A stretch of 64,000 nucleotides of DNA, taken from Opitutaceae bacterium (GTDB lineage Bacteria; Verrucomicrobiota; Verrucomicrobiia; Opitutales; Opitutaceae). The position numbers and the translations under genes were made by a program. A model generated the notes under the pieces. That model had not been told where the DNA came from, made no database searches, and saw nothing but the letters and a program-made list of their open reading frames with translations. Location of the stretch: NCBI GenBank assembly GCA_028284235.1, contig JANQSC010000020.1, forward strand, positions 128,248-192,247. The letters are read 5' to 3'. Every line of letters begins with the position of its first letter. Positions within the stretch are counted from its first letter, which is position 1. Below, piece after piece: positions 1-64,000 of this stretch.

Positions 1-2
1 CC

Positions 3-458
3 TACTTCGCCCAGCAGCAAGCGGAAGAACTCGACCCCGAAAAGACCGTTCTCGAAGAAGTCGAGCAAGCATCGGCCGACGCCGGACGCGAGGAGTCCAA
101 TCCACGAGCCGTCCTCGGAGCGCTTCTCTTCCGCAAAGACGATGTATTCAAAAAAACCTCCGTCCTGTCGGGGGGGGAACGCAATCGACTCGCATTGGCC
201 AAGATGCTCATGAAGGAAGCCAACGCCATCATCCTCGACGAGCCAACCAACCATCTCGACATCAAGAGCAAGGAGATTCTCCAAGACGCGGTCAAAGCCT
301 TCGACGGAACCGTTATCCTCGTAAGCCACGATCGCGACTTCCTCGATCCCATCGTCAACAAAGTGCTTGAAGTTAGCAAAACCGGCACCCGCATGCTCAC
401 CTGCAACGTTTCCGAATACATCGAGCGCATCAAACAAGAGGAAGCCGCCAAAGCCTAA
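3..458 (+). CDS. ABC-F family ATP-binding protein, C-terminal part (5' truncated by window edge)
   Basis: Frame is open from position 3: YFAQQQAEELDPEKTVLEEV...LSGGERNRLALAKML (ABC signature), IILDEPTNHLD (Walker B), VILVSHDR (H-loop). Confidence 0.9.
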   Translation, partial: YFAQQQAEELDPEKTVLEEVEQASADAGREESNPRAVLGALLFRKDDVFKKTSVLSGGERNRLALAKMLMKEANAIILDEPTNHLDIKSKEILQDAVKAFDGTVILVSHDRDFLDPIVNKVLEVSKTGTRMLTCNVSEYIERIKQEEAAKA

Positions 459-485
459 GGCGACAGAGAACTTCAGGTACTATCG

Positions 486-572
486 TTTTTGCCCACAGAT
501 TACGCAGATGAACTCAGATGGAGTTCCTGTTTATTTAAATCTGCGTTTATCTGCGTAATCTGTGGGGAAAAA
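486..572. repeat. Family C inverted-repeat element, copy C1 (34-bp arms with three CAGAT words, 19-bp spacer)
   Basis: tttttgcccacagattacgcagatgaactcagat (486-519) ... atctgcgtttatctgcgtaatctgtggggaaaaa (539-572); lies between convergent genes; second copy at 28540-28654. Confidence 0.85.
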
Positions 573-575
573 CCT

Positions 576-1394
576 CTAGTCTGTATAGAAGCAGTTCATC
601 CGCTTTTCCTGACCCACTGTCGTTAGCGGTCCGTGCCCGGACGCGATGATCGTGTCGTCCGACAAGGACAAGATTCGCTGCACCCCCGAGATGCCATCCG
701 CGTAGGAGATGTTCGCTCCGCCCATCGAACCCGCGAATATCGCGTCTCCCACGATGGCGAACTCGCGCGCCAGGCCGCTCACCCGGAAAGTCGCGCCGCC
801 TTCGGTGTGGCCGGGCGTATTGAACATTTCAATGCGCAGCGCCCCAACTTGCTCCGAATAGCCTTCGTCGATTTTCTCCGTTGGAAACGATACCTCCGGC
901 TCCATTCGGCTAATCACCGCTCGAGCTCCCGTTTTTTCCAGAAATCGATCCGCTCCAGTAATGTGGTCGCCGTGGGAGTGAGTGACGAAGAGCGTCTTCA
1001 CATTCAGGCCGAGATTGTCGATCTGCTCGAGCATTGGCTCGGGATCCGTTCCGGTATCAAAGGCGACGGCCTCCTTCGTGTTTACGTCCCAAATCAGATA
1101 GGCGTTCACATGCATATCGTAAAACGGCGTCGCGATCAGCTCGAAGCCCTCAATCACGTCCGGCTGATCTGGATACCACGCGTTTTTGCCGATCGTGATC
1201 AAGGCCTCGACATTCAAGCCGAGCGCTTTTCCCAATTGGGCGACCGCGTCCTCATCGAACTCGCCACGGCGGGCGGCGCGGATGGCCTCTTCCGGCAGTC
1301 CGATCTGCTCCGAAAGCGCCTCGGTGGCGATTCCCTGCCCTTTTTGAGCTTTTCCAATAATGTCGTTAAAATCGTCCTCGACGGGTAATTTCAT
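576..1394 (-). CDS. MBL-fold metallo-hydrolase with N-terminal XRE-like HTH domain
   Basis: THSHGDH (HxHxDH), TPGHT, VGDAIFAGS and GHG motifs; the first ~65 aa look like an HTH; start taken at MKLPVEDD (1394). Confidence 0.85.
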   Translation of the reverse strand: MKLPVEDDFNDIIGKAQKGQGIATEALSEQIGLPEEAIRAARRGEFDEDAVAQLGKALGLNVEALITIGKNAWYPDQPDVIEGFELIATPFYDMHVNAYLIWDVNTKEAVAFDTGTDPEPMLEQIDNLGLNVKTLFVTHSHGDHITGADRFLEKTGARAVISRMEPEVSFPTEKIDEGYSEQVGALRIEMFNTPGHTEGGATFRVSGLAREFAIVGDAIFAGSMGGANISYADGISGVQRILSLSDDTIIASGHGPLTTVGQEKRMNCFYTD

Positions 1395-1464
1395 GATCAA
1401 CCAACTAGCCGATGATCGCCGAGACATTCAACACTAACTTTTGCTTACCGTCACCCAACGCCGC

Positions 1465-2802
1465 CTAGTGAAACGCACCCAGGCGATTCCGCTCTAGATA
1501 CTCGACCGACTCCTCGATGAGCGGCGGTTCCGGGAAAATCGGGAATCCTGAAACGTCAGTCGCTTCAACCACGGAACCCGTTTCTTCATAGGCGTCCAAC
1601 CAGTCGAGCTTCCCCTGCCGAATCGGCCCGGACCGATCATAGGCGTGAAACGCGCTCGAGACGAACGAAACCACCGCCGCCAACACGAAGCCGTACTGAG
1701 CCCACCGCAAGCCGCCATTCGATTTCAACTTTTTGGCTATCCAGCAGTACACTGCAAAAATAGCCGGAATCGCCAGAGTCGTGTAGCGAGACGAACTTCC
1801 CGCGTCGGCCCCAAACGACACGCGGCCAATCGCCGCCATCCAAACAAATAGAATACTCGTCGAAAACTGGAAAAGCAACGTCTCCAGAAATCGACTCTCC
1901 ACTTGACTCGTCCAAACTGCCCGTCCGATCCGATACGCGCAAATCAACAGAGCAACTACAATCAAAAATCCGACAACGAAACGCGCTGTTTTGGGAAAAT
2001 AGAACAACCGCCCGTAGATGTGATCGATGAAAACGAAATAGTCGGTAACCGGCCAATGCGGAAAGACCATTCCCGAATTGGAAGGTTGCCATTCGTATCC
2101 AAAAGCAAATACAACAGCGGAAATCCCTAGCAGAGCGATCCCCACCGCTCCAGCGACTTTGCCGCGCTCCCTGCCCACGCCGTCGTTTTTGCGAAACGCG
2201 CTCGCTAGCCAAAGCAACACAAAGGACGCGTACACAAACAGGCCGAATCCCGTGAACAAGCTGATCGCCGCCAACAGCGAACCGCATCCAACTCGTATCC
2301 AAACGTTCGAGCTCAGCCAGCATCGGGCGATCGCCAGCATCAAAACCAGAGGCAACACGCTGTGCGAAAGATTGGGAACGTCGACGATCGTCTCCACCTG
2401 GACAGGATTGAGGAATAGCAATGGAATACAAACATCCCAAGCGCTCGCAACCCCAGTGGCGAACCGTTTCAGATGCAACGCGAGCGCAGAAGCGAGCGCT
2501 AGGAACACAACGATCGCGCTGGACTCTGCCACGACCGAAAATCCCGACAATCCCGCCAGCCAATAGGTGACCACGCCGCCTAACCCCTGCCGATGCGGAC
2601 CATGCTGGAAAACAAACGCTTCCGCGGCTCCCGCTTCATTGAACATCGGCTCGTACAATGCCCATTGGTCGTGAAACAGGATATCGACCGCAAACTGATC
2701 TACGAACAGCAACCAGGCGATTCCCAGCGCCCCCGTCAAAAGCCACGGGAGCCAGCGACTCATCAGTCCAGCATCGATCCTCATAAACCGATTCGGTTCC
2801 AC
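1465..2802 (-). CDS. Polytopic membrane protein, possible GT-C-fold glycosyltransferase
   Basis: 445 aa with many hydrophobic segments; DILFHDQW acidic motif in the first loop; function is inference only. Confidence 0.6.
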   Translation of the reverse strand: MEPNRFMRIDAGLMSRWLPWLLTGALGIAWLLFVDQFAVDILFHDQWALYEPMFNEAGAAEAFVFQHGPHRQGLGGVVTYWLAGLSGFSVVAESSAIVVFLALASALALHLKRFATGVASAWDVCIPLLFLNPVQVETIVDVPNLSHSVLPLVLMLAIARCWLSSNVWIRVGCGSLLAAISLFTGFGLFVYASFVLLWLASAFRKNDGVGRERGKVAGAVGIALLGISAVVFAFGYEWQPSNSGMVFPHWPVTDYFVFIDHIYGRLFYFPKTARFVVGFLIVVALLICAYRIGRAVWTSQVESRFLETLLFQFSTSILFVWMAAIGRVSFGADAGSSSRYTTLAIPAIFAVYCWIAKKLKSNGGLRWAQYGFVLAAVVSFVSSAFHAYDRSGPIRQGKLDWLDAYEETGSVVEATDVSGFPIFPEPPLIEESVEYLERNRLGAFH

Positions 2803-2906
2803 CGTTCGGACTCTCGGGAAGTTTCAATCAGCATCTTGTTCAAACAAACGAAGTCCCCGTTCTTCGCAATTCCAGTCGAATGGCGATACAAATCCGTTCG
2901 AATCTA

Positions 2907-3117
2907 TTTTCCGTCATCGCCCCGATTCCATCGGGGCTAGGAGTCCCCGCCGAGCGGGGCCAATAGGATCCCTCCCGCCGGGCGGGAGGGAAATAAAGTC
3001 ATCGAACATTCCCAAACCTTATTTGCCGACCGACGGGAGGCATCCTATTTCCGCGTAGGCACCGACGCAGTCGGTGACTACGTCGGATCCTAGCGAGTAA
3101 CGCGAGCGGTGACAAAA
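2907..3117. repeat. Family B scaffold-and-hairpin inverted-repeat element, copy B1
   Basis: Left arm GTCATC-hairpin-TAGGA-hairpin-AATAGGAT-hairpin-AAATAA; right arm TTATTT-x-ATCCTATT-x-TCCTA-x-GGTGAC; the same scaffold occurs at 30292-30493. Confidence 0.75.
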
Positions 3118-3118
3118 C

Positions 3119-6100
3119 CTATCCCGACTCGGCGGCGACGAGCTCTTCCTTTTGGTCCTGCTTGACCGGATACCGATCGATGGGCCGATCGTACAGCTTG
3201 CAGAACGCCACGCGCACATCCTCGAAGATGAGCGTTATCGTCGGCACCAACAGCAAGGTAATTCCCGTCGCGAAGCAAATGCCCCAGCCCAGCGAGACCG
3301 CCATCGGAATCAAGAACGCCGACTGCGAGCTGGGATCGAACATGAGCGGCAGCAACCCGAAGAAAGTCGTCAACGACGTCAGCAAAATCGGACGGAAGCG
3401 ACGCACGCCCGCCAAGCGAACCGCCTCGAACACTTTCATACCCTTTCGAATCTGACGATTGATAAAGTCGACCATGACAAGGCTGTCATTCACCACGACT
3501 CCGGACAACGCCATCATGCCAAGTAGTGACAGCATCGATACAACCGAAGTCGGACTACTACTTCGTCCAAACACCTCCAGCAATAGGAAGTTCATTATAA
3601 AATGCCCCATCAAGGCCCCGATGATCCCGAACGGAATCGCCGCCATGACGATAAAAGGCTGCGTGTAGCTCCGAAACGGAATCGCCAAAAGAATGTAGAT
3701 CGCCGCGACGACGAAGTAGATTCCCTTCATCAACTCGCGATTGTTGTTGGCCTGCTCCCGAGCGCGTCCTTCCAAACTGACGGACATGCCCGGATACTTG
3801 GCGATCATTGGCGGTAGCACGTTGTTGACGATGTCGTACTCGATCGCGTCCACGTCTACGGATTCCGTATCCGCGTCCGCCTCCACTCGAATGATACGGT
3901 TGCGGTTCACGCGCCGAATCGACGGCAAGGCTCGACCCGGCACCACTTGCGCCACTTCCTCGAAGGGAACCTCCGTGCCGTTGGCCGTCCGAATCATCAT
4001 GGTCCGCAACGACGCCAGCGATCGGCGTTCCTCCCTCGGATAGCGCACCATCACGTTCACGTCGTCCCGGCCGCGCTGAATTTTCTGCGCTTCCGACCCG
4101 AAGAACGCTTGGCGAACCTGGGACGCGAGCTGCTGGGCGGTGACGCCCAAATTCGAAGCGGCTGGTTTCAATTCAAGTTCGAGCTCCTCGGTTGATCGCT
4201 CGAAGGAGTCCGATATGTCGTACAGTCCTTCGTAGCCCGCGAGAACCTTCTGAAGCTCGACCGAAATCTCTTTCAAGTCGTCGATGCTCGGCCCTTGTAG
4301 CTGGACAGACATGGCGCCTCCCCCGCCGCGGGCGAAGGAGAAGGAGAACGTTTCCGCTTCTGGAATCGGACCGACGCGATCGCGCAAGGCCAGCGTGATC
4401 TCGCGACTTCCAATTTGCACGCCCGTCTCCTCGGGAGGCAGCATTTCGATCACGATTTCACCCATTTCGGCGATGCCGGCCTGCCCGCTTCTTCCGGGAC
4501 GACCGCTACCGAACGGGTTGCCCCCCGCCGTCGCAAAAATGTCAGTGATGATCTCAACGCCGTGCTCTCCGTTGATCTCTTTCATGTAGGCCAAGGCCTC
4601 TTTCTCGACGCGGTCGATGTGGGCTCGAGTTACTTCAAAAGTCGTTCCCGCCGGCATTTGCAAGGTCACTTGCACGCGGTCGCGGGCCAAACGCGGAAAC
4701 GAACTATAAGGAAGGCGGTCGCCGACAATCACTCCGATAAACACGAATAGGAGCGCTACGAAAAACGCCGCAGTGCCATAGCGAAATTTCAGGCAGAAAT
4801 TGAGCGCCGGCTTGTAGTATTTCAAAATGAGATTCTCCAAGCCCGATGCGAAGAACCGCTGTACCTTCACGAGCGGATTGGTCACCGTCTCTTTCTTGCC
4901 CAAGCCCTTACAGTGCTTCAAGTGGGCGGGGAGAATGAACTTCGACTCGATGATGGAGAAGAACAAGACCGGGATGACTACGATCGGGATCATCTTGAAG
5001 AAATTGCCGCGCGTTCCCGACATGACAGAGATGGGGTAGAACGCGACCATAGTCGTAAGGACGCCGAAAATAACCGGGATCGCCACTTCCTGCGTGCCTT
5101 TGATGGACGCAGTCATCGCGTCCGATCCACGCTGCATGTGCTGGTAGACGTTTTCCCCCGTCACAATTGCGTCGTCGACCACGATCCCCAACACCAATAT
5201 AAAAGCGAAAAGCGTTATCAGATTGAGCGAAACGCCCATGATCGGCAGTAGAAAGAACGCGCCGGAGAACGCGATGGGAATTCCCAGCGCCACCCAGAAT
5301 GCCAACGTCGGGCGAAGGAAGAGCGACAAGATGCAAAGCACCAGCAGGTAACCCATGATCGCGCTCGTTTTCAGCGTATCCAAACGCGACTTGATTCGGG
5401 CGGAGTCGTCCTGCCAATACGATAAGCTGATCCCGTCCGGAAGCGTCAACTGCTTCTCCGCGATGTAGTCCTTGACGATCGTTCCGATCGTGATCGCGCT
5501 TTGATCCCCCGTTCGGAACACATCCACCGCGATCGCTCGATCCCCATTGAATTTCGATTCGATCGGCGTCTCGTCAAACCCATCCTTCACCTGAGCGATA
5601 TCCGCAAGCGTGATACGCGTTCCGTCCGCAGTAGTGACCACCGGAATTTCGTCGAAGTCGGATTGCGTGTACGCTTGTTGCGACGTCCGCAAAAGGATAT
5701 CCCCGCCATCGGTCTTGATACTGCCCGCGGACAAATCGATCGAATGGTTGCGGACGGCTCGCACCACCGTGTCGAAACTCAATCCGAATTCCTTCAAGGT
5801 CGCTTCCGGCACCTCGATAGCGATTTCATAAGGTCGAACCGCCTTCAGCGTGGTGAGAGAAATCCCTTCCAGGGAGCCAATCTCGTCGCGCACATTCTCG
5901 CCCAACCGCTTCATTTCGGCCTCGCTCAGGTCGCCCGCCAACACCACTGTGATCACGCGTTCCTCGAAATTTCGAAGCGAAATTTGGGGACGCTCCGCCT
6001 CGATTGGAAACGTGCGAATCGTGTCCACTCGGTTCTTCACTTCATCGAGCGCCCGGTTGATGTCGAAGTTGTCGAGAATCGTCAGCGAAACGCTCCCGCT

Positions 6101-6367
6101 GTTGGAACTCGCTCGAGCGTCCATCTCGTCCAAGCCTTCCAAATCGTAGAGCGTTTCCTCCAAGCGCAGGACAATGGCTTCCTCTATTTCCGTTGGCGTC
6201 GACCCGCGATACTGGACGTCCACATTGATCGTCCGCGACTTGTAGTCTGGAAACTCCTGAAGGACGATTTTATTGATGCCGGAATAGATGCCGGCCGCGA
6301 CGATGCACACCATCAAGATGTTGGCGGCAACTCCGTTTTTGCAGAACCATTCGATTAGACGATGCAT
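3119..6367 (-). CDS. RND efflux transporter permease subunit (AcrB/AcrD/AcrF family)
   Basis: 1082 aa; GIVVDDAIVTGENVY (TM4), GVVVNDSLVMV (TM10) and RFRPILLTSLTT (TM11) motifs. Confidence 0.95.
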   Translation of the reverse strand: MHRLIEWFCKNGVAANILMVCIVAAGIYSGINKIVLQEFPDYKSRTINVDVQYRGSTPTEIEEAIVLRLEETLYDLEGLDEMDARASSNSGSVSLTILDNFDINRALDEVKNRVDTIRTFPIEAERPQISLRNFEERVITVVLAGDLSEAEMKRLGENVRDEIGSLEGISLTTLKAVRPYEIAIEVPEATLKEFGLSFDTVVRAVRNHSIDLSAGSIKTDGGDILLRTSQQAYTQSDFDEIPVVTTADGTRITLADIAQVKDGFDETPIESKFNGDRAIAVDVFRTGDQSAITIGTIVKDYIAEKQLTLPDGISLSYWQDDSARIKSRLDTLKTSAIMGYLLVLCILSLFLRPTLAFWVALGIPIAFSGAFFLLPIMGVSLNLITLFAFILVLGIVVDDAIVTGENVYQHMQRGSDAMTASIKGTQEVAIPVIFGVLTTMVAFYPISVMSGTRGNFFKMIPIVVIPVLFFSIIESKFILPAHLKHCKGLGKKETVTNPLVKVQRFFASGLENLILKYYKPALNFCLKFRYGTAAFFVALLFVFIGVIVGDRLPYSSFPRLARDRVQVTLQMPAGTTFEVTRAHIDRVEKEALAYMKEINGEHGVEIITDIFATAGGNPFGSGRPGRSGQAGIAEMGEIVIEMLPPEETGVQIGSREITLALRDRVGPIPEAETFSFSFARGGGGAMSVQLQGPSIDDLKEISVELQKVLAGYEGLYDISDSFERSTEELELELKPAASNLGVTAQQLASQVRQAFFGSEAQKIQRGRDDVNVMVRYPREERRSLASLRTMMIRTANGTEVPFEEVAQVVPGRALPSIRRVNRNRIIRVEADADTESVDVDAIEYDIVNNVLPPMIAKYPGMSVSLEGRAREQANNNRELMKGIYFVVAAIYILLAIPFRSYTQPFIVMAAIPFGIIGALMGHFIMNFLLLEVFGRSSSPTSVVSMLSLLGMMALSGVVVNDSLVMVDFINRQIRKGMKVFEAVRLAGVRRFRPILLTSLTTFFGLLPLMFDPSSQSAFLIPMAVSLGWGICFATGITLLLVPTITLIFEDVRVAFCKLYDRPIDRYPVKQDQKEELVAAESG

Positions 6368-6518
6368 GATGGAGATTGGGTTGAGTGCTAAGAATTGAAG
6401 GTCAGCGTGGACGCCTCCCTGGCTGGGCAGCGAATCTCAGCTGAATCTGTGAACTAATATTTCTGTAAAACGTGTAATTGACTGGTTGATACAGCCTCAC
6501 GGGATAATTTAAAATGTA

Positions 6519-8009
6519 CTAGAAACCGCGGGCTCCACCGCCCCCGCCTCCACCACGGCCGCCACCGCCCGGTCCGCCTCTTCCCCCTGCGGGAAGCTCG
6601 ACGCCGTTGGCTTCGGCCCATTCGCGCAATTCCGTCATTACGGGTCGCATTTGAGTGAAATCGCCCGACTCCTTGATCGCGTTCAACTTCGCCAGCAATT
6701 CCGGAGGAAGCTTGTCGCCTGCCGCCTCGATGATTGGATCGATCCGAGCGGCAGCGCCTCCACCACCCGATGGGGCTCTCGGCGGCCGCGCGCGGGCAAC
6801 CGTCTCGCCTTCTTCCGGCTCTTCCGCGGCGATCTGCACGCCTGACTCGTCCGTGACGTTCACCGGCCAGCCTTCGAGCGCGTAAGGCACTTCGGTCAAA
6901 CAAAGCTTGTCGCCCGCATTCAGGCCGCTTTGCACGACGATGACCTCGTCCGTCTCCCACGCGAGCTCGACGGAACGGCGCGAAAGGTAGTTCTCGCTGT
7001 CGACCAGAAGCACAAACTCGTTTTCACGCAGCAACACGCGCGGAATCACGTAAACATCCTCGAGCGTCTTGCCTTCAATTTTCGCTTGGACAAAGGAGCC
7101 GACCTTGAGCGGGGGACGTCCATCCGCAGACTCGCCATACGGATTTCGCACTTGAGCGACTACGAATAGTTGGCGACTTCTCGAGTCTACCAAACCTTCA
7201 GTATGCGTAATGCGGCCGCGCCATTCATAAGTCTCCGTTCCGATCGTGGAGCTCAGCGTCACTACCGGCCCCTCTCGAAACGACGGATTTTCCCCGCGGT
7301 AGACGGACGGGAGGTCCAAAAATGAAAACTGCGTCGCGGTCAAGGGCAGCCGGACTTCGGCAAAGTCCACCGCGTAGATCCGGGCGAGCTGATTGCCGGG
7401 TGAAACGTACTGCCCCACGTCCACGTTCTTGGAAAGCACACGGCCCGCATACGGGGCGCGGATCTTGGTACGCTCCAAGTTCCGCTCAGCGGTGGTTAGT
7501 CGAGCTTTCGCCGAGGCAGTCGCCGCTCGGGCTTGCTTGAGCTGCGGCTCGCGCAGAGTCAACGGATTGGCCTCGACGCCTGGATTCAAGCGCTCCCAGT
7601 CGAGCTTGGCTTGCTCGTAGCGGGCGAGTTCCTCGAATTCGCGCAACTCCGCTTGAGCCAAAGCCGCGTCGGCCACGATCAGCTCCGTCTGGTAGTCGCT
7701 ATCGTCGATCTCGAGCAAAACGTCGCCCTCTTCGAAAAATCCGCCTTCGGTGAAGTTTCGAGCCACGTCGACGATCTGGCCCCGCACTTCCGGGATCAGT
7801 GTACTGGTCGTCCGCGCCCGCACTTCGCCTTGCGTCTCCAGAGTGACCGTGTACGACTCCGGAGCCAGTTTGCGGGCGACAACGTCCGGCGTCGTGCTGA
7901 AGTTAGGACGCTGCCTCGGCTCGGGAGCCGTGGTTACCAGCAAATAGAATACAGTACCGCCGATGGCCAGCAAGACGATCGGCACGAGTATTTGAAGGAG
8001 ACGTTTCAT
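6519..8009 (-). CDS. RND periplasmic adaptor (membrane fusion protein) with a long C-terminal extension
   Basis: N-terminal TM anchor; lipoyl-like halves (EVRGQIV...GGFFEEGDVLLEID; IRAPYAGRVLSKNVDVGQYV); lies between OMF and permease. Confidence 0.92.
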   Translation of the reverse strand: MKRLLQILVPIVLLAIGGTVFYLLVTTAPEPRQRPNFSTTPDVVARKLAPESYTVTLETQGEVRARTTSTLIPEVRGQIVDVARNFTEGGFFEEGDVLLEIDDSDYQTELIVADAALAQAELREFEELARYEQAKLDWERLNPGVEANPLTLREPQLKQARAATASAKARLTTAERNLERTKIRAPYAGRVLSKNVDVGQYVSPGNQLARIYAVDFAEVRLPLTATQFSFLDLPSVYRGENPSFREGPVVTLSSTIGTETYEWRGRITHTEGLVDSRSRQLFVVAQVRNPYGESADGRPPLKVGSFVQAKIEGKTLEDVYVIPRVLLRENEFVLLVDSENYLSRRSVELAWETDEVIVVQSGLNAGDKLCLTEVPYALEGWPVNVTDESGVQIAAEEPEEGETVARARPPRAPSGGGGAAARIDPIIEAAGDKLPPELLAKLNAIKESGDFTQMRPVMTELREWAEANGVELPAGGRGGPGGGGRGGGGGGGARGF

Positions 8010-8039
8010 GTTGGGGAAAAAGGTGTTTCTGAGTTAAAT

Positions 8040-9524
8040 CTAGTTTTCGGTTTCGGTCTCGAAATCGAACCCGCCACCAAGGGCGAGGTAAAGGTCGATA
8101 CGCGACTGTACGCGCTGGTTGGATACTTGAATTAAAGCGCGCTGGGCAGTGATCGAGCGGCGAACCGCGTCGAGCGCCGTCGTGATGTCCGACAGCCCGC
8201 GACCATATTCCTCCCACGCGAGCTCTTCCGCAGCGATGGATTCTTCCGCCGCGTACTTCTGCAATTCGTAGTCGCGCTCGTAAGACGACTGGTTGTTTAG
8301 GGCGTTCTCCACTTCGCGAAACGCCGTCAACACCGCGTTGCTGTAGTTCGATACCGACTGCTCGTAATTCGCCTTGGCTCGGCGGTAATTGGCTCGCAAG
8401 CGCCCACCTTGAAAGATCGTCTGGGAAATGCTCAACTGCTGCGACCAAACGCGAAAGTCCATAAACTCGAATACATTCTCAATGTCACGCGCGCTGGTGC
8501 CGCGCGACAGATTCAAATTGAGACTGGGGATGCGGGCTTTGCTGGTTTCGAATTTCCGCTGCTCATTGCCGGCCATTGTCCGCTCGGCCGAGATTACGTC
8601 GGGCCGACGCAAGAGCATTTCGGATGGAAGCCCGGCGGGAACCGGTCCCGATATTTCGGGCAGATTAGCGGCCACTTCCAACTCGTTGCCCGGATAGCGT
8701 CCCAAAAGCGTCTCGAGTTGCCTCACCGATGAATCGCGCGTCCTCAAACGGGTTTCCAAAGTGCTTCGGTTCGAGGCGACATTCGCTCGAATCAGCCGCA
8801 CTTCCAAAGCGCGGGCGATACCGCGTTTGAAGTTCTCTTCCACAATCACCGCGCTGGACTCCAGGGCTTCGGTCGTACGCAAAGCCAGCTCGTACTGCTG
8901 CTTCGCCTCGATGGCGCTGTACCAGGATTGGGCCGTGCGGGCGGCGATCGAAAGACGGATCGCGTTGTAGTCGGCCTCCGCCGATTGGATATCCGCCAAA
9001 TCGCCTCTGTATCCATTGCGAACGCGACCCCAAATATCGATTTCCCAGTTGAACCGCCCCGTTATACCAAATGTCTCGGCAGTAGGCGTTTGGTTGATGC
9101 CACTCGCGTTGTTGCGACGATTTCGGTTCTGATTCGCATTGACGTTCAATGTCGGCCAGATCGCCGAACCCGCGAATCGCGACCCCGCAATCTGCGAAGC
9201 GAGCCGCGATTCGGCCGCCTTCAAATTGTAGTTGTGAGCGAGAGCTTCCTCTATGATTTTGACCAACATCGGGTCGTTGAAATCCTTCGTCCAGTTTTGA
9301 GGCTGAAATTCCCCGGCTCCCAGGCCCGAAGACCAGGAATTCGGTGTTTCCAATGGAAGTTCCGACGCCTTGTTTTTCGGGGCGGAGTAGCAGCCCGCGA
9401 GTAGTATCGATCCTGCCACGGAAAAAATCGTCAGGAGGCGTCTCAGGCCCGTCTTTTTGTCGGTTGAATCCACGCGTTTGGATCCAGCATTTTGCCCGTG
9501 ATTTTTGATCAGCGCAATAGCCAT
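8040..9524 (-). CDS. Outer-membrane efflux lipoprotein (TolC/NodT family)
   Basis: Lipobox LLAGC; WEIDIWGR, LLRRPDV and LYLALGGGF motifs; start uncertain (ATG 9524 or GTG 9473; the ORF track extends to 9653). Confidence 0.92.
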   Translation of the reverse strand: MAIALIKNHGQNAGSKRVDSTDKKTGLRRLLTIFSVAGSILLAGCYSAPKNKASELPLETPNSWSSGLGAGEFQPQNWTKDFNDPMLVKIIEEALAHNYNLKAAESRLASQIAGSRFAGSAIWPTLNVNANQNRNRRNNASGINQTPTAETFGITGRFNWEIDIWGRVRNGYRGDLADIQSAEADYNAIRLSIAARTAQSWYSAIEAKQQYELALRTTEALESSAVIVEENFKRGIARALEVRLIRANVASNRSTLETRLRTRDSSVRQLETLLGRYPGNELEVAANLPEISGPVPAGLPSEMLLRRPDVISAERTMAGNEQRKFETSKARIPSLNLNLSRGTSARDIENVFEFMDFRVWSQQLSISQTIFQGGRLRANYRRAKANYEQSVSNYSNAVLTAFREVENALNNQSSYERDYELQKYAAEESIAAEELAWEEYGRGLSDITTALDAVRRSITAQRALIQVSNQRVQSRIDLYLALGGGFDFETETEN

Positions 9525-9717
9525 AAATGAGGGTATAAAATCTAATAGTTTCTGGGACCGCCAATACCGCGTCCAATGGAGCAACGCCTTAGATGTATTT
9601 TCGGTTACAGGAAGATTCTTGGACTTAGGGGGGACGCGCAATAGTGGAATCACCCGATTAATTTTTTTTAATCTGGAAATTATCGCGCCAATTCCGCCCG
9701 AACGACAGGTTTGGGCC

Positions 9718-10101
9718 TCAATCCTTGGCGATTTCCGCGTAGCCCGCGGCGTCCAGCAAACCGTTCAACTGCTCCGGATTCAACAGCTTGATTTTGACGA
9801 TCCAACCCGTTTCAAACGCGGACTGATTGACGAGCTCGGGAGCGTCTTCCAATGCAGCGTTTCCCTCCAAAACCTCAGCGTCGACCGGCATGTACAGGTC
9901 CGAGGCCGCCTTGACCGATTCCACCACGCCAAACGTCGCCCCCGTATCGAAGCTATCCCCCGATTCCGGGATCTCCACGAAGGTGATATCCCCCAAGCTG
10001 TTTTGGGCGAAGTCGGTGATCCCGATGAGCGCTTCGTCATTGTCCAAGAGTTTCAACCATTCGTGGTCGCTCGTGTACTTGAGATTTTCAGGAATGTTCA
10101 T
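9718..10101 (-). CDS. gcvH: Glycine cleavage system H protein
   Basis: MNIPENLKYTSDHEW; GITDFAQNSLGDITFVE; VVESVKAASDLY (lipoyl-Lys); ATG at 10101 overlaps the gcvT stop. Confidence 0.96.
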   Translation of the reverse strand: MNIPENLKYTSDHEWLKLLDNDEALIGITDFAQNSLGDITFVEIPESGDSFDTGATFGVVESVKAASDLYMPVDAEVLEGNAALEDAPELVNQSAFETGWIVKIKLLNPEQLNGLLDAAGYAEIAKD

Positions 10102-11231
10102 GTGGAATTCGACGGGCCGGAAGTCGTGTGATTGGATTGAGGATTCAAGGTGATGAAGGGAGGCTTCGTGGAAAACAATTGCAGTTCCTTTCCACGCATG
10201 TCCACCGATAATTGCGCGTTCGCCGCATCGGAGTCCACCCACGCGGATCCAATCGCTTCGTTAAGCTCTGGCGAAAACGTACCCGAGACGACGACGCCTG
10301 CCTCGCGATCCCCGGTCAAAACCAACGTCCCGCTCCGAACAATCCGCCGATTCCCAGTCTTGAAAAAGACGATCCGCTTCTTCGGCCCCGCCGCTTTTTC
10401 TTCCGCCAGCGCGGCCTTTCCAATAAAATCCGACGCCTTCCCCAGCTTCACCGTCCACATCAAGTTCGCTTGGACCGGCGTGATGGTCTCGCTAATCTCG
10501 TGACCGTACAACGAATAACCCGCCTCGAGACGCAAACTGTCCCGCGAGCCCAGCCCCGCCAATCGAAGACCTAAGTCGGTCCCCGCGGCCACAAGCGTTT
10601 TAGCGAGCGACTCCGCCGGTTCCGGGCTTACGAAAATCTCGACGCCCGGCTCCCCCGTGTAGCCGGTTCGGCTGACAATACACTGCGCCCCGGCTAACTC
10701 GCCTTCCCGGAAGTGATAGTACTTCAAGCCGTCGAGCGCGCCCGGAGCAATCGACTCCAAAATCGGAAACGCTTTCGGCCCTTGCAACGCGAGCAGCGCG
10801 TAAGAATCGGATACGTTCGCGACCGAGACATCGAAGCCCGAACGCTTGGTATTCAGCCACTCCAGATCCTTCTCCGTATTGGCCGCGTTGAGGCAAAGCA
10901 AATACGACTCCTCACCGAGCTTGTACACCAGCAAGTCGTCGACCACGCCCCCATTCTCGTAGCACATCAAACTGTAGAGGGCCTGCCCGATGGACATTCC
11001 CGAAATGTCGTTGGTCAAAACATGGTCGAGAAAACGAGTCGCCTCTAGGCCTTCGACCCGCGCCTCGCCCATGTGGCTGACGTCGAACAAGCCCGCCGCC
11101 GAGCGCGTCGCCTTGTGCTCTTCGACGATGCTTTCGAATTGCACCGGCATATTCCATCCAGCGAAGTCGACCATGCGGCCGCCATTGGCGATCGCAAACG
11201 CAGTGAGCGGAGTCGTTCTCAATTCAGACAT
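10098..11231 (-). CDS. gcvT: Glycine cleavage system aminomethyltransferase T
   Basis: MVDFAGWNMPVQF, GLFDVSHMGE, SRTGYTGEPGVEI and GLGSRDSLRLEAG motifs. Confidence 0.96.
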   Translation of the reverse strand: MSELRTTPLTAFAIANGGRMVDFAGWNMPVQFESIVEEHKATRSAAGLFDVSHMGEARVEGLEATRFLDHVLTNDISGMSIGQALYSLMCYENGGVVDDLLVYKLGEESYLLCLNAANTEKDLEWLNTKRSGFDVSVANVSDSYALLALQGPKAFPILESIAPGALDGLKYYHFREGELAGAQCIVSRTGYTGEPGVEIFVSPEPAESLAKTLVAAGTDLGLRLAGLGSRDSLRLEAGYSLYGHEISETITPVQANLMWTVKLGKASDFIGKAALAEEKAAGPKKRIVFFKTGNRRIVRSGTLVLTGDREAGVVVSGTFSPELNEAIGSAWVDSDAANAQLSVDMRGKELQLFSTKPPFITLNPQSNHTTSGPSNST

Positions 11232-11291
11232 AACGCCCCATCAAGCCTCCGCCCGCGACTGAGAGCAAGAGGGAAAAACGGTATGACGCAG

Positions 11292-12098
11292 CTATTTTTC
11301 GCCTTCGTTCACGACAGGATTCGAAAGGCGGCCGATCCCTTCAATCTCCACCGAAATTTCGTCGCCAGACTTCAACCACAAAGGCGGCGTTCGAGCCATC
11401 CCCACCCCGTGCGGCGTTCCCGTCAAAATGACAGTCCCCGGCAGCAAGGTCGTGCTCCCGCTCAGGAAGGCGATTATCTCGCGAACGTTGAAGATCATGT
11501 CCCGCGTGTTCCAGTCCTGGACCACTTCGCCATTGAGCGTCGTCCCGATTTCGAGGTCGTTCGGATCCGGAATCGCGTCAGCCGTCACCAAGCACGGACC
11601 CATCGGCGCGAACGTATCGAACGTCTTTCCCCGGCACCATTGACCGCCGCCCATTTTCTTCTGCCAATCCCGAGCGCTCACGTCGTTCGCGCAGGTGTAG
11701 CCCAACACGTAGTCGAGCGCGTTTTCCACAGTCGCGTTCTTGCACGGCTTTCCGATCACGACCGCCAACTCGCATTCGTAGTCGACCTCTTCGCTCGCCA
11801 GAAATGTCGGGATCTCAATCGGAGCGCCTGGATGTTGCAGCGCGTTTCGCCCTTTGATAAAGAGAACGGGAAACTTCGGGATTGGCGCTCCGCTCTCTTC
11901 GGCGTGGAACTTGTAGTTCAATCCGATGCAGAGAATAATCTCCGGGTCCACCGGCGCCAGCAATCTCCCCACGTCTGCAGCCTCGTCCGTAGGCGTCATC
12001 GCGCCAAACAGGTCGCCTTCAATTCGGTAAACCGCGCCCTCGCGCTTCTCGCCGTATTGAATATTTCCCGACGGATCTTCGTATCGTACAATCTTCAT
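11292..12098 (-). CDS. Fumarylacetoacetate hydrolase family protein
   Basis: ILCIGLNYKFH, VDYECELAVVIG, ANDVSARDWQ, GKTFDTFAPMGP and GTVILTGTPHGVG motifs. Confidence 0.92.
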   Translation of the reverse strand: MKIVRYEDPSGNIQYGEKREGAVYRIEGDLFGAMTPTDEAADVGRLLAPVDPEIILCIGLNYKFHAEESGAPIPKFPVLFIKGRNALQHPGAPIEIPTFLASEEVDYECELAVVIGKPCKNATVENALDYVLGYTCANDVSARDWQKKMGGGQWCRGKTFDTFAPMGPCLVTADAIPDPNDLEIGTTLNGEVVQDWNTRDMIFNVREIIAFLSGSTTLLPGTVILTGTPHGVGMARTPPLWLKSGDEISVEIEGIGRLSNPVVNEGEK

Positions 12099-12131
12099 CG
12101 TTTCAAAGTTTGGTGACGAAGTCCCAATTCG

Positions 12132-12794
12132 CTAGCGTTTTCGGGCCAAATACACGCCATCCCCCAAAGTAAGCAAACTCGCATCCACGCGCGTGTCGTC
12201 CCGCAATTTCTCGTTCATCGCCCGAATCGCCAATGTATCCACATCCTGATACTCGGGATCGATCACTTGCCCACCCCAAAGCGCGTTGTCCAGCAGGATC
12301 AGGCCTCCCGTCCGAACCAGTCGCAGACACGATTCGTAGTAAGCGTCGTAGTTCTCCTTGTCGGCGTCGATGAACGCGAAATCGATCGACCCCGCTAACG
12401 ACGACCGCTCCAAGTCGGAAAGCGTATCGAGCGCAGGACCGATGCGCAGATCGATTTTCCCGTCGACCCCCGCCTTGCCCCAATAACGACGGGCGATATC
12501 CGTCCATTCGACGCTCAAATCGCACGCGATCAGCTTCCCGTCCTCGGGCAGAGCCGCCGCGACCGACAACGAGCTGTATCCCGTAAAGGTCCCGATCTCA
12601 AGCGCGAATCGAGCCCCGATCGATCGAACCAAAAAGGCCATGAACTGCCCCTGGTCGGGCGTGATCTGCATCCGCGCGTCCGGCAATTCGTCCGTCTCGC
12701 GCCGCAGCTCCGACAGCAACTCCGATTCGCGCGACGAAGCGTCGAGAACGTATTGGTATATCTCCGGACCTATTCTGGGGGCGCGTTTGGGCAT
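12132..12794 (-). CDS. SAM-dependent O-methyltransferase (caffeoyl-CoA OMT-like, Methyltransf_3)
   Basis: MQITPDQGQFM, LEIGTFTGYSSL, FIDADKENY and LLDNALWGG motifs. Confidence 0.92.
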   Translation of the reverse strand: MPKRAPRIGPEIYQYVLDASSRESELLSELRRETDELPDARMQITPDQGQFMAFLVRSIGARFALEIGTFTGYSSLSVAAALPEDGKLIACDLSVEWTDIARRYWGKAGVDGKIDLRIGPALDTLSDLERSSLAGSIDFAFIDADKENYDAYYESCLRLVRTGGLILLDNALWGGQVIDPEYQDVDTLAIRAMNEKLRDDTRVDASLLTLGDGVYLARKR

Positions 12795-12837
12795 GCGAAG
12801 ACTACAGCGAATGTCTCCAGCGGATACAAGCGCGGGT

Positions 12838-13740
12838 TTAGCGAGACTGCTCTTCCACCAGTCGCTCGATCGCGTTCTCGATTAGATCCGGTCGGCGCCA
12901 GGGCACAAAGTGATTAAGCCCGTCAATCTTCCAAATCTCCAGCAATGAAGCCTCCTCCATCATACGCTCCACGTAATCCGCATTCCCCGGCGGCACGAGC
13001 TCGTCGTCCATCCCTTGGATCACGATGGTCGGCGTTTCTATCGAAGTAAGCCCGTCCGCCAGCATAATCAGCTCTCGCTTGTGGGGAAAAATCTCGTCGT
13101 TGCTGTTCGCCCAGTCCTTGGAGATCCCCCACTTCACTAGAGGAAACTTGGCCACGTAATTGTACCACTTACGCTTCTCCAGATCGGGGTCCATCGACGG
13201 GGCCACCAGAATCAGTCCGCTCACGAACTTCGGATAATCCAACGCCATGCGCGCAATCACCGGTCCACCGAGCGAATGCCCAATTAAGAGGGCGTTGCCG
13301 TCGACTCCCGACTTGCGCAACGCCTCGTAGATCCGTCGCGACTGCTCCTCGATCGACGGCTCGGCCTTGAGCGGCAGGCTCAATCCAAACCCGGGACGAT
13401 CCACCGAAATCACCCGTCCCAGCTCCCGAATATCGCGGTTCATGAGGAAGCGGCTAAAGGCGCTCCAGCTTCCCGGCGATCCGTGCACGAATACGATAGC
13501 AGTATCGCCTTCGCCCACCGAAGCCATGTGAATGGTCCCGGGGTTCGTTTCCTGCGTGATGAATTCAGGCGGTGGATGGCCGCTGCGCGCGAAGCGTTCC
13601 GTAGCCTCTTCCGGAGTAATGCTAAACGTCGCGCAGCCGGAGAATCCCGAACCGACGATGATCACGCCGATTCCAACGATCGCAATCCCCACCGCGCCGA
13701 TGCTCCAGCGTTTCGCCTTTTTCGATTTCACAATCGCCAT
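12838..13740 (-). CDS. Alpha/beta hydrolase with N-terminal membrane anchor or lipoprotein signal
   Basis: VFVHGSPG oxyanion motif, GHSLGG nucleophile elbow, C-terminal His (LNHFVPW). Confidence 0.88.
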   Translation of the reverse strand: MAIVKSKKAKRWSIGAVGIAIVGIGVIIVGSGFSGCATFSITPEEATERFARSGHPPPEFITQETNPGTIHMASVGEGDTAIVFVHGSPGSWSAFSRFLMNRDIRELGRVISVDRPGFGLSLPLKAEPSIEEQSRRIYEALRKSGVDGNALLIGHSLGGPVIARMALDYPKFVSGLILVAPSMDPDLEKRKWYNYVAKFPLVKWGISKDWANSNDEIFPHKRELIMLADGLTSIETPTIVIQGMDDELVPPGNADYVERMMEEASLLEIWKIDGLNHFVPWRRPDLIENAIERLVEEQSR

Positions 13741-13813
13741 TTCTACACAATCCAACGACGGAGTCGCCGCATTCGATTGCGATCACCCGCCTCGTGAATT
13801 TCGGCTGCCAAAC

Positions 13814-15412
13814 CTAGTCCTTCGACGGCGGCCTTCCTTCCACTGCCTTGTTCGCCTGCACCCGAGCCTCGTAGGCGGGGTTCTCTACACCCAGCGCTTC
13901 CATTTGAGCCAATGCCCGCTTCACGTACTCCGGATTGTACTTGCCGCTCGTATTGAAACCTGGATACGCCCGGGTCCCGCTATACCTGGGATAGCTGTCG
14001 AAAACATCGCCGTAACCTAAAATTCGCGGATCGCCCGTCTCCCGCAGCGCCGCCTCCATTCGCTCTCCCAGTTGCTCGAGAATCGGAGCGTACTCCGGAT
14101 TGCCGGCTAGGTTGTTCACGCAATACGGGTCGTTTTCCTTGTCGTACAGTTCCTCGTACGGGCGATCTCCATACGCAAGTTGGGAAAGCCCGCTATCTGG
14201 ACTCGCCAACATCAAAGAATGCGACGGACTTCCGTCCACGTCCTTGAATTCGATCCCGGTTGGCGAACGTTCGGGATGCAAATTGCGGATGTAGTTGTAC
14301 TTAGCGGTGTGAATCGCCCGGATCGGATAGCCCAAGTTTTCCGCCCGGGCATGGGTGTGACGCTCGCGCCCAGACAATACGAAATTCCGAGTCGGGTCGA
14401 TCTTGCCGTCGGCATTCGATCGCAGCAGAGGCATCAAGCTCCGCCCCGTCATCGCAAGAGGCGCTTTCTCGCCCGCCGCCTCCAAGAACGTCGGAGCCAA
14501 ATCGATCAAGCTGACAAAATCCGAAAGCCGCCGCCCTTCCGTCGCGATCCCGTCCTTCCAAGAAACAATCAGCGGCATGCGCACCCCGTACTCATAGTTG
14601 TTGGCCTTCGCTCTCGGGAACGCCATTCCATTGTCCGCAGTGACGACTACGATCGTATTGTCCAGCTCGCCGATCGCCCGCAATTGCTCCAGCATCTTCC
14701 CGAGGTGAGAGTCGAACCAGTTTATCTCCAAGCCGTAATCCGCCACGTCTTCCCTTGTCAGATCCGTTTCCGGAAGAAATCCAGGCACCACAACCTCTGA
14801 CGCATCCACTCCATTCCGGTACCCGGAACCCCTCTCAAAGACGCGATGGGCCTCGTGGGCGCCAAACCAAAACACAAAAGGCTGACCCTCGGGCCGGGCC
14901 GCGAGAAAATCCGCGAAGTTCGCCGCGTAGTCCTTGTTCGAGATCCCCTTCGCCGGCATGGTATCCAACTTTCGCTTATTGTATTCCGGCCCAGCCGGAT
15001 TGCGAGGGCGTTCGGTCAAACGGCCCGGACCCCAAGGCTTGCCGGTATAGCCCGGAAAATAACCCGCCGCTTCCAACAATTCTGGATACACTTGCAGATG
15101 CTTGGGAAAATTCGCCGCGTGCGTTCCCGCTTCCTCAATCTCCCAAATGTACTTTCCCGTCAACAAAGCCGCTCGCGACGGGCTGCAACCGGGAGCGCTG
15201 CAATACGCGTTTTCGAAAAGGACCCCCTCCTCGGCCAATCGGTCAAACGTCGGCGTGTCGACGAACTCCGAGCCATAGGCCCCGATGTGTTGCCAGGATA
15301 TATCGTCCCCGATCGCCAGCAGAATATTCGGTCGATCCTCCGCGCCCACAACTGCGATTGAGAGAAAACAGACTACAGGGAGAAATGTGATCCGCGAAAC
15401 GAGACTTTTCAT
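13814..15412 (-). CDS. Secreted Cys-type (formylglycine) sulfatase
   Basis: Signal peptide; RPNILLAIGDD; CSPSRAALLTG (CxPxR motif); TADNG. Confidence 0.93.
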   Translation of the reverse strand: MKSLVSRITFLPVVCFLSIAVVGAEDRPNILLAIGDDISWQHIGAYGSEFVDTPTFDRLAEEGVLFENAYCSAPGCSPSRAALLTGKYIWEIEEAGTHAANFPKHLQVYPELLEAAGYFPGYTGKPWGPGRLTERPRNPAGPEYNKRKLDTMPAKGISNKDYAANFADFLAARPEGQPFVFWFGAHEAHRVFERGSGYRNGVDASEVVVPGFLPETDLTREDVADYGLEINWFDSHLGKMLEQLRAIGELDNTIVVVTADNGMAFPRAKANNYEYGVRMPLIVSWKDGIATEGRRLSDFVSLIDLAPTFLEAAGEKAPLAMTGRSLMPLLRSNADGKIDPTRNFVLSGRERHTHARAENLGYPIRAIHTAKYNYIRNLHPERSPTGIEFKDVDGSPSHSLMLASPDSGLSQLAYGDRPYEELYDKENDPYCVNNLAGNPEYAPILEQLGERMEAALRETGDPRILGYGDVFDSYPRYSGTRAYPGFNTSGKYNPEYVKRALAQMEALGVENPAYEARVQANKAVEGRPPSKD

Positions 15413-15471
15413 GAGATCAAACTAAGAACCGAGCTTTCCGACGAAGCAATCCCGATCCACACGGTTAAGGG

Positions 15472-15683
15472 TTTTTGACAGGATACGGTCCGCGTTGCGG
15501 ACCTGCAGCATCCCGTCATTGACCCCGACAAAGTCGGCGGCTAAGGCGGGATCATGATGACTTTAGATCAAAATCAATAATTTTAACCACTATCGAATGG
15601 CCTATAGACTAAATCATCCTGTTGGTCCCGTCATAGACGGGACCATCCTGTAGCCCCGATTACATCGGGGCGTATCCTGTAAA
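15472..15683. repeat. Family A scaffold-and-hairpin inverted-repeat element, copy A1
   Basis: Terminal inverted words tttttgacaggatac ... gtatcctgtaaa; right arm aatcatcctgtt-GGTCCCGTCataGACGGGACC-atcctgta-GCCCCGATtacATCGGGGC-gtatcctgtaaa. Confidence 0.85.
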
Positions 15684-15686
15684 TTA

Positions 15687-16625
15687 CTAACCCGCGCTCG
15701 CGTCCCAAAGTTCGTGTAGACGCTTCAAATCTCGTCGCATTGCCGCGAACACCGCTTTCTGAGGAATCGTAAGCTCTCGCTTCCCATGCTCCGCTCCACC
15801 GAGATCGTACTCCAAGTGCAACGAGACCAAGGGCCTCAAATTATATGAGCGTAGCGCTTTGAAATACCGATCGAAATCAACCTTCCCTTCGCCCAACGGC
15901 ACATTCTGCACTACCCAACGCCCATCTTTCTTCGCCCAGTCGAAATCTTTGATCGGCATCGTGCGGATATGCCCGGCCAAATACCGCAACCCCAACGGCC
16001 AGGACGATCCTCCATCCACCGTCGCGTGGCGAATGTCGTACTGGCAACCCAGCCAACGCGGATCGTGTCCATCCAACAAATACGCTAAATCCGTCACATA
16101 CGAGCCGATTACTTGCCCCGCGTGATTTTGATACGCTCCGTGCAATCCCACCGCTTCATTAAATGCAGCGAGATCGCTCAACTCGTCAGCGCAGTAGTCC
16201 AAATTCTCCCGCAAGCTCTTGTCCGCATCGGGGCGATAGTAGCCCATACGGTAGTGTTTGAATCCCAATTCGGCAGCTGTCCTCAACGACTGAATACCAG
16301 CGGAGTCGTCAACGCTCACGATCCGCGAAACCAGCATATTCGGCTCCATACCCGCCGCTCGAATCGCTTCCGCGGCTCGCGGCAGATCGTCCGAAGCCCG
16401 CTCCGGCAGCACATGCCCGCCTGGCCGAACCGTCAAGTCCACGCCGTCAAAACCCATCTCCGCCGTCGCTTCGGCCATGTCCCGATAGTCGAGAAACTGA
16501 AGGTGTTTTGAAAACAAATGGACGGAAAGCCGGTCGCCCCCGCTCTTCCCTCGCAACGGGACCACTCCTGTTGCCAGACCCAAACTACCCGCCAATGCCA
16601 GTTTCCCAAACGCGCGCCGATCCAT
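15687..16625 (-). CDS. TAT-exported sugar phosphate isomerase/epimerase-like TIM-barrel protein (AP_endonuc_2)
   Basis: Twin-arginine signal DRRAFGK; GFDGVDLTVRPGGH; YQNH, YDIRH and LHLEY metal-binding positions. Confidence 0.88.
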   Translation of the reverse strand: MDRRAFGKLALAGSLGLATGVVPLRGKSGGDRLSVHLFSKHLQFLDYRDMAEATAEMGFDGVDLTVRPGGHVLPERASDDLPRAAEAIRAAGMEPNMLVSRIVSVDDSAGIQSLRTAAELGFKHYRMGYYRPDADKSLRENLDYCADELSDLAAFNEAVGLHGAYQNHAGQVIGSYVTDLAYLLDGHDPRWLGCQYDIRHATVDGGSSWPLGLRYLAGHIRTMPIKDFDWAKKDGRWVVQNVPLGEGKVDFDRYFKALRSYNLRPLVSLHLEYDLGGAEHGKRELTIPQKAVFAAMRRDLKRLHELWDASAG

Positions 16626-16705
16626 GTCCATCCCGTCAGTATCCGGAAAACACTACGGGAATCCAGCGAAATCCAAATGTTCCTGCCGTCCGCTCTTCGA
16701 AAGCC

Positions 16706-16734
16706 TTGACCGCCTCCTCTCCACTTCGTAGCAA
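16706..16734 (+). promoter_or_regulatory. Possible sigma70-type promoter directly before the enolase-family start codon (would give a leaderless or near-leaderless mRNA)
   Basis: TTGACC (16706-16711), 17-nt spacer, TAGCAA (16729-16734), ATG at 16740; weak -10 match. Confidence 0.3.
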
Positions 16735-16739
16735 CCAGC

Positions 16740-18122
16740 ATGGCCACCCCTTCCCACAACGCTAGAATTACCGATGCTCGGCTCTACTTCCTTCCCGTAG
16801 AGATGCGCGTCCCGCTGAAGTTCGGAGCTCAAGTTCTCACCAAAGTGACTTGCGCCCGCGCCTGCGTGACCCTCGAAAACGAGAACGGCGAATCCGCCAT
16901 CGGCTGGGGCGAAACCCCGCTCAGCGTCGGCTGGGTATGGCCCTCCAGTATCGACTACGACGAACGCGAAACCGCCCTGCGCGAGTTTACCTGCTCGCTC
17001 ACTCGAGAACTGAAGAAATTCGACGCGAACGGTCACGCCTTGGAAATCGGCCACGCGTTTATCGAAAATCGACTCCAGGCCCTCCAGTCGGAGTTCAATG
17101 CCTCCCGCGAAGCGAGCCACGCTTTGCCTCACCTCGCCGCCCTCGTTTGCTTTTCGCCGCTAGACATCGCCATTCACGACGCGTATGGAAATCTTCAGTA
17201 CAAGCCCATCTACGAAACCTACACCAGCGAGTATCTGAGCAAAGACCTCTCCTACTTTTTCGAATCCGACGAGTTATTCGCTGGCAAGTACCCGTCCGAC
17301 TTCCTCACTCCATCCAAGCCAACTCTCCCCGTCTGGCATCTCGTCGGCGGCCTCGACCCGCTCGACGACTCCGAACTCGACGGACACGAACCCAATGACG
17401 GGTACCCGGTTGTACTGCGCGACTGGATCGACCGCGACGGTCTCAATTGCCTGAAAATCAAGCTGCGCGGCGACGACTCCGAATGGGACTACCAACGACT
17501 CGTCGCCATCGGGAAAATCGCCCTCGAAAAAGACGTCGAATGGCTGACCACCGATTTCAACTGCGCCGTCACCGAGCCCGACTACGTCAACGCCATCCTC
17601 GATCGCCTGAGAGACGAGTATCCCCGAATCTACCAGTCCATCCTCTATGTCGAGCAACCCTTTCCTTACGACCTCGAAGCCAACCAGATCGACGTGCGTA
17701 GCGTTAGCGCCCGCAAACCGCTTTTCATGGACGAAAGCGCCCACGACTGGCGTCTCGTCAAACTCGGCCAGACACTCGGATGGACCGGTGTCGCCCTGAA
17801 AACCTGCAAGACGCAGACCGGAGCCCTTCTCAGCCTTTGCTGGGCCAAAGCCAACGGCATGACGCTCATGGTTCAGGACCTGACCAATCCAATGCTCGCC
17901 CAACTTCCGCACGTGCAGCTCGCCCAGCACGCCGGTACCATCATGGGAGTCGAAAGCAACGGAATGCAGTTCTATCCCGACGCATCCCTTCCCGAACAAA
18001 CTGTCCATCCCGGAATCTACCAACGCCGCGCCGGCATCCTTGATTTGAATACAATCCAAGGAAACGGCTTCGGCTACCGCCTCGACAAAATCCAACGCGA
18101 CCTCCCGGACCCGGCGGTCTGA
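16740..18122 (+). CDS. Enolase superfamily protein (mandelate racemase/muconate lactonizing-like)
   Basis: LKIKLRG (KxK); acidic metal ligands in TTDFN, VEQP and MDES; GVALKTCK. Confidence 0.85.
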   Translation: MATPSHNARITDARLYFLPVEMRVPLKFGAQVLTKVTCARACVTLENENGESAIGWGETPLSVGWVWPSSIDYDERETALREFTCSLTRELKKFDANGHALEIGHAFIENRLQALQSEFNASREASHALPHLAALVCFSPLDIAIHDAYGNLQYKPIYETYTSEYLSKDLSYFFESDELFAGKYPSDFLTPSKPTLPVWHLVGGLDPLDDSELDGHEPNDGYPVVLRDWIDRDGLNCLKIKLRGDDSEWDYQRLVAIGKIALEKDVEWLTTDFNCAVTEPDYVNAILDRLRDEYPRIYQSILYVEQPFPYDLEANQIDVRSVSARKPLFMDESAHDWRLVKLGQTLGWTGVALKTCKTQTGALLSLCWAKANGMTLMVQDLTNPMLAQLPHVQLAQHAGTIMGVESNGMQFYPDASLPEQTVHPGIYQRRAGILDLNTIQGNGFGYRLDKIQRDLPDPAV

Positions 18123-18138
18123 AGACAGGGGAATTGTG

Positions 18139-18364
18139 TTTTACAGGATACGGCCCGAAATCTTCTGGACCAACTCAAGTGATCAGCTAAATCGTAGGGC
18201 CAGCGCTCGCGCTGTGCCGCGTTGCTTTTAACTCTTCAAACAACTGAACTACGCGGCACGCCGCAAGCGACGGCCCTACAATTCCCAACAACACGTCAAA
18301 ATCATCAAGTTTCCGCGATAGCGGGATCCTGTAGGCCCGTGGCACGGGCCGTATCCTGTTAAAA
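18139..18364. repeat. Family A element, copy A2, containing a GTAG REP doublet
   Basis: ttttacaggatacggccc ... aatcatcaagtt-tccgcgatagcggg-atcctgta-GGCCCGTggcACGGGCC-gtatcctgttaaaa. Confidence 0.85.
18194..18279. repeat. GTAG-type REP doublet (REPIN-like) R1
   Basis: gtagggccagcgctcgcgctgtgccgcg ... cgcggcacgccgcaagcgacggccctac; related doublets at 23901 and 31710. Confidence 0.85.
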
Positions 18365-18369
18365 CCGCG

Positions 18370-19374
18370 CTACTGCTTCGCGTAGCTCTCGAACGCTTCC
18401 GCGATCTTCGCCTGTTTCTCGTCCCCTTTGTGGAAGATGATCCGGTGCCGCATGAGAAACCGCGTTCCATCCGCCAGCGTGAATGTCTTGTCCTCGCGCG
18501 ACTCGTCCAAACTATTGAATCCAAACGGATTCGCGGTGAACAAGCCATAGTCGCGCACATGCCAGGGAGTCGGGTGACGAAAACTGGACGGGTGATTCAA
18601 GATAGCGATCCCCACATGCTTTCCTTCCAGCGGACCATGGTAGTCCACCCAAGCCGCTCGCTTGCTCCAAGTATCCCCATCGCGAATACCTTCGCTATTT
18701 ATGATACTCCCACCATTGCCTTCTTTCAAAGCCATATAGGAAGGGATGCGAACACTGAGTCCCGCGTCCTTGATGTCCCCGATTTCGATATCGCCATAGC
18801 TCGCGATAAACTCGATGTCAAAATCGACAATGACCTTCGAGTTTGTCTTTCGGATCACAATGGTCCGCTCGTCGGACATGAGCGGCTCCCCTCCGGAACC
18901 CAAATAATCGTTGGTCGTCACGATGAGCGCTCGCTTCTCGTTCGCGTCCACTTTCTTAAACGAACGATGGATGGTGCGCCCCAGCTTCTTCTTGAAACGG
19001 TCCAAACGCTCCTTGTCGTAGTCCCGCTCCGTCCCGGACCGCAACTCCAGCCATGTGTCGAACCCACCAACATTCTGATGCCCGAAATAGATCGAACGGT
19101 GATGCGGATGATCGTATTGCTCCCCTTCCACTTTCTCCATCGGATAGGCACGCGTCATGGGCACGCCCGTCGGTCCAATCAATGGATACAGGTAAGGCTT
19201 GTTGCCCTGGTCGATCACGTAATTCGTGACGAGCTCGCCGTCATAATTTACAGTCAAGCCCGAAGGGGTCTCTTCGATCGTGAAGCCTTCCCCTCCGAAC
19301 GAAAATTGGGCGGCGGCTAAAGCCACTAGGGGAAAAGAGACAATCTGAGCGAGATTCGTTTTCAAATGATTCAT
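18370..19374 (-). CDS. PmoA-like family protein (DUF6807), secreted; not a methane monooxygenase
   Basis: Signal peptide; KPYLYPLIGPTG, DHPHHRSIYFGH, NHPSSFRHPTPWHVRDYGLFTANPFG motifs. Confidence 0.85.
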   Translation of the reverse strand: MNHLKTNLAQIVSFPLVALAAAQFSFGGEGFTIEETPSGLTVNYDGELVTNYVIDQGNKPYLYPLIGPTGVPMTRAYPMEKVEGEQYDHPHHRSIYFGHQNVGGFDTWLELRSGTERDYDKERLDRFKKKLGRTIHRSFKKVDANEKRALIVTTNDYLGSGGEPLMSDERTIVIRKTNSKVIVDFDIEFIASYGDIEIGDIKDAGLSVRIPSYMALKEGNGGSIINSEGIRDGDTWSKRAAWVDYHGPLEGKHVGIAILNHPSSFRHPTPWHVRDYGLFTANPFGFNSLDESREDKTFTLADGTRFLMRHRIIFHKGDEKQAKIAEAFESYAKQ

Positions 19375-19511
19375 AATTAGAATGATGGGTAATAAGGAGC
19401 GTGACTATTAGCAAGACAGTCGAAGATTGCGAGCCCGAATCCAAAACGCCGAAAAGGAGTTTATGTTCCTGTTACATTGATCGAACACAGTCGCGGGAAG
19501 CAATATTTTCG

Positions 19512-19644
19512 AAACAGGATACGGCCCGCTTTACGGGCCTACAGGATGGCCCCGCAGTGGCGTGGCCAACAGGATCTTCCAATAATCATGTTCCCGCAGC
19601 GCGGGATCCTGTAGGCCCGTAAAGCGGGCCGTATCCTGTTAAAA
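19512..19644. repeat. Family A element, copy A3 (shortest, 9-bp spacer)
   Basis: Perfect 35-bp inverted repeat aacaggatacggcccgctttacgggcctacaggat (19513-19547) / 19606-19640. Confidence 0.9.
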
Positions 19645-19647
19645 AAA

Positions 19648-22600
19648 CTATTCCAGCGTGCTCATCCACTGCCAGATCGCCTCGAACTGCTTCTCCGAAT
19701 CGCCGTCGTAGTAGTTCGGATTTACCGCAGTCTCTTTGTCGCTCGTGTACTTCGGCATGATCGTCGTGGGGACAATGCGCTGCGGCCAGTGCATCCAGCT
19801 GTGATAGTACCCGGTCCGTAGACGTTCTCCCGACAGTCTCAAATTGGGGCCTTGCCCCTCGAACGCTTGAAGAGCAGGCGTATCCCCCACAGCATGACAC
19901 GTCACGCACGCGTAGCCCTCCAATCCAATCAACTTCGATCCAATCGCAACGGATTCTTCTTCAATTTTCGGGTGTTCCGCTTTGATCGGCACGCCTTGAC
20001 CCGCCGCCATACTTTTCGCCAGCAATTGAGCTCGACTCTTGAATGCTGGCATCCGCGCTTCCATCCACGGACGTGTTTTTTCCGCGGTCCCTGCAAACAA
20101 TTGCTCCAACCATTCAGCCTGCAACTTCTCCCCCGCTCGGCCGATGTCGGGTAGCGTATTCTCTCCGGAATGACATTGAACGCAATTCAGTCGCTCCATC
20201 GTCCGCTCCACGTATTCGCGTGGCGTCCAATTCGTCAGCGCGTTCGCGGTTGAATTGCGAAACGAGATCAGCGCCAGCCGATCCTCGGCAGACAGATTTA
20301 ACTCGGGGGCATTTCCTTTGTTCTCGGAAACGCAGCCCCGCGCAACCCAGTCCGCCTCCCACATTGCCTCGAATCCACTCGTCTCGACATGGAAGCGCTC
20401 ATTCCCGCCACCATGGCACACGAGACAGTTGTTTGCGACGATCGAACGACCCGCCTCTGTGTTGCCAGCGCCCGCGGTGGGCGTTTTCGGACGTTCCGCC
20501 AGCACATAGGCCGCGATATCCGAAGCCTCCTCTTCACTCAGTCGAAGGTCCGGGAAGACTGTATCCGGAAAATGCTTCGCGGGATGTTGCAAAAACTCGC
20601 GCAAGCCGCTGTCCGTGTGTTTCGACGATTCGGTCAACTCGTCGATCCAGAAGTTCAAATGCAGCGTATCCACCAGGGCTTTTCCCCTTTCCTCGCTCCC
20701 TGAAACGGGCTTCACCACATCGCCTGAACGCAGAGTCGCCAGATAGGCGGCAACATCCGCGGCGCGGTCCGGCGCGACCGTAGGACAAAGATCCTGAGGA
20801 TTCCGCACCCACGCTTCAATCCATCCTTGATTGAGGCGATTCCCAATATTCTCGAAATCAGGCAGCGTTTCTAGCAGCTCTGGCATTACCGTGCTCATGT
20901 CCATTCCGCGAGGCGTCTCATGACATTGAATACAGCGAGCAGCGGCAAAGAGCTCGCGCCCATCACGCCTACGGGCGTATTTTTCGATCAAGTCGTTGGA
21001 TACGGTCAAGAACGCCTCGTCCGGCACCGGTTCCCAAACGAAATTCTCGCCGCTCCACAAGAACTGCAATCGCCCTTCGCCGGGCTTGGCGCTCTGGTAG
21101 CTCGCGTAGATCGAATGCCCGCCGGACTCTAACTCGATCGGATCGCTCTTCAAGGGCAGCTCCCCTTCGAACACGCGCTCCCCGTCGATCAAAAGCGTGA
21201 CCCGCCCGTCTCCGACCATTTTAAAGGCGATCTGATCGCGCGACTCGACCACCAAAGTTCCCTCGAACAAAGTCTCAAACGTCTTCCTGACATTCATGAA
21301 CGGCGTGATCGGCGTTCCTTCCGGCACCGTGAACGCGATGCGGTCGACCATCACTGCATCGTCCGCGGCTTCGTAGGCCATGGTCATTGTCAAACCCGGC
21401 TCGCCCAAGGGCATCGAAGGCAAGTCCGGAAGATTCGTAAAGTCCAAGCCGTGCTCGGTGAACGCAGGACGCAAATTGTGAATCGTGTTCCAGATGGTCT
21501 CGCGAAACGGCTCTCCCGAGAGAGACGTGATGTCCATTTTTATCTCCATCTGCATCGCTTCCGTCATATGGGGCGCATACAGAAATACGGATCGCCCCCC
21601 GCCGAGAACCTTCGCCGCTCGAATGGCAACTGTATCCACATTGTTAACTGCCGCCTTTGACGGAGATTTCAAGGCCTCTGCTTCTAGCGCTTCGTCACGT
21701 CTGTCGATGGAGAACCGACCGCTCCCGTACTGCGGCCCCCAAATGTAATTCCACTTCTTTACGATGTAGCGGCGCGGATCTTCCGCTTGATCCGGATCGA
21801 TCGGTCCTGAAAAATCAATTACAATTCCGTTGTCATATGCGCGAATCCCCGTCGGCACTGGCGTCGACTCCTCCAAGTAACGCACGCGCTGGAATCCCGT
21901 ACCGCCGTTCGTCTGCCAGCCGCGCAGTCCGATCACATACAACTCCCCGCTCTTCGGATGGAACTTTCCCCGCTGGGCGGGAATAGACAGATCGATTGGC
22001 AGCTTATAGACGCCACCTTGAACCTGGCCGTCTACCTCGTCCCGCATCACTCGAAAAATCGACGATTTTCCGTAGGAAAAGTGTAGCATCTCGTTCCGGT
22101 GAACGGGTCCCCAGGGGCTGTTTTCCGGCACCCAAATCTGGCTCCCGCTCGAATTATCCACATTGTACGGCAGCCAAACCAAGGGACGCTCGTAATCGGT
22201 CGGCGCTCCGGGAAGCGTGCGGACGAAGTCCCGTCCGTCCCATTCGCTGGGCACCACGCCATGAAAACTGCCCGGTTGGCTCCAAGTGATTTTGCAGCGC
22301 GGCACGTGCGATCCTTCGTTCTCGCCCGTGGTAATCTCGCCGTTCGGGCCAACGCCCACACCACCCGGCGCCCGCAAGCCCCACGCATAGCGTTCCAAGG
22401 TCGAGCCATCGGGGCTCACTTTTAAAACCGATCCGCTGTGATCGGTCCACGGACTAAACCCCCGCCCGCCCGCTTGCACCGGCATTCCTTTGGAAAAATA
22501 GAAATTCCCCTCGCGATCAGTCTCCAGGTCGAAACTGAATTCGTGAAATCCCTCCGTAATCAAAACGTCGTTGTTGAAGCACTCGTAGAAGTCCGCTTCG

Positions 22601-23778
22601 CCATCCTCGTTCAGATCGTGCAAGCGCGTGATCTGGTCGCGGCCCTGCGTGTAAATCACGCCGTCCACGATTTTCAATCCGAGGGTTTGAAACAAGCCAC
22701 TCGCAAACCGCTTCCAAGTGATCGATTGCAGATCGCCTTCCAGCCCTGCCGCAATCCAGACATCCCCGTTCCAAGTCGAAAACGCCGCCCGGGTCCCGTC
22801 CTCGAAAAAGTCGAATCCGCCGAAGCGAATATTGGAAAACCAGGGATTGTCGTTGGGCAGAGGTATTGTGTCGACCGTGTATGGAGTCGCATCGATTCCC
22901 AACTGGCCCGAGGTCTCGAGCGTTTCGGAGTAAATTCCCGGACCGCCCTCCGTCAGCGCGCTGAGCGATGTTTCTGCATATTCGGGAGCCACGTCTCCGT
23001 TCCTCGAATACACGAGCTCAAATCGGACTGTCGATTCCGAAGGCGGAACGGCAACTACAACTCGTCCATCCGAACGCGTTTCCAGAGAAACGCCGTCCCG
23101 GCCGCCGCGCACGTAGTGGGAGACTGCGCGCGACTCGTCCGCGCCTTCCTCGACCAGCAATTCGAGTCGCTTGTCCCTCGGGCCGAGCTCGAAAGATCGC
23201 GAGAGCATCCCGTTATTCAGTGACGGCATTTCCAGTACCGTCGCTCTCCCAACCGTGTACTTGAGGACCACGGAATCGCCATGACGATACAACCCTTTGA
23301 AGCGGCCCACTTCATGCGGCATAGGACCGTTTTTGAGCGGACGCGGATCCTCCCACTCGCCCTCGATCGCCCAACCGGGACCGCCTTCGTTGATGAAGAA
23401 ATACGCGTCGCGATCTTCCGGCATGTAGGAGTTGCCGTGATGCTGGCGATCCCAAGGCGTGCCCGCGAAACGAACCCGCCCTTCGAACCCCGCCACCATT
23501 CGCAGCAATTCCGTGTCGAAGACGACACTCGCTTCTTCGTTTGGACCCACTTTGATCGCCAAACCTTTCAACGCGGCGACCTTTCCGCGGGGTCCAAATT
23601 GCCGGAACGTGTCAGCGATGAAGGGCCCCGTATCGACGAGGTCCCACCAATCGGCGTTCGGCTTCTGCGCCGCCCGTTCCTGGGCGCGTTCGCCACGCGT
23701 TTGATCGGCAGCCTTCGTCGCGGCAACCAGGGTCGCTACGGACAGCAAAACAATAAGTACACGTTTTTGGATTCGCAT
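19648..23778 (-). CDS. Large exported DUF6797 / beta-propeller / PA14-like / multiheme cytochrome c protein
   Basis: Signal peptide; four CxxCH motifs (CIQCH 20920-20934, CLVCH 20413-20427, CVQCH 20170-20184, CVTCH 19894-19908); IRFGGFDFFEDG...STWNGDVW propeller region; domain names are from recognition, not a search. Confidence 0.85.
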   Translation of the reverse strand: MRIQKRVLIVLLSVATLVAATKAADQTRGERAQERAAQKPNADWWDLVDTGPFIADTFRQFGPRGKVAALKGLAIKVGPNEEASVVFDTELLRMVAGFEGRVRFAGTPWDRQHHGNSYMPEDRDAYFFINEGGPGWAIEGEWEDPRPLKNGPMPHEVGRFKGLYRHGDSVVLKYTVGRATVLEMPSLNNGMLSRSFELGPRDKRLELLVEEGADESRAVSHYVRGGRDGVSLETRSDGRVVVAVPPSESTVRFELVYSRNGDVAPEYAETSLSALTEGGPGIYSETLETSGQLGIDATPYTVDTIPLPNDNPWFSNIRFGGFDFFEDGTRAAFSTWNGDVWIAAGLEGDLQSITWKRFASGLFQTLGLKIVDGVIYTQGRDQITRLHDLNEDGEADFYECFNNDVLITEGFHEFSFDLETDREGNFYFSKGMPVQAGGRGFSPWTDHSGSVLKVSPDGSTLERYAWGLRAPGGVGVGPNGEITTGENEGSHVPRCKITWSQPGSFHGVVPSEWDGRDFVRTLPGAPTDYERPLVWLPYNVDNSSGSQIWVPENSPWGPVHRNEMLHFSYGKSSIFRVMRDEVDGQVQGGVYKLPIDLSIPAQRGKFHPKSGELYVIGLRGWQTNGGTGFQRVRYLEESTPVPTGIRAYDNGIVIDFSGPIDPDQAEDPRRYIVKKWNYIWGPQYGSGRFSIDRRDEALEAEALKSPSKAAVNNVDTVAIRAAKVLGGGRSVFLYAPHMTEAMQMEIKMDITSLSGEPFRETIWNTIHNLRPAFTEHGLDFTNLPDLPSMPLGEPGLTMTMAYEAADDAVMVDRIAFTVPEGTPITPFMNVRKTFETLFEGTLVVESRDQIAFKMVGDGRVTLLIDGERVFEGELPLKSDPIELESGGHSIYASYQSAKPGEGRLQFLWSGENFVWEPVPDEAFLTVSNDLIEKYARRRDGRELFAAARCIQCHETPRGMDMSTVMPELLETLPDFENIGNRLNQGWIEAWVRNPQDLCPTVAPDRAADVAAYLATLRSGDVVKPVSGSEERGKALVDTLHLNFWIDELTESSKHTDSGLREFLQHPAKHFPDTVFPDLRLSEEEASDIAAYVLAERPKTPTAGAGNTEAGRSIVANNCLVCHGGGNERFHVETSGFEAMWEADWVARGCVSENKGNAPELNLSAEDRLALISFRNSTANALTNWTPREYVERTMERLNCVQCHSGENTLPDIGRAGEKLQAEWLEQLFAGTAEKTRPWMEARMPAFKSRAQLLAKSMAAGQGVPIKAEHPKIEEESVAIGSKLIGLEGYACVTCHAVGDTPALQAFEGQGPNLRLSGERLRTGYYHSWMHWPQRIVPTTIMPKYTSDKETAVNPNYYDGDSEKQFEAIWQWMSTLE

Positions 23779-23900
23779 AGGTAAATAGTATGCTCGTCCC
23801 AGGGAATAGGTAACGGTATTTCCTGAGAATGTCAGCGACTCAAGGAGAAACTAAGGTGCAACAACAAGAATTCAATAAGTCGCTAGTTCTGTGTTTGAGT

Positions 23901-24011
23901 GTAGGGCCTTCGCTCTTGTCTCGGCGTAGCTCGAAGGGCAGAGACGGATGCGAAGCGCCGCGAAGTTAGATCAATTTTCAACTCGCGGCATGGCGCAAGC
24001 GCCAGCCCTAC
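23901..24011. repeat. GTAG-type REP doublet R2 with a 34-bp insertion in the left REP loop
   Basis: gtagggccttcgc[insert]tgcgaagcgccgcg ... cgcggcatggcgcaagcgccagccctac. Confidence 0.85.
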
Positions 24012-24025
24012 ATTTTCGACCGATC

Positions 24026-25432
24026 CTACACGCCCTCAATTCCGAAGTAGTCGGCCGCGTTCTGGAAACAAATGTTCTTCACCATTCCGCCGACAAGATC
24101 CATGTCACGCGGAAGAGCGCCGCTTTCCACGTCCGCTCCCACCAAATCGCACAAAACACGCCGGAAGTACTCGTGTCGCGGATACGACAAAAACGAGCGG
24201 GAATCCGTCAGCATTCCCACGAAACGGGGAAACAATCCGAGATTCGACAATGCGTTCATCTGCGCCTCCATCGCTTCCTTCTGATCGAGGTGCCACCAAC
24301 CCGTGCCCAGTTGCATCTTTCCGGGAGTTTTTCCGTCCTGAAAATTCCCCAGCATCGTCGCGACCGAGTAGTTGTCCGACCAATTCAAATTGTACACCAC
24401 CGTCTTCGGCAACTGGTTGGTCCGGTCCAGACTGTCGAAAAACCGGCCCATCACCCCGACCTGGGAAATGTCCGCGATCGAATCGAATCCCGTGTCCGGT
24501 CCAAGCGCCTCGAACATGCGTGTACTGTTGTTTCGCAGGGCCCCGACGTGGAGTTGCATCGTCCAGTCTTTGTCCGCGTTCCAGCGTCCCACTTCGCGCA
24601 TGAGATAGAATCCGAATTGCTCCTTCTCCTCCACTGTCGCCGCGACACCACTACGGGCCTTGTCGTAGATCGCGCCGATCGCCGCCTCACTCGTTTCCGC
24701 AAAGAAGCAACGCTCCAAACCATGATCCGTCAATCGACCGCCCATGTCGTGGAAAAAATCGTGTCGCGCTTTCAAGGCCGCGATGAATCCAGAAAAAGAG
24801 TCCACGTCCATCCCCGACACCTCGGACAAGCGTTCCGCCCATCCGTTGAAAGCGACCGGATTGTCCACCGCCAGCCCTTTGTCGGGTCGAAAAGTCGGCA
24901 CCACTTTCGTGTCGATACCGAGATTTTGAATCGCCTTGTGGTTGGCGAGCGAATCGACCGGGTCGTCCGTGGTGCCCACCACCTTGACCTTGAAATTCTC
25001 CAAGATGCCGTGAGCGCTGAGCGAGTCCTCCTTCAGTTTGGCATTCGCCGCATCCCAAATCTCCTGGGCTGTGTCTTCGTTGATTGACAAGTCGATTTCG
25101 AAGTAGCGCTTCAGTTCCAGATGGCTCCAGTGGTAAAGCGGATTGCGCAGCGTATTCGGCACCGTCCGACACCAGGCGAGAAACTTGTCGTACGGATCCG
25201 CGTCGCCGGTGCAGAGCTCCTCGGATACGCCATTGGCCCGCATCGCCCGCCACTTGTAGTGATCCCCTTCGAGCCAAATTTCAAACAGATTGGAGAAACG
25301 ACGGTTGCTCGCTACGTCTTCGGGCGGCAGGTGGCAATGATAGTCGTAGATCGGCTCGTCTTCGGCGTATCCATGATACAATTCCCGAGCGGCATCGCTC
25401 TGTAAAAGAAAATCATCGGTAATAAAGGTCAT
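24026..25432 (-). CDS. uxaC: Glucuronate/uronate isomerase
   Basis: MTFITDDFLL, IYDYHCHL, EIWLEGDHYKWRAMRANG, NPLYHWSHLEL and GMLTDSRSFLSYPRHEYFRR motifs. Confidence 0.97.
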   Translation of the reverse strand: MTFITDDFLLQSDAARELYHGYAEDEPIYDYHCHLPPEDVASNRRFSNLFEIWLEGDHYKWRAMRANGVSEELCTGDADPYDKFLAWCRTVPNTLRNPLYHWSHLELKRYFEIDLSINEDTAQEIWDAANAKLKEDSLSAHGILENFKVKVVGTTDDPVDSLANHKAIQNLGIDTKVVPTFRPDKGLAVDNPVAFNGWAERLSEVSGMDVDSFSGFIAALKARHDFFHDMGGRLTDHGLERCFFAETSEAAIGAIYDKARSGVAATVEEKEQFGFYLMREVGRWNADKDWTMQLHVGALRNNSTRMFEALGPDTGFDSIADISQVGVMGRFFDSLDRTNQLPKTVVYNLNWSDNYSVATMLGNFQDGKTPGKMQLGTGWWHLDQKEAMEAQMNALSNLGLFPRFVGMLTDSRSFLSYPRHEYFRRVLCDLVGADVESGALPRDMDLVGGMVKNICFQNAADYFGIEGV

Positions 25433-25465
25433 AGTCTCAAAATTCGCTTGTTCGGTCCTCAGTCC

Positions 25466-27337
25466 CTACGCCCCAGTCGCAATCCCCTGTAAAAAATCGT
25501 CGTAGCTCGCGCAATTTCGCAATCGACTCAGAGCAGCGTCGCACGTATCCGCATCCGCGATACCCGTATTGCGGGCTAGAAAAACAATGTACTCCGCCAC
25601 TCGCTGGCAATACCGCAACCGGCCTTCATCGCTGATCGAGTAGAATCGAGCCCGCTGCCGATACCCTGCTGGAGAGTGGTCGCCCAACGCGTCCTTTTCC
25701 ACCCGGCCATCCGCCGCCAATACGTAAAGAAAATTGTATTCGAACCAGAACATGTGATCCGGATGCGGCGTCAGCGCTTCCAGCGCCGCCCGGCACTCTT
25801 CTTTTGATCCGAACACGTCCGTCGAAACCTTTTCGAACGCGAGCGCGCTCATGATGAACTCCCGGGCCATATCGCGCTCCGTTTCCGATTCGCTGAACGC
25901 GCCCGCTACCGCGAGATCGAGCGTAAACGCGTACCAGTCCCTCCACAGCTTTTGATCGACGGGATCGCTCGAACCCGAAAGAGCCACGCCCATTTCATAC
26001 GTGTAGCGTCCGCTCGTCTTGATCTCCAAATTGCCGCCCGTAACCGCGCCCATGACTTGGTAGTTCTCCGCCGATTTTCCCGAACCGGAGTGAAACCCAA
26101 TACTCACGCCAAAGGCCGCACACACCGTCCATTGGCGTTCCGCGAGCGCCTTCAACTCCCCATTATCCGGATACGGAATGTTCTTCTGAAATCCAAACGC
26201 TGGCGCCACGAAGTTCACCGACATATCCATCGCCTCGCACAGCGCGAGCATGATGGCGGTCGTCTCCGGAGTCGTCAGGCCGGGAAGCTCGTCGATCGAC
26301 AACTCGCGCAAATACGCTCGCCCCACTTCGGTCGTAAACGCCGCTTCCCTGGCGGCCCGATACTTCGCGTCGCGGGCCTTCATTTTCTTCATCGCCGGCC
26401 ACACATAGCACAGCAAAGCGTCGCATTCGGCTGCATCCATGGAAAGTCCCGCTGCTTCGACGCGCTTCGAGACCCACTCGACTAACGAAGCGTCGATCTC
26501 GGCCGCGACAAACGTCCGCTTCTCGCTCTCGGTCTCTGGAACAGTCGTTTCCGCCAGTTCGGGTGAGAGATCGAAAGTGATATACGAAGCGAAGAGGCAA
26601 CCAGCAACGAGGGCGTCCTCCCGTTCGTCGAACTTGCCGCCAATCGGCTGATGGTCGGCGTTGAAACTCCAGGGAATCCCTCGTCTGTGGAACCCTGTCT
26701 TCAGTTTCGCCAACACGCTGCCGTGACTCATTCCCTCGACCGACTGCCCCTGGTGGCCTTCCGGCACATTCGTGCCGATAAAGGGAAACGGAACGGTATC
26801 GAGCTCATCCGCGAGCATGACATCGACGTCGAACACCAACTCCCGCGGAATGCTGTTTTGATTGGCAGTCAAGCCGATGTCCAAATTCGACATCGCCCAG
26901 TCGACACCCGGCCAATGCAGCGTGGTAAAACGGGCTCCGATACCCAACGTGCTCTTGCCCAACGGCGCCGCCGCGCCCGGAAAAATCGTATTTTCGGGAT
27001 CGCTTTCCTGTATCCGATTTTTGAGGGCGATCAAATTCTCGAAAGTCGCCGGGAAATAAGCCGCGTCGCCGATCGACACGCCATCGCTGAGAGCCTTCAA
27101 CGGATCGATCCCGTCAGCCGCGTGCAGTTCCCACGCATGGTCGCCGAGAGTATCCTCCACCAGCGCCCAAGCGCCCTCGGCCGTTTCAAATCCGCTTTGC
27201 GGGTAGCGCGTGATTCCGCTGTTCGATTCGAGATTCGCGCGAAGACCATCCCAATCGAGACAGAAATCGGGGCTGATGCAGGGATTGCGGGCAATCCGAA
27301 TGTCGTTCGACAGCAAGAACTGGTTGATTGGCTTCAT
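25466..27337 (-). CDS. uxaE: Tagaturonate/fructuronate epimerase family protein with extended termini
   Basis: QNSIPRE, FNADH, ITFDLS, ELSIDE, GFHSGSGK and EIKTSG match the UxaE motif order; directly upstream of uxaC. Confidence 0.8.
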   Translation of the reverse strand: MKPINQFLLSNDIRIARNPCISPDFCLDWDGLRANLESNSGITRYPQSGFETAEGAWALVEDTLGDHAWELHAADGIDPLKALSDGVSIGDAAYFPATFENLIALKNRIQESDPENTIFPGAAAPLGKSTLGIGARFTTLHWPGVDWAMSNLDIGLTANQNSIPRELVFDVDVMLADELDTVPFPFIGTNVPEGHQGQSVEGMSHGSVLAKLKTGFHRRGIPWSFNADHQPIGGKFDEREDALVAGCLFASYITFDLSPELAETTVPETESEKRTFVAAEIDASLVEWVSKRVEAAGLSMDAAECDALLCYVWPAMKKMKARDAKYRAAREAAFTTEVGRAYLRELSIDELPGLTTPETTAIMLALCEAMDMSVNFVAPAFGFQKNIPYPDNGELKALAERQWTVCAAFGVSIGFHSGSGKSAENYQVMGAVTGGNLEIKTSGRYTYEMGVALSGSSDPVDQKLWRDWYAFTLDLAVAGAFSESETERDMAREFIMSALAFEKVSTDVFGSKEECRAALEALTPHPDHMFWFEYNFLYVLAADGRVEKDALGDHSPAGYRQRARFYSISDEGRLRYCQRVAEYIVFLARNTGIADADTCDAALSRLRNCASYDDFLQGIATGA

Positions 27338-27449
27338 GAGGAAAAAGGAGGACCCCCTAACACGTGTTGGCGGACTAAGAGGCCACTATTCGCAATCGCA
27401 GGCAAAAAGAAAGCGCAAAAATCGCTTAATCCGCCCACTGCGAGAATCG

Positions 27450-27640
27450 ACAGGATTGTTTTTACAACAGGATGCGCTGCGCTCACTTGATCCCGTCCCG
27501 CTCTGCAGGCCGAGAACTTGATGATTCGGCAAACCCTCGTGTTTCTGGGTTGGCTAGCTACCACAAAGCCAAAATCATCAAGTTCCCGCGCTAGCGGGAT
27601 CAAACGAGCGCAGCGCATCCTGTTGTAAAAACAATCCTGT
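27450..27640. repeat. Family A element, copy A4
   Basis: Perfect 35-bp terminal inverted repeat acaggattgtttttacaacaggatgcgctgcgctc / gagcgcagcgcatcctgttgtaaaaacaatcctgt; inner words aacttgatgatt / aatcatcaagtt. Confidence 0.9.
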
Positions 27641-27732
27641 TTCTTCCTCCAAGTATGGGCTTGCCCGTTCCGTAGCCCCCACACAAAATCGCCGCCTTTT
27701 CACGTTCAATCTCAACCACCCCTGATATTTCT

Positions 27733-28536
27733 ATGCCTCAAGTCGAAACCAACGGAATCACAATGAACTACGAGGAGCGCGGATCCGGCGATCCCCTCAT
27801 CCTTATCATGGGCATCACCGCCCCGGGCGCCGTTTGGGAAATCCACGCCGAACACTGGAGTTCGAAGTACCGTTGCATCATGGTCGACAACCGAGGCATC
27901 GGCGGCACCGATAAGCCGGAAGGCGACTACTCCAGCGCCATGATGGCCGACGACTACGCCGGGCTTATGGACGCGATCGGCATCGAGTCCGCTCGCGTGG
28001 TCGGCGTATCCATGGGTTCTATCATCGCCCAGCAGCTTTGCCTGCGTCACCCCAGCAAAGTGAAAAGCGCAGTCCTCATGTGCCCTTGGGCTCGCTGCGA
28101 CCGCTACGCCGCTTCGATCTTCGAGCACATGAAAGCCTGTTTCGCCCACCTGTCACCCGCTCAATTCATGGAGTGGATACAGCTGCTCATCTTCACCAAA
28201 CCGTTTTGGGACAACGACGAAGCCCACGCCAGTTTGCTGGAAGGACGCCACGGATTCGCTCACGGCCCCGCGCCTCAGCCACTGCACGGACTCGAAGGGC
28301 AAGCCGCGGCGTGCATCAACCACGACGTTCACGCCCAGCTGGGCGAAATCTCCCAGCCTTGCCTCGTCATCGGCGGCAAGGACGACATCTTCACTCCGCT
28401 GTGGATGGGCGAGGAAGTGGCCAACGGCATCCCAAACTGCGACACGCATTTCTACGACGACGCCGGCCACGCCTTCCACTTCGAGAAAGTCGACGACTTC
28501 AACCCGCGGGTTTTGGAGTGGCTGGACAACCACTGA
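27733..28536 (+). CDS. Alpha/beta hydrolase (3-oxoadipate enol-lactonase-like)
   Basis: LILIMG, VDNRGIGGT, GVSMGS nucleophile elbow, GKDD acid, AGHAFHFE catalytic His. Confidence 0.9.
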   Translation: MPQVETNGITMNYEERGSGDPLILIMGITAPGAVWEIHAEHWSSKYRCIMVDNRGIGGTDKPEGDYSSAMMADDYAGLMDAIGIESARVVGVSMGSIIAQQLCLRHPSKVKSAVLMCPWARCDRYAASIFEHMKACFAHLSPAQFMEWIQLLIFTKPFWDNDEAHASLLEGRHGFAHGPAPQPLHGLEGQAAACINHDVHAQLGEISQPCLVIGGKDDIFTPLWMGEEVANGIPNCDTHFYDDAGHAFHFEKVDDFNPRVLEWLDNH

Positions 28537-28539
28537 GAT

Positions 28540-28654
28540 TTTTTCCCCACAGATTGCACAGATAAACGCAGATATTGGGTAGAGAATTCACATCGAGCTT
28601 TCTCAATTTTCGTAATCAATAAAATCTGAGTCCATCTGCGTAATCTGTGGGCAA
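28540..28654. repeat. Family C inverted-repeat element, copy C2 (opposite orientation to C1, 50-bp spacer)
   Basis: tttttccccacagattgcacagataaacgcagat ... atctgagtccatctgcgtaatctgtgggcaa. Confidence 0.85.
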
Positions 28655-28661
28655 TCCTCCC

Positions 28662-28994
28662 ATGACTCCCGATCAACTCGCTCACATCCGGTCAAAGATC
28701 GAAGCGCGGATCGAGGAGATCGACAACGCTCTGGCCGAGGACGACCCCGAGTCGAAACCGGTCGCGCCAGACGTCGCGATCGGGCGACTTTCTAGACTCG
28801 ACTCGATGCAGGCCCAGCAAATGAACCTGGCCCAGCAACGACGCCAACGGGAAGAAAAAGAGAAACTCGAAAGCGCCCTCGAGCGCATAGAAGACGGGAG
28901 CTACGGGATCTGCGCCTACTGTCTTTCGCCTATCGCCTACGAGCGCCTCGAAGCCATGCCCGATGCAGTAGTCTGCATCAGCTGCGCCCGATAA
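28662..28994 (+). CDS. TraR/DksA family C4 zinc-finger protein
   Basis: RLSRLDSMQ coiled-coil tip; YGICAYCLSPIAYERLEAMPDAVVCISC zinc finger; start MTPDQL at 28662. Confidence 0.9.
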   Translation: MTPDQLAHIRSKIEARIEEIDNALAEDDPESKPVAPDVAIGRLSRLDSMQAQQMNLAQQRRQREEKEKLESALERIEDGSYGICAYCLSPIAYERLEAMPDAVVCISCAR

Positions 28995-29012
28995 ATAGGG
29001 AAACAGGGTTGG

Positions 29013-29191
29013 TTTTTTAACAGGATGCGTCCCGCGCAGCGGGACTCACTTGATGGCCCCGTCGATGACGGGCCAACTTGATGATTCTGCAGATCCTGGT
29101 TCTTTCCCAACTCTTCCGAAACCCAAATTCATCAAGTTCCCGCGCTAGCGGGATCAAACGAGTCCGCAAAGCGGACCGTATCCTGTAAAAA
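29013..29191. repeat. Family A element, copy A5
   Basis: ttttttaacaggatgc-GTCCCGCgcaGCGGGAC-tcacttgat-hairpin-aacttgatgatt ... tcatcaagtt-CCCGCgctaGCGGG-atcaaacga-GTCCGCaaaGCGGAC-cgtatcctgtaaaaa. Confidence 0.9.
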
Positions 29192-29198
29192 CTAAAAC

Positions 29199-30080
29199 CT
29201 AAGCCGATCCTGTTCCCATCGCTTGCGCGTCGGCTTTTCGGTCGGCGAACCAAGCGTCATCCGGAAAACGGATACACGCCGCCTGAACTGCCTCCATGAG
29301 TTCACCATGTATCAAAGGAAACATCCGCGGCGCTCCTGTTCCCGCTCCCGCCGCGGCTGTGTCCACCGCTTGGGCCGCATCCACCAAACGAAACAGCACG
29401 CCAATCTTGCGTCCCCACGCGCCTTGTTTCGACGCATCCAACTCGATCACCTTGTCGAACGCCTGAATCGTCTTCCCCTCCGGGCCGTCCGGCTCGAAGA
29501 AAACCTGTCCCTCGCCCAAGGTCTTGTACAACGAACAGCCCAATTCAAACCAGGCATTGACGTCGTCCGGCCGCGCTCGCACTGCCCGTTCATAGTACTC
29601 GCTCGCAGTCGATTCGTCGCCCTGCGAACTTTCCAAGATCGCGAGCGAACGCAACGCTGGGTAGAAGGAGTCGTCCGCTTCCAGCACTTTTCCAAACGCC
29701 ACTCGAGCATCGTCCCACTGTTTCAGCGAATGCTGCACAATCCCCAAATTAACCCAGCACTCGGGATAGTCGTCCCGCTGTTCGATGCTCAATTGGAATT
29801 GCTCGATCGCCTCCTCGTATCGCTGCAGATGCAGGAGCATGTTGCCCGCATTGTAGTAGTCGCGAAAATTGGGCTCGACGCGAGCCGCCTCCAAAAACGA
29901 GCCTAACGCCTCCTCAATCCGCTGCATTCGCTCCAAAAGCAAGCCGCGGTTGCTGTACAAAAGCACGCTCGGTTCTAGATCCCGAATCGCCGCGTCGAAA
30001 ATGTCGAGCGCGCCCCCGGCATCCCCCGAACGCTCCCTTTCAATCGCTGCCGCAAGGGCCTCCGCTACCGCGTCTGACAT
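29199..30080 (-). CDS. Tetratricopeptide repeat protein
   Basis: Repeated TPR-like helices (LYSNRGLLL, YYNAGNMLL, CWVNLGIV, AWFELGCSL, AWGRKIGVL); start taken at MSDAV (30080). Confidence 0.85.
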   Translation of the reverse strand: MSDAVAEALAAAIERERSGDAGGALDIFDAAIRDLEPSVLLYSNRGLLLERMQRIEEALGSFLEAARVEPNFRDYYNAGNMLLHLQRYEEAIEQFQLSIEQRDDYPECWVNLGIVQHSLKQWDDARVAFGKVLEADDSFYPALRSLAILESSQGDESTASEYYERAVRARPDDVNAWFELGCSLYKTLGEGQVFFEPDGPEGKTIQAFDKVIELDASKQGAWGRKIGVLFRLVDAAQAVDTAAAGAGTGAPRMFPLIHGELMEAVQAACIRFPDDAWFADRKADAQAMGTGSA

Positions 30081-30127
30081 AGCCGTCAAAACTGCGAAGG
30101 CGACAATTCGGTGTCGATCTTGAAATA

Positions 30128-30194
30128 AACCCGCCGAGGACGTCGGGTTCCACCTCCAACTAGTCAAAGGTGGAACGCGACGTCCCGGCGCGTT
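30128..30194. repeat. GGTG-foot REP-like doublet R5 (feet facing inward, 14-bp spacer)
   Basis: aacccgccgaggacgtcgggttccacc ... ggtggaacgcgacgtcccggcgcgtt. Confidence 0.75.
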
Positions 30195-30291
30195 TGATCA
30201 GCTAAAGAAAACCCATTTTCGCAGCGCGAAACCCATAGTTCCCGCAAAGCGGGAACTCAAGGCCGCCAGGCCGATGTTGAAGATGAACATA

Positions 30292-30493
30292 TTTGTCGTC
30301 GCTGCACTAGGATGACCTATCCGTCTCCGTCCCGACTAGCGGGACTACGCCGCGACAAGCCAGACAAATAGGACACCTCCTGCGGAGACGAACAAAGTCA
30401 TCCTCTAGCCGATGAGACCTTATTTTCGCGTAGCGAATCCTACTGTTCCCGCAACGCGGGAACTCCTAGCCCCGACCCTGTCGGGGAGATGAC
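30292..30493. repeat. Family B element, copy B2, with a nested 40-bp family D insert
   Basis: Right arm ccttattt-TCGCgtaGCGA-atcctact-GTTCCCGCaacGCGGGAAC-tccta-gCCCCGACcctGTCGGGGa-gatgac has the same scaffold as the B1 right arm. Confidence 0.75.
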
Positions 30494-31572
30494 TAAGCAC
30501 TCTCAACCGGCTTCACCCTTATCCGCGTAACTTCCAACGGCGCCAGCACGCGAAATTGCGGTCCCCAAGTCCCCGTCCCACGACTCACGTATAAAAACAC
30601 ATCCTTCTTCAGTTCCGTCAACCCCGCCTTCGCCGAATAAACCAGCTTGGTCAAAAAATGAAACGGAAAGATCTGCCCCCCATGCGTATGACCCGACAAC
30701 TGCAAGTCGAACCGATCGAATATCCCCGGTCGAACACTGGGCCGATGATTCAGAAACAGTGTATACGAATCATTGGATACATTCTCAAACGTCCTCGCTT
30801 CCAACGCATCAAAATCCTGTCCCTCCACAGCTGCCGGATCGTCGATCCCAGCGACGGTCACGCCATTGTCTAGCGCCCTCGACTCGTTTTGAAGCAAATC
30901 GAGGCCCGCATCCCGCGTAAGCTCCATCGCGTGACCCAGCCCAGCATAGACTTCGTGATTTCCAACCACCGCGAACTTCCCGAGCGGCGCACCCAGCTCC
31001 TGCAACGCCTTCACATACGGCCCCATCATTTCCAGGTAGCCATCAAAGAGGTCCCCCGTGGATACAATCAAGTCCGGCTTCATTGCATTGACCCGCTCCA
31101 CCAATCGCCGAGTTCGCTTCAAGGAGCTCGAATCGCCCAGGTGCAAATCGGAGATTTGGACCAGAGTGAATGGAGTTGTCACTTTAGTTGACGTGAGCGA
31201 CACCGTTTTCACCGCAATCCGACGAGCGGATACAAAGCCGTAGGCGCAAATCAAGCCGCCAGAAGCCAGCATCCATTGCAACTGGCTCGCATCCGAAAAC
31301 TCCGGGACGAACACCTGGAACAGATCGAACACCGGGGCGATTGAGCCGAATACAAATACCACCCCCACCCAGTGGTAACCGACCCACGCAATTGGCAGCG
31401 ACGCTCGGTGCCACTTTCGCCGCTCCATGTAGTTGGCGACAAACAGAGAGAGGAAACAAACGAGAATGACCCCCGCTACACCGACCGAGTGATGCCCCAA
31501 TCCTCGCGCAATGCCCGCGTACAAATAGTAATTGTAAGCGCTGAGAATGGCGAAAAAGACGAGGATGAACAT
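30493..31572 (-). CDS. Membrane-anchored metallophosphoesterase (YkuE/YaeI-like)
   Basis: N-terminal TM helices; QISDLH, STGDLFD, VGNHE, LNHRP, LSGHTHGGQI and VSRGTG motifs; alternative TTG start at 31584. Confidence 0.92.
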   Translation of the reverse strand: MFILVFFAILSAYNYYLYAGIARGLGHHSVGVAGVILVCFLSLFVANYMERRKWHRASLPIAWVGYHWVGVVFVFGSIAPVFDLFQVFVPEFSDASQLQWMLASGGLICAYGFVSARRIAVKTVSLTSTKVTTPFTLVQISDLHLGDSSSLKRTRRLVERVNAMKPDLIVSTGDLFDGYLEMMGPYVKALQELGAPLGKFAVVGNHEVYAGLGHAMELTRDAGLDLLQNESRALDNGVTVAGIDDPAAVEGQDFDALEARTFENVSNDSYTLFLNHRPSVRPGIFDRFDLQLSGHTHGGQIFPFHFLTKLVYSAKAGLTELKKDVFLYVSRGTGTWGPQFRVLAPLEVTRIRVKPVESA

Positions 31573-31622
31573 AAAGCGTCCCAACAGGAATACACCCGAC
31601 GCCTTTCTTTCCAGACATTTTT

Positions 31623-31916
31623 TTGGAACAGTGATTTCTGTGAAATCAAATCCCGTCGGTGACGGGAACAGGATCCCGTTTCACGGGAGCAGGATGATCC
31701 AACCGAACCGTAGGGCCAGCGCTTGCGCTGTGCCGCGATGTTGGATCGCACCAGATTTCTCTAACTACGCGGCACTGCGCGAGCGCAGGCCCTACATAGA
31801 GGTGCAATGACCCAGAAGTCCATCAAGTTCCCGACCCGCCCCGTCAATGACCCCGACTCAGTCGGTGGCTTGGTGGGACGGGTCGGGATCAAGCGAGCGA
31901 AGCGCATTCTGTTAAA
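31623..31916. repeat. Family A element, copy A6, containing a REP doublet and a nested 39-bp cassette
   Basis: ttggaacagTGATTTCtgtGAAATCAaa-hairpin-acaggat-hairpin-agcaggatgat ... catcaagtt-hairpin-atcaagcga-GCGAAGC-gcattctgttaaa. Confidence 0.85.
31710..31795. repeat. GTAG-type REP doublet R3
   Basis: gtagggccagcgcttgcgctgtgccgcg ... cgcggcactgcgcgagcgcaggccctac; the left REP differs from R1 at one position. Confidence 0.88.
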
Positions 31917-32012
31917 CACTCTTCCTAAAGCCCGAAACGCGTTCGCGACACTTTTTTGGAACTTGTTTCTCTTACGACAGACTACCCCTAAACCAATTAT
32001 CTTCCCTACCCC

Positions 32013-32891
32013 ATGAAATCGAAAACCCTCTTACGCTACGTGTTGGCCGTCACATTGTTCTTGGCCGGATTCTTCGCCCATTCTCTTTACCTTCGAGTTG
32101 TAACAACGCCCGCTCCAGTTCCCGCATCCATAGCCGGCAAGTCCAACTCTCTCGAACACGAAATTCGATCGCTAAACGACCAACTGGCCGCAGCGCAGAC
32201 GGAGAACGCGCTCTTGCAATCCCAACTCGCGGAAACTCCCGATCAACAGACATTCGAGGTCCCGGAAGAAGGGGGAGCAATCAGTTTTACCGCTTCGAGC
32301 GCCTCCGGAGTCGCCGAGGCGATCGAGTTCAATTCCGAGCGGATGGAAGAGATGATGTCCCGGCAAGTCGACCGTCAGCTCGACGTGTACGCAGCGCGCC
32401 TGAATCTCAATGACGAGCAACGAGCCCAGCTCAAAGAGATTATGCTCATGCGCATGACCCAAATCCGGTTCCGCTTCGGTCCCGACGGCGCCGAGCGGAC
32501 GGAAGACGACAACGGCGCCCCGCTCATAACTCAATCGGACATCGATAATCTCGCCGCCGACATCCTATCGCCCGAACAGCTCTACGAATACGACGAAATG
32601 CGCGCTCAGGAACAAGCTGCCCGTAGTGAAATGATGGCGACCGCCCAACTCACCCAAATCGCTCCTCAGCTCGGACTTTCCGAAGAACAGAAAGACCGCG
32701 TCTACTCGATCTACTACGAACAGTCGCTCGGGATGGAGCAAGGCTACGCCAATCCTCAACAGATGCAGGAATCTCAAGCGGAAGCCGACGCGCTCATCGA
32801 GGAAGTTCTCGACGAAGGACAACGCGAAGTCTTCCGCGCCATGCGCGAAGGCCAGTCAGCGTTCGGGAATTTCACCATCTTCGCTCGTTGA
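32013..32891 (+). CDS. Hypothetical membrane-anchored periplasmic protein with coiled coil and two Spy/CpxP-like LTxxQ motifs
   Basis: N-terminal TM segment; LNLNDEQRAQL and LGLSEEQKDRV motifs; helical composition. Confidence 0.7.
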   Translation: MKSKTLLRYVLAVTLFLAGFFAHSLYLRVVTTPAPVPASIAGKSNSLEHEIRSLNDQLAAAQTENALLQSQLAETPDQQTFEVPEEGGAISFTASSASGVAEAIEFNSERMEEMMSRQVDRQLDVYAARLNLNDEQRAQLKEIMLMRMTQIRFRFGPDGAERTEDDNGAPLITQSDIDNLAADILSPEQLYEYDEMRAQEQAARSEMMATAQLTQIAPQLGLSEEQKDRVYSIYYEQSLGMEQGYANPQQMQESQAEADALIEEVLDEGQREVFRAMREGQSAFGNFTIFAR

Positions 32892-32916
32892 AACAGACAG
32901 AAACGAGAATCAAGTA

Positions 32917-33167
32917 TTGGAACAGTGATTTCTCCGAAATCAAATCTCGCACGCGAGACCAAGATCCCGCTGCGCGGGAGCAGGATGGTCACTCGGGTAG
33001 TGCACGAGAAATTCCCCGTCTCTATCGCGGGCGTCGCGCATGTCTCGGCGTAGCTCGAAGTGCGAAGACGGAAGCAACGCCCCTACACAATTGCAACGTC
33101 ATCAAGTTGGCTCGCTAGAGCCATCAAGCGAGCGATCCCTCTTTGAGGGGGAGCGCATCCTGTTAAA
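32917..33167. repeat. Family A element, copy A7, containing a GTAG REP interrupted by the 34-bp insert
   Basis: ttggaacagTGATTTCtccGAAATCAaa ... agcaggatgg ... tcatcaagtt-GGCTCgctaGAGCC-atcaagcga-hairpin-gcatcctgttaaa. Confidence 0.85.
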
Positions 33168-33173
33168 GTAACT

Positions 33174-33479
33174 TTATTCTCTGTCCGCTAGCGCTTCCGC
33201 TTCGCGTTTCAACGACGGATCGAAGAACATTGTCCCAAATGGTACCAGCGATACGAATACACCTAAGGCCGCTCGACTGAACTTCCAATCGAGGTCGATC
33301 CATACGCGTATGAGTATCCAGATGTAGATGATAAACAGAATCCCGTGAATCATCCCAACCACGCTCACCGCTTCAGGCGTATCCCAAATGTACTTCAACG
33401 GCATCGCGACGAACACCAGAATGATAAACGAAAGCCCCTCAATAAAGGCCACTTTGCGAAATAGCTGCAATTGCTTCAT
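33174..33479 (-). CDS. DUF3817 family small membrane protein
   Basis: FRKVAFIEGLSFIILVFVAMPLKY, GMIHGILFIIY and SLVPFGTMFFD motifs. Confidence 0.88.
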   Translation of the reverse strand: MKQLQLFRKVAFIEGLSFIILVFVAMPLKYIWDTPEAVSVVGMIHGILFIIYIWILIRVWIDLDWKFSRAALGVFVSLVPFGTMFFDPSLKREAEALADRE

Positions 33480-33502
33480 TACTCCAACTTCTCCCTACTT
33501 GT

Positions 33503-34336
33503 TCACTCCACGGTTTGCGTCAGCGTCCCAATGGACTCGATCGCGATCGATATTCGGTCTCCTGACTTCAACGTAAAATCCGTCCCCGGCACGATTCCAG
33601 TACCGGTCATCAAATAACACCCTTGCGGAAATTCCAGCTCCCGAAACAAATAGCCCGCAAGTTCCTCGAGCGACCGCTTCATTTCGCTCAATCGCGTCTC
33701 CCCGCTGAACACAGTCGATTCGCCCCGCCGGATCCACAGCTCGATCTTCGACTCAGGCGCGATCGGTTTATCCAACACCGTCAGGTGCGGGCCGAGGCCC
33801 GTCGCCCCTTCGTAAGACTTCGCCTGCGGCAAATAGAGCGGATTCTCTCCCTCGATGCTACGCGAGCTCATGTCGTTCCCGACCGTGTATCCAATAATCT
33901 CGCCTTTGTCCGACAAGGCGAGCGCCAGTTCCGGCTCGGGAACGTCCCAGCTCGAGTCTTCCCGAATCCGCACTGGCTCGCCATGCCCACGCACGCGCGA
34001 GGCGACCGACTTGAAAAAAAGCTCCGGCCGATCCGCATTGTAGACATTCGCGTAAAAATCGGCGCCGCCAGCGTTCTTGGACTCCTCCATCCGGGCTAAG
34101 CGACTCGAGTAGTAAGTCACTCCCGACGCCCAAACTTCCTGCGAGCCGATCGGGGCGAGCAGACCCGATTCGACTGCATTCTCGGCGTCAGGATCGTGAT
34201 CGAGAGTCAATGCGTCGAGTCCCACTCGCAAGGCGTCGCTTACGAAAAGACCATCCCAGTCGACATCCCAAAACGCGAACGCGTCGTCGCGGGCCACGAC
34301 AATTCCAGTGCGAGTTTTATAAATTCGATGATCCAT
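33503..34336 (-). CDS. FAH-family protein, 2-keto-3-deoxy-pentonate dehydratase-like (XylX/KdaD type)
   Basis: QEVWASGVTYYSSRLARMEES, RPELFFK, VPEPELAL, GNDMSSRSIEGENPLYLPQAK motifs; start MDHRI at 34336. Confidence 0.85.
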   Translation of the reverse strand: MDHRIYKTRTGIVVARDDAFAFWDVDWDGLFVSDALRVGLDALTLDHDPDAENAVESGLLAPIGSQEVWASGVTYYSSRLARMEESKNAGGADFYANVYNADRPELFFKSVASRVRGHGEPVRIREDSSWDVPEPELALALSDKGEIIGYTVGNDMSSRSIEGENPLYLPQAKSYEGATGLGPHLTVLDKPIAPESKIELWIRRGESTVFSGETRLSEMKRSLEELAGYLFRELEFPQGCYLMTGTGIVPGTDFTLKSGDRISIAIESIGTLTQTVE

Positions 34337-34411
34337 CAATCGGCAGGGATAAGCTGCCGATCTTTCCGCTCTGCTATTCGGCGTCAACTTAAACAGCTCT
34401 TCGGACGAATA

Positions 34412-34437
34412 AACGTGCCGGGACGGCCCGTTCCACC
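34412..34437 (-). repeat. Single GGTG-foot REP-like unit (same family as R5)
   Basis: aacgtgccgggacggcccgttccacc compared with the reverse complement of the R5 right unit, aacgcgccgggacgtcgcgttccacc. Confidence 0.65.
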
Positions 34438-34448
34438 CTGAAAATCAA

Positions 34449-35756
34449 CTACGCCGCGTTTTTCTTTTCGGACTTGGGCGCCTTGACCTTCTTGATCTGG
34501 GCTTTCTTGCGTCCTTCCACCACTCCGCGGTCGATCACGACTTCAGCGGCGTCTTCGCGGGTCGGAACGTCGTACATCACTTCCAAGGTAATCCCTTCCA
34601 TGATGGACCGGAGCGCTCGGGCTCCTGTCTTGAGCTCGATCGCTTTCTCCGCAATAGCCCGGATTCCGTCTTTCGTGATACGCAACTTGACCCCGTCCAT
34701 GGCGAACAGCTTCGAGTACTGTTTCACGAGAGAGTTCTTCGTGCTCAGCAAAATATTCTCGAGATCGTCGACAGAAAGCTGATCCAAAACGGAAACCACC
34801 GGGAGGCGACCGATAAACTCGGGGATCATCCCGAACTTCACCAGATCTTCCGGCTCGACGCTTTTCATGACTTCCTCGCCTTTCATCTCGACGTCGACAT
34901 CCGCCCCAAAACCGAGGGTAACATTGTCCGAACGTTTCTTGATGATTCCATCCAGACCGACAAAGGCTCCGCCGCAAATAAAGAGAATCTTCGACGTGTC
35001 GATTTGCACGTACTCTTGATTCGGATGCTTGCGACCCCCTTGCGGCGGCACGTTGCAGACCGTTCCCTCCAAAATCTTCAACAGAGCTTGCTGTACGCCT
35101 TCGCCGGATACGTCGCGAGTGATCGAAACATTGTCCGTCTTGCGACCGATCTTGTCGATCTCATCGACATAGATGATGCCGCATTCCGCTTTCGCCACGT
35201 CGTAATTGGCGGACTGGAGCAGGCGCAGGACAATATTCTCGACGTCGTCGCCGACGTAGCCCGCTTCGGTCAAAGTCGTGGCGTCGGCGATAGCGAAAGG
35301 CACGTCCAAGATGCGGGCCAGCGAGCGAGCCAGGAAAGTTTTCCCGGAGCCCGTAGGTCCGACCAGGAGGATGTTGCTCTTTTCCACTTCCACATCGTCG
35401 TATTCGGAACCTGGATTCAGAAGACTGGCCTCCGTCACTTGCTCCGCGTCGAAACTCAAGCGCTTGTAGTGGTTGTACACCGCCACCGACAGGACTTTTT
35501 TCGCGTGCTCCTGCCCGATGACGTAGTCGTCGAGCACGGCCTTGATTTCCGTCGGGCGAACGAGATTGAACGAGGGCGCGCCTTCGGCTTCCGACAAGGC
35601 CCCATCCTCTCCGCCGAGCTCACGATCGATGATCGTCTTGCACACCGATACGCAGCCATCGCAGATATAGACACCCGGACCCGCGATCATTTTACGGACT
35701 TCCGACTGCGATTTGCCGCAGAAGGAGCAGAGGGTCATGCGCGATGATTTAGCCAT
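34449..35756 (-). CDS. clpX: ATP-dependent Clp protease ATP-binding subunit
   Basis: CSFCGK...ICDGC zinc finger, [33 protein letters not shown] and GARALRSI motifs. Confidence 0.98.
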
Positions 35757-35783
35757 GTCGAATCGTGTGGGGGTTTGCGGCCG

Positions 35784-36383
35784 CTACTTCTTTTCCTTCG
35801 CGGTCGACTCCATTACTTCGTCAACGAGGCCGTAGTCCTTGGCCTCTTCCGCGCTCATGTAGAAATCGCGGTCGGAGTCTTTCTTAATTTCATCGGAGGT
35901 CTTCCCGGTGCACTCGGCCAACACGTCGTTGAGTTTCTCGCGCCAGCGGATGATCTCCTTGGCAGCGATGGAAATGTCCGAAGCCTGGCCAGTCGCCCCG
36001 CCGGACGGCTGGTGGATCATAATGCGGCTGTTGGGCAACGCGTAACGCTTGCCTTTGGTGCCCGCCGCCAAGAGCACCGTTCCCATACTCGCGGCCATTC
36101 CGATGCAGTATGTGGATACATCGCAACTCAAGTAGTTCATCGTATCGTAAATCGCCATACCGCCCGTGACTACGCCGCCGGGGGAATTGATGTACATGTG
36201 GATGTCCTTCTTGGGGTCGTCCATTTGCAAAAAGAGCAGCTGGGCGACGATGGCGCTGGCGATCTCGTCGTTAATCGGCGTTCCAATGAATATAATCCGG
36301 TCCTTAAGCAACCGGGTATAGATGTCCATGGACTGCTCGCCGCGTCCGGTATTCTCGATGATGTGTGGCAGATAGTAAGACAC
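35784..36383 (-). CDS. clpP: ATP-dependent Clp protease proteolytic subunit
   Basis: [26 protein letters not shown] (catalytic Ser), IMIHQP (His), [18 protein letters not shown]. Confidence 0.98.
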
Positions 36384-36407
36384 GATTTTCTGTAAATTGG
36401 GTTGGTT

Positions 36408-37745
36408 TTAGCTCGTTTCGGCGGATTCCGCTTCCCCGCTTTGGGCTTCTTTGACGCTAGATCCGTCGACTAGGAATTCAAGCGTCTTATCGAAAAGCAC
36501 GGATTGTTGGGCCGATCTGAGACGATTTTGATCTTTCTTTAGCTCTTTAACGAACTGGTCGGGCTTTTGACCGCTTTGATACGCCTGATTGAAGATAAAT
36601 TGCGTCATATCCTGATCGCTCACCTCGATTTCCTCGTTCTGGGCGATCTGGTCGAGGATGAGCTGCAGTTTGACCCGGCTCTGGGCGTTCTGGCGGGACT
36701 GGGCGTGGATATCATCCTTGTTCTCCTCCAATTGCTCCTGGGCGATGCCGCGGCGCATGTTGTCCATGACGACCTGACGCATGGCGTTTTCGGTCTCCAT
36801 GTCGACCATGCTTTCGGGCAATTGGAACTCTACGGACGCAAGTAGTTTCTCCGAAATCTGGCGTCTCAAGTCGGCCCGGCGCTCTTGCTCTTTGCGACCC
36901 TTGATCCAGCCGTTCACACGCTCCTTGAGCTCGTCCAAGTCCTTGACCTGCTGCGACTCGAAAAAGGAGTCGTCCAACTCGGGGAGCTTGCGCTCGCGCA
37001 CCTCCAGCACTTCGACCGCGTAGACGGCTTTCTTGCCCTGCAGTTCCTCGACGTTGAAATCCGCTGGGAACTCGACTTCCAAGTCCGACTTGTCGCCCGT
37101 TTTCAGACCTTTCAACTGGTCGCCCAAACCGGGGATCAGTCCTTGGTCGCTGCCGATTTCCTCCCAGGTCTGCGGCATTTTGGCGTAAACCGGCTTGTCT
37201 TCGACGATCTCGCTGATCGGCTTCCCGTCGATGGAGCCTTCGTGGGAGAATTTCACGTAGTCGCCTTCGTCCGCTTCGCGCTCCACCGGCTCGAAGTCGG
37301 CCTTTTCGCGACGCATTTCCGTGATCGCCTCTTCGACTTCCTCGTCGGAAACCGCTTCGGAAAGCCCTTCGAGCTCCAGGCCCTTATAGGCTTCGACCGT
37401 GAAATCGGGCTTTACGTCGATCGTGAAAGTGATCGTCGCGTCCTTGCCAGCGGCGATCTCGCCTTCGTTCAAATCGATAGCGTTGACGAGTTCGACCTTT
37501 GCTTCGGCGATGCCTTCTTTGTAGGCCTTGGAGGTCACGCGCTGCTTGAGTTCGCCGGCGATCTCCTTGGCGTACTTTTTGCGGATGAGGCTCTGCGGCG
37601 CCTTTCCCGGGCGGAATCCAGGGATTTTGGCCATATTGGAGAATTGGGAAAGCAGGCTCTTTTCTTCCGCCTCCACTTCGTTGGCGTCGAGCGTTACCGC
37701 TAGAGTCTTTCGGGTGTCTGTGACGTTTTGTAGGTCGATTTTCAC
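36408..37745 (-). CDS. tig: Trigger factor
   Basis: IPGFRPGKAP ribosome-binding signature; FKBP-like middle domain; canonical tig-clpP-clpX order; GTG start at 37745. Confidence 0.95.
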   Translation of the reverse strand: MKIDLQNVTDTRKTLAVTLDANEVEAEEKSLLSQFSNMAKIPGFRPGKAPQSLIRKKYAKEIAGELKQRVTSKAYKEGIAEAKVELVNAIDLNEGEIAAGKDATITFTIDVKPDFTVEAYKGLELEGLSEAVSDEEVEEAITEMRREKADFEPVEREADEGDYVKFSHEGSIDGKPISEIVEDKPVYAKMPQTWEEIGSDQGLIPGLGDQLKGLKTGDKSDLEVEFPADFNVEELQGKKAVYAVEVLEVRERKLPELDDSFFESQQVKDLDELKERVNGWIKGRKEQERRADLRRQISEKLLASVEFQLPESMVDMETENAMRQVVMDNMRRGIAQEQLEENKDDIHAQSRQNAQSRVKLQLILDQIAQNEEIEVSDQDMTQFIFNQAYQSGQKPDQFVKELKKDQNRLRSAQQSVLFDKTLEFLVDGSSVKEAQSGEAESAETS

Positions 37746-37956
37746 TGAATGCGATGATGCGAGTTTACGGCTTCTTCGAGAAAAGCGCGGACAGTAGAAG
37801 ACATATTTCGCCCGGGTCAATGTATTTGGGAGGCATTCCGAATCGGCCCAAGCGGACTGAATCCCCCAAATCAAGCGATCGCGTCAATCCGACAAACCCG
37901 CGCCCCCCGCGCTTTTCCGCTTGTAGGATCAGACAGAGACGCTGTGATTTCTCCTC

Positions 37957-38643
37957 GTGACCGATTTGCCCGCCACTCGAAAAATGCTCGTCGTCGACAC
38001 CGCGTCCCGTCGGGTCTGCGTGGGATTGTTCAACGAGTCGGGGGAGCTGTCGACCCGCGACAGCGACGAGGAGGCCTCCCTTTCGCTTTTCCCTTTGGTC
38101 AAAAACGTGCTTGAGCCCGCTGGTTGGTCGCTCACAAACCTGGAGTCCATCGTGTTTTGCAGCGGTCCGGGTTCCGTCCTGGGCATCCGCACCGCCGCCA
38201 TGTGCATTCGAACCTGGCAAGGAGCCGGATTGATACCCGACGTGAAGATCTTCTCTTATAGTAGCTTGCATTTGGGCGCTGCGCTCGTTCGGCTCGATCA
38301 ACCCGATTTGCCGGGCCCGTTCTTCACCGTCACCGACGCCCGCCGCCAAAGCTGGAACGCGCTCAAGTCGGACGCCGGCGGCGATGGCGTAATCGGGATC
38401 CTCGATAACGCGGATCTAGAAGCCGAAAGCGCTCCGCTTTTTTCGCTTCGCGAGTTTCCCGTCTGGACCCAAACTCGAGCGAAAGTCGAACCCCTTTCCT
38501 ACCTGCCCGAGCGCGTTATGAAATCCCCGGAGTTTAGCCAACTCCTTGTCAAGAATCCCAACGTTGACCCACTCAAAATCCGGGCCATTGAATTCGCAAA
38601 ATGGACCGCCAAACCGAGAACCGCCGACCAAATCGACTCGTGA
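37957..38643 (+). CDS. tsaB: tRNA threonylcarbamoyladenosine biosynthesis protein TsaB-like
   Basis: LVVDTAS and FCSGPGSVLGIRTA (GPGSFTGLR-like), DARR motifs; divergent sequence. Confidence 0.75.
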   Translation: MTDLPATRKMLVVDTASRRVCVGLFNESGELSTRDSDEEASLSLFPLVKNVLEPAGWSLTNLESIVFCSGPGSVLGIRTAAMCIRTWQGAGLIPDVKIFSYSSLHLGAALVRLDQPDLPGPFFTVTDARRQSWNALKSDAGGDGVIGILDNADLEAESAPLFSLREFPVWTQTRAKVEPLSYLPERVMKSPEFSQLLVKNPNVDPLKIRAIEFAKWTAKPRTADQIDS

Positions 38644-39794
38644 GCGAAACCTCTACCGCCAATCTCCGCTGCTGGGCGGAAATCGACCTGGCCGCGCTCG
38701 AGCGAAACTTGAAATCCATTCGCGGCGCCCTGCCCGACCGCATCCGCTACATGGCCGTCGTCAAAGCCGACGCCTACGGCCACGGGATGCAGCAGACGGT
38801 TGCCCGGTTAATGCACGCGGGCGTGGACATGTTCGCGGTCGCCAACGTGCTGGAGGCGGTCAATATCCGCGAAATCGGAACCGGCTGGCCCATCATCGTC
38901 CTTGGAGCCACTCTCGCCAACGAGGAGTCCTACCTTTTTGAATACGACTTGATCCCCACCGTTTCCACCGTGGAGGAAGTCGAGCGCCTCAACGCCAACG
39001 CGAAACAGCGCGAAAAAACGCTCAAGGTACACATCAAGATCGACACTGGAATGGGCCGGCTGGGCATCTGGCACGAATACGCCGATTCGCTTTTCGACGC
39101 GATGAGAGCAGCGTCGCATCTGGAACTGGACGGCATCTACACCCACTTCGCCGCCGCCGACCGAGATCCGGAGTTCACTCGAATGCAACGGTCGCTGTTC
39201 GCCGGCGCGATCGCGAAGATCGACTGGATCGAACTGGACGACCTTCTCATCCACGCGGACAACAGCGCCGGTATCACGACCTTCGCTCCCAACAGTATCT
39301 ACAACGCGGTCCGCATTGGACTGCTCCAGTTCGGCATCACGCCTTATCCCAGCTCCATGCTCGGAAAGGCGGAAACGACCCCGATCTTCCGATTCAAGTC
39401 GCGCGTCGGGATCGTCAAAACCCTTCCCGAGGGAGCGACCATCAGCTACGGGCGGACGCGGAGGCTCGAGCGCGACAGCCAGATCGCCATCGTTTGCGCC
39501 GGTTACGGAGACGGCGTTCCTCTCCCGCTGAGCAATCGCGGCGAAGTCCTCATACACGGTCAGCGCTGCCCAATTCTCGGGAAAATCACCATGGACCAGA
39601 CAATCGTCGATGTCACTGATCTGAGAAAGCCCGCCCAAAGCGGCGATGTCGTCACTCTGATCGGTGAACAAGACGGGGGCGAAATCCCGCTCGAAGAGTT
39701 CAGCGAATGGGCACGGACCATTTCCTGGGAAGTCCTCTGCTCGGTCACAAAGCGAGTCACGCGCATCTATCGGACGGATATGAAAACGGGCTGA
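38640..39794 (+). CDS. alr: Alanine racemase
   Basis: WAEIDLAALERN, AVVKADAYGHG (PLP-Lys), HIKIDTGMGRLG, THFAAAD and ISYG motifs; GTG start overlaps the tsaB stop (GTGA). Confidence 0.96.
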   Translation: MSETSTANLRCWAEIDLAALERNLKSIRGALPDRIRYMAVVKADAYGHGMQQTVARLMHAGVDMFAVANVLEAVNIREIGTGWPIIVLGATLANEESYLFEYDLIPTVSTVEEVERLNANAKQREKTLKVHIKIDTGMGRLGIWHEYADSLFDAMRAASHLELDGIYTHFAAADRDPEFTRMQRSLFAGAIAKIDWIELDDLLIHADNSAGITTFAPNSIYNAVRIGLLQFGITPYPSSMLGKAETTPIFRFKSRVGIVKTLPEGATISYGRTRRLERDSQIAIVCAGYGDGVPLPLSNRGEVLIHGQRCPILGKITMDQTIVDVTDLRKPAQSGDVVTLIGEQDGGEIPLEEFSEWARTISWEVLCSVTKRVTRIYRTDMKTG

Positions 39795-39913
39795 ACAGTG
39801 TTCAAAAGATGTCCAATTGACTTGTAATCCTGGGTAGAAATGATTCCCTGCCGGAGTTACATTTGGGTAACAACCAGGAGTTCAAGGGATAAACTACAAA
39901 CAAAGGGAGAATA

Positions 39914-40369
39914 ATGAATTGCTGCACAATTACGCGGGCAACGCTCGCAATCGTAGCGCTATGTGTTGGGGGCTCCTCGTCCATAGCCAAAAAGGCAAAT
40001 AAACAGCCGGATGCGGAAATCGCCGTCGAAATCACCGAAGCGCCTCGCTTTCCCGCGCTCGGATTCGCCGCTCAATGCGTGAGCAATCTCGATAGCGAGA
40101 AAGGCGCCTGCACGCTCGACGCTCTCGATCCTAAGGACCGTCTTACCGTCCTCTTCGTCGAGGAAGACTCGCTGGCGAACGAGGCGGGCCTCGCCGCGGG
40201 CGACATCGTAATTTCCGTCGCGGGCATCTATCTCTCGAAGGGGAAAACCGCGATCGCCCGGCTCGAGGAAGAAGTCATTCCCACTCTCGACGAGTCCGAC
40301 ACAGTCGCCTTCCTCGTCATCCGCGACGGCTACACCCGTGAATTGACCGCGCCCGCGAACACGAGCTAG
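39914..40369 (+). CDS. Secreted single-PDZ-domain protein
   Basis: Signal-like N-terminus; ALGF, VEEDSLANEAGLAAGDIVISVAG and VIRDG PDZ pattern. Confidence 0.75.
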   Translation: MNCCTITRATLAIVALCVGGSSSIAKKANKQPDAEIAVEITEAPRFPALGFAAQCVSNLDSEKGACTLDALDPKDRLTVLFVEEDSLANEAGLAAGDIVISVAGIYLSKGKTAIARLEEEVIPTLDESDTVAFLVIRDGYTRELTAPANTS

Positions 40370-40432
40370 CCGCGAATCGACGCAATCCGTTGTTTACACT
40401 GGGCGCGCTTCCCCCAAGGCTGGCCGCGCACA

Positions 40433-40945
40433 ATGGCCCATCCACGGAACGAAGTCGTATTTGTCTGCACCGCCAATACTTGCCGCAGCCCCATGGCCGA
40501 AGGTCTCTTTAGGCATGCCCTTGCCGCTCAAGGCGAGCCGCTGAACGGGCTGAAGGTGTCTTCGGCAGGCGTGTCCGTGTTCGATCGCCAAACGGCCAAC
40601 CCCAACACCGTTATGGCCCTGTCGAAAGTGGGCATCGATCTTACGAAGCACCGGAGCCAGCCGATCACGCAAACGCTTCTCGATTCCGCATTGGCCGTTT
40701 TCGGGATGACCGAGTCCCATCTCGCCATGATCGCGCTGCAAGCCAATCCACCTCCCGCCAACGCCTTTCTCATGCGGGAGTTCATGGGAGACGACGCCGA
40801 TCCGCAAATTCCCGACCCGTTCGGAATGAGCTTGTCGCACTACGAAGCCTGTCGCGACAACATGGTCGAAGCCATCCCATCGCTTCTGCAAGTCGTCGAG
40901 CGACTGTACAGCGCTCAGTTTTCCGCCGAGACCGACGATAGATAA
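40433..40945 (+). CDS. Low molecular weight protein tyrosine/arginine phosphatase
   Basis: FVCTANTCRSPMAE P-loop; IPDPFG. Confidence 0.92.
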   Translation: MAHPRNEVVFVCTANTCRSPMAEGLFRHALAAQGEPLNGLKVSSAGVSVFDRQTANPNTVMALSKVGIDLTKHRSQPITQTLLDSALAVFGMTESHLAMIALQANPPPANAFLMREFMGDDADPQIPDPFGMSLSHYEACRDNMVEAIPSLLQVVERLYSAQFSAETDDR

Positions 40946-40978
40946 GCGCCGGGCCCCAATCACGCCCTCGGTGACTCC

Positions 40979-41629
40979 ATGAAGAACTCGCTTTCCGACA
41001 ATCTAAAACGTTCCCTCGGCGCGGACGACGAAACGGACGTGACGCTCAAAACCATCGTCGACAACGTGGAAGAACAAGGGTTCGGGCTGCTGCTCATGGT
41101 CCTATCGCTCCCGAGCGCTCTGCCGATTCCCGCCGCGGGCTACTCCACTCCCTTCGGGATACTCTTCATTCTGCTCGGCCTGCAGATGCTAGCGGGTCGC
41201 CATCGCCCATGGCTACCGAATTGGGCGGCCCAGCGGAAACTCAGCCGACCCTTCGCGGAAAAAGCGATCGGGACCGCAACCCGATGGCTAGTCCGAATCG
41301 AAAAATTGGTCCACCCGCGTTTCAAATGGATCAGCAGCCCGTTCGGCTCGCGCTTCATGAGCTTTGTGGTCGTTGTCATGGCCGCTCTGATGACGCTTCC
41401 CATTCCCACGACCAATACTATTCCAGCAGCGGTCATATTTCTCATCGGCGTGGGGCTATCAGAAAAAGACGGCCTCTTCTGCCTCGGCGCTTGCGTGCTG
41501 GGAGTGATAGCGATCGGCATCTACACGGTCGTAATCTACATCCTCGTCACCCAAGGCATGGAGGGCGTCGAAGCGCTCAAGGACTGGGTGAAGGGCTTTT
41601 TCAGTTCCGACGCGGACCAACCCGCCTAG
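40979..41629 (+). CDS. ExoD family membrane protein
   Basis: GFGLLLMVLSLPSALPIP, QMLAGRHRPWLP, LPIPTTNTIPA and EKDG motifs. Confidence 0.88.
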   Translation: MKNSLSDNLKRSLGADDETDVTLKTIVDNVEEQGFGLLLMVLSLPSALPIPAAGYSTPFGILFILLGLQMLAGRHRPWLPNWAAQRKLSRPFAEKAIGTATRWLVRIEKLVHPRFKWISSPFGSRFMSFVVVVMAALMTLPIPTTNTIPAAVIFLIGVGLSEKDGLFCLGACVLGVIAIGIYTVVIYILVTQGMEGVEALKDWVKGFFSSDADQPA

Positions 41630-42546
41630 CTTTTCGGTAGCGACCGCAAGGCTTCCATAAACTCCTCGGTCGTCCAAGCGCTTTTCTCCGAACGCTTGAG
41701 GATCGTTCCATCCGCGCCGACAAGCACGGTCGCCAAACTGTGCATGATCGTATCCACTTTCTCGATAGACGTGACTCCTAGCGCCTTCACCATATCGCGG
41801 ACAGCGGACTTCGGTCCGGTGACGAAGTGGAAGTTGCTCCCGTCAATTCCGTAGCCTTCCGCGTACACACGCAGCACTCCAGGCGTGTCGAACTCCGGAT
41901 CGAGAGTGACGGAGACGAAGTTGATGTCGAATCCGGCGTTCGCGACCGACTTCTGCAATTCGGCCATCTTTCGCGTCGAAAGCGGACACATGTTGGGATC
42001 TGGGCAACGGGTGAAAATGAAATTCATCATAAACGGCTTCCCTGCCAAACGGTCGCTGCTCACGACCTTTCCGAACTGGTCCAGCAACGCGAAATCCGGC
42101 GACTCGTCGCCTTCCCCGTAGTAGTAGCCGGACGGCAAGGCCTTCGCCTGTTTGCTCAGACGAGCGTTCGTCCGCTTCAAGTCGCGGGCGGCTTCCTCGT
42201 CTAGTGGCCAGATCTTGATCAACTGGAACTCCCCCGCTTCCCCACGCACCAGTCGCGCCCGAATCCGCTGGCCAATTGAGGCATTTTGAATGTCGCCCAG
42301 CGACACCTTGAACCGCATAGTCATCGCGGGCATAAATCCCGGAATATCCTCGTGAGCGACCTCGAGCATCCGCGCCTCCGCGTCGATGCCGGTGATCTCG
42401 CCGACAAGCGGATGCCCTTCCGCATCCTCGTCTTCCTCCACTTCCGATGAACTGCATCCGAACAAGATGGCGGCTCCGAACCCGACTGCTAGAGCTTGCT
42501 TAAATCGCCTATTCGCACGGCTTATATATTTTAATTTCCACTTCAT
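41626..42546 (-). CDS. SCO/SenC copper chaperone fused to an N-terminal CusF-like copper-binding domain (lipoprotein)
   Basis: Lipobox LFGC; VAHEDIPGFMPAMTMRF (CusF-like); FIFTRCPDPNMCP, VTLDPEFDTP and IMHSLAT (SCO). Confidence 0.9.
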   Translation of the reverse strand: MKWKLKYISRANRRFKQALAVGFGAAILFGCSSSEVEEDEDAEGHPLVGEITGIDAEARMLEVAHEDIPGFMPAMTMRFKVSLGDIQNASIGQRIRARLVRGEAGEFQLIKIWPLDEEAARDLKRTNARLSKQAKALPSGYYYGEGDESPDFALLDQFGKVVSSDRLAGKPFMMNFIFTRCPDPNMCPLSTRKMAELQKSVANAGFDINFVSVTLDPEFDTPGVLRVYAEGYGIDGSNFHFVTGPKSAVRDMVKALGVTSIEKVDTIMHSLATVLVGADGTILKRSEKSAWTTEEFMEALRSLPKS

Positions 42547-42599
42547 TTTCTCGAAATCGTATAAACAAGCGCTACTGACCTAATGCAATCACGATTCGT

Positions 42600-43616
42600 A
42601 TGAACGCGCCTTCAGAAGCCCATTCCCAGTTTCCTTACCGTCCACTCCTCTTCTGGTTTGGACTGGGCACGCTCGTGTGGATCACATTTCTTCTCTACGC
42701 GGGCGGCTTCACCACGAGTATCCGGGCAGGGATGGCGTTCCTCGACTGGCCGCTCTCGAACGGCTCCATCAACCCCGAGGGCTGGCTTGAAAACGAGGAC
42801 ATGATGGCGGAACACAGCCACCGCCTGCTGGGAGCCGTGATGGGGCTGCTGTCGATCGGCCTATGCGTAGCGGCTTACGCGCTTACCAAGGACCGGATCA
42901 TTCGCAAACTGGGAGTCGCACTCGTCATTCTCGTCGTGACGCAAGGCGTTCTCGGCGGCCTTCGGGTCAAGCTCGACGCGCTCAATCTCCAAATCGACCA
43001 CAATCTCTACGCCCAGACCTTCGCGGTCGCGCACGCGACCCTCGCCCAGATCTTCCTCTGTTCGCTCGTGGCGTTCGCCGTGATGACCAGCCGCTCCTGG
43101 ATCGAGCGGTCCGCCGGCTTCGAAAACGCGCCCGATCGCTCAATCGGGACGTTCGGGATGATCGCCTGCGTCGTGATCGTGCTCCAACTGATCATCGGCG
43201 CCATCATGCGCCACAGCTACGCAGGACTGGCGATCACCAGTTTTCCCTACAGCCACCCCGCCGGCTACTGGATACCGCCCGCGTTCGACTTCAAAGTCGC
43301 CATTCATTTCGCCCATCGCGTCGGCGGGCTCGTCGTCTCCGCAGCCCTCGTCGCCCTTGTCGTGAAGATTTTCCGAAATTCCGCCGCCCGAGCGGCCATG
43401 GGGAAGTCCGCCATCGTTCTCATCGCTCTGCTCGCCATCCAAATCTACTTGGGGGCGCTCACAATCTGGACCGTGCGCAACCCGCACGTCGCCACTTTGC
43501 ACATGCTCAATGGCGCCTTTCTCCTGTCAATTTGCTGGATGATGACGCTCCGAAGCTTGAAATTTCGATTCGATGCTTCAGTCCTGTCTCCGCGGGCGCC
43601 GCAAACCAGCGCCTAG
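42600..43616 (+). CDS. ctaA: Heme A synthase (COX15/CtaA family)
   Basis: Eight-TM pattern with conserved His in EHSHRLLG, VAHATLAQ, FAHRVGG and TLHMLNG. Confidence 0.9.
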   Translation: MNAPSEAHSQFPYRPLLFWFGLGTLVWITFLLYAGGFTTSIRAGMAFLDWPLSNGSINPEGWLENEDMMAEHSHRLLGAVMGLLSIGLCVAAYALTKDRIIRKLGVALVILVVTQGVLGGLRVKLDALNLQIDHNLYAQTFAVAHATLAQIFLCSLVAFAVMTSRSWIERSAGFENAPDRSIGTFGMIACVVIVLQLIIGAIMRHSYAGLAITSFPYSHPAGYWIPPAFDFKVAIHFAHRVGGLVVSAALVALVVKIFRNSAARAAMGKSAIVLIALLAIQIYLGALTIWTVRNPHVATLHMLNGAFLLSICWMMTLRSLKFRFDASVLSPRAPQTSA

Positions 43617-43644
43617 CGCGGCGAACGGCTGATCCCTATCACCC

Positions 43645-44574
43645 ATGAGCCTCAAGCAAAGCAACACCATTTCAACCGCCGCCGATTTGATCGAACCATC
43701 CCGCAGCGCCACCCTCAGTTGGGCCGGCTACTACGAACTCACGAAACCGCGACTGAGCCTGCTCTCCGTCGTCACCGCCCTCGTGGGATACCTAGCGGCG
43801 CTACCGGCCCGCGACTGGATGGGGCTGTTCCACTTTCTCGTCGGCACCGCGCTTTGCGCCGCGGGCGCCGCCGCCCTCAACCAATGGCTCGAACGCGAGC
43901 AGGACGCGGTGATGAACCGCACCCGCGGACGTCCCATTCCCGCGCGGCAAGTGACTCCCAAATCGGCCTTACTGTTTGGCGTCGCTCTCTCCGTGGTCGG
44001 CTGCGCGCAACTGTACTGGGGCGCGAATCTGCTGACCGGATTCCTCGGAGCGGCGACCATTTTGAGTTACGTTCTCATTTACACGCCCATGAAACGAGCC
44101 ACCCGCTGGGCTACGGAAGTGGGCGCTATTCCGGGCGCTATTCCGCCACTGATTGGCTGGGCCGCGGCGGAGAACTCGATCTCCACATTGGGGTGGATTC
44201 TCTTCGGCATACTCGCCATCTGGCAGATCCCCCACTTCATGGCCATCGCCTGGCTCTACCGCGAGGACTACGAGAGGGGCGGATTCCCAATGCTGTCGGT
44301 GATCGATACCCACGGACAACGTGTCGCTCGTTGGGCGCTGATCAACACCGTCGTCTTGATCCCCGTGAGCTTGCTGCCAACGCTCCTCGGCTACTGCGGC
44401 TGGATCTACACAGCGGTCGCCCTCGTATTCGGATTGTGGTTTCTCAAGCGCGCGTTCGCGTTCACTCGCAGCGACAATCGCGAAGCCAGCGCCCGCAGCC
44501 TGTTTATAAACTCCATTCTCTACCTTCCCGCGGTACTCTTTAGCCTTGTCATCGATCGCTGGATACTCGTCTAG
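43645..44574 (+). CDS. cyoE: Protoheme IX farnesyltransferase (heme O synthase)
   Basis: LTKPRL, LNQWLEREQDAVMNRTRGRPIP, YTPMKR, WQIPHFMAIAWLYREDY motifs. Confidence 0.95.
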   Translation: MSLKQSNTISTAADLIEPSRSATLSWAGYYELTKPRLSLLSVVTALVGYLAALPARDWMGLFHFLVGTALCAAGAAALNQWLEREQDAVMNRTRGRPIPARQVTPKSALLFGVALSVVGCAQLYWGANLLTGFLGAATILSYVLIYTPMKRATRWATEVGAIPGAIPPLIGWAAAENSISTLGWILFGILAIWQIPHFMAIAWLYREDYERGGFPMLSVIDTHGQRVARWALINTVVLIPVSLLPTLLGYCGWIYTAVALVFGLWFLKRAFAFTRSDNREASARSLFINSILYLPAVLFSLVIDRWILV

Positions 44575-44598
44575 ACCGTCCGAGCGCCAACCAAATCT

Positions 44599-45036
44599 AT
44601 GGAAACCAGCGACATACCGGCGTTGAACGCCCTCCTCAACTCAATTGCGACTCTCCTGATAATCTCGGGACTCGTGGCGATCAAACGGGGCAAAAAGAAA
44701 GGGCATCGTTCCTTTATGACCGCTGCCCTGGCGGTTTCGGTCCTCTTTCTGACTGGCTACATCTACCACAAGTACTCGGTTGACTGGCAAAACCGGTCGA
44801 TCGGAGCGGACGGGGCAATTCGAGCCGTTTATCTCGTGATGCTTCTAACCCATGTGCTGCTCGCTATGGCCATAGTCCCGCTGGTGCTGCGCGTTTTCTA
44901 TCTGGCGATCAAGGGACGCTACGAGAGCCACAAGCGGTGGGCGCGATGGACTTATCCAATCTGGCTGTACGTTTCCGTGACTGGAGTCTTGGTTTACTTT
45001 TCGATTTATGTTTGGTTTCCCCCAATGGCTGTCTAG
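44599..45036 (+). CDS. DUF420 family membrane protein
   Basis: LNALLNSIA, HRSFM, LLTHVLLA, HKRWARWTYPIWLYVSVTGVLVY motifs; typical cta-cluster context. Confidence 0.9.
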   Translation: METSDIPALNALLNSIATLLIISGLVAIKRGKKKGHRSFMTAALAVSVLFLTGYIYHKYSVDWQNRSIGADGAIRAVYLVMLLTHVLLAMAIVPLVLRVFYLAIKGRYESHKRWARWTYPIWLYVSVTGVLVYFSIYVWFPPMAV

Positions 45037-45051
45037 ACACGCCAAACTTCT

Positions 45052-46848
45052 ATGTCCTGGGAAATCATCTGCGTATTCGCCCTGCTCGCGCTCGCGCTGG
45101 CCAGTTTTGTATGGGAAAAAGTGCCGCCCGACGTCACGGCCTTGTCCCTGTTCTCGATCCTCTTGATTTCCGGACTTCTGCCTGCAGACAAGGCGTTTTC
45201 CGTTTTTTCGAATCCCGCCCCTATTACGGTCGGAGCGATGTTCATCATCAGCGCCGCGCTCGACAAATGCGGCGTCATAGACCGACTCGCGCTCGGGCTC
45301 CAGGGCCTTTCCCGATTTAGCTACCGGCCCTTCTTGCTCTTCATCTTGCTAATCGCCGGAACGGTCTCCGCATTTATCAACAACACGCCGGTTGTCGTCG
45401 TCATGCTGCCGGTGGTGCTCACCCTGGCGAAGAAAATCGGCGTTTCCGGTTCCAAGGTCCTAATCCCCCTTTCCTACGCTTCAATTTTGGGCGGCACTTG
45501 CACGTTGCTGGGCACGAGCACCAACATCATCGTCAGCGGAGTCGCCGAGACGGCTGGAGAGCCGCCGATTCGCATGTTCGAATTCGCATTTGTCGGCCTG
45601 CCCCTCTTCATCGCCGGCCTGGCTTATTTGATACTTTTCGGAAACAAAGTCCTACCCATCCGTGAAACGCTCACGTCGATTCTTTCCGACGAGGAACGCC
45701 GCGAGTACATCACCGAAGCCTTCGTCAACAGCGAATCGCCCGTGATCGGGAAAAGCCTCAAAGCCTCCGGTCTACAACGAGTATCCGGCATTCGCGTCAT
45801 CGACATCGTCCGCTCCGGCGCCTCCCTGCAAACGCGACTCAACGAAGTCACCCTCGAGGAAGGGGACCGTCTCGTGCTCGCGTGCCGCGCTTCGGGCATC
45901 GTGCAAGCGCGAAGCTTCGAGGGGCTCGACCTCGCGAGCGAAGCAGGCCTCGGCCTCGAGCAAATCGCCGCCCACGAAGGAATGATGGTCGAAGGCATTC
46001 TCGGACCCAATTCAAAGATTCTGGGAAAGACAATCGAGGAAGTGAACTTTCGCCAGCGCTTCCGACTGGTCGTCCTTGCCGTGCATCGCAAAGGGAAAAA
46101 CTTGCGCGAGAAAATCGGTTCGCTCCGCCTGGAATTCGGCGATACCCTGCTCTTGCTCGGTACCGATATCGCCATTCAAAACCTGCGCTCCAACGAGGAC
46201 ATCATCATGATGTCCAACGACCCCATGCCCTCGAAAGTGGAGAAATGGAAGATCGGCGTAGTCGTTTCCGCCATCGCCGGAGTGGTGATTTGCGCTTCCA
46301 CCGGGATCGCCCCTATCGCGGTCAGCGCCATCGTGGCCTGCGTAGTTCTGTTTCTCACCAATTGCATACGGCCGAAGGACGGCTACGGAGCAATCCAGTG
46401 GAATCTGCTGTTCATCATTTACGGCATGCTCGGGATGGGGATGGCCATGGAGCATACGGGAGCGTCGTTGTGGTTGGCAAATTCGCTCACCGGCGCGGTG
46501 ACCGGATTTGTGACGCCTTCCTGGCAGCCCTACGTCATGCTCGCCTGCGTCTACCTGCTCACCAATATACTGACCGAATCGCTTTCGAACAACGCCGCTG
46601 CCGTGCTTATGGCCACCTTGGCGATCGGCATCGCCGAATCGCTGGGAGTGAGCATGCGGCCGTTTCTCTTCGCTGTGGCCATCGCCGCGTCCTCAAGTTT
46701 CGCAACTCCGATTGGGTATCAAACAAACACCTACGTTTACGGTGCGGGTGGATACCGGTTTTCGGATTTCACCAAAGCAGGACTCCCGCTGAACATCCTG
46801 TGCTTCATTACGTCGGTAATTCTCATTCCGCTTATTTGGGAGTTTTAA
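45052..46848 (+). CDS. SLC13/CitMHS-type permease with two TrkA-C (RCK-C) domains
   Basis: SAFINNTPVV, LGGTCTLLGTSTN, SFATPIGYQTNTYVYGAGGYRFSDF motifs; central soluble RCK-C region. Confidence 0.92.
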   Translation: MSWEIICVFALLALALASFVWEKVPPDVTALSLFSILLISGLLPADKAFSVFSNPAPITVGAMFIISAALDKCGVIDRLALGLQGLSRFSYRPFLLFILLIAGTVSAFINNTPVVVVMLPVVLTLAKKIGVSGSKVLIPLSYASILGGTCTLLGTSTNIIVSGVAETAGEPPIRMFEFAFVGLPLFIAGLAYLILFGNKVLPIRETLTSILSDEERREYITEAFVNSESPVIGKSLKASGLQRVSGIRVIDIVRSGASLQTRLNEVTLEEGDRLVLACRASGIVQARSFEGLDLASEAGLGLEQIAAHEGMMVEGILGPNSKILGKTIEEVNFRQRFRLVVLAVHRKGKNLREKIGSLRLEFGDTLLLLGTDIAIQNLRSNEDIIMMSNDPMPSKVEKWKIGVVVSAIAGVVICASTGIAPIAVSAIVACVVLFLTNCIRPKDGYGAIQWNLLFIIYGMLGMGMAMEHTGASLWLANSLTGAVTGFVTPSWQPYVMLACVYLLTNILTESLSNNAAAVLMATLAIGIAESLGVSMRPFLFAVAIAASSSFATPIGYQTNTYVYGAGGYRFSDFTKAGLPLNILCFITSVILIPLIWEF

Positions 46849-46860
46849 TCGCAATAAACG

Positions 46861-46929
46861 GTGTCCGATCGGAGATCAGCTGCAACCTGACGATTCCAAA
46901 TAGGTAGCGTCCGATCTCCGAGCGGACAC
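46861..46929. repeat. REP-like doublet R6 (inward-facing feet) between convergent genes
   Basis: gtgtccgatcggagatc ... ggtagcgtccgatctccgagcggacac; 16 of 17 positions form an inverted match. Confidence 0.7.
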
Positions 46930-46937
46930 GATCGCGT

Positions 46938-47741
46938 CTATCCTTTCCCCCGCCCAATCGCCGCGCCCATCGCGCTCAACACCTCCGGCGTCCCCGCCAT
47001 GTAGGCAAAAGCGGGGCGCGTTACATCGAAGTCGACAACCGGAAACGGATTTGTATCGAAGTAATCGATACTTCCACCGGATTCTTTTAGCAGTGCCACC
47101 CCGGCCGCGATATCCCAAGTATTGACTCGATGGGCGATGACTCCGTCGAGCCAGCCGACCGCGACGTAGCCCAGCTGGATTGCGCTGCTGCCAAGGTTTC
47201 GGATCTTGAACCGGCGCTGCAAGGCTCGATCGTCCTGTTCTCGCTCATCGCCTTCGCAATGCTGGGCGCCCACGATGCTCTGCAGCGAAGGAGACTCGTT
47301 GGAAAGCCCAGCCGGACGCCCATTTACGCTCACCCCGTAGCCCGACCCGCCCCAAATTAGCGAGCGCGACATGTGGTCGTAGATAATCCCGTAAATCGGA
47401 ATTCCATTCTCCAGGAGCGCCACGGAAATGGCGCAGGCAGGAATGCCGCGAGCGAAATTGTTCGTCCCGTCGATGGGGTCGACTAGCCAGGCGTACCGAG
47501 TTGAAAGCAAAGTCGGCCCCGCGCCCGGGTCGGTTTCCTCGCTCAGAAATTGATCCTCCGGAAAGCGACGCGAGAACTCGGACTCGAGCGCCTTTGAAAT
47601 GGCAAGATCGGCGCGCGTCACGCGCGAACCGTCGTATTTCCAATCGCTCTCCACGCGGCCAAACAGGTCGGCGAATTCCGCGACGCGCGACTCGACGATC
47701 TCTCGTCCCGCAGCAACTCTTTCGTCAACTGTAGTCCCCAT
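46938..47741 (-). CDS. Inositol monophosphatase family protein
   Basis: FLSEE, WLVDPIDGTNNF, RNLGS and WDIAAG motifs. Confidence 0.92.
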   Translation of the reverse strand: MGTTVDERVAAGREIVESRVAEFADLFGRVESDWKYDGSRVTRADLAISKALESEFSRRFPEDQFLSEETDPGAGPTLLSTRYAWLVDPIDGTNNFARGIPACAISVALLENGIPIYGIIYDHMSRSLIWGGSGYGVSVNGRPAGLSNESPSLQSIVGAQHCEGDEREQDDRALQRRFKIRNLGSSAIQLGYVAVGWLDGVIAHRVNTWDIAAGVALLKESGGSIDYFDTNPFPVVDFDVTRPAFAYMAGTPEVLSAMGAAIGRGKG

Positions 47742-47779
47742 AAACGACCATTACGCCGCGACTCGAGAAATAAGGAAGC

Positions 47780-48826
47780 CTAATCGCCGCTCGCGTTCGA
47801 ACCGCGCAAGTTCCAGACGACGCGGCACTTGTCCAAGATCGACTTGAACGCCTCCGGTGTGACCGCCTGTTTCGGATCGTCACCCAATCCACTCGTAGGG
47901 TCGATATTCGATTCGATGCAAAGCCCATCCGCCCCGTACGCGACCGCCGCCAGCGAACACGCTTCCACGTACACCGACTTACCCACGGAATGCGACGGGT
48001 CGATCACGACCGGGGCCCAGGTCTTCTCTTTAAGCAATGGAGTGATCGACTCGTCCGGGTGATTCCGGTAGCCCTCGAGCGTTGGCAAGGTCCCGCGCGG
48101 GCAGAGCATCACGTTCGGGTTGCCGAAGTTGACGATGTACTCCGCGGCAGAAATAAACTCGTTGATTGGCCCCACGTGCCTTCCCCGCTTGAGAAGGACG
48201 ACCGTGTCTCGGCCCGAGATCGCCTGTCCCACTTGGCGCAACAGAGAATAGTTGAGCGCGTTTCGCGTCCCGATTTGCAGCATGTGCACACCCGCTTCCA
48301 GCGCGAGTTTCAGGTGGCCCTCGTCCATCACCTCCGTGTTGACCGGAAGTCCCGTGCGACTCGACCCTTCCATGAGGATTTCGAGAGCCGCGTCGTCCCC
48401 TTGATACGAGTACGGATTGGTTCTCGGTTTCCAAACTCCGCCACGCAACGCCTGGGCCCCGGCTTCCTTGAGGGCAGCCGCCGTCTCGTAAAAGCGGTTC
48501 GGGTTTTTCGGATCGATCGTGCACGGACCGGCGATCGCGAGCAGATCCTTGCCCAGCCCAACGCCGCCAAAAACGGTCCGGTGGTTCTTGAGCTCGGAGC
48601 GAATATCAAGGAGTTTGTGAGGCGATTGAATCGTATCCACTCGGTCGATATACTCCAGGCCTTCGATCCGGTTGATCAGAAGTTCGTGCCGTTCGTCGCC
48701 CAGAATTGCGTAGATGCTCTGGACCGCCCCTTCGATTACTTGAATGCGGCAACCGAAGTCGCCCACGATTCGAGTGATCTCTTCAAGCTGCGCGTCCGTA
48801 AGTTTTGGATTCTTAGGAATGATCAT
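47780..48826 (-). CDS. aroF: 3-deoxy-7-phosphoheptulonate (DAHP) synthase, class I-beta, with N-terminal regulatory domain
   Basis: IAGPCT, LRGGVWKPRTNPYSYQG, QIGTRN, LLKRG and DPSHSVG motifs. Confidence 0.92.
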   Translation of the reverse strand: MIIPKNPKLTDAQLEEITRIVGDFGCRIQVIEGAVQSIYAILGDERHELLINRIEGLEYIDRVDTIQSPHKLLDIRSELKNHRTVFGGVGLGKDLLAIAGPCTIDPKNPNRFYETAAALKEAGAQALRGGVWKPRTNPYSYQGDDAALEILMEGSSRTGLPVNTEVMDEGHLKLALEAGVHMLQIGTRNALNYSLLRQVGQAISGRDTVVLLKRGRHVGPINEFISAAEYIVNFGNPNVMLCPRGTLPTLEGYRNHPDESITPLLKEKTWAPVVIDPSHSVGKSVYVEACSLAAVAYGADGLCIESNIDPTSGLGDDPKQAVTPEAFKSILDKCRVVWNLRGSNASGD

Positions 48827-49080
48827 TTCTTTGCAAATCTAGGCAAGGACGCGCAAAGAACAAGCTGCGAGTCGTCGGGAGCCGACATTAATCGGATCTC
48901 GATTGGCGGCGCCCTCGGAGACTGTCCAAGAACTCGCTTCCGAGTCATCGAAGTTATATTTGAAAATCAAAATTCAGGCTGCGATCTGAGGAATACCCGG
49001 AGGGTATTGCGATGTGAGCAAATGACTTTTGAGCTCAAATAGAACGAAAGGACGAAGGAATGGAGTTGTTGGACAGTCTC

Positions 49081-50349
49081 TTAAAAACTGATCTCCGTCT
49101 CGTTAACGAGGAACTGCTCGAGCGACTGTCGCCTTCTCATCAGGCTCAACGAGCCGTCCTGACGGATCAACACCTCCGCGCATTCCGGAAACGAGTTGTA
49201 GTTCTTGGCCGACATGGATGCGCAGTACGCTCCCGCGCCGCCAATCGCGAACAAGTCTCCAACCTCCGTTTCGACGAGCGAGCGGGGGGCCAGCGCCTCG
49301 GGATCGCCTTCCGCCGGCGTCAGAATATCCCCGGATTCGCAGCAGTGTCCTGTCACGATGTAGTCGCGCGGCTCGCGCGTCAAATCCGTGGAAGGGAACA
49401 CCACCATCGGATGCTGAGATCCGTACATGGACGGACGCGTATTCTCCGTCATGCCAGTATCCAACTTGATAAAATCGTATCCCGATTCGCCAGTCGAAGT
49501 GAGGTCCTGAACGGTCGAGAGTATCGCGCAGCCGTTGGCCACAAGATAGGTGCCGGGCTCGACTTCCAAGTGAATCTCCCGGCCCGTTTCCGCAGCAAAT
49601 CGCTCGAACTCCGCCTTCATGCGAGCTCCGATATCCTGCAGATCTGTCGTCTGCTCGTTCCGCATTCGACCGACCTTGTAACCGCCCCCAAGGTTTAACG
49701 CAGTGGCGCTTTCGAATTCGCGCGTGAGGTTCAGGCTAAGAGTCACGGCTTTCACCCAAACGTCCGGATCGCTGCCGCTGCCGATGTGCGTATGGATTCG
49801 AAAGACATCCAAACCATGCGCCGCGACGATTGCCTTAACCCGATCCACGTCCTCGTGCCAGATACCAAAACTCGACGCTGGACCGCCCACATTCGTGCGA
49901 TTCGTTCCGCCGGAACCCAGACCCGGATTAAATCGGAGGCCGACCCGAGCGCCGGGGAACAGCTTCCCGAACCGCTGAAGCTGGTTCAACGAGCACGCAT
50001 TCACGCTCATCCCCCTATCGACCAGAGCCCGCAGGGCCGCGTCGTCTGGAAATTCCTGTGTGCTCAAGGAAATGTCTTCCGGCAAATAGCCCGCACGAAC
50101 AGCCCGCTCCGCCTCGTAAATCGAGCTCGCGTCGATCTTCAGCCCCATCGAGCGGAACAGCCTGAGAATGTTGCCGTTCGGACACGACTTCATAGCGAAA
50201 CGCGCGGTCAGCCCGTACGCGTTTGGAAACGCGAGCACTTCGTCCGCGACGGACCGCAGGCTCGACTCGTCGTAAACATAGCAAGGCGTGCCAATTTCGT
50301 CGCGTATCCGAAACGCGGTTTCTGCATCTAGAAAGGAAATCGTGTCCAT
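49081..50349 (-). CDS. lysA: Diaminopimelate decarboxylase
   Basis: FAMKSCPN (PLP-Lys), [22 protein letters not shown] and GAYCASM motifs. Confidence 0.9.
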
Positions 50350-50428
50350 AAAACCTAAAGATAACGGCTTTTAGACGTTCCAGCCGCCAACACCAGCCGA
50401 AACCTCGCTCGCCAAACTGGAAGCCGCC

Positions 50429-51265
50429 CTAAGGCATCCACGGGTACTTCGAAAAATCCGGCTTCCGCTTGTCCAAGAACGCCTGTTTGCCCTCCGAACC
50501 TTCCTCGGTCATGTAGTACAAGTAAGTCGCGTTGCCCGCCAATTCCTGTATCCCCGCCTGGCCATCCAAATCCGCGTTGAACGCCGATTTGAGACAACGA
50601 ATGGCGATCGGGCTTTTCTCCAGAACTTCGAGCGCCCATTGCACGCCTTCCGACTCCAGTTCCTCGACCGGAACCACCTTGTTAACGAGTCCCATCTCCA
50701 GCGCTTCCTGAGCATTGTATTGACGGCACAAATACCAGATCTCGCGAGCTTTCTTTTGGCCGACTATACTCGCTAGATAGCTGGCTCCCAAGCCGCCGTC
50801 GAAACTGCCCACTTTAGGACCTGTCTGGCCGAAGATAGCGTTGTCTGCGGCGATAGACAGATCGCAAATTACATGGAGTACGTGGCCTCCGCCAATCGCG
50901 TACCCCGCCACCAGTGAAATGACGACTTTCGGAATCGATCGAATCAATTTCTGCAAATCCAGCACGTTTAATCGCGGCACCCCGTCGTCGCCCACGTAGC
51001 CGGCATGGCCACGCACGCTCTGGTCCCCGCCGGAACAAAACGCGTACTTGCCGTCCGTATGCGGACCGGCGCCCGTGAGCAAAATCGCGGCGATGGATTG
51101 ATCCTCCCGAGCGTCGCAAAACGCCTCGAACATTTCGAAGACCGTCTGCGGTCGAAACGCGTTTCGCTTCTCCGGACGATTAATGGTGATCTTGGCGATA
51201 CCGTTCCACTTTTCGTAGCGGATATCCTCATAATCCTTTACCGATTTCCAATCTGCTTGAGACAT
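50429..51265 (-). CDS. menB: 1,4-dihydroxy-2-naphthoyl-CoA synthase
   Basis: [41 protein letters not shown] and EIWYLCRQY motifs; start MSQADW at 51265. Confidence 0.96.
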
Positions 51266-51331
51266 GGATGGCAGTCTGCGAGTCCCATGCGGCCGCGCAA
51301 GCTTCCGTTTCCCCATCCGCCGCCCGCGGCC

Positions 51332-52282
51332 TCAGTCGATTTCCAGCGTCCGATCCACGTACGGGGCGAATCCGGCGGGCAACGGCGCCTCCAGATCCAA
51401 GTCCTCGCCCGTGATCGGATGGGTGAATGCCAAGTGGGCGGCATGCAGCATCACTCGATCCGGCGCGATCGGCAACCGAGGCAAGGCCCGGTACCCGTAC
51501 ACGGTATCTCCCAAAATCGAATGACCCAGACTGCGCAAATGAACGCGAATCTGATGCGTCCTTCCTGTGTGAATACGACATCGGATCAGCGAATAGCCGC
51601 CCTCGTAGAGACCCTCCACCTTCCAGTCCGTGTGCGCTTCCCGCCCGTGCCCTTCCTGGCAAACTCGCATCTTGTGCCTCTGGCTAGGATTGCGCTCGAT
51701 GGGCTTGCGGATGGTTCCGCTCTTCAATTCAGGATGCCCGGTCGCCAATGCCAAATACTCCTTCAGCAGCGACCGTGACTGAAACAGCTCGCTCAGCGCT
51801 CGGTGAGCCACGTCATTCTTCGCCGCCATGATCAGGCCGCTGGTTTCGCGATCAAGTCGGTGCACGATTCCCGGTCGCTCGACGCCGCCAATCCCGCTCA
51901 ACTGCCCTTGGCAATGGAACAGCAACCCATGCGCGAGCGTCGGTTCGGGAGGCCCCGCCCCCGGATGCGTGACGAGTCCAGATGGTTTGTCGACAACCAC
52001 CAAGTGCTCGTCTTCGAAAACGGCGCTCAAGCCCATATCGATCGGCCCCATTTCACAACGGGCCACTTCGGGCATCTCGAACTCGATTCGGTCTCCCTCC
52101 GACAGCTTTCGATTCTTGGCGATCGGCTCGTCTCCCAGCCGTACCAGCGCCGCTTCGAAGGCCCGATGAAAATCCGAGCGACTGTGTTGCGGAAAAGCAT
52201 CGGCAAGCAGTTTGTCCGCCCGGGTCTTTCGCGTACCCTCCGGGACCGTGTACACCGTCGCTTTGCCCTCCGGGCTACTCAT
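51332..52282 (-). CDS. rluD: RluA/RluD family 23S rRNA pseudouridine synthase
   Basis: N-terminal S4 domain, VDKPSGLVTHP, HRLDRETSG (catalytic Asp), TGRTHQIRVH; real start MSSPEG at 52282 (the longer ORF-track call runs over the upstream gene). Confidence 0.92.
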   Translation of the reverse strand: MSSPEGKATVYTVPEGTRKTRADKLLADAFPQHSRSDFHRAFEAALVRLGDEPIAKNRKLSEGDRIEFEMPEVARCEMGPIDMGLSAVFEDEHLVVVDKPSGLVTHPGAGPPEPTLAHGLLFHCQGQLSGIGGVERPGIVHRLDRETSGLIMAAKNDVAHRALSELFQSRSLLKEYLALATGHPELKSGTIRKPIERNPSQRHKMRVCQEGHGREAHTDWKVEGLYEGGYSLIRCRIHTGRTHQIRVHLRSLGHSILGDTVYGYRALPRLPIAPDRVMLHAAHLAFTHPITGEDLDLEAPLPAGFAPYVDRTLEID

Positions 52283-53285
52283 GCAACATCGAATCGATTT
52301 CTTTAATACAACGCTCCTTTTCCGCTGTATCCATGCGAGCATGGCGAAATCCGTTTTTAGCGATCTCGCCGATTTCCGCCAACGAAAATCCCAGTCGCTC
52401 CACAAGGGCGACGAACTCGTCGGTGACCGTGTTGACGAAGCAGAGCGGGTCGTCCGTGTTCGCCGTGCATACAACTCCCGCCTCGTGGTATTCGCGAATT
52501 GGATGCTTCTCAAGCGTATCCACAACTTTAAGCTTCTCGTTGCTGATCGGGCACATATCGAGAATGACACCTTCTTTCGCGAGTCGCTCCACCAAACGCG
52601 GATCTTCGAAGGCGCGCGTACCGTGCTGGATACGTTCGGCGCCGAGCGTATCCAACGCTTCGTAGATTTTCTTCGGACCGCCAAATTCGCCGGCGTGGAC
52701 CTTGAGAATCTTTCCCGCCTCTTTGCATCGCCGCCAAACCGGCGGGGCCCAATCCTCCAGATCCAGCCACTCTTGACCGTGCATGTCGATTCCATCCAAT
52801 TCGTCCCAGGTATGAAGGGAGTCGATAATCGGGGCCATGACTTCCGTGTATCCATCCCGAGTCAACGCGCCAATCACTCTAACCTCCAGCTCGTCCGGCG
52901 CCGCCGATTTAACCGCGTGGACCAACTCGTGTCCATCTGAACCGGTGAACTCGATAATCGCCAAGTGAATACTCGTCTCCAAATAGCGAACGTTTTGCTC
53001 AACCAATCCTTGAAAGACCCGCTTGCACGCCTGGTGGTAACGTTCAGGGGAAGTATACCAGGCAACCGCGTGGTCTACGAGGAGCGTCTCGAACTCCACG
53101 AAATTCTCGAATCGATACCCGGGCTGCCGAAACGGCGGGTTTTCGGGAAAACGGTCGGGGTCGAGCTCGCGCAGAAGTTCGTAAGGAAGGGCTCCTTCGA
53201 TATGCAGATGAGTTTCCGTCTTGGGCAGGGCCTTGAGCCGGTCGGCGAGAGCGGATTCCCCGGTTGCTGCGTTCTTCGATCCCAT
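52275..53285 (-). CDS. add: Adenosine/adenine deaminase family protein
   Basis: ETHLHIEG, VHAGE, RIQHG, MCPISN and NTDDP motifs. Confidence 0.88.
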   Translation of the reverse strand: MGSKNAATGESALADRLKALPKTETHLHIEGALPYELLRELDPDRFPENPPFRQPGYRFENFVEFETLLVDHAVAWYTSPERYHQACKRVFQGLVEQNVRYLETSIHLAIIEFTGSDGHELVHAVKSAAPDELEVRVIGALTRDGYTEVMAPIIDSLHTWDELDGIDMHGQEWLDLEDWAPPVWRRCKEAGKILKVHAGEFGGPKKIYEALDTLGAERIQHGTRAFEDPRLVERLAKEGVILDMCPISNEKLKVVDTLEKHPIREYHEAGVVCTANTDDPLCFVNTVTDEFVALVERLGFSLAEIGEIAKNGFRHARMDTAEKERCIKEIDSMLHE

Positions 53286-53296
53286 CGAGCGACTTC

Positions 53297-54409
53297 CTAG
53301 GCCAAGAGGCTTTCCGGATTGAGCGACTTCAAGTCGTCGCGAACGAAAATGCCGTCCTTTCGAATCAGCTCGCCATCGAACCAAATCTCCCCCCCACCGT
53401 ATTCGCTACGCTGGATACAAACCATGTCCCAGTGCACCTGCGACTTGTTTCCATTGTCCGCGTCTTCGTAGGCCTGGCCCGGCGTAAAGTGAAATGAACC
53501 GGCGATTTTCTCGTCGAACAAGATATCGCGCATCGGCTCGAGAATGTGCGGATTGAAACCGATCGCGAACTCGCCGATGTAGCGGGCTCCGATGTCGGAG
53601 TCCAGCACCTCGTTGAGGCGTTTGGTGTTGTTCGCCTCGGCGTCGACTATTTTGCCCTTCTTGAATTCCAGGCGAATGTCGTCGAACGAAACCCCTTGGT
53701 ACACCGTCGGCGCGTTGTACTGGATAACGCCTTCCACGCTTTCGCGAACGGGACAGGAGAAAACCTCGCCATCGGGAATATTATGTTCGCCTACGCAAGC
53801 GATCGCGTTGATTCCAGCGATGGAAAATGACAAATCGGTTCCGTTGCCCTTGATCTCCACTCGATCGGTTTCGCGCATGAGCGCTTCGAGCCTCCGGCTC
53901 CCTTCCTCCATCCGCGTGTAGTCCAAATTGCATACTTTGAAATAGAAATCCTCGAACGCCTCCGTGCTCATCATCGCTTGCTGCGCCATGGACGGCGTCG
54001 GCCAGCGAAGGACGACCCACTTCGTGTGGTTCACCCGCCAGTCCAAAACCGGCTTCATCACCTCCGAAACCATCTGGACTTGCTCGGCGGATACATCCGA
54101 CGCTTCAAAAATGTTCATCGACCCGCGAAGCGCGATGTATGCGTCCATCGACTTCATGCGCTGCAACTCGATCGCTCCATGCGTTCGCATTTGCTCTTCA
54201 GTCGCCTCGAGAGCCATCTCTCTGGAAATCCGGGCGTGGTTGAGGTTCACGTAGGGAATCGCGCCCCGCTCGCGAGCGGCTCGGAGCAACTCGAGTATGA
54301 TTTCGTCTGGAACATCGAAGGCGTCGATCAATACCTTTTCACCGGGATTGAGTCGTACGGAATACGAGGTTAAATTGCGGGCGAGTTGCGATAGCCTTGG
54401 ATCTAGCAT
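53297..54409 (-). CDS. Aminopeptidase, M29 (AmpS/PepS) family
   Basis: [30 protein letters not shown] and VHWDMV motifs. Confidence 0.92.
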
Positions 54410-54489
54410 CGACCTGAAACAAACCAATTTCGCCGAGGATGCAACAACGGTTCGCGCAAAGCCGCGGTGATTGCCTCGTCTTTACCGAT

Positions 54490-55704
54490 TCAGGACGCGA
54501 GAGTCCGGCGTCGCCCTTCCTCGGGAAAACAAATCTTGGATACGGCCGCGTCGAAGTCCTCCACCCCGCGCAGTATCTCTATCTCCAGTCGGAGGAAGTA
54601 GAGCGGGAGCGGAAACTCCGCGTCCTCGGGAATGCGGACGGCGTCTTTCTCCGTCGTAACGATGAAGTCCAATTCAGCCGCAGAGGCTTCCTTGAAGATC
54701 TCGTAGAGCTCCTCCGTATCGAATCTATGGTGATCGAGAAATCGTTTCGTATAGAGCAAGTTCGCCCCGAAATCGCGCAAGAACCCTTCGAAACTCTCCG
54801 GCACCGCGATCCCGCTGAACGCTCCAATCCGCTTCTGGAGCAACTCGTCTAAAGGCAAGCGCCGTTCGCCATTGACCTCCTGCAAAAACTGCGGCTTGTG
54901 GGCGCATTCGATTATGTCCACGCCGGGATTGTGCTGGCGGATCAGCGACTCCAACTCCGGATCGGGAATGCCGTCCGACTTGGTAAGGAACACGTACGAC
55001 GCTCGTTTCAAGTGGCGCACGGGCTCGCGGAGAATACCGCGCGGCATGAGGTGCCGGTTGCCAAACGGATTGCTTTTGTCAACAAGGAGGAGATTCAATC
55101 GGCCCTTTAGCGGGAGGTACTGGAATCCGTCGTCGAGCACCAGCGTATCGCAACCGAACTCGCGAATCGCGAATGTCCCGCTCTTCACCCGGTCCTTGTC
55201 CACCAGCACCACGACTCCGGGCAAGTTTCGAGCGAGCATGTACGGCTCGTCGCCCGCGTATTCGGAATCAAGCAGGACCCGCTCCCCGTCGCTTACGATT
55301 TTCGGCGGCGGGGGCGCGTCGCCGGTCACGAACTTGCGCCACAAGCGTTGAAACGCGGACTCCTTGACCAGGTCTTTGCTCTTGTAGCCACGACTGAGAA
55401 TGGCCACGCGGCGTCCTCTTTGCTGCAAGGAGCGGGCGAATTTCTCGACCACAGGCGTCTTGCCTGTACCCCCGACCGTCAGATTGCCCACGACAACGAC
55501 CAGGCACCCCAGGGGCTGGTCTTTCAGGATCCGCTTCTTGTAGAGAAAGAACCGCAATCGAGCCAGAAAACCAAAGATCAACGACAGACCGTAAAGAAAA
55601 AGCCCAAGCGCGTAAGCCCGCTTTCCGCGACGGCGATCATAGAAGACGTCGACCGCAAATTCTTCGATCTGGGTAAGCGATTTTTTGAAGCGGGAAACAG
55701 CCAT
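54490..55704 (-). CDS. lpxK: Tetraacyldisaccharide 4'-kinase
   Basis: [34 protein letters not shown] and TTEKDAVR motifs. Confidence 0.95.
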
Positions 55705-55989
55705 GCAACGAATACGGGCCGACAAATCGGCAGTGAAAATATGGAGGGATTCGAATCGCTATTACGAGAGGAAAAATCCGGGCCCTCGGAAATGCCCCGC
55801 CCACGGCTCCAGCGAACCGCTTCGGAAAATTGTACTTGCCAGATCTGAATCCGCGCTTCATCGACCCGAAAATAGTAAGTTGGAGAGAATCACGTCGGCC
55901 AGAGTGTTCTAAAAAAACGCTGCGCGGCGCCGAAAACCGATTGATCGACAGCTTGATTAACCAGTTTCACCTCCACCAATACCGCATAA

Positions 55990-58494
55990 ATGAAGTCACT
56001 CGTCATCGCCGAAAAACCTAGCGTCGCCAGAGATCTGTGCAAAGCCATCGGAGGCAAATTCGAAAAGCATGACGAGTATTTCGAAAACGACGACTACGTC
56101 GTCACCTCCGCTGTCGGGCACATTGTGGAGCTCTGCATGCCCGAAGACTACGACAAGCGGGACGCGTTTTGGCGTCTCGCCAACCTACCGATCGTACCAG
56201 ACACATTCAAGCTCAAGCCGATCGAAAAAACCGAGAGCAAATACAAAGCCGTCAAGAAGCTCATCAACCGGAAAGACGTCGACACGCTCATCAACGCCTG
56301 CGACGCCGGCCGTGAAGGAGAGCTGATTTTCAACTACCTGTACAAGATGGCGAAATCCAAAAAACCCGTAAAACGGCTTTGGATGCTCTCCATGACCCCT
56401 TCTAGTATAAGAGAGGCCTTCGACAACATGCGCTCGGGCGAGGAGATGAGCAATCTGGCGGAGGCTGCCCAGTCCCGCTCCGAAGCTGACTGGCTTATCG
56501 GCATCAATTGCACCCGAGGCGTCACCAAACGCCTCTACGGCTCACGAGCTGGCAACGTGGCCGGCGTCGGGCGCGTCCAGACGCCCACCCTCGGCATGGT
56601 CGTGCAACGCGAACGCGAAATCGAACAATTCAAACCGCGCGACTACTGGCGCATCGAAGCCGAGTTCACCATCGCCAACGGCGCCTACCAAGGCGTCTAC
56701 CAAAAGCCCGCCTTCAAAAAGTCGAAAGACGACGAGCACGATCGAGTCGACCGCATCTGGGACGAGGAAACCGCCAAGTCTGTTGTCGACGCAGTCGGGA
56801 AGCAAGACACCGCGAACGTCACCGAAGAAACCAAACGTTCGCGCCAAGCAGCCCCCCGTCTCTACGATCTCACTACACTCCAACGCGAGGCCAACAACCG
56901 ATTTGGCTTCTCCGCCCGGCGAACCCTCCAGCTCGCCCAGGCGCTCTACGAGAAGCACAAGATGATTACCTACCCGCGTACCGATTCGAAAGCGCTGCCG
57001 GAAGACTACCCCGACACCTGCGCCAAAACGCTGAAGAGCATCGACGGCGACCTCGGCGACGCCGCGCGCAAAGTCGTGGCCAGAAACTGGATCAAGCCCT
57101 CCGACAAACGCGTGTTCAACAACAAGCAAGTCTCGGATCACTTCGCGATCATTCCCACCCCGGAGTCGTCCAAAAAACTCAACGACGACGAAGCGAAAGT
57201 CTACGACATGATCGCCCGGCGATTCATCGCCATCTTCTACCCCTCCGCCGAGTTCAATATCACCACGCGCCTCAGCGAGGTCGAGTCGCACGTCTTCAAG
57301 ACCGAAGGGAAAGTGATGGTCGAGCCCGGATGGATGGAAGTCTATGGAAAGACCAGCGGCGCAGGCGACAGCGAAACCTTGCCCGCGCTGAGCGATTCGG
57401 ATGAAAACAAAGCCCGAATCGCCAGCCTCGAATCGCTCCACGAGCAAACCAAGCCGCCGCCACGCTACTCCGAAGCCACTCTTCTATCCGCCATGGAAAG
57501 CGCGGGGAAACTCGTTGAAGAGGACGAGCTGGCGGAAGCGATGAAAGACAGCGGTCTGGGCACGCCCGCAACGCGGGCCACAATCATCGAGCGACTCATC
57601 GCCGAACGTTACATGGAGCGCGAACACCGCTACCTCGCCCCAATGCCCAAGGCCGAAACGCTGCTCGACTTTCTCGCCGCCATCAAAGCCGACGCGCTCA
57701 CCAAACCCGCTCTCACCGGCGAATGGGAGTACAAACTCCATAAGATCGAACAAGGCGAACTCGAACGCGAGGACTTCATGAAGGAGATCGTTTCGATGAC
57801 CAAAGACATCGTCGAAGGGATCAAGTCGTATGAAGAAAATGAAGACGACCTGGAGCCGACCGACCTCGTCTCCCCCTACGACTCCCAGCCGCTTTACGAA
57901 TCGCTCCGCGCCTACCGCACCTTGGACAACGAGTTCGCTATATACAAGATCATCGGAAATCGAAAAATGGACAAGGAGGAGATTCGCGAGCTGCTTGACA
58001 AGAAACGAATCGGTCCTCTTGACAATTTTCGATCTAAACGCGGCAAGCATTACAGCGCGTATCTAAATCTTGACGACGAGACGAAGCGAGTGAAGTTCGA
58101 CTTCGGCAATGGCGATGGTCAAAACGGGGAAATCGACTTCGCAAACCTCACGCCGATCGCCAAGTGCCCGCGAACCGGAGGCGATCTTTACGAGACTGCA
58201 AACGCCTACGTGGTAAGAGTTTCCGAAAACGGCGAGGACAAGACACCTATTAAGGTAAGTCGCAAGATCCTCGACCGCGAAATCGCAGTCGACCAGGTCA
58301 TGAAGTTGCTCGAAACCGGGAAGACCGACTTGATAGACAAGTTCTGGTCGAAGCGAACAAAACGCCCCTTCGACGCGTATCTAGTTCTCAACGACAACGG
58401 TCAGACCAAATTCGAGTTCCCTCCTCGCGCCGCAAAAAAAGCGGCGAAGAAGGCCGCGAAGAAAGCGGCAAAAAAAACGGCTAAAGCGAAGTAA
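55990..58494 (+). CDS. topB: DNA topoisomerase III (type IA) with C-terminal repeats and Lys/Ala-rich tail
   Basis: IAEKPSVA, DAGREGELIF, GRVQTPTL, ITYPRTDS (catalytic Tyr) and KPPPRYSEATLLSAME motifs. Confidence 0.93.
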   Translation: MKSLVIAEKPSVARDLCKAIGGKFEKHDEYFENDDYVVTSAVGHIVELCMPEDYDKRDAFWRLANLPIVPDTFKLKPIEKTESKYKAVKKLINRKDVDTLINACDAGREGELIFNYLYKMAKSKKPVKRLWMLSMTPSSIREAFDNMRSGEEMSNLAEAAQSRSEADWLIGINCTRGVTKRLYGSRAGNVAGVGRVQTPTLGMVVQREREIEQFKPRDYWRIEAEFTIANGAYQGVYQKPAFKKSKDDEHDRVDRIWDEETAKSVVDAVGKQDTANVTEETKRSRQAAPRLYDLTTLQREANNRFGFSARRTLQLAQALYEKHKMITYPRTDSKALPEDYPDTCAKTLKSIDGDLGDAARKVVARNWIKPSDKRVFNNKQVSDHFAIIPTPESSKKLNDDEAKVYDMIARRFIAIFYPSAEFNITTRLSEVESHVFKTEGKVMVEPGWMEVYGKTSGAGDSETLPALSDSDENKARIASLESLHEQTKPPPRYSEATLLSAMESAGKLVEEDELAEAMKDSGLGTPATRATIIERLIAERYMEREHRYLAPMPKAETLLDFLAAIKADALTKPALTGEWEYKLHKIEQGELEREDFMKEIVSMTKDIVEGIKSYEENEDDLEPTDLVSPYDSQPLYESLRAYRTLDNEFAIYKIIGNRKMDKEEIRELLDKKRIGPLDNFRSKRGKHYSAYLNLDDETKRVKFDFGNGDGQNGEIDFANLTPIAKCPRTGGDLYETANAYVVRVSENGEDKTPIKVSRKILDREIAVDQVMKLLETGKTDLIDKFWSKRTKRPFDAYLVLNDNGQTKFEFPPRAAKKAAKKAAKKAAKKTAKAK

Positions 58495-58540
58495 CTTGGG
58501 AGAGAACTCTCGGGCGCGGCCCTTTTCAGCGCCTCCCAAG
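58495..58540 (+). terminator. Possible terminator or short palindromic unit after topB
   Basis: cttgggag ... ctcccaag enclosing GGGCgcgGCCC followed by tttt. Confidence 0.35.
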
Positions 58541-58635
58541 CGTAATAAAAGAGCGAATATTCTATCGCTAGCTCGTTCCCACTTGCGCGACAAGCGTGTG
58601 ACGAGTATTCTTTTCGTACACAAATATAGTGCACT

Positions 58636-58971
58636 ATGGACGCTCTTATCGACCTTCTCTTTCTTATTGTATTGGCCTCGATGGCCCATCAGAGCAAGCG
58701 CCCGATTTTGTCAGGATTGATATTCGGCTTTCTGAAAGCCATTAGCATCTACTTCATCCACGTGAGCGGTGAACTGGAGGCTTCAAACAATATGGCGATT
58801 GCGGTTGGAGTCACTCATTTCGCCTTGAATACACTTCTTGGATGCGCGATCGCCCACATCGTAATCAATCATTCCAAAAACGCGAAAATGGTCATTCTCA
58901 TGACCGTTCTTTCAATCCTGAGCTTCCTAACACATATCGCCAGTTTGAACGTGCTCAGTCTGTTCAACTAG
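58636..58971 (+). CDS. Small hypothetical membrane protein (about 4 TM)
   Basis: 111-aa hydrophobic ORF filling the gap between topB and ugd; no family recognised. Confidence 0.6.
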   Translation: MDALIDLLFLIVLASMAHQSKRPILSGLIFGFLKAISIYFIHVSGELEASNNMAIAVGVTHFALNTLLGCAIAHIVINHSKNAKMVILMTVLSILSFLTHIASLNVLSLFN

Positions 58972-59012
58972 AATCGCTCCTCACGTTCTCGCAGGCGACG
59001 CTGCAGACTCGC

Positions 59013-60374
59013 CTATCGACCGATCGCGTATACTTCGAAGCCAATCTCCTTCAACTGGGCCCGATTCGCGATATTGCGCCCGTCAAAGATGAACGCAGGC
59101 TTCATCATGTTGTCGAATATTCTCTGGTAGTCTAGGTCGCGGAATGCGTCCCACTCCGTCAAAATCGCAACGCCATGGGCTCCCTTGACCGCCTCGTAAG
59201 GATCATCGCAAATATCCAGTTTGGAGGAATCCGCTTCGATCCCCAAATCGTAGCGTATTTGATCGGGTGATACCTTGGGGTCGTAAATCGCTAAATCCGC
59301 TTCCTCCTCGAGCAAATCCTTCCCCACGTAAATCGCGGGCGACTCGCGCGTGTCGTTCGTGTCCTTTTTGAACGCGAATCCGAGCAGGGCGATACGCTTG
59401 CCATTGACGGTATTGAACAGCGCGTTAATGATCTTCGTGGAAAATCGACGCTTCTGCCAGTCGTTCATCTCAATGACGCCACGCCAGTATTCAGAAACTT
59501 CAGGCAGGCCAAAATGTTCGCACAGGTAAACCAAATTCAGTAGATCCTTTTGGAAACACGACCCGCCAAACCCCACAGAGGCTTTCAAGAACTTGGGGCC
59601 TATGCGCGAGTCCTTGCCGATCGCGGACGCTACTTCGTCCACATTGGCGCCAGTCTCTTCGCAAAGCGCGGAAATCGAATTGATACTCGAGATTCGCTGA
59701 GCGAGAAACGCGTTCGCAACGAGCTTCGAAAGCTCAGAGGACCATAGGTTCGTCTGGATAATCCTGTCACGGTCAATCCAATGCGCATACACGCTGGTCA
59801 GCGTCTCCATCGCTTCCAGACCTTCGGGGGTCTCTTCTCCGCCAATCAGGACACGATCCGGATTGTCGAGATCCTCCATAGCCGTACCTTCAGCGAGGAA
59901 CTCTGGGTTCGACAGTACCTGGAACTGCACATCCGCGTTTGAATTCGCGGTCAACACAGTCTTTAACGACTCGGCCGTACGGACTGGGATAGTCGATTTC
60001 TCCACCACGATTTTAGATCGGTCGGAGTATTCCGCTATGTCGCGGGCGCACAACTCGACATATTTCAAGTCCGCGGCTCTCCCGGCGTCGACCCCATAGG
60101 TTTTGGTCGGAGTGCCAACGCTCACGAAGATAATATCCGCCTCTTTAATCGCGGCTACTTTGTCTGTAGTGAAAAACAGATTACGCCCTCGAGCGGTGGC
60201 GACAATGTCGTCCAGCCCTGGTTCGAAAACGGGAAGATCGTCGGAGTTCCACGCTGCAATGCGCGACTCGTTGATATCCGCGACAGTCACCGAAATATCC
60301 GGGCATTTGAAGGCGATCATAGCCATGGTGGGGCCACCTACATAACCTGCTCCTAAACAACAAATTTTCATCAC
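59013..60374 (-). CDS. ugd: UDP-glucose 6-dehydrogenase
   Basis: [37 protein letters not shown] (catalytic Cys) and [13 protein letters not shown] motifs. Confidence 0.95.
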
Positions 60375-60562
60375 AATTTTCGAATCTACAACTAGCCTAC
60401 AAACAGAGGGTGTCTGCTCTGGCGAGACAAGATATTTGCCCAGACCAAACGCGCTTTCATAGGATTTTAAACAGGTATCGTCACTTGAGTGCGGGACTTT
60501 ATCCGATTGACTCCCTTATCGGGCCTTGCCTGAACTTCAACGCGCCTTTGAAAAAGCGAAAA

Positions 60563-61327
60563 ATGCCCGCCGAAATCCTCACCCAGTTCATCCAAGCCGC
60601 CCGAAAGTGCGGGTTTACGACCAGCGAACTTGGCAGTATCGACAACGACCCTATCCTTCTGCTCGAACGTTCCGGCGGCGAAACAAGTCCGACTATCTCG
60701 ATATCCGCCGGAATTCATGGAGACGAGCCAGCGCCCGTTACCAGTCTGCTTAACCTGTTCCAGTCAGGCTATTTTCAACCCGATGTTCATTGGCGCGTCT
60801 TCCCCTTGCTCAATCCGAGCGGATACCGTCTGCGCACGCGCGAGAATCGAGACGGGATCGACCTCAATCGCGACTTCCTCGACACCCAGTCGAGCGAAAT
60901 CACGGCTTTGAAAGCGCGAATCGACTCGCTTTCGCCCCCCGACATCTCGCTGTGTCTCCACGAGGATTGGGAGGCCGCGGGATTCTATCTCTATTCGCTG
61001 CACGAACGCCAGGCCGAGAAAGCCGGCAAACGCGTGCTTCAACGCGTTTCCCAGATCGCCCCGATCGAGACAGCGAATCAAATCGACGGCAACCCTGCCC
61101 GAGACGGACTGCTGCTCCCGCTTGAGTTCATTCGCAACGACACGCTCTCGGATGGCTGGCCGGAAGCCATCTACCTCTATCGTCGCTCTCCACACCTGCA
61201 TATGACGCTCGAGAGCCCCTCGAGCCTTCCCTTCGCGGATCGCGTTAAAATGCATGAAACCGCTATCGACGCCGCCATCGAATTTTATCTGACTGCCTTG
61301 CATCCAAAACGGCGGGAAACTGAATAA
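60563..61327 (+). CDS. M14 family metallocarboxypeptidase (succinylglutamate desuccinylase/MpaA-like)
   Basis: SAGIHGDEPA (HxxE), NPSG, RENRDGIDLNRDF and LHEDWE motifs; start MPAEIL at 60563. Confidence 0.88.
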   Translation: MPAEILTQFIQAARKCGFTTSELGSIDNDPILLLERSGGETSPTISISAGIHGDEPAPVTSLLNLFQSGYFQPDVHWRVFPLLNPSGYRLRTRENRDGIDLNRDFLDTQSSEITALKARIDSLSPPDISLCLHEDWEAAGFYLYSLHERQAEKAGKRVLQRVSQIAPIETANQIDGNPARDGLLLPLEFIRNDTLSDGWPEAIYLYRRSPHLHMTLESPSSLPFADRVKMHETAIDAAIEFYLTALHPKRRETE

Positions 61328-61416
61328 TCCACGCCCCCAGTCCGTCCTATTCCCCACAAAACTCGAACAATGACCCAATTGAAACGAGCGAATTTCGATT
61401 CCGACTCAACGCCTCG

Positions 61417-61998
61417 ATGACCGCTTCCGGACACGACGCTTCGAGCGAATACGTTGCCCTCGCTCAAAAGGGAGACCAGTCTGCATTCGGCAAACTGTTC
61501 GAAATGCACAGCGGTCAGGTTTACGGACAAATTCTTCGCATGGTACGCAACCCAGACGACGCCAACGAAATCGCCCAGCTCGCCTGGATCAAGGCCTGGA
61601 ACAAAATCGGCTCGTTCCGCTTCGAGTCGGCGTTTTCCAGCTGGCTCTACCGCGTCGCCACCTTCACCGCTCTCGACGCGATCCGCAAACGCGACTCCCG
61701 CCGAGAACTCAGCTACGAAGACGCGGAGGAAGCAACGCAATCGCGCGAAAACGCATCCATGGTTGCGCCACCGGAACAAATACGCAATTTGGAACGGAAA
61801 GAAATCAGGGACCGCTTTCACGAAGCTCTCGAAACACTGCCCGAACACCACCGAACCGCACTCATGCTCAGAGAAAACGAAGGCCTCTCCTACAAGGAGA
61901 TCGCCGAGAGAACCAATTGCAAAACAGGCACCGTCATGTCTCGAATATTCAACGCCCGCAAAGCAATCCAATCGCAAATGAAAGACTTCCTAACATGA
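61417..61998 (+). CDS. ECF-type RNA polymerase sigma factor
   Basis: GDQSAFGKLF, DANEIAQLAW, FSSWLYRVA (region 2); LSYKEIAE...GTVMSRIFNARK (region 4). Confidence 0.95.
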   Translation: MTASGHDASSEYVALAQKGDQSAFGKLFEMHSGQVYGQILRMVRNPDDANEIAQLAWIKAWNKIGSFRFESAFSSWLYRVATFTALDAIRKRDSRRELSYEDAEEATQSRENASMVAPPEQIRNLERKEIRDRFHEALETLPEHHRTALMLRENEGLSYKEIAERTNCKTGTVMSRIFNARKAIQSQMKDFLT

Positions 61999-62447
61999 AA
62001 CCTCGACCCATACTATTCCTGGCAGCCTGCGCCGCTGCCCTCGTCGCCATCGCCTCCCCTCAAAGCCATGGCCAGCAAGTCAGCGTCGACGCCACCTTGA
62101 TTTTCGCCTCTTCGGACGGCAGCGGAATCGACCCCGCGCTCAAGGCATATGAAAACAATCTGAAACGACTTTTCAAGTACACGTCGTACAAATTGCAAGG
62201 CCGCTCCAGCGCTCGGACCAGCGTCCCCGGGAAATCCACCATCAATCTCGGCTCCGGCCACAGAGTCGAACTGTCCGCCCAGCCGAGCGACGGCCGAAAA
62301 GTCCGGATCAACGTGCGCTGGTCGAACCCGCAACGCCTGCTCATCAACACCACCATCAACCAGGACAAAGGTAAACCCATCATCCTCGGAGGCCCCTCCG
62401 CCCCGTCGAGAAACGGGAACCTCATTCTCGTTCTCGTGCCGAGATAG
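61995..62447 (+). CDS. Secreted hypothetical beta-rich protein coupled to the ECF sigma gene
   Basis: ATGA overlap with the sigma stop; signal peptide MKPRPILFLAACAAALVAIA. Confidence 0.75.
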   Translation: MKPRPILFLAACAAALVAIASPQSHGQQVSVDATLIFASSDGSGIDPALKAYENNLKRLFKYTSYKLQGRSSARTSVPGKSTINLGSGHRVELSAQPSDGRKVRINVRWSNPQRLLINTTINQDKGKPIILGGPSAPSRNGNLILVLVPR

Positions 62448-62508
62448 CGCCATCAGCGCCACAACTGTCACGAAAGATTGAATACTTTTTGGCTCTTCCG
62501 TCAGAAAG

Positions 62509-63099
62509 CTATTTGGAGAGCGACGGCACGTGCGTGAACGCGTGGCAAATCGCGACCGCGGCCGCGTCCGACTGGTCGTGCTCCAGCGCGTCCGCGATCC
62601 GGACCAGACTCATCACCGTCCGGGCCACCTGCTCCTTGCTCGCCCGACCCACGCCGACAACCGCCTGTTTGATTCTCAACGGAGCGTATTCAAATATCGG
62701 TTTCCCGTCCACAGCGGCCGCCGCGATGGCCGCGCCGCGAGCCGCGCCCATTACCTGGGCGGTCTGAAAATTCTGCACGTAGATCGTCTCTTCCAACGCG
62801 ACCGCGTCGATCGCGTAAGTTCCCAGCAGCTCCGCCACGCTTTGGTTAATCGTCCCCAGGCATTCGAACATCGAAATCGACGCCTTCAATGAAACCGTCC
62901 GGCTATGGAGCAGCGTTCGAGCGTCCGAAGCGCCAAACTCGACAACCGCCAAACCCGTCCCTCGCAAACTGGGGTCTATCCCCAGAACGGTTCCCAGAAA
63001 CGGCTCTCGTCTCGCAAGATACGATTCCGGGCGAGCGGGGGAAGCCGCCTTCCCCTGAATCTTGTCAGCCCACAACTGGCGCGCGCTTTTTCTAGCCAT
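62509..63099 (-). CDS. ruvC: Holliday junction resolvase
   Basis: LGIDPSLRGTG, ALEE, GAARG, YAPLRIKQAVVGVGRASKEQV and DQSDAAAVAICH motifs. Confidence 0.95.
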   Translation of the reverse strand: MARKSARQLWADKIQGKAASPARPESYLARREPFLGTVLGIDPSLRGTGLAVVEFGASDARTLLHSRTVSLKASISMFECLGTINQSVAELLGTYAIDAVALEETIYVQNFQTAQVMGAARGAAIAAAAVDGKPIFEYAPLRIKQAVVGVGRASKEQVARTVMSLVRIADALEHDQSDAAAVAICHAFTHVPSLSK

Positions 63100-63862
63100 A
63101 ATACGCGCTCGCCTCGAGGATCGCGTTCCAGATCATGTAGCCCACGGCGACGATCGTCAGCCAAAACGCAATCCGCTCGAACCAAAGTTGATTGACCTTC
63201 CGGGCGAACAAATAGCCCATGAATCCCCCCGCGACTACAAATGGGACCAGCCGAACATTCGCCGCCGCGCTCTCGATTGTAATGATATTCAAATACACTA
63301 GAAACGGTATTTTGAATAAATTCAAAAGCGTGAAAAAGTAAACACTCGTCCCCAAAAACGCCATTTTCGGCATGCGCATCGCAAGCAAATAGAGCGTCAT
63401 TAAAGGCCCCGCCGCATTCGCGATCATCGACACAAACCCTGCCATCCCCCCAATCGCCGGAGCGATCCCAGGAGCGACTACACTCGCCGCCTCCACGCCT
63501 TTGCGCTTCCGACGGCTCAAGTGCATCGCGATCATCACCACGAGCGACGCTCCTATGAGCAGCCGAGCTTGCGCGTCGTCCATCGACCCAAGGGCGAAGA
63601 AGCCGCCAATCACCCCCACCGCCGCCCAAGGGATCAACTTGAAAATCTGCCCCCAATCCGCGTGGCGACGAAACGCGATCACCGCGCAAAAGTCGCCCAC
63701 CACCAAAAGCGGGAGGCCGAAACCCGTCGCGTCCTTGGCAAGTAGCAGATTCTGGAAAATGGCGACATTCAAAATTCCCAGACCCGGAATGCCGCACTTG
63801 CTCATCCCGATGATAATCGCCGCCAATCCAAAAAACAGCCATTGCCAGGTTTCATAGGACAT
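63092..63862 (-). CDS. Sulfite exporter TauE/SafE family membrane protein
   Basis: GMSKCGIPGLG, AGFVSMIANAAGP and NLFKIPF motifs; multi-TM; start MSYETW at 63862. Confidence 0.88.
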   Translation of the reverse strand: MSYETWQWLFFGLAAIIIGMSKCGIPGLGILNVAIFQNLLLAKDATGFGLPLLVVGDFCAVIAFRRHADWGQIFKLIPWAAVGVIGGFFALGSMDDAQARLLIGASLVVMIAMHLSRRKRKGVEAASVVAPGIAPAIGGMAGFVSMIANAAGPLMTLYLLAMRMPKMAFLGTSVYFFTLLNLFKIPFLVYLNIITIESAAANVRLVPFVVAGGFMGYLFARKVNQLWFERIAFWLTIVAVGYMIWNAILEASAYYG

Positions 63863-63933
63863 TCGCCCAACACGACGAAAGGAACCCCCAAGAGCAACGC
63901 TTAAGTGGCCCCGTTTCACGGAGCGCTCGCCGC

Positions 63934-63963
63934 AAACAAAAACAACGCTCCGAAGAGCGTTGT
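63934..63963 (-). terminator. Rho-independent terminator of an upstream minus-strand gene
   Basis: On the minus strand: ACAACGCTC ttcg GAGCGTTGT followed by TTTTGTTT (9-bp stem, UUCG loop, U-tract). Confidence 0.75.
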
Positions 63964-64000
63964 CGGCAACGGCGGAAACGCCGCGTCAAACGAACTCGTC

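What the first reader, a model, noticed from the sequence alone, without database searches (positions are those of the whole stretch)
15472..33167. Family A: inverted-repeat elements built as a fixed word scaffold with interchangeable mini-hairpin cassettes
Seen: seven elements (15472-15683, 18139-18364, 19512-19644, 27450-27640, 29013-29191, 31623-31916, 32917-33167) have two inverted arms around an unrelated spacer. Most arms read word1-hairpin-word2-hairpin-word3, with word1 = AACAGGAT(AC/GC), word2 = TACAGGAT or TCRYTTGAT, and word3 = AACAGGAT(GAT) or AACTTGATGAT. The A2, A6 and A7 left arms deviate. The words are conserved while the slots hold different GC-rich stems that stay paired. Examples: GCCCCGAT-gta-ATCGGGGC, GGTCCCGTC-tat-GACGGGACC, GTCCCGC-gca-GCGGGAC, GGCTC-tagc-GAGCC, and the minimal GCGAAGC/GCGCAGC. 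Loops are mostly 3-4 nt. Established: d(GCGNAGC) forms extraordinarily stable ssDNA mini-hairpins, and HUH (RAYT/IS200-like) enzymes recognise ssDNA hairpins next to short guide words. Inference: this is a non-autonomous mobile or RNA-structural element selected on structure rather than sequence. I know of no description of this slot architecture, but I could not search.
Basis: partly seen in the sequence, partly recalled or inferred. Interest (0 to 1): 0.8.

Follow-up and report, generated by a model that had tools for sequence, protein, structure and literature searches.

The report
Gene-less arms of GxxExxY nuclease elements
The seven repeats are real insertions: gene-less copies of a widespread, apparently undescribed palindromic element whose full form carries a small GxxExxY nuclease gene between two arms of three short words (ACAGGAT), here with GC-rich hairpins between the words.

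Summary
All seven elements exist, lie between genes and share word-hairpin-word-hairpin-word arms. ACAGGAT occurs 27 times against 4.6 expected. The hairpin slots covary strongly: 86-89% of cells are paired against 63% in shuffles, and 10 of 11 pairs show compensatory changes.

A covariance model of one arm finds the family only in Opitutales/Verrucomicrobiota genomes, usually as compact ~130-nt palindromes. Syntenic loci of three related genomes lack A2, A3 and A4 with conserved flanks, so the elements are insertions.

In all five verrucomicrobial GxxExxY genes examined, the same arms flank a ~122-aa GxxExxY protein (PF13366/TIGR04256, a PD-(D/E)XK nuclease with a Cas4/lambda-exonuclease-like fold). 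Among 80 metagenomic GxxExxY genes, ACAGGAT is the commonest 7-mer on both flanks, in inverted orientation. It typically forms three words at 9-nt spacing with no hairpins.

Family A is therefore the gene-less, hairpin-decorated Opitutales form of a general GxxExxY-associated element. The RAYT/HUH idea is not supported. That the nuclease mobilises the arms is inferred, not shown. I found no published description.

The parts
15472..15684 (.). A1: left arm 15474-15563 (+), right arm 15611-15684 (-). The right arm ends 3 nt from the stop codon of gene 15687-16631(-).
   Evidence: (49.5 and 63.6 bits)
18139..18364 (.). A2: decayed left arm 18139-18188 (+) and right arm 18299-18363 (-). The centre holds a nested GTAG-headed palindrome (18194-18280). 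The element fills the gap between two convergent stop codons.
   Evidence: (17.9 and 78.2 bits); empty site in L188/L189/L190
19506..19647 (.). A3: compact element with left arm 19510-19579 (+) and right arm 19580-19643 (-). Its predicted ssDNA fold is -62.3 kcal/mol (z -14).
   Evidence: absent upstream of the orthologous DUF6807 gene in relatives
27450..27640 (.). A4: arms 27463-27527 (+) and 27572-27627 (-), plus one extra outer ACAGGAT word at each end (27450-27456, 27634-27640). Slot 1 is the mini-hairpin GCGCTGCGC.
   Evidence: alignment with three relatives lacks exactly this stretch while both flanks align
29013..29191 (.). A5: arms 29016-29087 (+) and 29126-29190 (-), between the convergent dksA/traR-type gene and gene 29199-30167(-).
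   Evidence: (68.1 and 78.6 bits)
31623..31916 (.). A6: deviant left arm 31623-31700 (words AACAGTGAT / AACAGGAT / AGCAGGATGAT, like L119), nested GTAG palindrome 31710-31795, right arm 31817-31916 (-) with a 58-nt branched slot 2.
   Evidence: (14.1 and 35.8 bits)
32917..33167 (.). A7: deviant left arm 32917-32990 of the same subtype as the A6 left arm, degenerate palindrome in the spacer, right arm 33096-33167 (-) ending 6 nt from the stop of DUF3817 gene 33174-33479(-).
   Evidence: (61.9 bits)
485..573 (.). Hairpin-less relative ('family B'): inverted arms of three words CACAGAT-CGCAGAT-CTCAGAT. This is the same word class that flanks some GxxExxY genes (L137, L148).
28543..28654 (.). Second hairpin-less CAGAT-word element.

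Best explanation
Family A elements are gene-less (non-autonomous, MITE-like) copies of a palindromic selfish element. The full form carries one small gene, a GxxExxY protein (PF13366/TIGR04256, a minimal PD-(D/E)XK nuclease), in its centre.

Each arm is an array of three short words (core ACAGGAT, with variants ACATGAT/ACTTGAT). In most bacteria the words sit 9 nt apart with 2-nt linkers. In the Opitutales lineage the linkers have grown into GC-rich hairpins, which are kept paired by compensatory change and are reassorted between copies.

Shown: the architecture, the covariation, presence/absence against relatives, the association of arms with the gene, co-occurrence of gene-bearing and gene-less copies in one genome, and an invariant D-ExK catalytic triad.

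Inferred: the nuclease, probably as a dimer, recognises the word arrays. This most plausibly happens when the two arms pair in a fold-back or cruciform. There the slot hairpins are extruded and the word spacing returns to about 8-10 nt. The nuclease would then cut at the element ends, allowing copies with or without the gene to move or be copied. The tight packing against host stop codons suggests insertion at TAA/TTAA-like sites, or expression by read-through.
For: - Arms flank the gene in L037, L108/L193-198, L199/200 and L201. Pelagicoccus mobilis L192 has the same word-hairpin plan.
- In 80 metagenomic GxxExxY loci, the top 7-mer upstream (+) and downstream (reverse complement) is ACAGGAT, in 39/78 and 35/77 loci against about 1% expected.
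- Word spacing is 9 nt in 127 of about 200 word pairs. The modal arm has 3 words, and control windows 250 nt further out are almost empty.
- L141 and L119 independently show hairpins between the words.
- Protein clades follow word classes: 0.60 identity within a class against 0.49 between (permutation p < 0.0005).
- Gene-less and gene-bearing copies lie on the same contig or chromosome.
- Empty sites exist in three relatives, with no arm in 43 kb of syntenic DNA.
- D66, E76 and K78 are invariant in 64 homologues.
- The AF2 model (pLDDT 89.9) is closest to Cas4 SSO0001, the LHK and lambda exonucleases and MGME1.
- Predicted folds pair the words across arms with the slots as side hairpins, z -5.4 to -14.
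- 5 of 80 genes carry in-frame stops, as decaying selfish genes do.
- 34 of 67 arms lie <=30 nt from a host stop codon, and some use the terminal TAA as that stop.
Against: - No target-site duplication could be recognised at any copy.
- PD-(D/E)XK nucleases hydrolyse DNA but are not known to perform strand transfer on their own.
- The window (64 kb) holds no GxxExxY gene, and the rest of its genome could not be searched.
- Window copies are diverged, not recent identical copies.
- The protein-word correlation would also arise from simple co-inheritance.
- Binding and cleavage are untested.
- Only five verrucomicrobial genes were examined.
Confidence: 0.6

Rival explanations
1. REP/REPIN-like elements mobilised by a RAYT (HUH Y1 transposase). 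This is the first reader's idea: the enzyme recognises the single-stranded hairpins next to a GTAG-like guide word.
For: On the outward strand, word 2 of the commoner arm type reads ATCATGTAG / ATCCTGTAG, which puts GTAG directly 5' of hairpin 1. Opitutus terrae is reported to be rich in GTAG REPs (PMC3733652). A separate GTAG palindrome is nested in A2 and A6.
Against: The gene found between arms is PF13366, never a Y1 transposase. Type II arms and the hairpin-less relatives have no GTAG. The conserved feature across phyla is the word array, not a hairpin.
Confidence: 0.07
2. The elements persist mainly because they work as RNA. They would be 3'-UTR stem-loop structures that stabilise or end upstream transcripts, or 5' structures that sequester start codons. 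The GxxExxY gene would be only an occasional passenger.
For: Arms sit 3-25 nt after stop codons in the window and <=30 nt in 34 of 67 arms elsewhere. The predicted structures are strong. In several gene-bearing copies the third word overlaps the ATG. The ORF appears in metatranscriptome contigs.
Against: No Rfam family matches. Hairpins are not followed by T runs, and only one terminator-like site lies inside the elements. A pure structure role does not explain a 7-nt word conserved across phyla and tied to one protein family. No RNA data cover the arms.
Confidence: 0.15
3. The word arrays are bound or mobilised by some other factor, such as a host protein or an unidentified recombinase. The GxxExxY gene would be cargo or an addiction/defence-type gene that happens to lodge in the loop.
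For: No strand-transfer chemistry is known for this fold. No TSD was found. 3 of the 7 window copies carry an unrelated nested palindrome in the same central position, which shows that the loop accepts insertions.
Against: The association holds in 5 of 5 verrucomicrobial cases and in most of 80 diverse loci. The gene always sits centrally and in the same relation to the arms. Word class tracks protein clade. There are no PADLOC or PHROG functional matches.
Confidence: 0.15

Closest known systems
REP / REPIN elements with RAYT (REPtrons)
   Same: Short intergenic palindromic repeats, often as inverted doublets that fold back. Many gene-less copies exist alongside a few copies that flank a small nuclease-type gene. 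Copies lie just downstream of genes.
   Different: The partner here is a PD-(D/E)XK GxxExxY protein, not an HUH Y1 transposase. The arms are three 9-nt-period words, and the GTAG head is not general.
Bacterial MITEs (Correia/CREE, ERIC, pneumococcal BOX with modular boxA-B-C)
   Same: Terminal inverted repeats, no coding capacity, presence/absence between relatives, modular make-up.
   Different: No target-site duplication was seen. There is no DDE transposase parent. The parent carries only a ~122-aa nuclease.
IS200/IS605 (TnpA, ssDNA hairpins plus guide sequences)
   Same: Very small element, hairpins next to short conserved words, plausible single-strand recognition.
   Different: No Y1/HUH protein. 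The ends are symmetric inverted arms rather than distinct left and right hairpins.
Transposon ends with several transposase-binding repeats (Tn7 TnsB sites, Mu L1-L3/R1-R3)
   Same: Each inverted end holds about three direct copies of a short binding word.
   Different: The scale differs: 30 nt against 90-150 nt. The protein class differs, and no binding has been shown here.
ORF-bearing intervening sequences of 23S rRNA genes (four-helix-bundle S23p type; from my own knowledge)
   Same: An ORF of about 120 aa sits in the loop of a long inverted-repeat stem, and the gene family is multi-copy.
   Different: The protein family is different. No rRNA motif was found in any of the 202 sequences held.

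Membership tests
REP/REPIN-RAYT | GTAG (GTRG) head next to a GC-rich imperfect palindrome in all copies | tested here: not met
   Present only on the outward strand of type I arms. Absent from type II arms and from the hairpin-less relatives.
REP/REPIN-RAYT | A RAYT (Y1 HUH, IS200-like) gene flanked by the repeats | tested here: not met
   The gene between arms is PF13366/TIGR04256 in all 5 cases. Whole genomes could not be scanned.
MITE | Terminal inverted repeats and no coding capacity | tested here: met
MITE | Presence/absence at orthologous sites | tested here: met
   A2, A3 and A4 are absent in L188-L191 with conserved flanks.
MITE | Target-site duplication | tested here: inconclusive
   No direct repeat was seen at A2 or A4. 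The outer TTAA / AATT / GAATTC are palindromic and cannot be told apart from an extension of the inverted repeat.
MITE | A longer element with the same ends that encodes the mobilising enzyme | tested here: inconclusive
   The same arms flank a GxxExxY nuclease gene. That this protein mobilises them is untested.
IS200/IS605 | TnpA Y1 transposase and asymmetric subterminal hairpins | tested here: not met
   No such gene lies between arms, and the arms are symmetric.
Any Rfam RNA family | Score at or above the gathering threshold | tested here: not met
   0 hits in the window and in 18 related loci.
Intrinsic terminator | GC-rich hairpin followed by a T run | tested here: not met
   Only one terminator-like site lies inside the seven elements.
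GxxExxY-associated triple-word element (proposed here) | Inverted arms of about three ACAGGAT-type words | tested here: met
GxxExxY-associated triple-word element (proposed here) | Central PF13366 gene | tested here: not met
   No window copy has it. They are gene-less derivatives.

The most novel reading that the evidence does not exclude
GxxExxY proteins (PF13366, listed as function unknown; >16,000 clusters at 50% identity) are the nucleases of an undescribed and very widespread class of minimal selfish elements of about 450 bp. Each element is one ~122-aa PD-(D/E)XK gene between inverted arrays of three 9-nt-period ACAGGAT words. The class has abundant gene-less derivatives. The Opitutales family A is a form in which structure-selected hairpins have colonised the linkers between the words.
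Probability: 0.4. Interest if true: 0.85.

Novelty: new variant of a known kind. Interest (0 to 1): 0.75.

Why it matters
It gives a testable role, and a candidate DNA recognition word, to a very large protein family of unknown function (16,243 representative clusters at E <= 0.001). It also explains a class of intergenic repeats that break metagenome assemblies.

If the nuclease does mobilise the arms, this would be one of the smallest autonomous mobile elements known, with a nuclease type not known to act alone as a transposase. The hairpin-in-linker variant is a natural experiment on how a protein-recognised word array tolerates structured insertions.

Tried and rejected
- **Rfam.** No hits at gathering thresholds on the window or on 18 loci.
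- **Intrinsic terminators.** No T runs follow the hairpins.
- **CsrA-type GGA sponge.** I considered this because ACAGGAU resembles the CsrA site. I rejected it because words 2 and 3 are mostly ACATGAT/ACTTGAT without GGA.
- **Strand asymmetry of G-U pairs.** It was uninformative (21 against 23), and a palindrome would show none anyway.
- **Target-site duplication.** None was found at A2 or A4 or in the hairpin-less copies.
- **rRNA intervening-sequence link.** No 16S or 23S motif occurs in any of the 202 sequences held.
- **Defence or phage function.** No meaningful PADLOC or PHROG match.
- **PDB by sequence.** No hit.
- **Copy number from the source metagenome.** The arm unitig is only about 1.5-2 times the flank depth.
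- **RNA evidence.** Only short metatranscriptome contigs lie over the ORF, and none over the arms.
- **A1 empty-site alignment.** Not clean.
- **Literature.** Searches for GxxExxY, PDDEXK_3, TIGR04256 and the tandem words found no description of the flanks.
Full report
**1. The observation**

- ACAGGAT occurs 27 times against 4.56 expected, and 21 of these lie in the elements. CATCAAGTT occurs 8 times against 0.3.
- Read inward, a typical arm is TTT(A)ACAGGAT-RC-[slot 1]-T-ACAGGAT or TCRYTTGAT-[slot 2]-AACAGGATGAT or AACTTGATGAT.
- The window comes from a coral-metagenome genome, on a 205-kb contig.
- A short-read assembly of the same sample breaks at A2 and A3.

**2. The family beyond the window**

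Sixteen of them came from six Opitutales/Verrucomicrobiota genomes.

A covariance model of one arm (R1) separates these cleanly:
- Twelve window arms score 35.8-78.6 bits. The decayed A2 left arm (17.9) and the deviant A6 left arm (14.1) are weak, and the A7 left arm is not hit.
- The 27 arms in the 16 verrucomicrobial loci score 30-66 bits.
- The 90 other loci, which match the words by chance, stay at or below 28.3 bits.

In the other genomes the usual form is a compact palindrome of about 130 nt, with two convergent arms 7-28 nt apart. Single arms also occur. There the commonest word 2 and word 3 are (T)ACATGAT and AACTTGATG / AACATGATG.

**3. Structure selection**

- On 42 and then 51 distinct arms, the two slot helices pair in 88.9% and 86.5% of cells, against 63% in shuffles.
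- Cells with changes on both sides number 83 and 98, against 26 and 32. Ten of 11 pairs show compensatory changes, and 0/500 shuffles reach the observed score.
- Sliding the partner by 1-3 columns drops pairing to 24-50%. These alignments were fitted to the model, so they lean towards it.
- Folding each slot alone, 60% beat shuffles at p <= 0.05 (mean -6.5 against -2.6 kcal/mol). The 7-nt GCTTCGC type is too small for the energy model. One slot-1 variant, GCGCTCGnnnnCTCGCT, is not a hairpin.
- Slot-1 and slot-2 types combine freely. A4R and A5R share an identical 33-nt word2-slot2-word3 block behind different slot 1 sequences. 'Interchangeable' is therefore a fair description.
- Whole elements fold as single strands with the words paired across the arms and the slots as side hairpins, z -5.4 to -14.

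**4. The elements are insertions**

The gene between A2 and A3 (DUF6807) has 74-77% identical homologues in syntenic contigs L188/L189, L190 and L191.
- Those 43 kb contain no arm.
- The DUF6807 and enolase-like genes converge with 2-11 nt between their stop codons in L188-L190. The window has 247 nt filled by A2.
- The divergent UxaE/hydrolase spacer aligns on both sides and lacks exactly 27450-27640, which is A4.
- A3 is also absent. The A1 comparison was not clean.
- No target-site duplication was visible.

**5. The partner gene**

- In L037 (uncultured Opitutaceae chromosome OX638348.1), two arms 414 nt apart enclose a 123-aa ORF. It matches PF13366 PDDEXK_3 (6.9e-41) and TIGR04256 'GxxExxY protein' (1.9e-41).
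- Its closest homologues are P0130 (22 contigs, L193-198, the same element as L108), P0122 (L199/200) and P0128 (L201). All have an R1 arm on each side.
- The Pelagicoccus mobilis copy (L192) has the same word-hairpin-word-hairpin-word plan, with words ACGATGAT/GCATGAT and a GCGAAGC mini-hairpin.
- Gene-less and gene-bearing copies share contigs or a chromosome.
- The window itself and the other 106 loci hold no further GxxExxY gene.

**6. Generality**

A scan of metagenome contigs with the L037 protein gave 80 loci at 48-67% identity.
- A de novo 7-mer count puts ACAGGAT first on both sides, upstream on the gene strand (39/78) and downstream on the opposite strand (35/77). The chance rate is about 1%.
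- The usual arm is TTAACAgGGAT-ag-ACAGGAT-aa-ACAGGAT-ga. Spacing is 9 nt in 127 of about 200 word pairs, and the modal arm has three words. Control windows 250 nt further out are nearly empty.
- In L113 the three words are tandem with no hairpins, and the third overlaps the ATG.
- L141 and L119/L120 have unrelated hairpins between the words.
- L156 and L147 carry arrays of tens of words.
- Other word sets exist (CACAGAT/CGCAGAT, xAGGAT). Protein similarity follows word class, 0.60 within against 0.49 between, p < 0.0005.
- Five of 80 genes have in-frame stops.
- Arms hug host stop codons: 34 of 67 lie within 30 nt, and some host genes use the terminal TAA of TTAACAGG as their stop.

**7. The protein**

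- D66, E76 and K78 (the D...ExK triad) and the GxxExxY Glu are invariant in 64 homologues.
- The AlphaFold model (pLDDT 89.9) is closest to Cas4 SSO0001, the LHK and lambda exonucleases, MGME1 and AddAB nuclease domains. Resemblance to Hjc is weaker.
- No PDB relative is found by sequence.
- The family has 16,243 representative clusters at E <= 0.001. Some members are tandem two-domain fusions, which hints at a dimer.
- Two marine metatranscriptomes hold contigs over the ORF at 99% identity.

**8. Interpretation**

Family A is the gene-less, hairpin-decorated Opitutales form of a general GxxExxY-associated palindromic element. Without the slots, the word-to-word distances are about 10 and 8 nt, close to the canonical 10 and 9. 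Extruded hairpins, in a fold-back or cruciform, would therefore restore the word array.

That the nuclease binds the words and mobilises the element is inference. The missing duplication and the hydrolytic chemistry of this fold argue for caution.

The RAYT idea fails on its defining features. RNA roles remain untested, with no Rfam match and no terminator signature.

**9. Literature**

'GxxExxY' occurs in three papers, none about its flanks. PF13366 is listed as function unknown (PMC3424549). The tandem words occur in no paper searched. GTAG REPs are reported for Opitutus terrae (PMC3733652), and that fits the separate palindrome nested in A2 and A6.

Noticed in passing
window 18194-18280, 31710-31795, about 23900-24015; L188:8513; L084:4498: A separate GTAG-headed palindrome (GTAGGGCCAGCGCTYGCGCTGTGCCGCG ... 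inverted copy) sits in the central loop of A2 and A6, and in degenerate form in A7. It also occurs on its own in the window and in two other Opitutales loci. It looks like the GTAG REP type reported for Opitutus terrae.
   Followed up: partly
window 485-573 and 28543-28654: Two hairpin-less inverted repeats built from three words CACAGAT/CGCAGAT/CTCAGAT. The same word class flanks GxxExxY genes in L137 and L148, so the window holds two arm families of the same super-architecture.
   Followed up: partly
window about 2900-3100: Another run of GC-rich hairpins separated by words of the xTAGGAT type (CTAGGAG, AATAGGAT; inverted ATCCTAT, GGATCCTAG). It is possibly a third family of the same kind.
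   Followed up: no
window 30217-30470: Two direct copies, about 200 nt apart, of a unit TTTCGCnnGCGAA...GTTCCCGCAAnGCGGGAAC. Each copy holds two small palindromes. It is unexplained.
   Followed up: no
window 19648-24025: The 1376-aa DUF6797/cytochrome c gene lies between DUF6807 and UxaC only in the window. Relatives L188, L190 and L191 have those two genes adjacent. The extra block is bounded by A3 on one side and a GTAG palindrome on the other.
   Followed up: partly
L156:1360-1910 and 2460-2900; L147: A GxxExxY gene is flanked by long tandem arrays (more than 50 copies counted in L156) of GACAGGATG-type words in units of about 55 nt. The arrays are inverted on the two sides.
   Followed up: no
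L119/L120:2078-2080: The Glu codon of the GxxExxY motif is a TAA stop (GFV*KVY). This is one of five pseudogenes among the 80 loci.
   Followed up: no
L110 and L123, left flank: Two different organisms have a GxxExxY element starting at the TAA stop of what looks like the same host gene (...EWRRYE*), but with different first words. This is either an old shared insertion or repeated use of one site.
   Followed up: no
L199:2842-2910 versus window 28994-29087: In both genomes an arm begins 9-25 nt after the stop of the dksA/traR-type zinc-finger gene. The L199 element carries the GxxExxY gene, and the window element (A5) does not.
   Followed up: no

Follow-up and report, generated by a model that had tools for sequence, protein, structure and literature searches.

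REP-like hairpins are abundant in bacterial genomes, yet how they move and diversify is poorly understood. They can themselves be invaded, as seen with the insertion sequences IS1397 and ISKpn1, which enter the loops of palindromic units, and with ISPpu10 and IS621. ISPpu9 is another insertion sequence that targets REP hairpins (PMC8450116). REPs and REPINs are mobilised by RAYTs (TnpA-REP), a group of Y1 HUH transposases (PMC2817692, PMC3116915, PMC3333891, PMC3479197). TnpA-REP acts only on single-stranded DNA, requires GTAG and stem mismatches, and leaves no duplication (PMC3333891), and Y1 classes related to it have been linked, in Planctomycetes and Acidobacteria, to hairpins of atypical form (PMC6006769). 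Some REPs are also found nested within other palindromes, including GTAG-23 of T. roseum, GTAG-15 of A. variabilis and CGTC-1 of H. neapolitanus (Di Nocera et al. 2013, PMC3733652), and the T. roseum genome additionally holds empty "target" palindromes (PMC3733652).

We identified a comparable nested arrangement in a 64-kb window, the whole stretch of DNA analysed here. The intergenic spacer at 23779-24025 lies between two minus-strand genes, one for a 1376-aa DUF6797/cytochrome c protein (19648-23778) and the other uxaC (24026-25432; Pfam UxaC, E = 2e-196). Within it, 23901-24011 consists of two GTAG-type REP hairpins, inverted relative to each other and separated by 21 nt. The right-hand REP (23984-24011, minus strand, GTAGGGCTGGCGCTTGCGCCATGCCGCG) is intact and forms a tail-to-tail, REPIN-like doublet with the left-hand one (23901-23962, plus strand), whose arms, at 23901-23914 and 23949-23962, were placed by alignment to intact copies. 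Both belong to what we call family A, with the consensus GTAGGGCC-NNCGC-T(T/C)-GCGNN-G(T/C)GCCGCG, derived from the intact window copies 18194+, 18279-, 31710+, 31795- and 24011-. The NN positions of the stem covary (AG/CT, GT/GC, TG/CA, GG/CC). Two empty family-A doublets, at 18194-18279 and 31710-31795 (the latter known as "R3" in the first-pass annotation; neither is assigned a strand), served as comparators.

The left REP reads GTAGGGCC, TTCGC, T, then CTTGTCTCGGCGTAGCTCGAAGGGCAGAGACGGA (23915-23948), then T, GCGAA and GCGCCGCG, placing a 34-nt cassette within the 2-nt apical loop. Deleting 23915-23948 restores an ordinary family-A REP, with no target-site duplication. The first-pass annotation of this DNA had read the locus as a 34-nt insert in a REP loop with a compensatory change in the stem, and that reading holds: the restored REP fits the family-A consensus, and TTCGC/GCGAA is an ordinary covarying variant of the family. 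The absent duplication and the one-base ambiguity of the junction that it reported are likewise both seen at 23901-24011, since the sequence is compatible with a TT loop cut as T^T or with a TC loop and an insert at 23916-23949. We favour 23915-23948 because other genomes show the borders CY...GACGGA. In the predicted DNA fold, the REP stem of 23901-23962 is retained around the cassette hairpin. The whole doublet folds far better than shuffled sequence (z = -4.8; none of 200 shuffles is equally good); small pieces taken singly give an uninformative z of about -1. Two more repeat families occur in the window (18320-18360, 19509-19545, 19590-19645, 31660-31700 and 32960-32990). One is a GTAG REP, GTAGGCCCG-NNNNN-CGGGCCGTATCCTGT, and the other a hairpin, (T/A)TCCCG-NNNN-CGGGA(T/G)C(C/A)(T/G)G, that is often fused to it; both adjoin family-A doublets, forming BIME-like mosaics.

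Copies of the cassette were scored with a covariance model, R1, built mostly from copies in other genomes; it replaced a relaxed regular expression that found as many matches in shuffled sequence. The first-pass annotation had proposed a motif search for further copies. The loose 13-mer TGTCNCGGCGTAG, allowing two mismatches, is unenriched in the window (9 matches against 6.3 expected), and it is the full two-arm pattern that proved diagnostic. Under R1 the 64-kb window contains exactly three strong copies, at 42-51 bits, the next-best, non-cassette match reaching 13 bits. Copy 1, at 23915-23948 on the plus strand (CT-TGTCTCGGCGTAG-CTCGAAGGG-CAGAGACGGA), scores 47.4 bits, with E about 5e-7, and carries AGA for the consensus GAA and a T.G pair in its tip stem. 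Copy 3, also 34 nt (33039-33072, plus strand; 51.1 bits), is hosted by a diverged minus-strand family-A REP (33026-33086; arms 33073-33086 and 33026-33038), whose loop it occupies and relative to which it is thus inverted. Removing it leaves GTAGGGGC-GTTGC-TC-GCGAC-GCCCGCG, the insertion site being the TC loop. Copies 1 and 3 are slightly degenerate and therefore probably old. Copy 2 (30320-30359, minus strand; 42.5 bits) is 40 nt long owing to an extended tip stem-loop, GTCCCG-CTAGT-CGGGAC, and its host is not a family-A REP. The window copies thus take both orientations relative to the REP and to transcription, copy 1 being antisense and copy 2 sense. Beside copy 2, at 30360-30392, the flank ATTTGTCTGG resembles the 5' arm of the cassette, and CGGAGACGAA (30383-30392, plus strand) resembles the 3' arm on the opposite strand; these pieces may be remnants of further copies.

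The source organism could be followed beyond the window in a coral-metagenome run (X1), in which 91% of the words sampled from the region are present and which yields same-organism contigs at about 13-17x. The TTCGC/GCGAA subtype of the REP occurs there without an insert at no fewer than three other loci, and at least six further REP-plus-cassette composites lie elsewhere in these contigs; a second copy of the copy-3 composite is also present. By depth over the right REP, the organism has about 270 family-A REPs, and the short form dominates the long one (about 270 against fewer than about 10). Cassettes of the copy-1/copy-3 type number about 25-35 by depth, with alignment ends clustering at 33039/41 and 33072/75. 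The copy-2 type recurs at three further loci, where the alignment covers only 30319/20-30357/60 and the flanks are unrelated, giving at least four copies of this type in the metagenome. That the 34 nt are a discrete inserted unit, as the first-pass annotation held, is borne out by these unrelated flanks and by similarity that ends exactly at the cassette borders. In one case a copy-2-type cassette directly abuts one of the copy-1/copy-3 type. The Logan contigs from X1 stop inside the REP and cassette, ending at 23930 and restarting at 23990, so that these repeats fragment short-read assembly. UxaC homologues put the organism among Verrucomicrobiota/Opitutales, close to Pelagicoccus (77% identity). 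The closest database relative has a UxaC 83% identical to that of the window, and the cassette is absent from the 21 kb of this relative that we searched (Logan contig L126). Downstream of the orthologous uxaC, L126 carries a different GTAG REP (11400-11480; GTAGGAGCGGC-TTTAC-GCCGCGATC), and its gene order beyond uxaC differs from that of the window.

Across a wider collection, scanned with one genome per species, at least 116 loci match the exact pattern TGTCNCGGCGTAG-N8-22-AGACGGA, against about 65 chance matches expected in the whole 596 Gb, and nearly all the matches listed carry a proper tip hairpin. The cassette occurs in bacteria of at least six phyla, a conservation that had escaped the first-pass annotation. 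By record titles, most of the listed loci belong to Verrucomicrobiota, Lentisphaerota, Kiritimatiellota and Planctomycetota, with carriers in Akkermansia and other Akkermansiaceae, Victivallaceae, Lentisphaeria, Kiritimatiellae, Opitutales and other Verrucomicrobiota, as well as Phycisphaerae, Sedimentisphaerales and Pirellulales. Outside this group, we found it in Desulfobacterota (Desulfobacterales, Desulfoluna, Desulfuromonadaceae), at three loci of one Nitrospirae MAG (Nitrospirota), and in Cloacimonadota, Marinimicrobia (Neomarinimicrobiota), Ignavibacteriota (Melioribacteraceae) and Alphaproteobacteria (Candidatus Enterousia). Two Acidobacteriota matches (L028, L078) were set aside as chance, having no tip hairpin and low scores. 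In the viral collection the pattern appears in only 9 contigs. One IMG/VR contig (L123, IMGVR_UViG_3300023022_000066) carries three tandem variant cassettes of 33, 30 and 30 nt at 7171-7264, of a TGCC...GGG subtype and in frame within the gene for a 719-aa Mu-like portal protein (Pfam Portal_Mu, E = 8e-37). The case recalls the in-frame REP and RPE insertions reported in O. terrae and Rickettsia. Most copies are intergenic (106 of 122 lie outside long ORFs), and strand bias is weak. Cassettes lie downstream of a same-strand gene in 40 cases and of an opposite-strand gene in 23, and between co-directional flanking genes both orientations are seen (17 vs 8, or 8 vs 5).

The cassette can be seen as a unit in repeats that occur both filled and empty. 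In no fewer than 12 host repeat families, copies of the two kinds align over 50-250 nt of flank and have the same borders. The pairs are paralogous copies, not orthologous sites, and neither a polymorphism at an orthologous site nor a new insertion was seen. No pair shows a target duplication, and no microhomology flanks the cassette borders in these comparisons. Filled and empty copies were matched in Nitrospirae (L001/L082 vs L111), Victivallaceae (L006/L050 vs L006/L088), Opitutales (L094/L099 vs L094), other Verrucomicrobiota (L100 vs L052) and Akkermansia (L034 vs L003/L060; L021 vs L046; L047/56/73 vs L047/L031; L048 vs L077; L067 vs L005). In many phyla, the cassette is cleanly present or absent in repeat copies that align on either side of it. 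One composite Akkermansia repeat of about 330 nt occurs in three states, with cassette A plus an inverted cassette B (L059, 100-620), with B only (L097, 1760-2250) and with A only (L036, 5830-6330; alignment A1), and a third, degenerate cassette-like indel of 37 nt is present in the same repeat. Two of its inserts are placed symmetrically and inverted just inside a GGGGTGGCA/TGCCACCCC stem. Overall, cassettes are found alone, in tandem, or paired in inverted orientation (L048, L059). The phrase "parasite of a parasite", coined for the window locus, is apt: cassettes lie in GTAG-REP loops of five or more lineages (the window, L012, L052/L100, L085 and L094/L099).

The cassette has the consensus CY-TGTCNCGGCGTAG-[variable stem-loop]-CGAAGACGGA, or in full CY-TGTC-N-CGGCGTAG-[tip]-CGAAGACGGA-(A/T), over a total length of 30-42 nt. 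About 22 bases are near-invariant across phyla. A 5' tail, CYTG, is followed by an imperfect stem, TC[N]CGGC-GTA / GAA-G(A)CGGA, and then by a variable, covarying tip stem-loop; in the stem, a single variable base bulges out and purines face purines (G.A, and GTA across from GAA). Good folding is confined to the written strand. Across 111 distinct copies, 95.3% of cells are paired in a single long hairpin (86.5% in shuffles) and 85 cells show double changes (23 in shuffles), neither value being reached in any of 500 shuffles; the alignment was fitted to the hairpin model, which biases these pair counts in its favour. U-A forms the outermost pair in 101 distinct copies and C-G in 7, with no copy unpaired at this position, and double changes at the tip pairs number 33, 32 and 11. 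Rare variants are compensatory as well: TGCC...GGG for TGTC...GGA in four lineages, and TACCT...AGGTA in L073. The former subfamily includes L034 1880-1917 and 2034-2068, L008 619-653 and 1037-1074, L089 7356-7390, L075 42-72 and L026 172-212. These compensatory changes support the single-long-hairpin register; a TGTC/GACG pairing and a kink-turn reading of GAA-GA were both rejected on their account. GTAG adjoins the variable tip stem, its G forming the first pair, and so lies within the longer covarying hairpin. It is replaced by GAAG in an Akkermansia subfamily (L034 1880-1917, L008 619-653 and 1037-1074, L089 7356-7390), and is thus not strictly required.

Tip pairs vary freely among 81 distinct tips, of which triloops are the commonest type (39/81). 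GNA accounts for 23 of these 39, where 1 in 16 would be expected, and GNRA for 4 of 20 tetraloops. Many tips are exactly GCGAAGC, GCGCAGC, GCGTAGC or GTGCAAC, or longer C-GNA-G hairpins. Exceptionally stable DNA mini-hairpins, d(GCGNAGC), are marked by such GNA triloops (PMC13037366), a hint that the cassette hairpin matters as DNA.

The first-pass annotation also expected hairpin tips to be the target. Among 125 virtual empty sites, 30% lie in a hairpin loop closed by at least 4 bp (14% in two controls), and 20% of copies have perfect flanking stems of at least 6 bp (3% in the control). This is an enrichment, and to that extent the expectation stands, but it amounts to a tendency only, as several host families are non-palindromic (for example Victivallaceae L006 and PVC L015). 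Hairpin-loop sites are found in about half of the filled/empty families (TTT^A, GTA^A, GT^AA, T^CCC, C^TCC and, in the window, T^T). GTAG lies within 25 nt upstream of 16 of 122 copies, compared with 3-6 in three control configurations. In 84% of copies an A or T follows the insert; the 5' flank is variable at position -3 and further out, with no fixed 5' target.

Taken together, we consider the 34 nt to be, with a probability of about 60%, a non-coding, hairpin-forming and non-autonomous REP-like mobile cassette, inserted as single-stranded DNA without duplication by a presumed HUH enzyme. That it behaves as a mobile unit follows from dispersed copies that share only the cassette and from host repeats that exist with and without it; the single-strand HUH mechanism is proposed by analogy with REP/RAYT systems. 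A trans-acting HUH/Y1 nuclease-joiner, either a RAYT or an IS200/IS605-like enzyme, would recognise the cassette in its folded single-stranded form and join it to DNA that is briefly single-stranded. Extruded hairpins, those of REPs among them, would offer preferred targets in their loops, with A or T usually following the insertion point, and some REP-plus-cassette composites might later be amplified as units. The gene content does not bear out the HUH-type insertion suggested in the first-pass annotation: a regular-expression scan of the window and of the matches listed (at least 116 loci) found no ORF with an HUH/Y motif (Y1/RAYT), and the junctions are at odds with the C^T rule by which E. 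coli TnpA-REP cleaves (PMC3333891). Both observations argue against simple REP/RAYT membership. Nor did any linked family recur among 1233 ORFs that lie no more than 2.5 kb from the cassettes (at least 116 loci) and were compared all against all by BLAST. Two inverted copies lying 2.1 kb apart in L094 were considered as a candidate element and rejected, as the genes between them are ordinary and include no transposase. In L061, duplicated copies flank a Schlafen/AlbA_2-type gene. A broader proposal, in which a single-hairpin cassette of 30-42 nt common to many phyla is mobilised in trans by a conserved candidate single-strand enzyme, possibly a housekeeping one, and seamlessly enters single-stranded loops, is more tentative, and we would lean somewhat against it at present.

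As an alternative to mobility, the cassette might function as a structured RNA, for instance a catalytic hairpin or one that binds protein, with an internal loop (GUA/GAA) resembling loop E; selection would keep it, and the repeats around it would carry it passively. Its near-invariant bases, common to several phyla, its covarying hairpin and the 40 to 23 excess downstream of same-strand genes are what such a module would show, and the cross-phylum conservation of about 22 bases, unlike that of lineage-specific REPs, could reflect a cellular function instead. A preference of the folding strand for the lagging-strand template would likewise predict the modest excess of sense copies. We regard the RNA reading as unlikely, given that a single REP family contains the cassette in both orientations, that both are also seen between co-directional genes, that GNA triloops outnumber GNRA tetraloops, and that copies lie in frame inside a Mu-like phage portal gene. 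Rfam 15 offers no family for it, with nothing relevant at E up to 10 (501 nt) and nothing at gathering score (window plus 18 loci). Passive carriage would also leave unexplained the differing positions and orientations of the cassette within one Akkermansia repeat. Resemblances to group II intron domain V, tRNA, 5S rRNA and CRISPR repeats were considered and did not fit.

The same stable hairpin might spread with no dedicated enzyme, by stalling replication and being copied into other loops through template switching or ectopic gene conversion. Enrichment in hairpin loops, the lack of both a duplication and a linked gene, and the extreme stability of the tip mini-hairpins (PMC13037366) would all suit such a process. 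Yet whatever the phylum or host, the borders agree to the single base without flanking microhomology, many insertion sites are not hairpins, and the conserved arms, bulge and mismatches resemble a protein recognition surface, all of which make enzyme-free copying improbable in our view. The long REP might instead be the ancestral form, with the short family-A REPs arising from it by 34-nt deletions; at any one locus a seamless loss leaves the same pattern as a seamless gain, down to the one-base ambiguity of the junction. The first-pass annotation named this order of events as one that would count against an insertion, and the result went the other way. Short REPs far exceed long ones by depth, the cassette occupies REP loops in both orientations, and it also lies in non-REP flanks of the source genome and in unrelated hosts of other phyla, so that deletion is very unlikely. 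Chance resemblance, or local extension of a palindrome unrelated to the other copies, could be imagined for so small a motif, the loose 13-mer being unenriched, but the gap between the window copies and the best background match under R1 and an alignment comprising 111 distinct copies leave it a negligible prospect.

A mobile cassette of the kind we favour appears to be among the smallest units of mobile DNA on record, and is unusual in its size, its cross-phylum conservation and its optional presence inside other repeats. The searchable literature on the cassette sequence, on Akkermansia REPs and on nested REPINs yielded no description of it, which is not proof of absence. For the question of how REP-like hairpins move and diversify, it offers a clean handle: its borders are known to the single base, filled/empty pairs are plentiful in nature, and distant phyla have a conserved recognition surface in common, which gut Akkermansia also carries. 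Should a matching enzyme be found, the cassette would become a minimal substrate for single-strand cut-and-paste with a preference for hairpin loops, and the origin of composite, extended REPs would be explained. If the pan-phylum proposal is true, the cassette would diversify and extend repeat hairpins across bacteria. In practical terms, it is a recurrent breakpoint in metagenome assembly, as the source contigs breaking at 23901-24011 illustrate.

Several known systems share features with the cassette. Integron attC sites, which are read as folded single-stranded DNA, resemble it in architecture, with conserved, imperfectly paired arms, extrahelical bases and a variable terminal stem-loop. 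They are defined, however, by R''/L'' and L'/R' boxes (RYYYAAC...GTTRRRY) and an integrase; the cassette consensus has no such boxes, is much shorter, and adjoins neither gene cassettes nor an integrase. Classical MITEs have terminal inverted repeats and target-site duplications, whereas the terminal complementarity of the cassette is that of its hairpin only and no duplication is seen. The d(GCGNAGC) mini-hairpins (PMC13037366) share its tip sequences but are a structural motif and not a genetic element. IS200/IS605 elements and PATEs, which are miniatures derived from them, are likewise recognised through imperfect hairpins and insert and excise seamlessly without duplication, by a single-strand transposition that is known for them and inferred here. 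They have two distinct subterminal hairpins and a fixed 5' target of 4-5 nt, in contrast to one hairpin and a variable 5' flank. Insertion sequences that target REPs also insert in or at REP hairpins and are equally "parasites of a parasite", but they are at least 1 kb long, encode their own transposase or recombinase, and have terminal repeats or core duplications, while the cassette, at 30-42 nt, has neither.

Among palindromic repeats, the nested REPs of Di Nocera et al. are small tagged hairpins inside other palindromic repeats, as the cassette is. They are species-specific with one host palindrome each, whereas the cassette occupies many unrelated hosts and phyla. CGTC REPs (PMC3733652) have an unpaired CGTC/TGTC tag, a stem of 8-9 bp starting with A/T pairs, a loop of 4-5 nt and a CCA tail. 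The cassette does contain TGTC, but its TC is paired, its stem is G/C-rich and mismatched, its loops are commonly triloops, and it has no CCA tail. Compared with REPs and REPINs, which are lineage-specific and co-evolve with their RAYT, the arms of the cassette are conserved across phyla, its unit of movement is apparently one hairpin and not a doublet, and no RAYT gene flanked by the repeats (a REPtron) was found beside it in the window or at the at least 116 loci. REPs have GT[AG]G 0-2 nt 5' of the hairpin foot; the GTAG of the cassette stands at the foot of its tip stem yet inside the longer hairpin. The cassette nevertheless shares with REPs an extragenic, imperfect palindrome of 30-40 nt with mismatches in the stem, and is similarly multicopy, non-coding and free of target duplications. 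Like them, it also reaches high copy numbers outside genes, with three copies per 64 kb and, from contig depth, a total of about 25-35 or more.

Follow-up and report, generated by a model that had tools for sequence, protein, structure and literature searches.

A 34-nt hairpin unit of the GTAG type inserted in the loops of two REP elements of an Opitutaceae bacterium and present in several bacterial phyla

The window analysed here is a single stretch of 64,000 nt from an Opitutaceae bacterium (GCA_028284235.1 JANQSC010000020.1:128248-192247). The DNA is chromosomal, and its ClpX shares 90-93% identity with the ClpX of Opitutales MAGs (Verrucomicrobiota). The neighbouring genes are housekeeping genes, comprising uxaC, clpX, trigger factor, sulfatases, and a gene for a large cytochrome-c protein; no transposase was seen among the genes of the window, and a search of 24 window ORFs yielded no match to Y1_Tnp/RAYT. 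Most genes lie on the minus strand, and the GC skew is negative over the whole plus strand (cumulative -1.8), so that the window probably belongs to one replichore in which the minus strand is the leading strand. At 3896-3944 (+), within a 1082-aa ORF (3119-6367), the sequence weakly resembles the Rfam L31-Actinobacteria leader (33 bits, compared with a gathering score of 35; E 0.012), which is probably due to chance.

Between 15 and 33 kb of the window, most long intergenic gaps are occupied by a long palindromic, MITE-like element, referred to here as family A. This element has the form ACAGGAT...CATCAAGTT...ATCCTGT; its ends are ACAGGAT.../...ATCCTGTTAAAA, and its inner hairpins are CATCAAGTT / CCCGCGCTAGCGGGATC. 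Copies were located at 15471-15690, 18136-18364, 19514-19644, 27450-27660, 29003-29191, 31623-31910, and 32917-33170. In the copies at 18136-18364, 31623-31910, and 32917-33170, the spacer holds REPs at the same relative position, whereas the spacers at 27450-27660 and 29003-29191 are without REPs. The REPs of the window form a GTAG family, GTAGGGCC-NNCGC-T(C/T)-GCGNN-GTGCCGCG, and are mostly arranged as inverted doublets. Uninterrupted copies were found at 18194 (+), 18279 (-), 24011 (-), 31710 (+), and 31795 (-). Among these, the doublet at 18194-18221 (+) and 18252-18279 (-) lies in another family A element and served as an empty-loop reference (GCGC-TC-GCGC and GTCGC-TT-GCGGC), and the doublet at 31710-31737 (+) and 31768-31795 (-) lies in the family A copy that is paralogous to the one at 32917-33170.

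Two REPs in the window are interrupted by a unit of 34 nt. Host REP 1 (23901-23962, plus strand) consists of GTAGGGCCTTCGCT, the unit, and TGCGAAGCGCCGCG, and is the left arm of an inverted doublet whose intact right arm, GTAGGGCTGGCGCTTGCGCCATGCCGCG, lies at 23984-24011 on the minus strand. Host REP 2 (33026-33086, minus strand) consists of GTAGGGGCGTTGCT, the unit in reversed orientation, and CGCGACGCCCGCG, and lies in the spacer of the family A element at 32917-33170, which forms the outermost level of nesting. At both sites, the REP is cut exactly between the two bases of its hairpin loop, and excising the 34 nt restores the fit to the REP family (GTAGGGCCTTCGCT^TGCGAAGCGCCGCG on the plus strand; GTAGGGGCGTTGCT^CGCGACGCCCGCG on the minus strand). 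The first copy of the unit, CTTGTCTCGGCGTAGCTCGAAGGGCAGAGACGGA, occupies 23915-23948 (+) and scored 46.8 bits (E 3.5e-9) with a covariance model built from an alignment of 91 sequences; the second copy, CATGTCTCGGCGTAGCTCGAAGTGCGAAGACGGA, occupies 33039-33072 (+) and scored 56.6 bits (E 1.6e-11). The unit that they share can be written C(T/C)T-GTCNCGNCGTAGCNCGAAGNGCGAAGNCGG-A. In a repeat search, the 55-nt stretches 23905-23959 and 33029-33083 formed a pair of 80% identity, and the 20-mer TGTCTCGGCGTAGCTCGAAG occurs in the 64-kb window at 23917 and 33041 only, compared with 0.01 occurrences expected from shuffled sequences.

The covariance model also recovered a third, diverged unit of 40 nt, CTTGTCGCGGCGTAG-TCCCGCTAGTCGGGA-CGGAGACGGA, at 30320-30359 on the minus strand (27.1 bits, E 1.7e-4). 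This copy has retained the termini, the GTAG, and the outer stem (CTTGTC, CGNC, GTAG, CGGAGACGGA), and its inner hairpin is a different, fully paired one (TCCCG-ctagt-CGGGA). It is situated within a larger inverted repeat, CTAGAGGATGAC ... GTCATCCTAG, between genes for a TPR protein and a metallophosphoesterase. With respect to strand, two units of the window are on the plus strand and one is on the minus strand.

The sequence that the initial annotation had quoted at 33029-33086, and its counterpart at 23905-23959, were found as quoted, and the match of 29/34 that it had reported between 23914-23947 and 33038-33071 was reproduced in that register. Its placement of the junctions had to be corrected, since evidence from the whole family and from an empty allele put the true junctions 1 nt rightward. 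Rather than following CGC and preceding A(A/T)GC, the insertions thus lie at CGCT^TGCG and CGCG^AGCA, and in this register (23915-23948 and 33039-33072) the two copies are identical at 30/34 positions. The empty allele predicted for host REP 1 was found in four other contigs of run X1, the coral metagenome that contains the window; because these four contigs carry the uninterrupted sequence ...GTAGGGCCTTCGCT|TGCGAAG..., the junction T^T was preferred over C^A.

The initial annotation had regarded the copy at 33029-33086 as a second, independent insertion, and this is borne out by the hosts. Their stems are unlike (CCTTCGC/GCGAAG at the 23901 site and GCGTTGC/GCGAC at the 33086 site), and the unit reads in the direction of the GTAG tag at 23901 and against it at 33086; the two REPs therefore do not descend from a single interrupted ancestor. 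It could be argued that both copies stem from one old REP with its insert that was duplicated and then diverged, given that composites of REP and unit do get copied and that close paralogues of both window copies exist in run X1 (8 differences over 54 nt for interrupted REP 1 and 4 differences over 65 nt for interrupted REP 2). We consider this very unlikely, for the REP stems differ at most positions, the orientations relative to the tag contradict each other, the loop context on the REP strand is T^T in one host and T^C in the other, and the units are nearer to copies from other phyla (31-32/34) than to each other (30/34). Specifically, copy 1 is identical to the commonest form in other phyla, CTTGTCTCGGCGTAGCTCGAAGAGCGAAGACGGA, at 31/34 positions and copy 2 at 32/34, so that each resembles that form more than it resembles its neighbour in the window. 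The close paralogues of REP plus insert nonetheless indicate that some interrupted copies were inherited as composites. The proposal that insertion was targeted rather than inherited is thus supported, inasmuch as both cuts lie in a REP loop and filled/empty pairs and fixed positions of self-insertion exist elsewhere (see below), with the correction that some copies were passed on as REP and insert together. Taken together, these data identify the two stretches of the window as real, separate insertions of a hairpin-forming element in the loops of two REPs.

The existence of family A copies both with and without REPs in their spacers indicates that the nesting of family A, REP, and insert is real, in agreement with the three levels originally described. 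When the syntenic region of a relative with the same gene order (L156; ClpX 91% identical) was examined, only a spacer of 88 nt was present between the DUF3817 gene and a 292-aa ORF, and this spacer was without family A, REP, or unit. Likewise, a search of five relatives, covering 87 kb of syntenic DNA, detected no unit. The absence of the complex from syntenic relatives indicates that the whole complex is recent in the lineage of the window. Within run X1, the summed contig depth over the core of the insert was ∼370, compared with a baseline of 13-18, and several different flanks were present; the element is therefore present on roughly two dozen contigs of this run.

The insert family is not private to the genome of the window but is spread across phyla, so that the finding is broader than the view from a single window. 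When GTDB was scanned at one genome per species with 19 nt of the core as query, 33 matches were obtained in 30 stretches, compared with an estimated chance expectation of ∼4; all but 2-3 of the matches were clearly the same element, with the sequence running on as ...AGCGAAGACGGAAG. Carriers of a 30-nt core were MAGs labelled Desulfobacterales, Thermodesulfobacteriota, Akkermansia, Opitutaceae, and Neomarinimicrobiota, and the core was present in MAGs of at least four phyla, including Verrucomicrobiota, Desulfobacterota, and Marinimicrobia. One Desulfobacterales MAG had more than 20 copies on its contigs. A degenerate-pattern search of JGI metagenomes yielded at least 120 loci or contigs from sediments, soils, and other sources. 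In contrast to this abundance, PLSDB plasmids gave no real match in either near or distant search modes, and viral contigs gave no exact match and one degenerate match, in a MITE-like context (L031:4347-4396); its absence from PLSDB and near-absence from viral contigs indicate that the family resides mainly in uncultured lineages. A literal search of papers for the unit, in DNA and RNA spelling, found none containing it, although a description outside the searchable literature is possible.

Some members of the family have peculiar surroundings. A tandem pair of units is present at L017:5859-5960 (Neomarinimicrobiota). Its upstream member is strongly diverged (GTCCCGCCATAGCACAAAGTGTGAAGGAGGA) and has an inner stem of GCAC/GTGT, compensated by a G.T pair on the forward strand. 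A soil subfamily, GTCGCGCC...GAAGGCGG, was found in L043, L060, L068, L085, L125, L126, L146, and other G+C-rich soil contigs. In this subfamily, a hairpin, AGCCTTCGCTCGC-GAGA-GCGAG-GAAGGCT, lies immediately upstream of the unit, and a further small repeat, CGAGCTACGGCTCGGCAAGCC, occurs alongside; the mobile block may here be larger than 34 nt.

The anatomy of the unit was derived from 151 distinct instances, with numbering from the G of GTC. The canonical unit is C(T/C)T GTCNCGNC GTA GCNC GAA GNGC GAA GNCGG A, and a single strand of it folds as a compound hairpin, in which an outer stem (CGNC/GNCG) is followed by a 3x3 loop (GTA/GAA), an inner stem of 4 bp, and a GAA triloop. In the outer stem, the pairs C5-G29, G6-C28, and C8-G26 frame a variable position, N7.N27, which is T.T in 43 instances, C-G in 41, G.A in 30, and G-C in 17. 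The conserved 3x3 internal loop places G9 T10 A11 opposite G23 A24 A25, and G12 C13 N14 C15 pairs with G19 N20 G21 C22 around a triloop of GAA or AAA. Many positions of the unit were fixed by the search pattern; G9, C22, C28, and A31 were left free and are still conserved at 95-97%. The GTAG (core positions 9-12) lies directly 5′ of the stem GCNC/GNGC, as is the hallmark of REPs, and its G9, which the search had left free, is G in 97%; the third window copy has this GTAG in front of another hairpin.

Support for the fold came from covariation. At N14-N20, the 151-instance set contains T-A 102 times, C-G 33 times, G-C 9 times, and A-T once, with 7 exceptions. In the 91-sequence alignment, this pair is Watson-Crick or wobble in 86/91 sequences and unpaired in the other 5, and 35 double changes were counted. 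For the whole structure, covariation was stronger than in 500/500 shuffles. The single-strand folding energy of the window copies was no better than that of shuffles (z -0.1 to -0.9); the structure is thus flagged by covariation and not by energy alone. Core positions 6-23 (GGCGTAGCTC-GAA-GAGCG) also resemble the 3′ part of a tRNA acceptor strand followed by U8-A9 and by a D-arm whose loop is shortened. This likeness may be a coincidence or a clue to whatever recognises GTAG-hairpins.

Several other identities were considered for the unit and rejected. A CRISPR repeat, domain V of a group II intron, a hammerhead or hairpin ribozyme, a lox/FRT-like 13-8-13 site, and an integron attC site were each judged by eye to be unfit in spacing, core motifs, or symmetry. 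With GTCTC, GAAGAGC, and GAAGAC in the commonest subfamily, vector or Golden-Gate contamination was also weighed; it was dismissed, as the copies covary, have genome-specific hosts, and in the window are without two of the three sites. A kink-turn reading of GCGAAGA was found to fit one subfamily only.

Filled and empty versions of unrelated hosts allowed the insertion to be examined at nucleotide resolution. In a Desulfobacterales MAG, a MITE of ∼190 nt contains the unit in most of its copies, and the copy at L019:5256-5396 is without exactly CTTGTC...CCGGA. When the filled copy L028 was compared with L019, the two differed by exactly 34 nt, and the target was CCTT^GGAA. Filled copies are carried by L001, L005, L007, L008, L012, L013, L023, L025, and L028, and further copies of the MITE by L040, L062, L069, L072, L075, L083, L098, L128, L144, L145, and L151. 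The inverted ends of this MITE-like element are GGTAAACAACATGGCAAA / TTTGCCATGTTGTTTA, and many metagenomes contain it. A second filled/empty pair was provided by a REPIN of another organism, in L096, where the unit lies between GAGCGA and AGCGAA (L096:4378); a paralogous GTAG REP doublet 1.4 kb away (L096:5813-5898) is without exactly those 34 nt. A third host is the small Desulfobacterales hairpin tAGCGGCGA^AGCCGCGt / GCGGCGAAGCCGC, which is uninterrupted in L020, L021, L025, and L052; here the target is the triloop of GCGGC-GAA-GCCGC.

In Desulfobacterales and Thermodesulfobacteriota, the preferred host is a small repeat, (A/T)TAGCGGCGAAGCCGCGT, which is followed by a variable A+T-rich, terminator-like hairpin and lies ∼45 nt past stop codons. 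This repeat resembles the inner part of the unit (TAGC-NNC-GAA-GNN-GCG). It occurs with the unit in L003, L006, L014, L019-L024, L026, and L030, and without it at L020:4767, L021:1158, L025:7769, and L052:2930.

Very often, the unit was found inserted in another copy of itself. In L058 and L088, excising one unit restores a host unit that scores 25/25 fixed positions. At a looser threshold, nested units were found 21 times at CGT^AGC (inside GT^AG), twice at GCGA^AGNC, and once in the triloop. All 24 of the 24 nested hosts had the same orientation as the inserted unit, with hosts of opposite orientation sought at the strict threshold only. Removal of 34 nt restored a host 24 times, compared with 4-5 times for 33 or 35 nt; removal of 31 nt also restored a host 20 times, as the score depends mostly on the right half of the host, which makes this control of removal length a weak one. 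The argument is accordingly carried by the perfect restorations in L058 and L088. Moreover, many of the 21 nestings at CGT^AGC belong to one composite family and were inherited, so that independent events are fewer.

The empty alleles located the junctions, and the commonest target was CGN^AGC. This junction flanks 52/151 units (CGA^AGC 25, CGT^AGC 16, and CGG^AGC 11), the left flank is NCG(A/T/G) in ∼40% of units, and the last base of the unit is A in 147/151. No target duplication was seen at any unit examined; insertion 3′ of a short sequence with no target duplication is the mode of the IS200/IS605 type. The targets in the window (GCT^TGC and GCG^AGC) and in the MITE (CCTT^GGAA) are unlike the commonest one, from which it appears that the choice of target may depend on structure. 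Taken together, these comparisons show that the unit is inserted in trans as a precise block at unpaired positions of small G+C-rich hairpins, and that the resulting composites are then copied on.

Such a pattern might conceivably arise with no dedicated enzyme, if the block were copied between hairpins by template switching or short-patch gene conversion using the microhomology CGN ... AGC. In about a third of cases, the donor indeed has the CGN^AGC context in common with its target, every site is a hairpin and hairpins stall replication, and near-identical paralogues of REP plus unit exist. We nevertheless regard this process as improbable, because the same 34-nt boundaries recur without microhomology of the flanks (CCTT^GGAA in the MITE and GCT^TGC in the window), the REP can hold the unit in either orientation, near-identical units are present in genomes of different phyla, and the conserved termini CTTGTC...CGGA are those expected of an element recognised by an enzyme.

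The genes around the units were also surveyed. Among 150 ORFs within ∼0.4 kb of units, 156 Pfam families were represented, none of them more than twice, and no family was enriched, from which we infer that the unit is non-autonomous. A rough tblastn search with an approximate query found no RAYT match over 0.94 Mb of unit-bearing loci. With respect to the flanking genes, units were antisense to both in 19 cases, sense to both in 15, between convergent genes in 14, and between divergent genes in 8, and orientation was overall unbiased. A strong antisense bias among the first 30 loci vanished in the larger set and was a property of the host module of hairpin plus terminator in Desulfobacterales. 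Long ORFs overlap 20/151 units, and these are probably spurious ORF calls in G+C-rich DNA.

These surveys, together with the covariation, bear on whether the unit is instead a selected structured RNA motif, such as a protein-binding or stabilising 3′-UTR hairpin, with a variable closing stem that merely looks host-like; on this account copies would multiply through the usefulness of the RNA and not through movement of the DNA. The inner stem covaries and certain unpaired bases are conserved. The units are intergenic, and in Desulfobacterales they adjoin terminator-like hairpins ∼45 nt past stop codons. In addition, mismatches on the forward strand are G.T rather than A.C (G12.T22 five times and G6.T28 four times), with the partner bases fixed by the search pattern. 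Against these features, exact 34-nt filled/empty pairs occur in unrelated hosts, a functional RNA would be destroyed wherever one unit interrupts the conserved loop of another, neither a gene family nor an orientation is tied to the units, and the window copies are oppositely oriented relative to their REP hosts. A search of Rfam 15 at E <= 1 likewise gave no match at the units, whether in the window or at 8 loci. We therefore hold a purely RNA-level function to be unlikely; some RNA-level role may exist in addition to mobility.

We consider it somewhat probable that the unit is a non-autonomous, non-coding, REP-like mini-element that is moved in trans, as single-stranded DNA, by a nuclease of the HUH/Y1 type. 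A trans-acting nuclease-ligase of this type, a relative of RAYT/TnpAREP or of the IS200/IS605 TnpA, would cut and rejoin single-stranded hairpin DNA. It would recognise the GTAG plus the hairpin, and would cleave past the CGN of the left flank and past the terminal CGGA of the unit. The strand would then be transferred into a similar exposed site, here the REP loops, and elsewhere the triloop, the MITE, the other REP, or the unit's own loops; insertion of the unit into itself at CGT^AGC and CGA^AG would yield the nesting. Interrupted hosts such as the REP and the MITE can subsequently be propagated as composites.

HUH enzymes typically nick in loops. This property, together with the chemistry of TnpAREP and the insertion mode of IS200/IS605, is what points to an HUH/Y1 enzyme. 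TnpAREP needs GTAG plus a hairpin, acts on single-stranded DNA only, cleaves beside the hairpin, and performs strand transfer, and IS200/IS605 elements are inserted on the 3′ side of a short target, which they do not duplicate (PMC8266576, PMC3333891). A mechanism strictly coupled to the lagging strand might have given a biased orientation relative to genes, and no overall bias was seen (19 versus 15). REPs are normally lineage-specific and co-evolve with their RAYT. The near-identical sequence of the unit across phyla, unlike that of lineage-specific REPs, speaks against the HUH reading, as does the absence of a Y1/RAYT gene from the window and, by the rough tblastn search with its approximate query, from the 0.94 Mb. 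The deduced cut sites, N|CTT and GGA|AG, also differ from the C|T of E. coli TnpAREP (PMC3333891).

The near-invariance across phyla would have a different meaning if the unit were a minimal mobile element with no dedicated transposase, propagated either by an intrinsic, reversible cleavage-ligation of folded RNA or DNA or by a hijacked universal host enzyme that reads the tRNA-like GTAGCTC..GAGCG hairpin. We give this idea little credence; were it true, the unit would be the smallest self-propagating genetic element known in bacteria. The unit is among the smallest mobile-looking DNA elements seen.

To our knowledge, the spread of REPs is unsettled, with cleavage data in vitro and no demonstrated transposition, and SDRs are without a known mechanism. 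The family described here offers a clean system for such questions, in that it combines a fixed block, exact ends, natural filled/empty pairs, its own loops as targets, and near-identical copies in unrelated phyla; it makes testable both the identity of the moving enzyme and the minimum sequence able to act as mobile DNA. For annotation, the units inflate the number of intergenic hairpins, disturb the classification of REPs and MITEs, and may pass for structured RNAs.

In how it appears to work, the unit is most like REPs and the SDRs of cyanobacteria. With REPs and REPINs and their RAYTs it has in common a GTAG directly 5′ of a hairpin, a size within 20-50 nt (34 nt, with 3 copies in 64 kb), a mostly intergenic location, multiple copies, covarying stems, and a non-coding nature; the window hosts are themselves classical GTAG REPs in inverted doublets, and the known enzyme of the REP system acts on single-stranded hairpins by strand transfer (PMC8266576, PMC3333891). 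Unlike in REPs, the hairpin that follows the GTAG is short, at 4 bp, and is enclosed by a second stem that has a conserved 3x3 internal loop, and the unit is a fixed 34-nt block with defined ends that is inserted in the loops of other hairpins and of itself. Being near-identical across phyla, it also departs from the lineage-specificity of REPs; the cut sites deduced for it differ from C|T, and no RAYT gene turned up in its vicinity.

The SDRs are 21-27 nt long, are not known outside cyanobacteria, and are not known to be related in sequence to the unit. SDR1-8 of Nostoc and its relatives, reportedly described by Elhai and colleagues in 2008 (Genome Res 18:1484; cited in PMC4390886 and PMC3116915), are said to be hairpins with compensatory changes, precise insertion, and nested copies. 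The unit resembles them functionally only, in a size of tens of nt, a hairpin, precise insertion, and self-nesting; it differs in its 34 nt, its GTAG, and its occurrence in Verrucomicrobiota, Desulfobacterota, Marinimicrobia, and many metagenomes. According to PMC4390886, SDR5 inserts between bases 3 and 4 of HIP1. IS200/IS605 elements and PATEs share with the unit the lack of target duplication, insertion beside a short sequence, hairpin ends, a strand-specific orientation of self-nesting, and, if our reading of the unit is correct, a single-strand mechanism. Those elements, however, have separate left-end and right-end hairpins and are at least 100 nt long, whereas the unit is one compound hairpin of 34 nt without distinct end hairpins, and no tnpA gene was found near it. 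Insertion into REPs has precedents as well, since IS1397, ISPpu9/10, and others insert within the palindromic unit of REPs, according to Tobes and Pareja (2006), as cited in PMC3116915; these are full-length insertion sequences with transposase genes and target duplications, and the unit, at 34 nt, has neither. GTAG repeats are abundant in Opitutus terrae, to which the window organism is related, according to Di Nocera et al. 2013 (PMC3733652), who also report that GTAG-23 elements of Thermomicrobium are enclosed by small palindromes (CCGSSCC n3-4 GGSSCGG), for which hundreds of unoccupied targets exist. The GTAG families that they list have stems of 6-13 bp, compared with 4 bp in the unit, and the unit sequence does not occur in the text and supplements of PMC3733652. 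What appears to be new in the unit is the combination, on the plan of a GTAG-hairpin, of a fixed 34-nt body, insertion directed to loops and to itself, and a range that crosses phyla.
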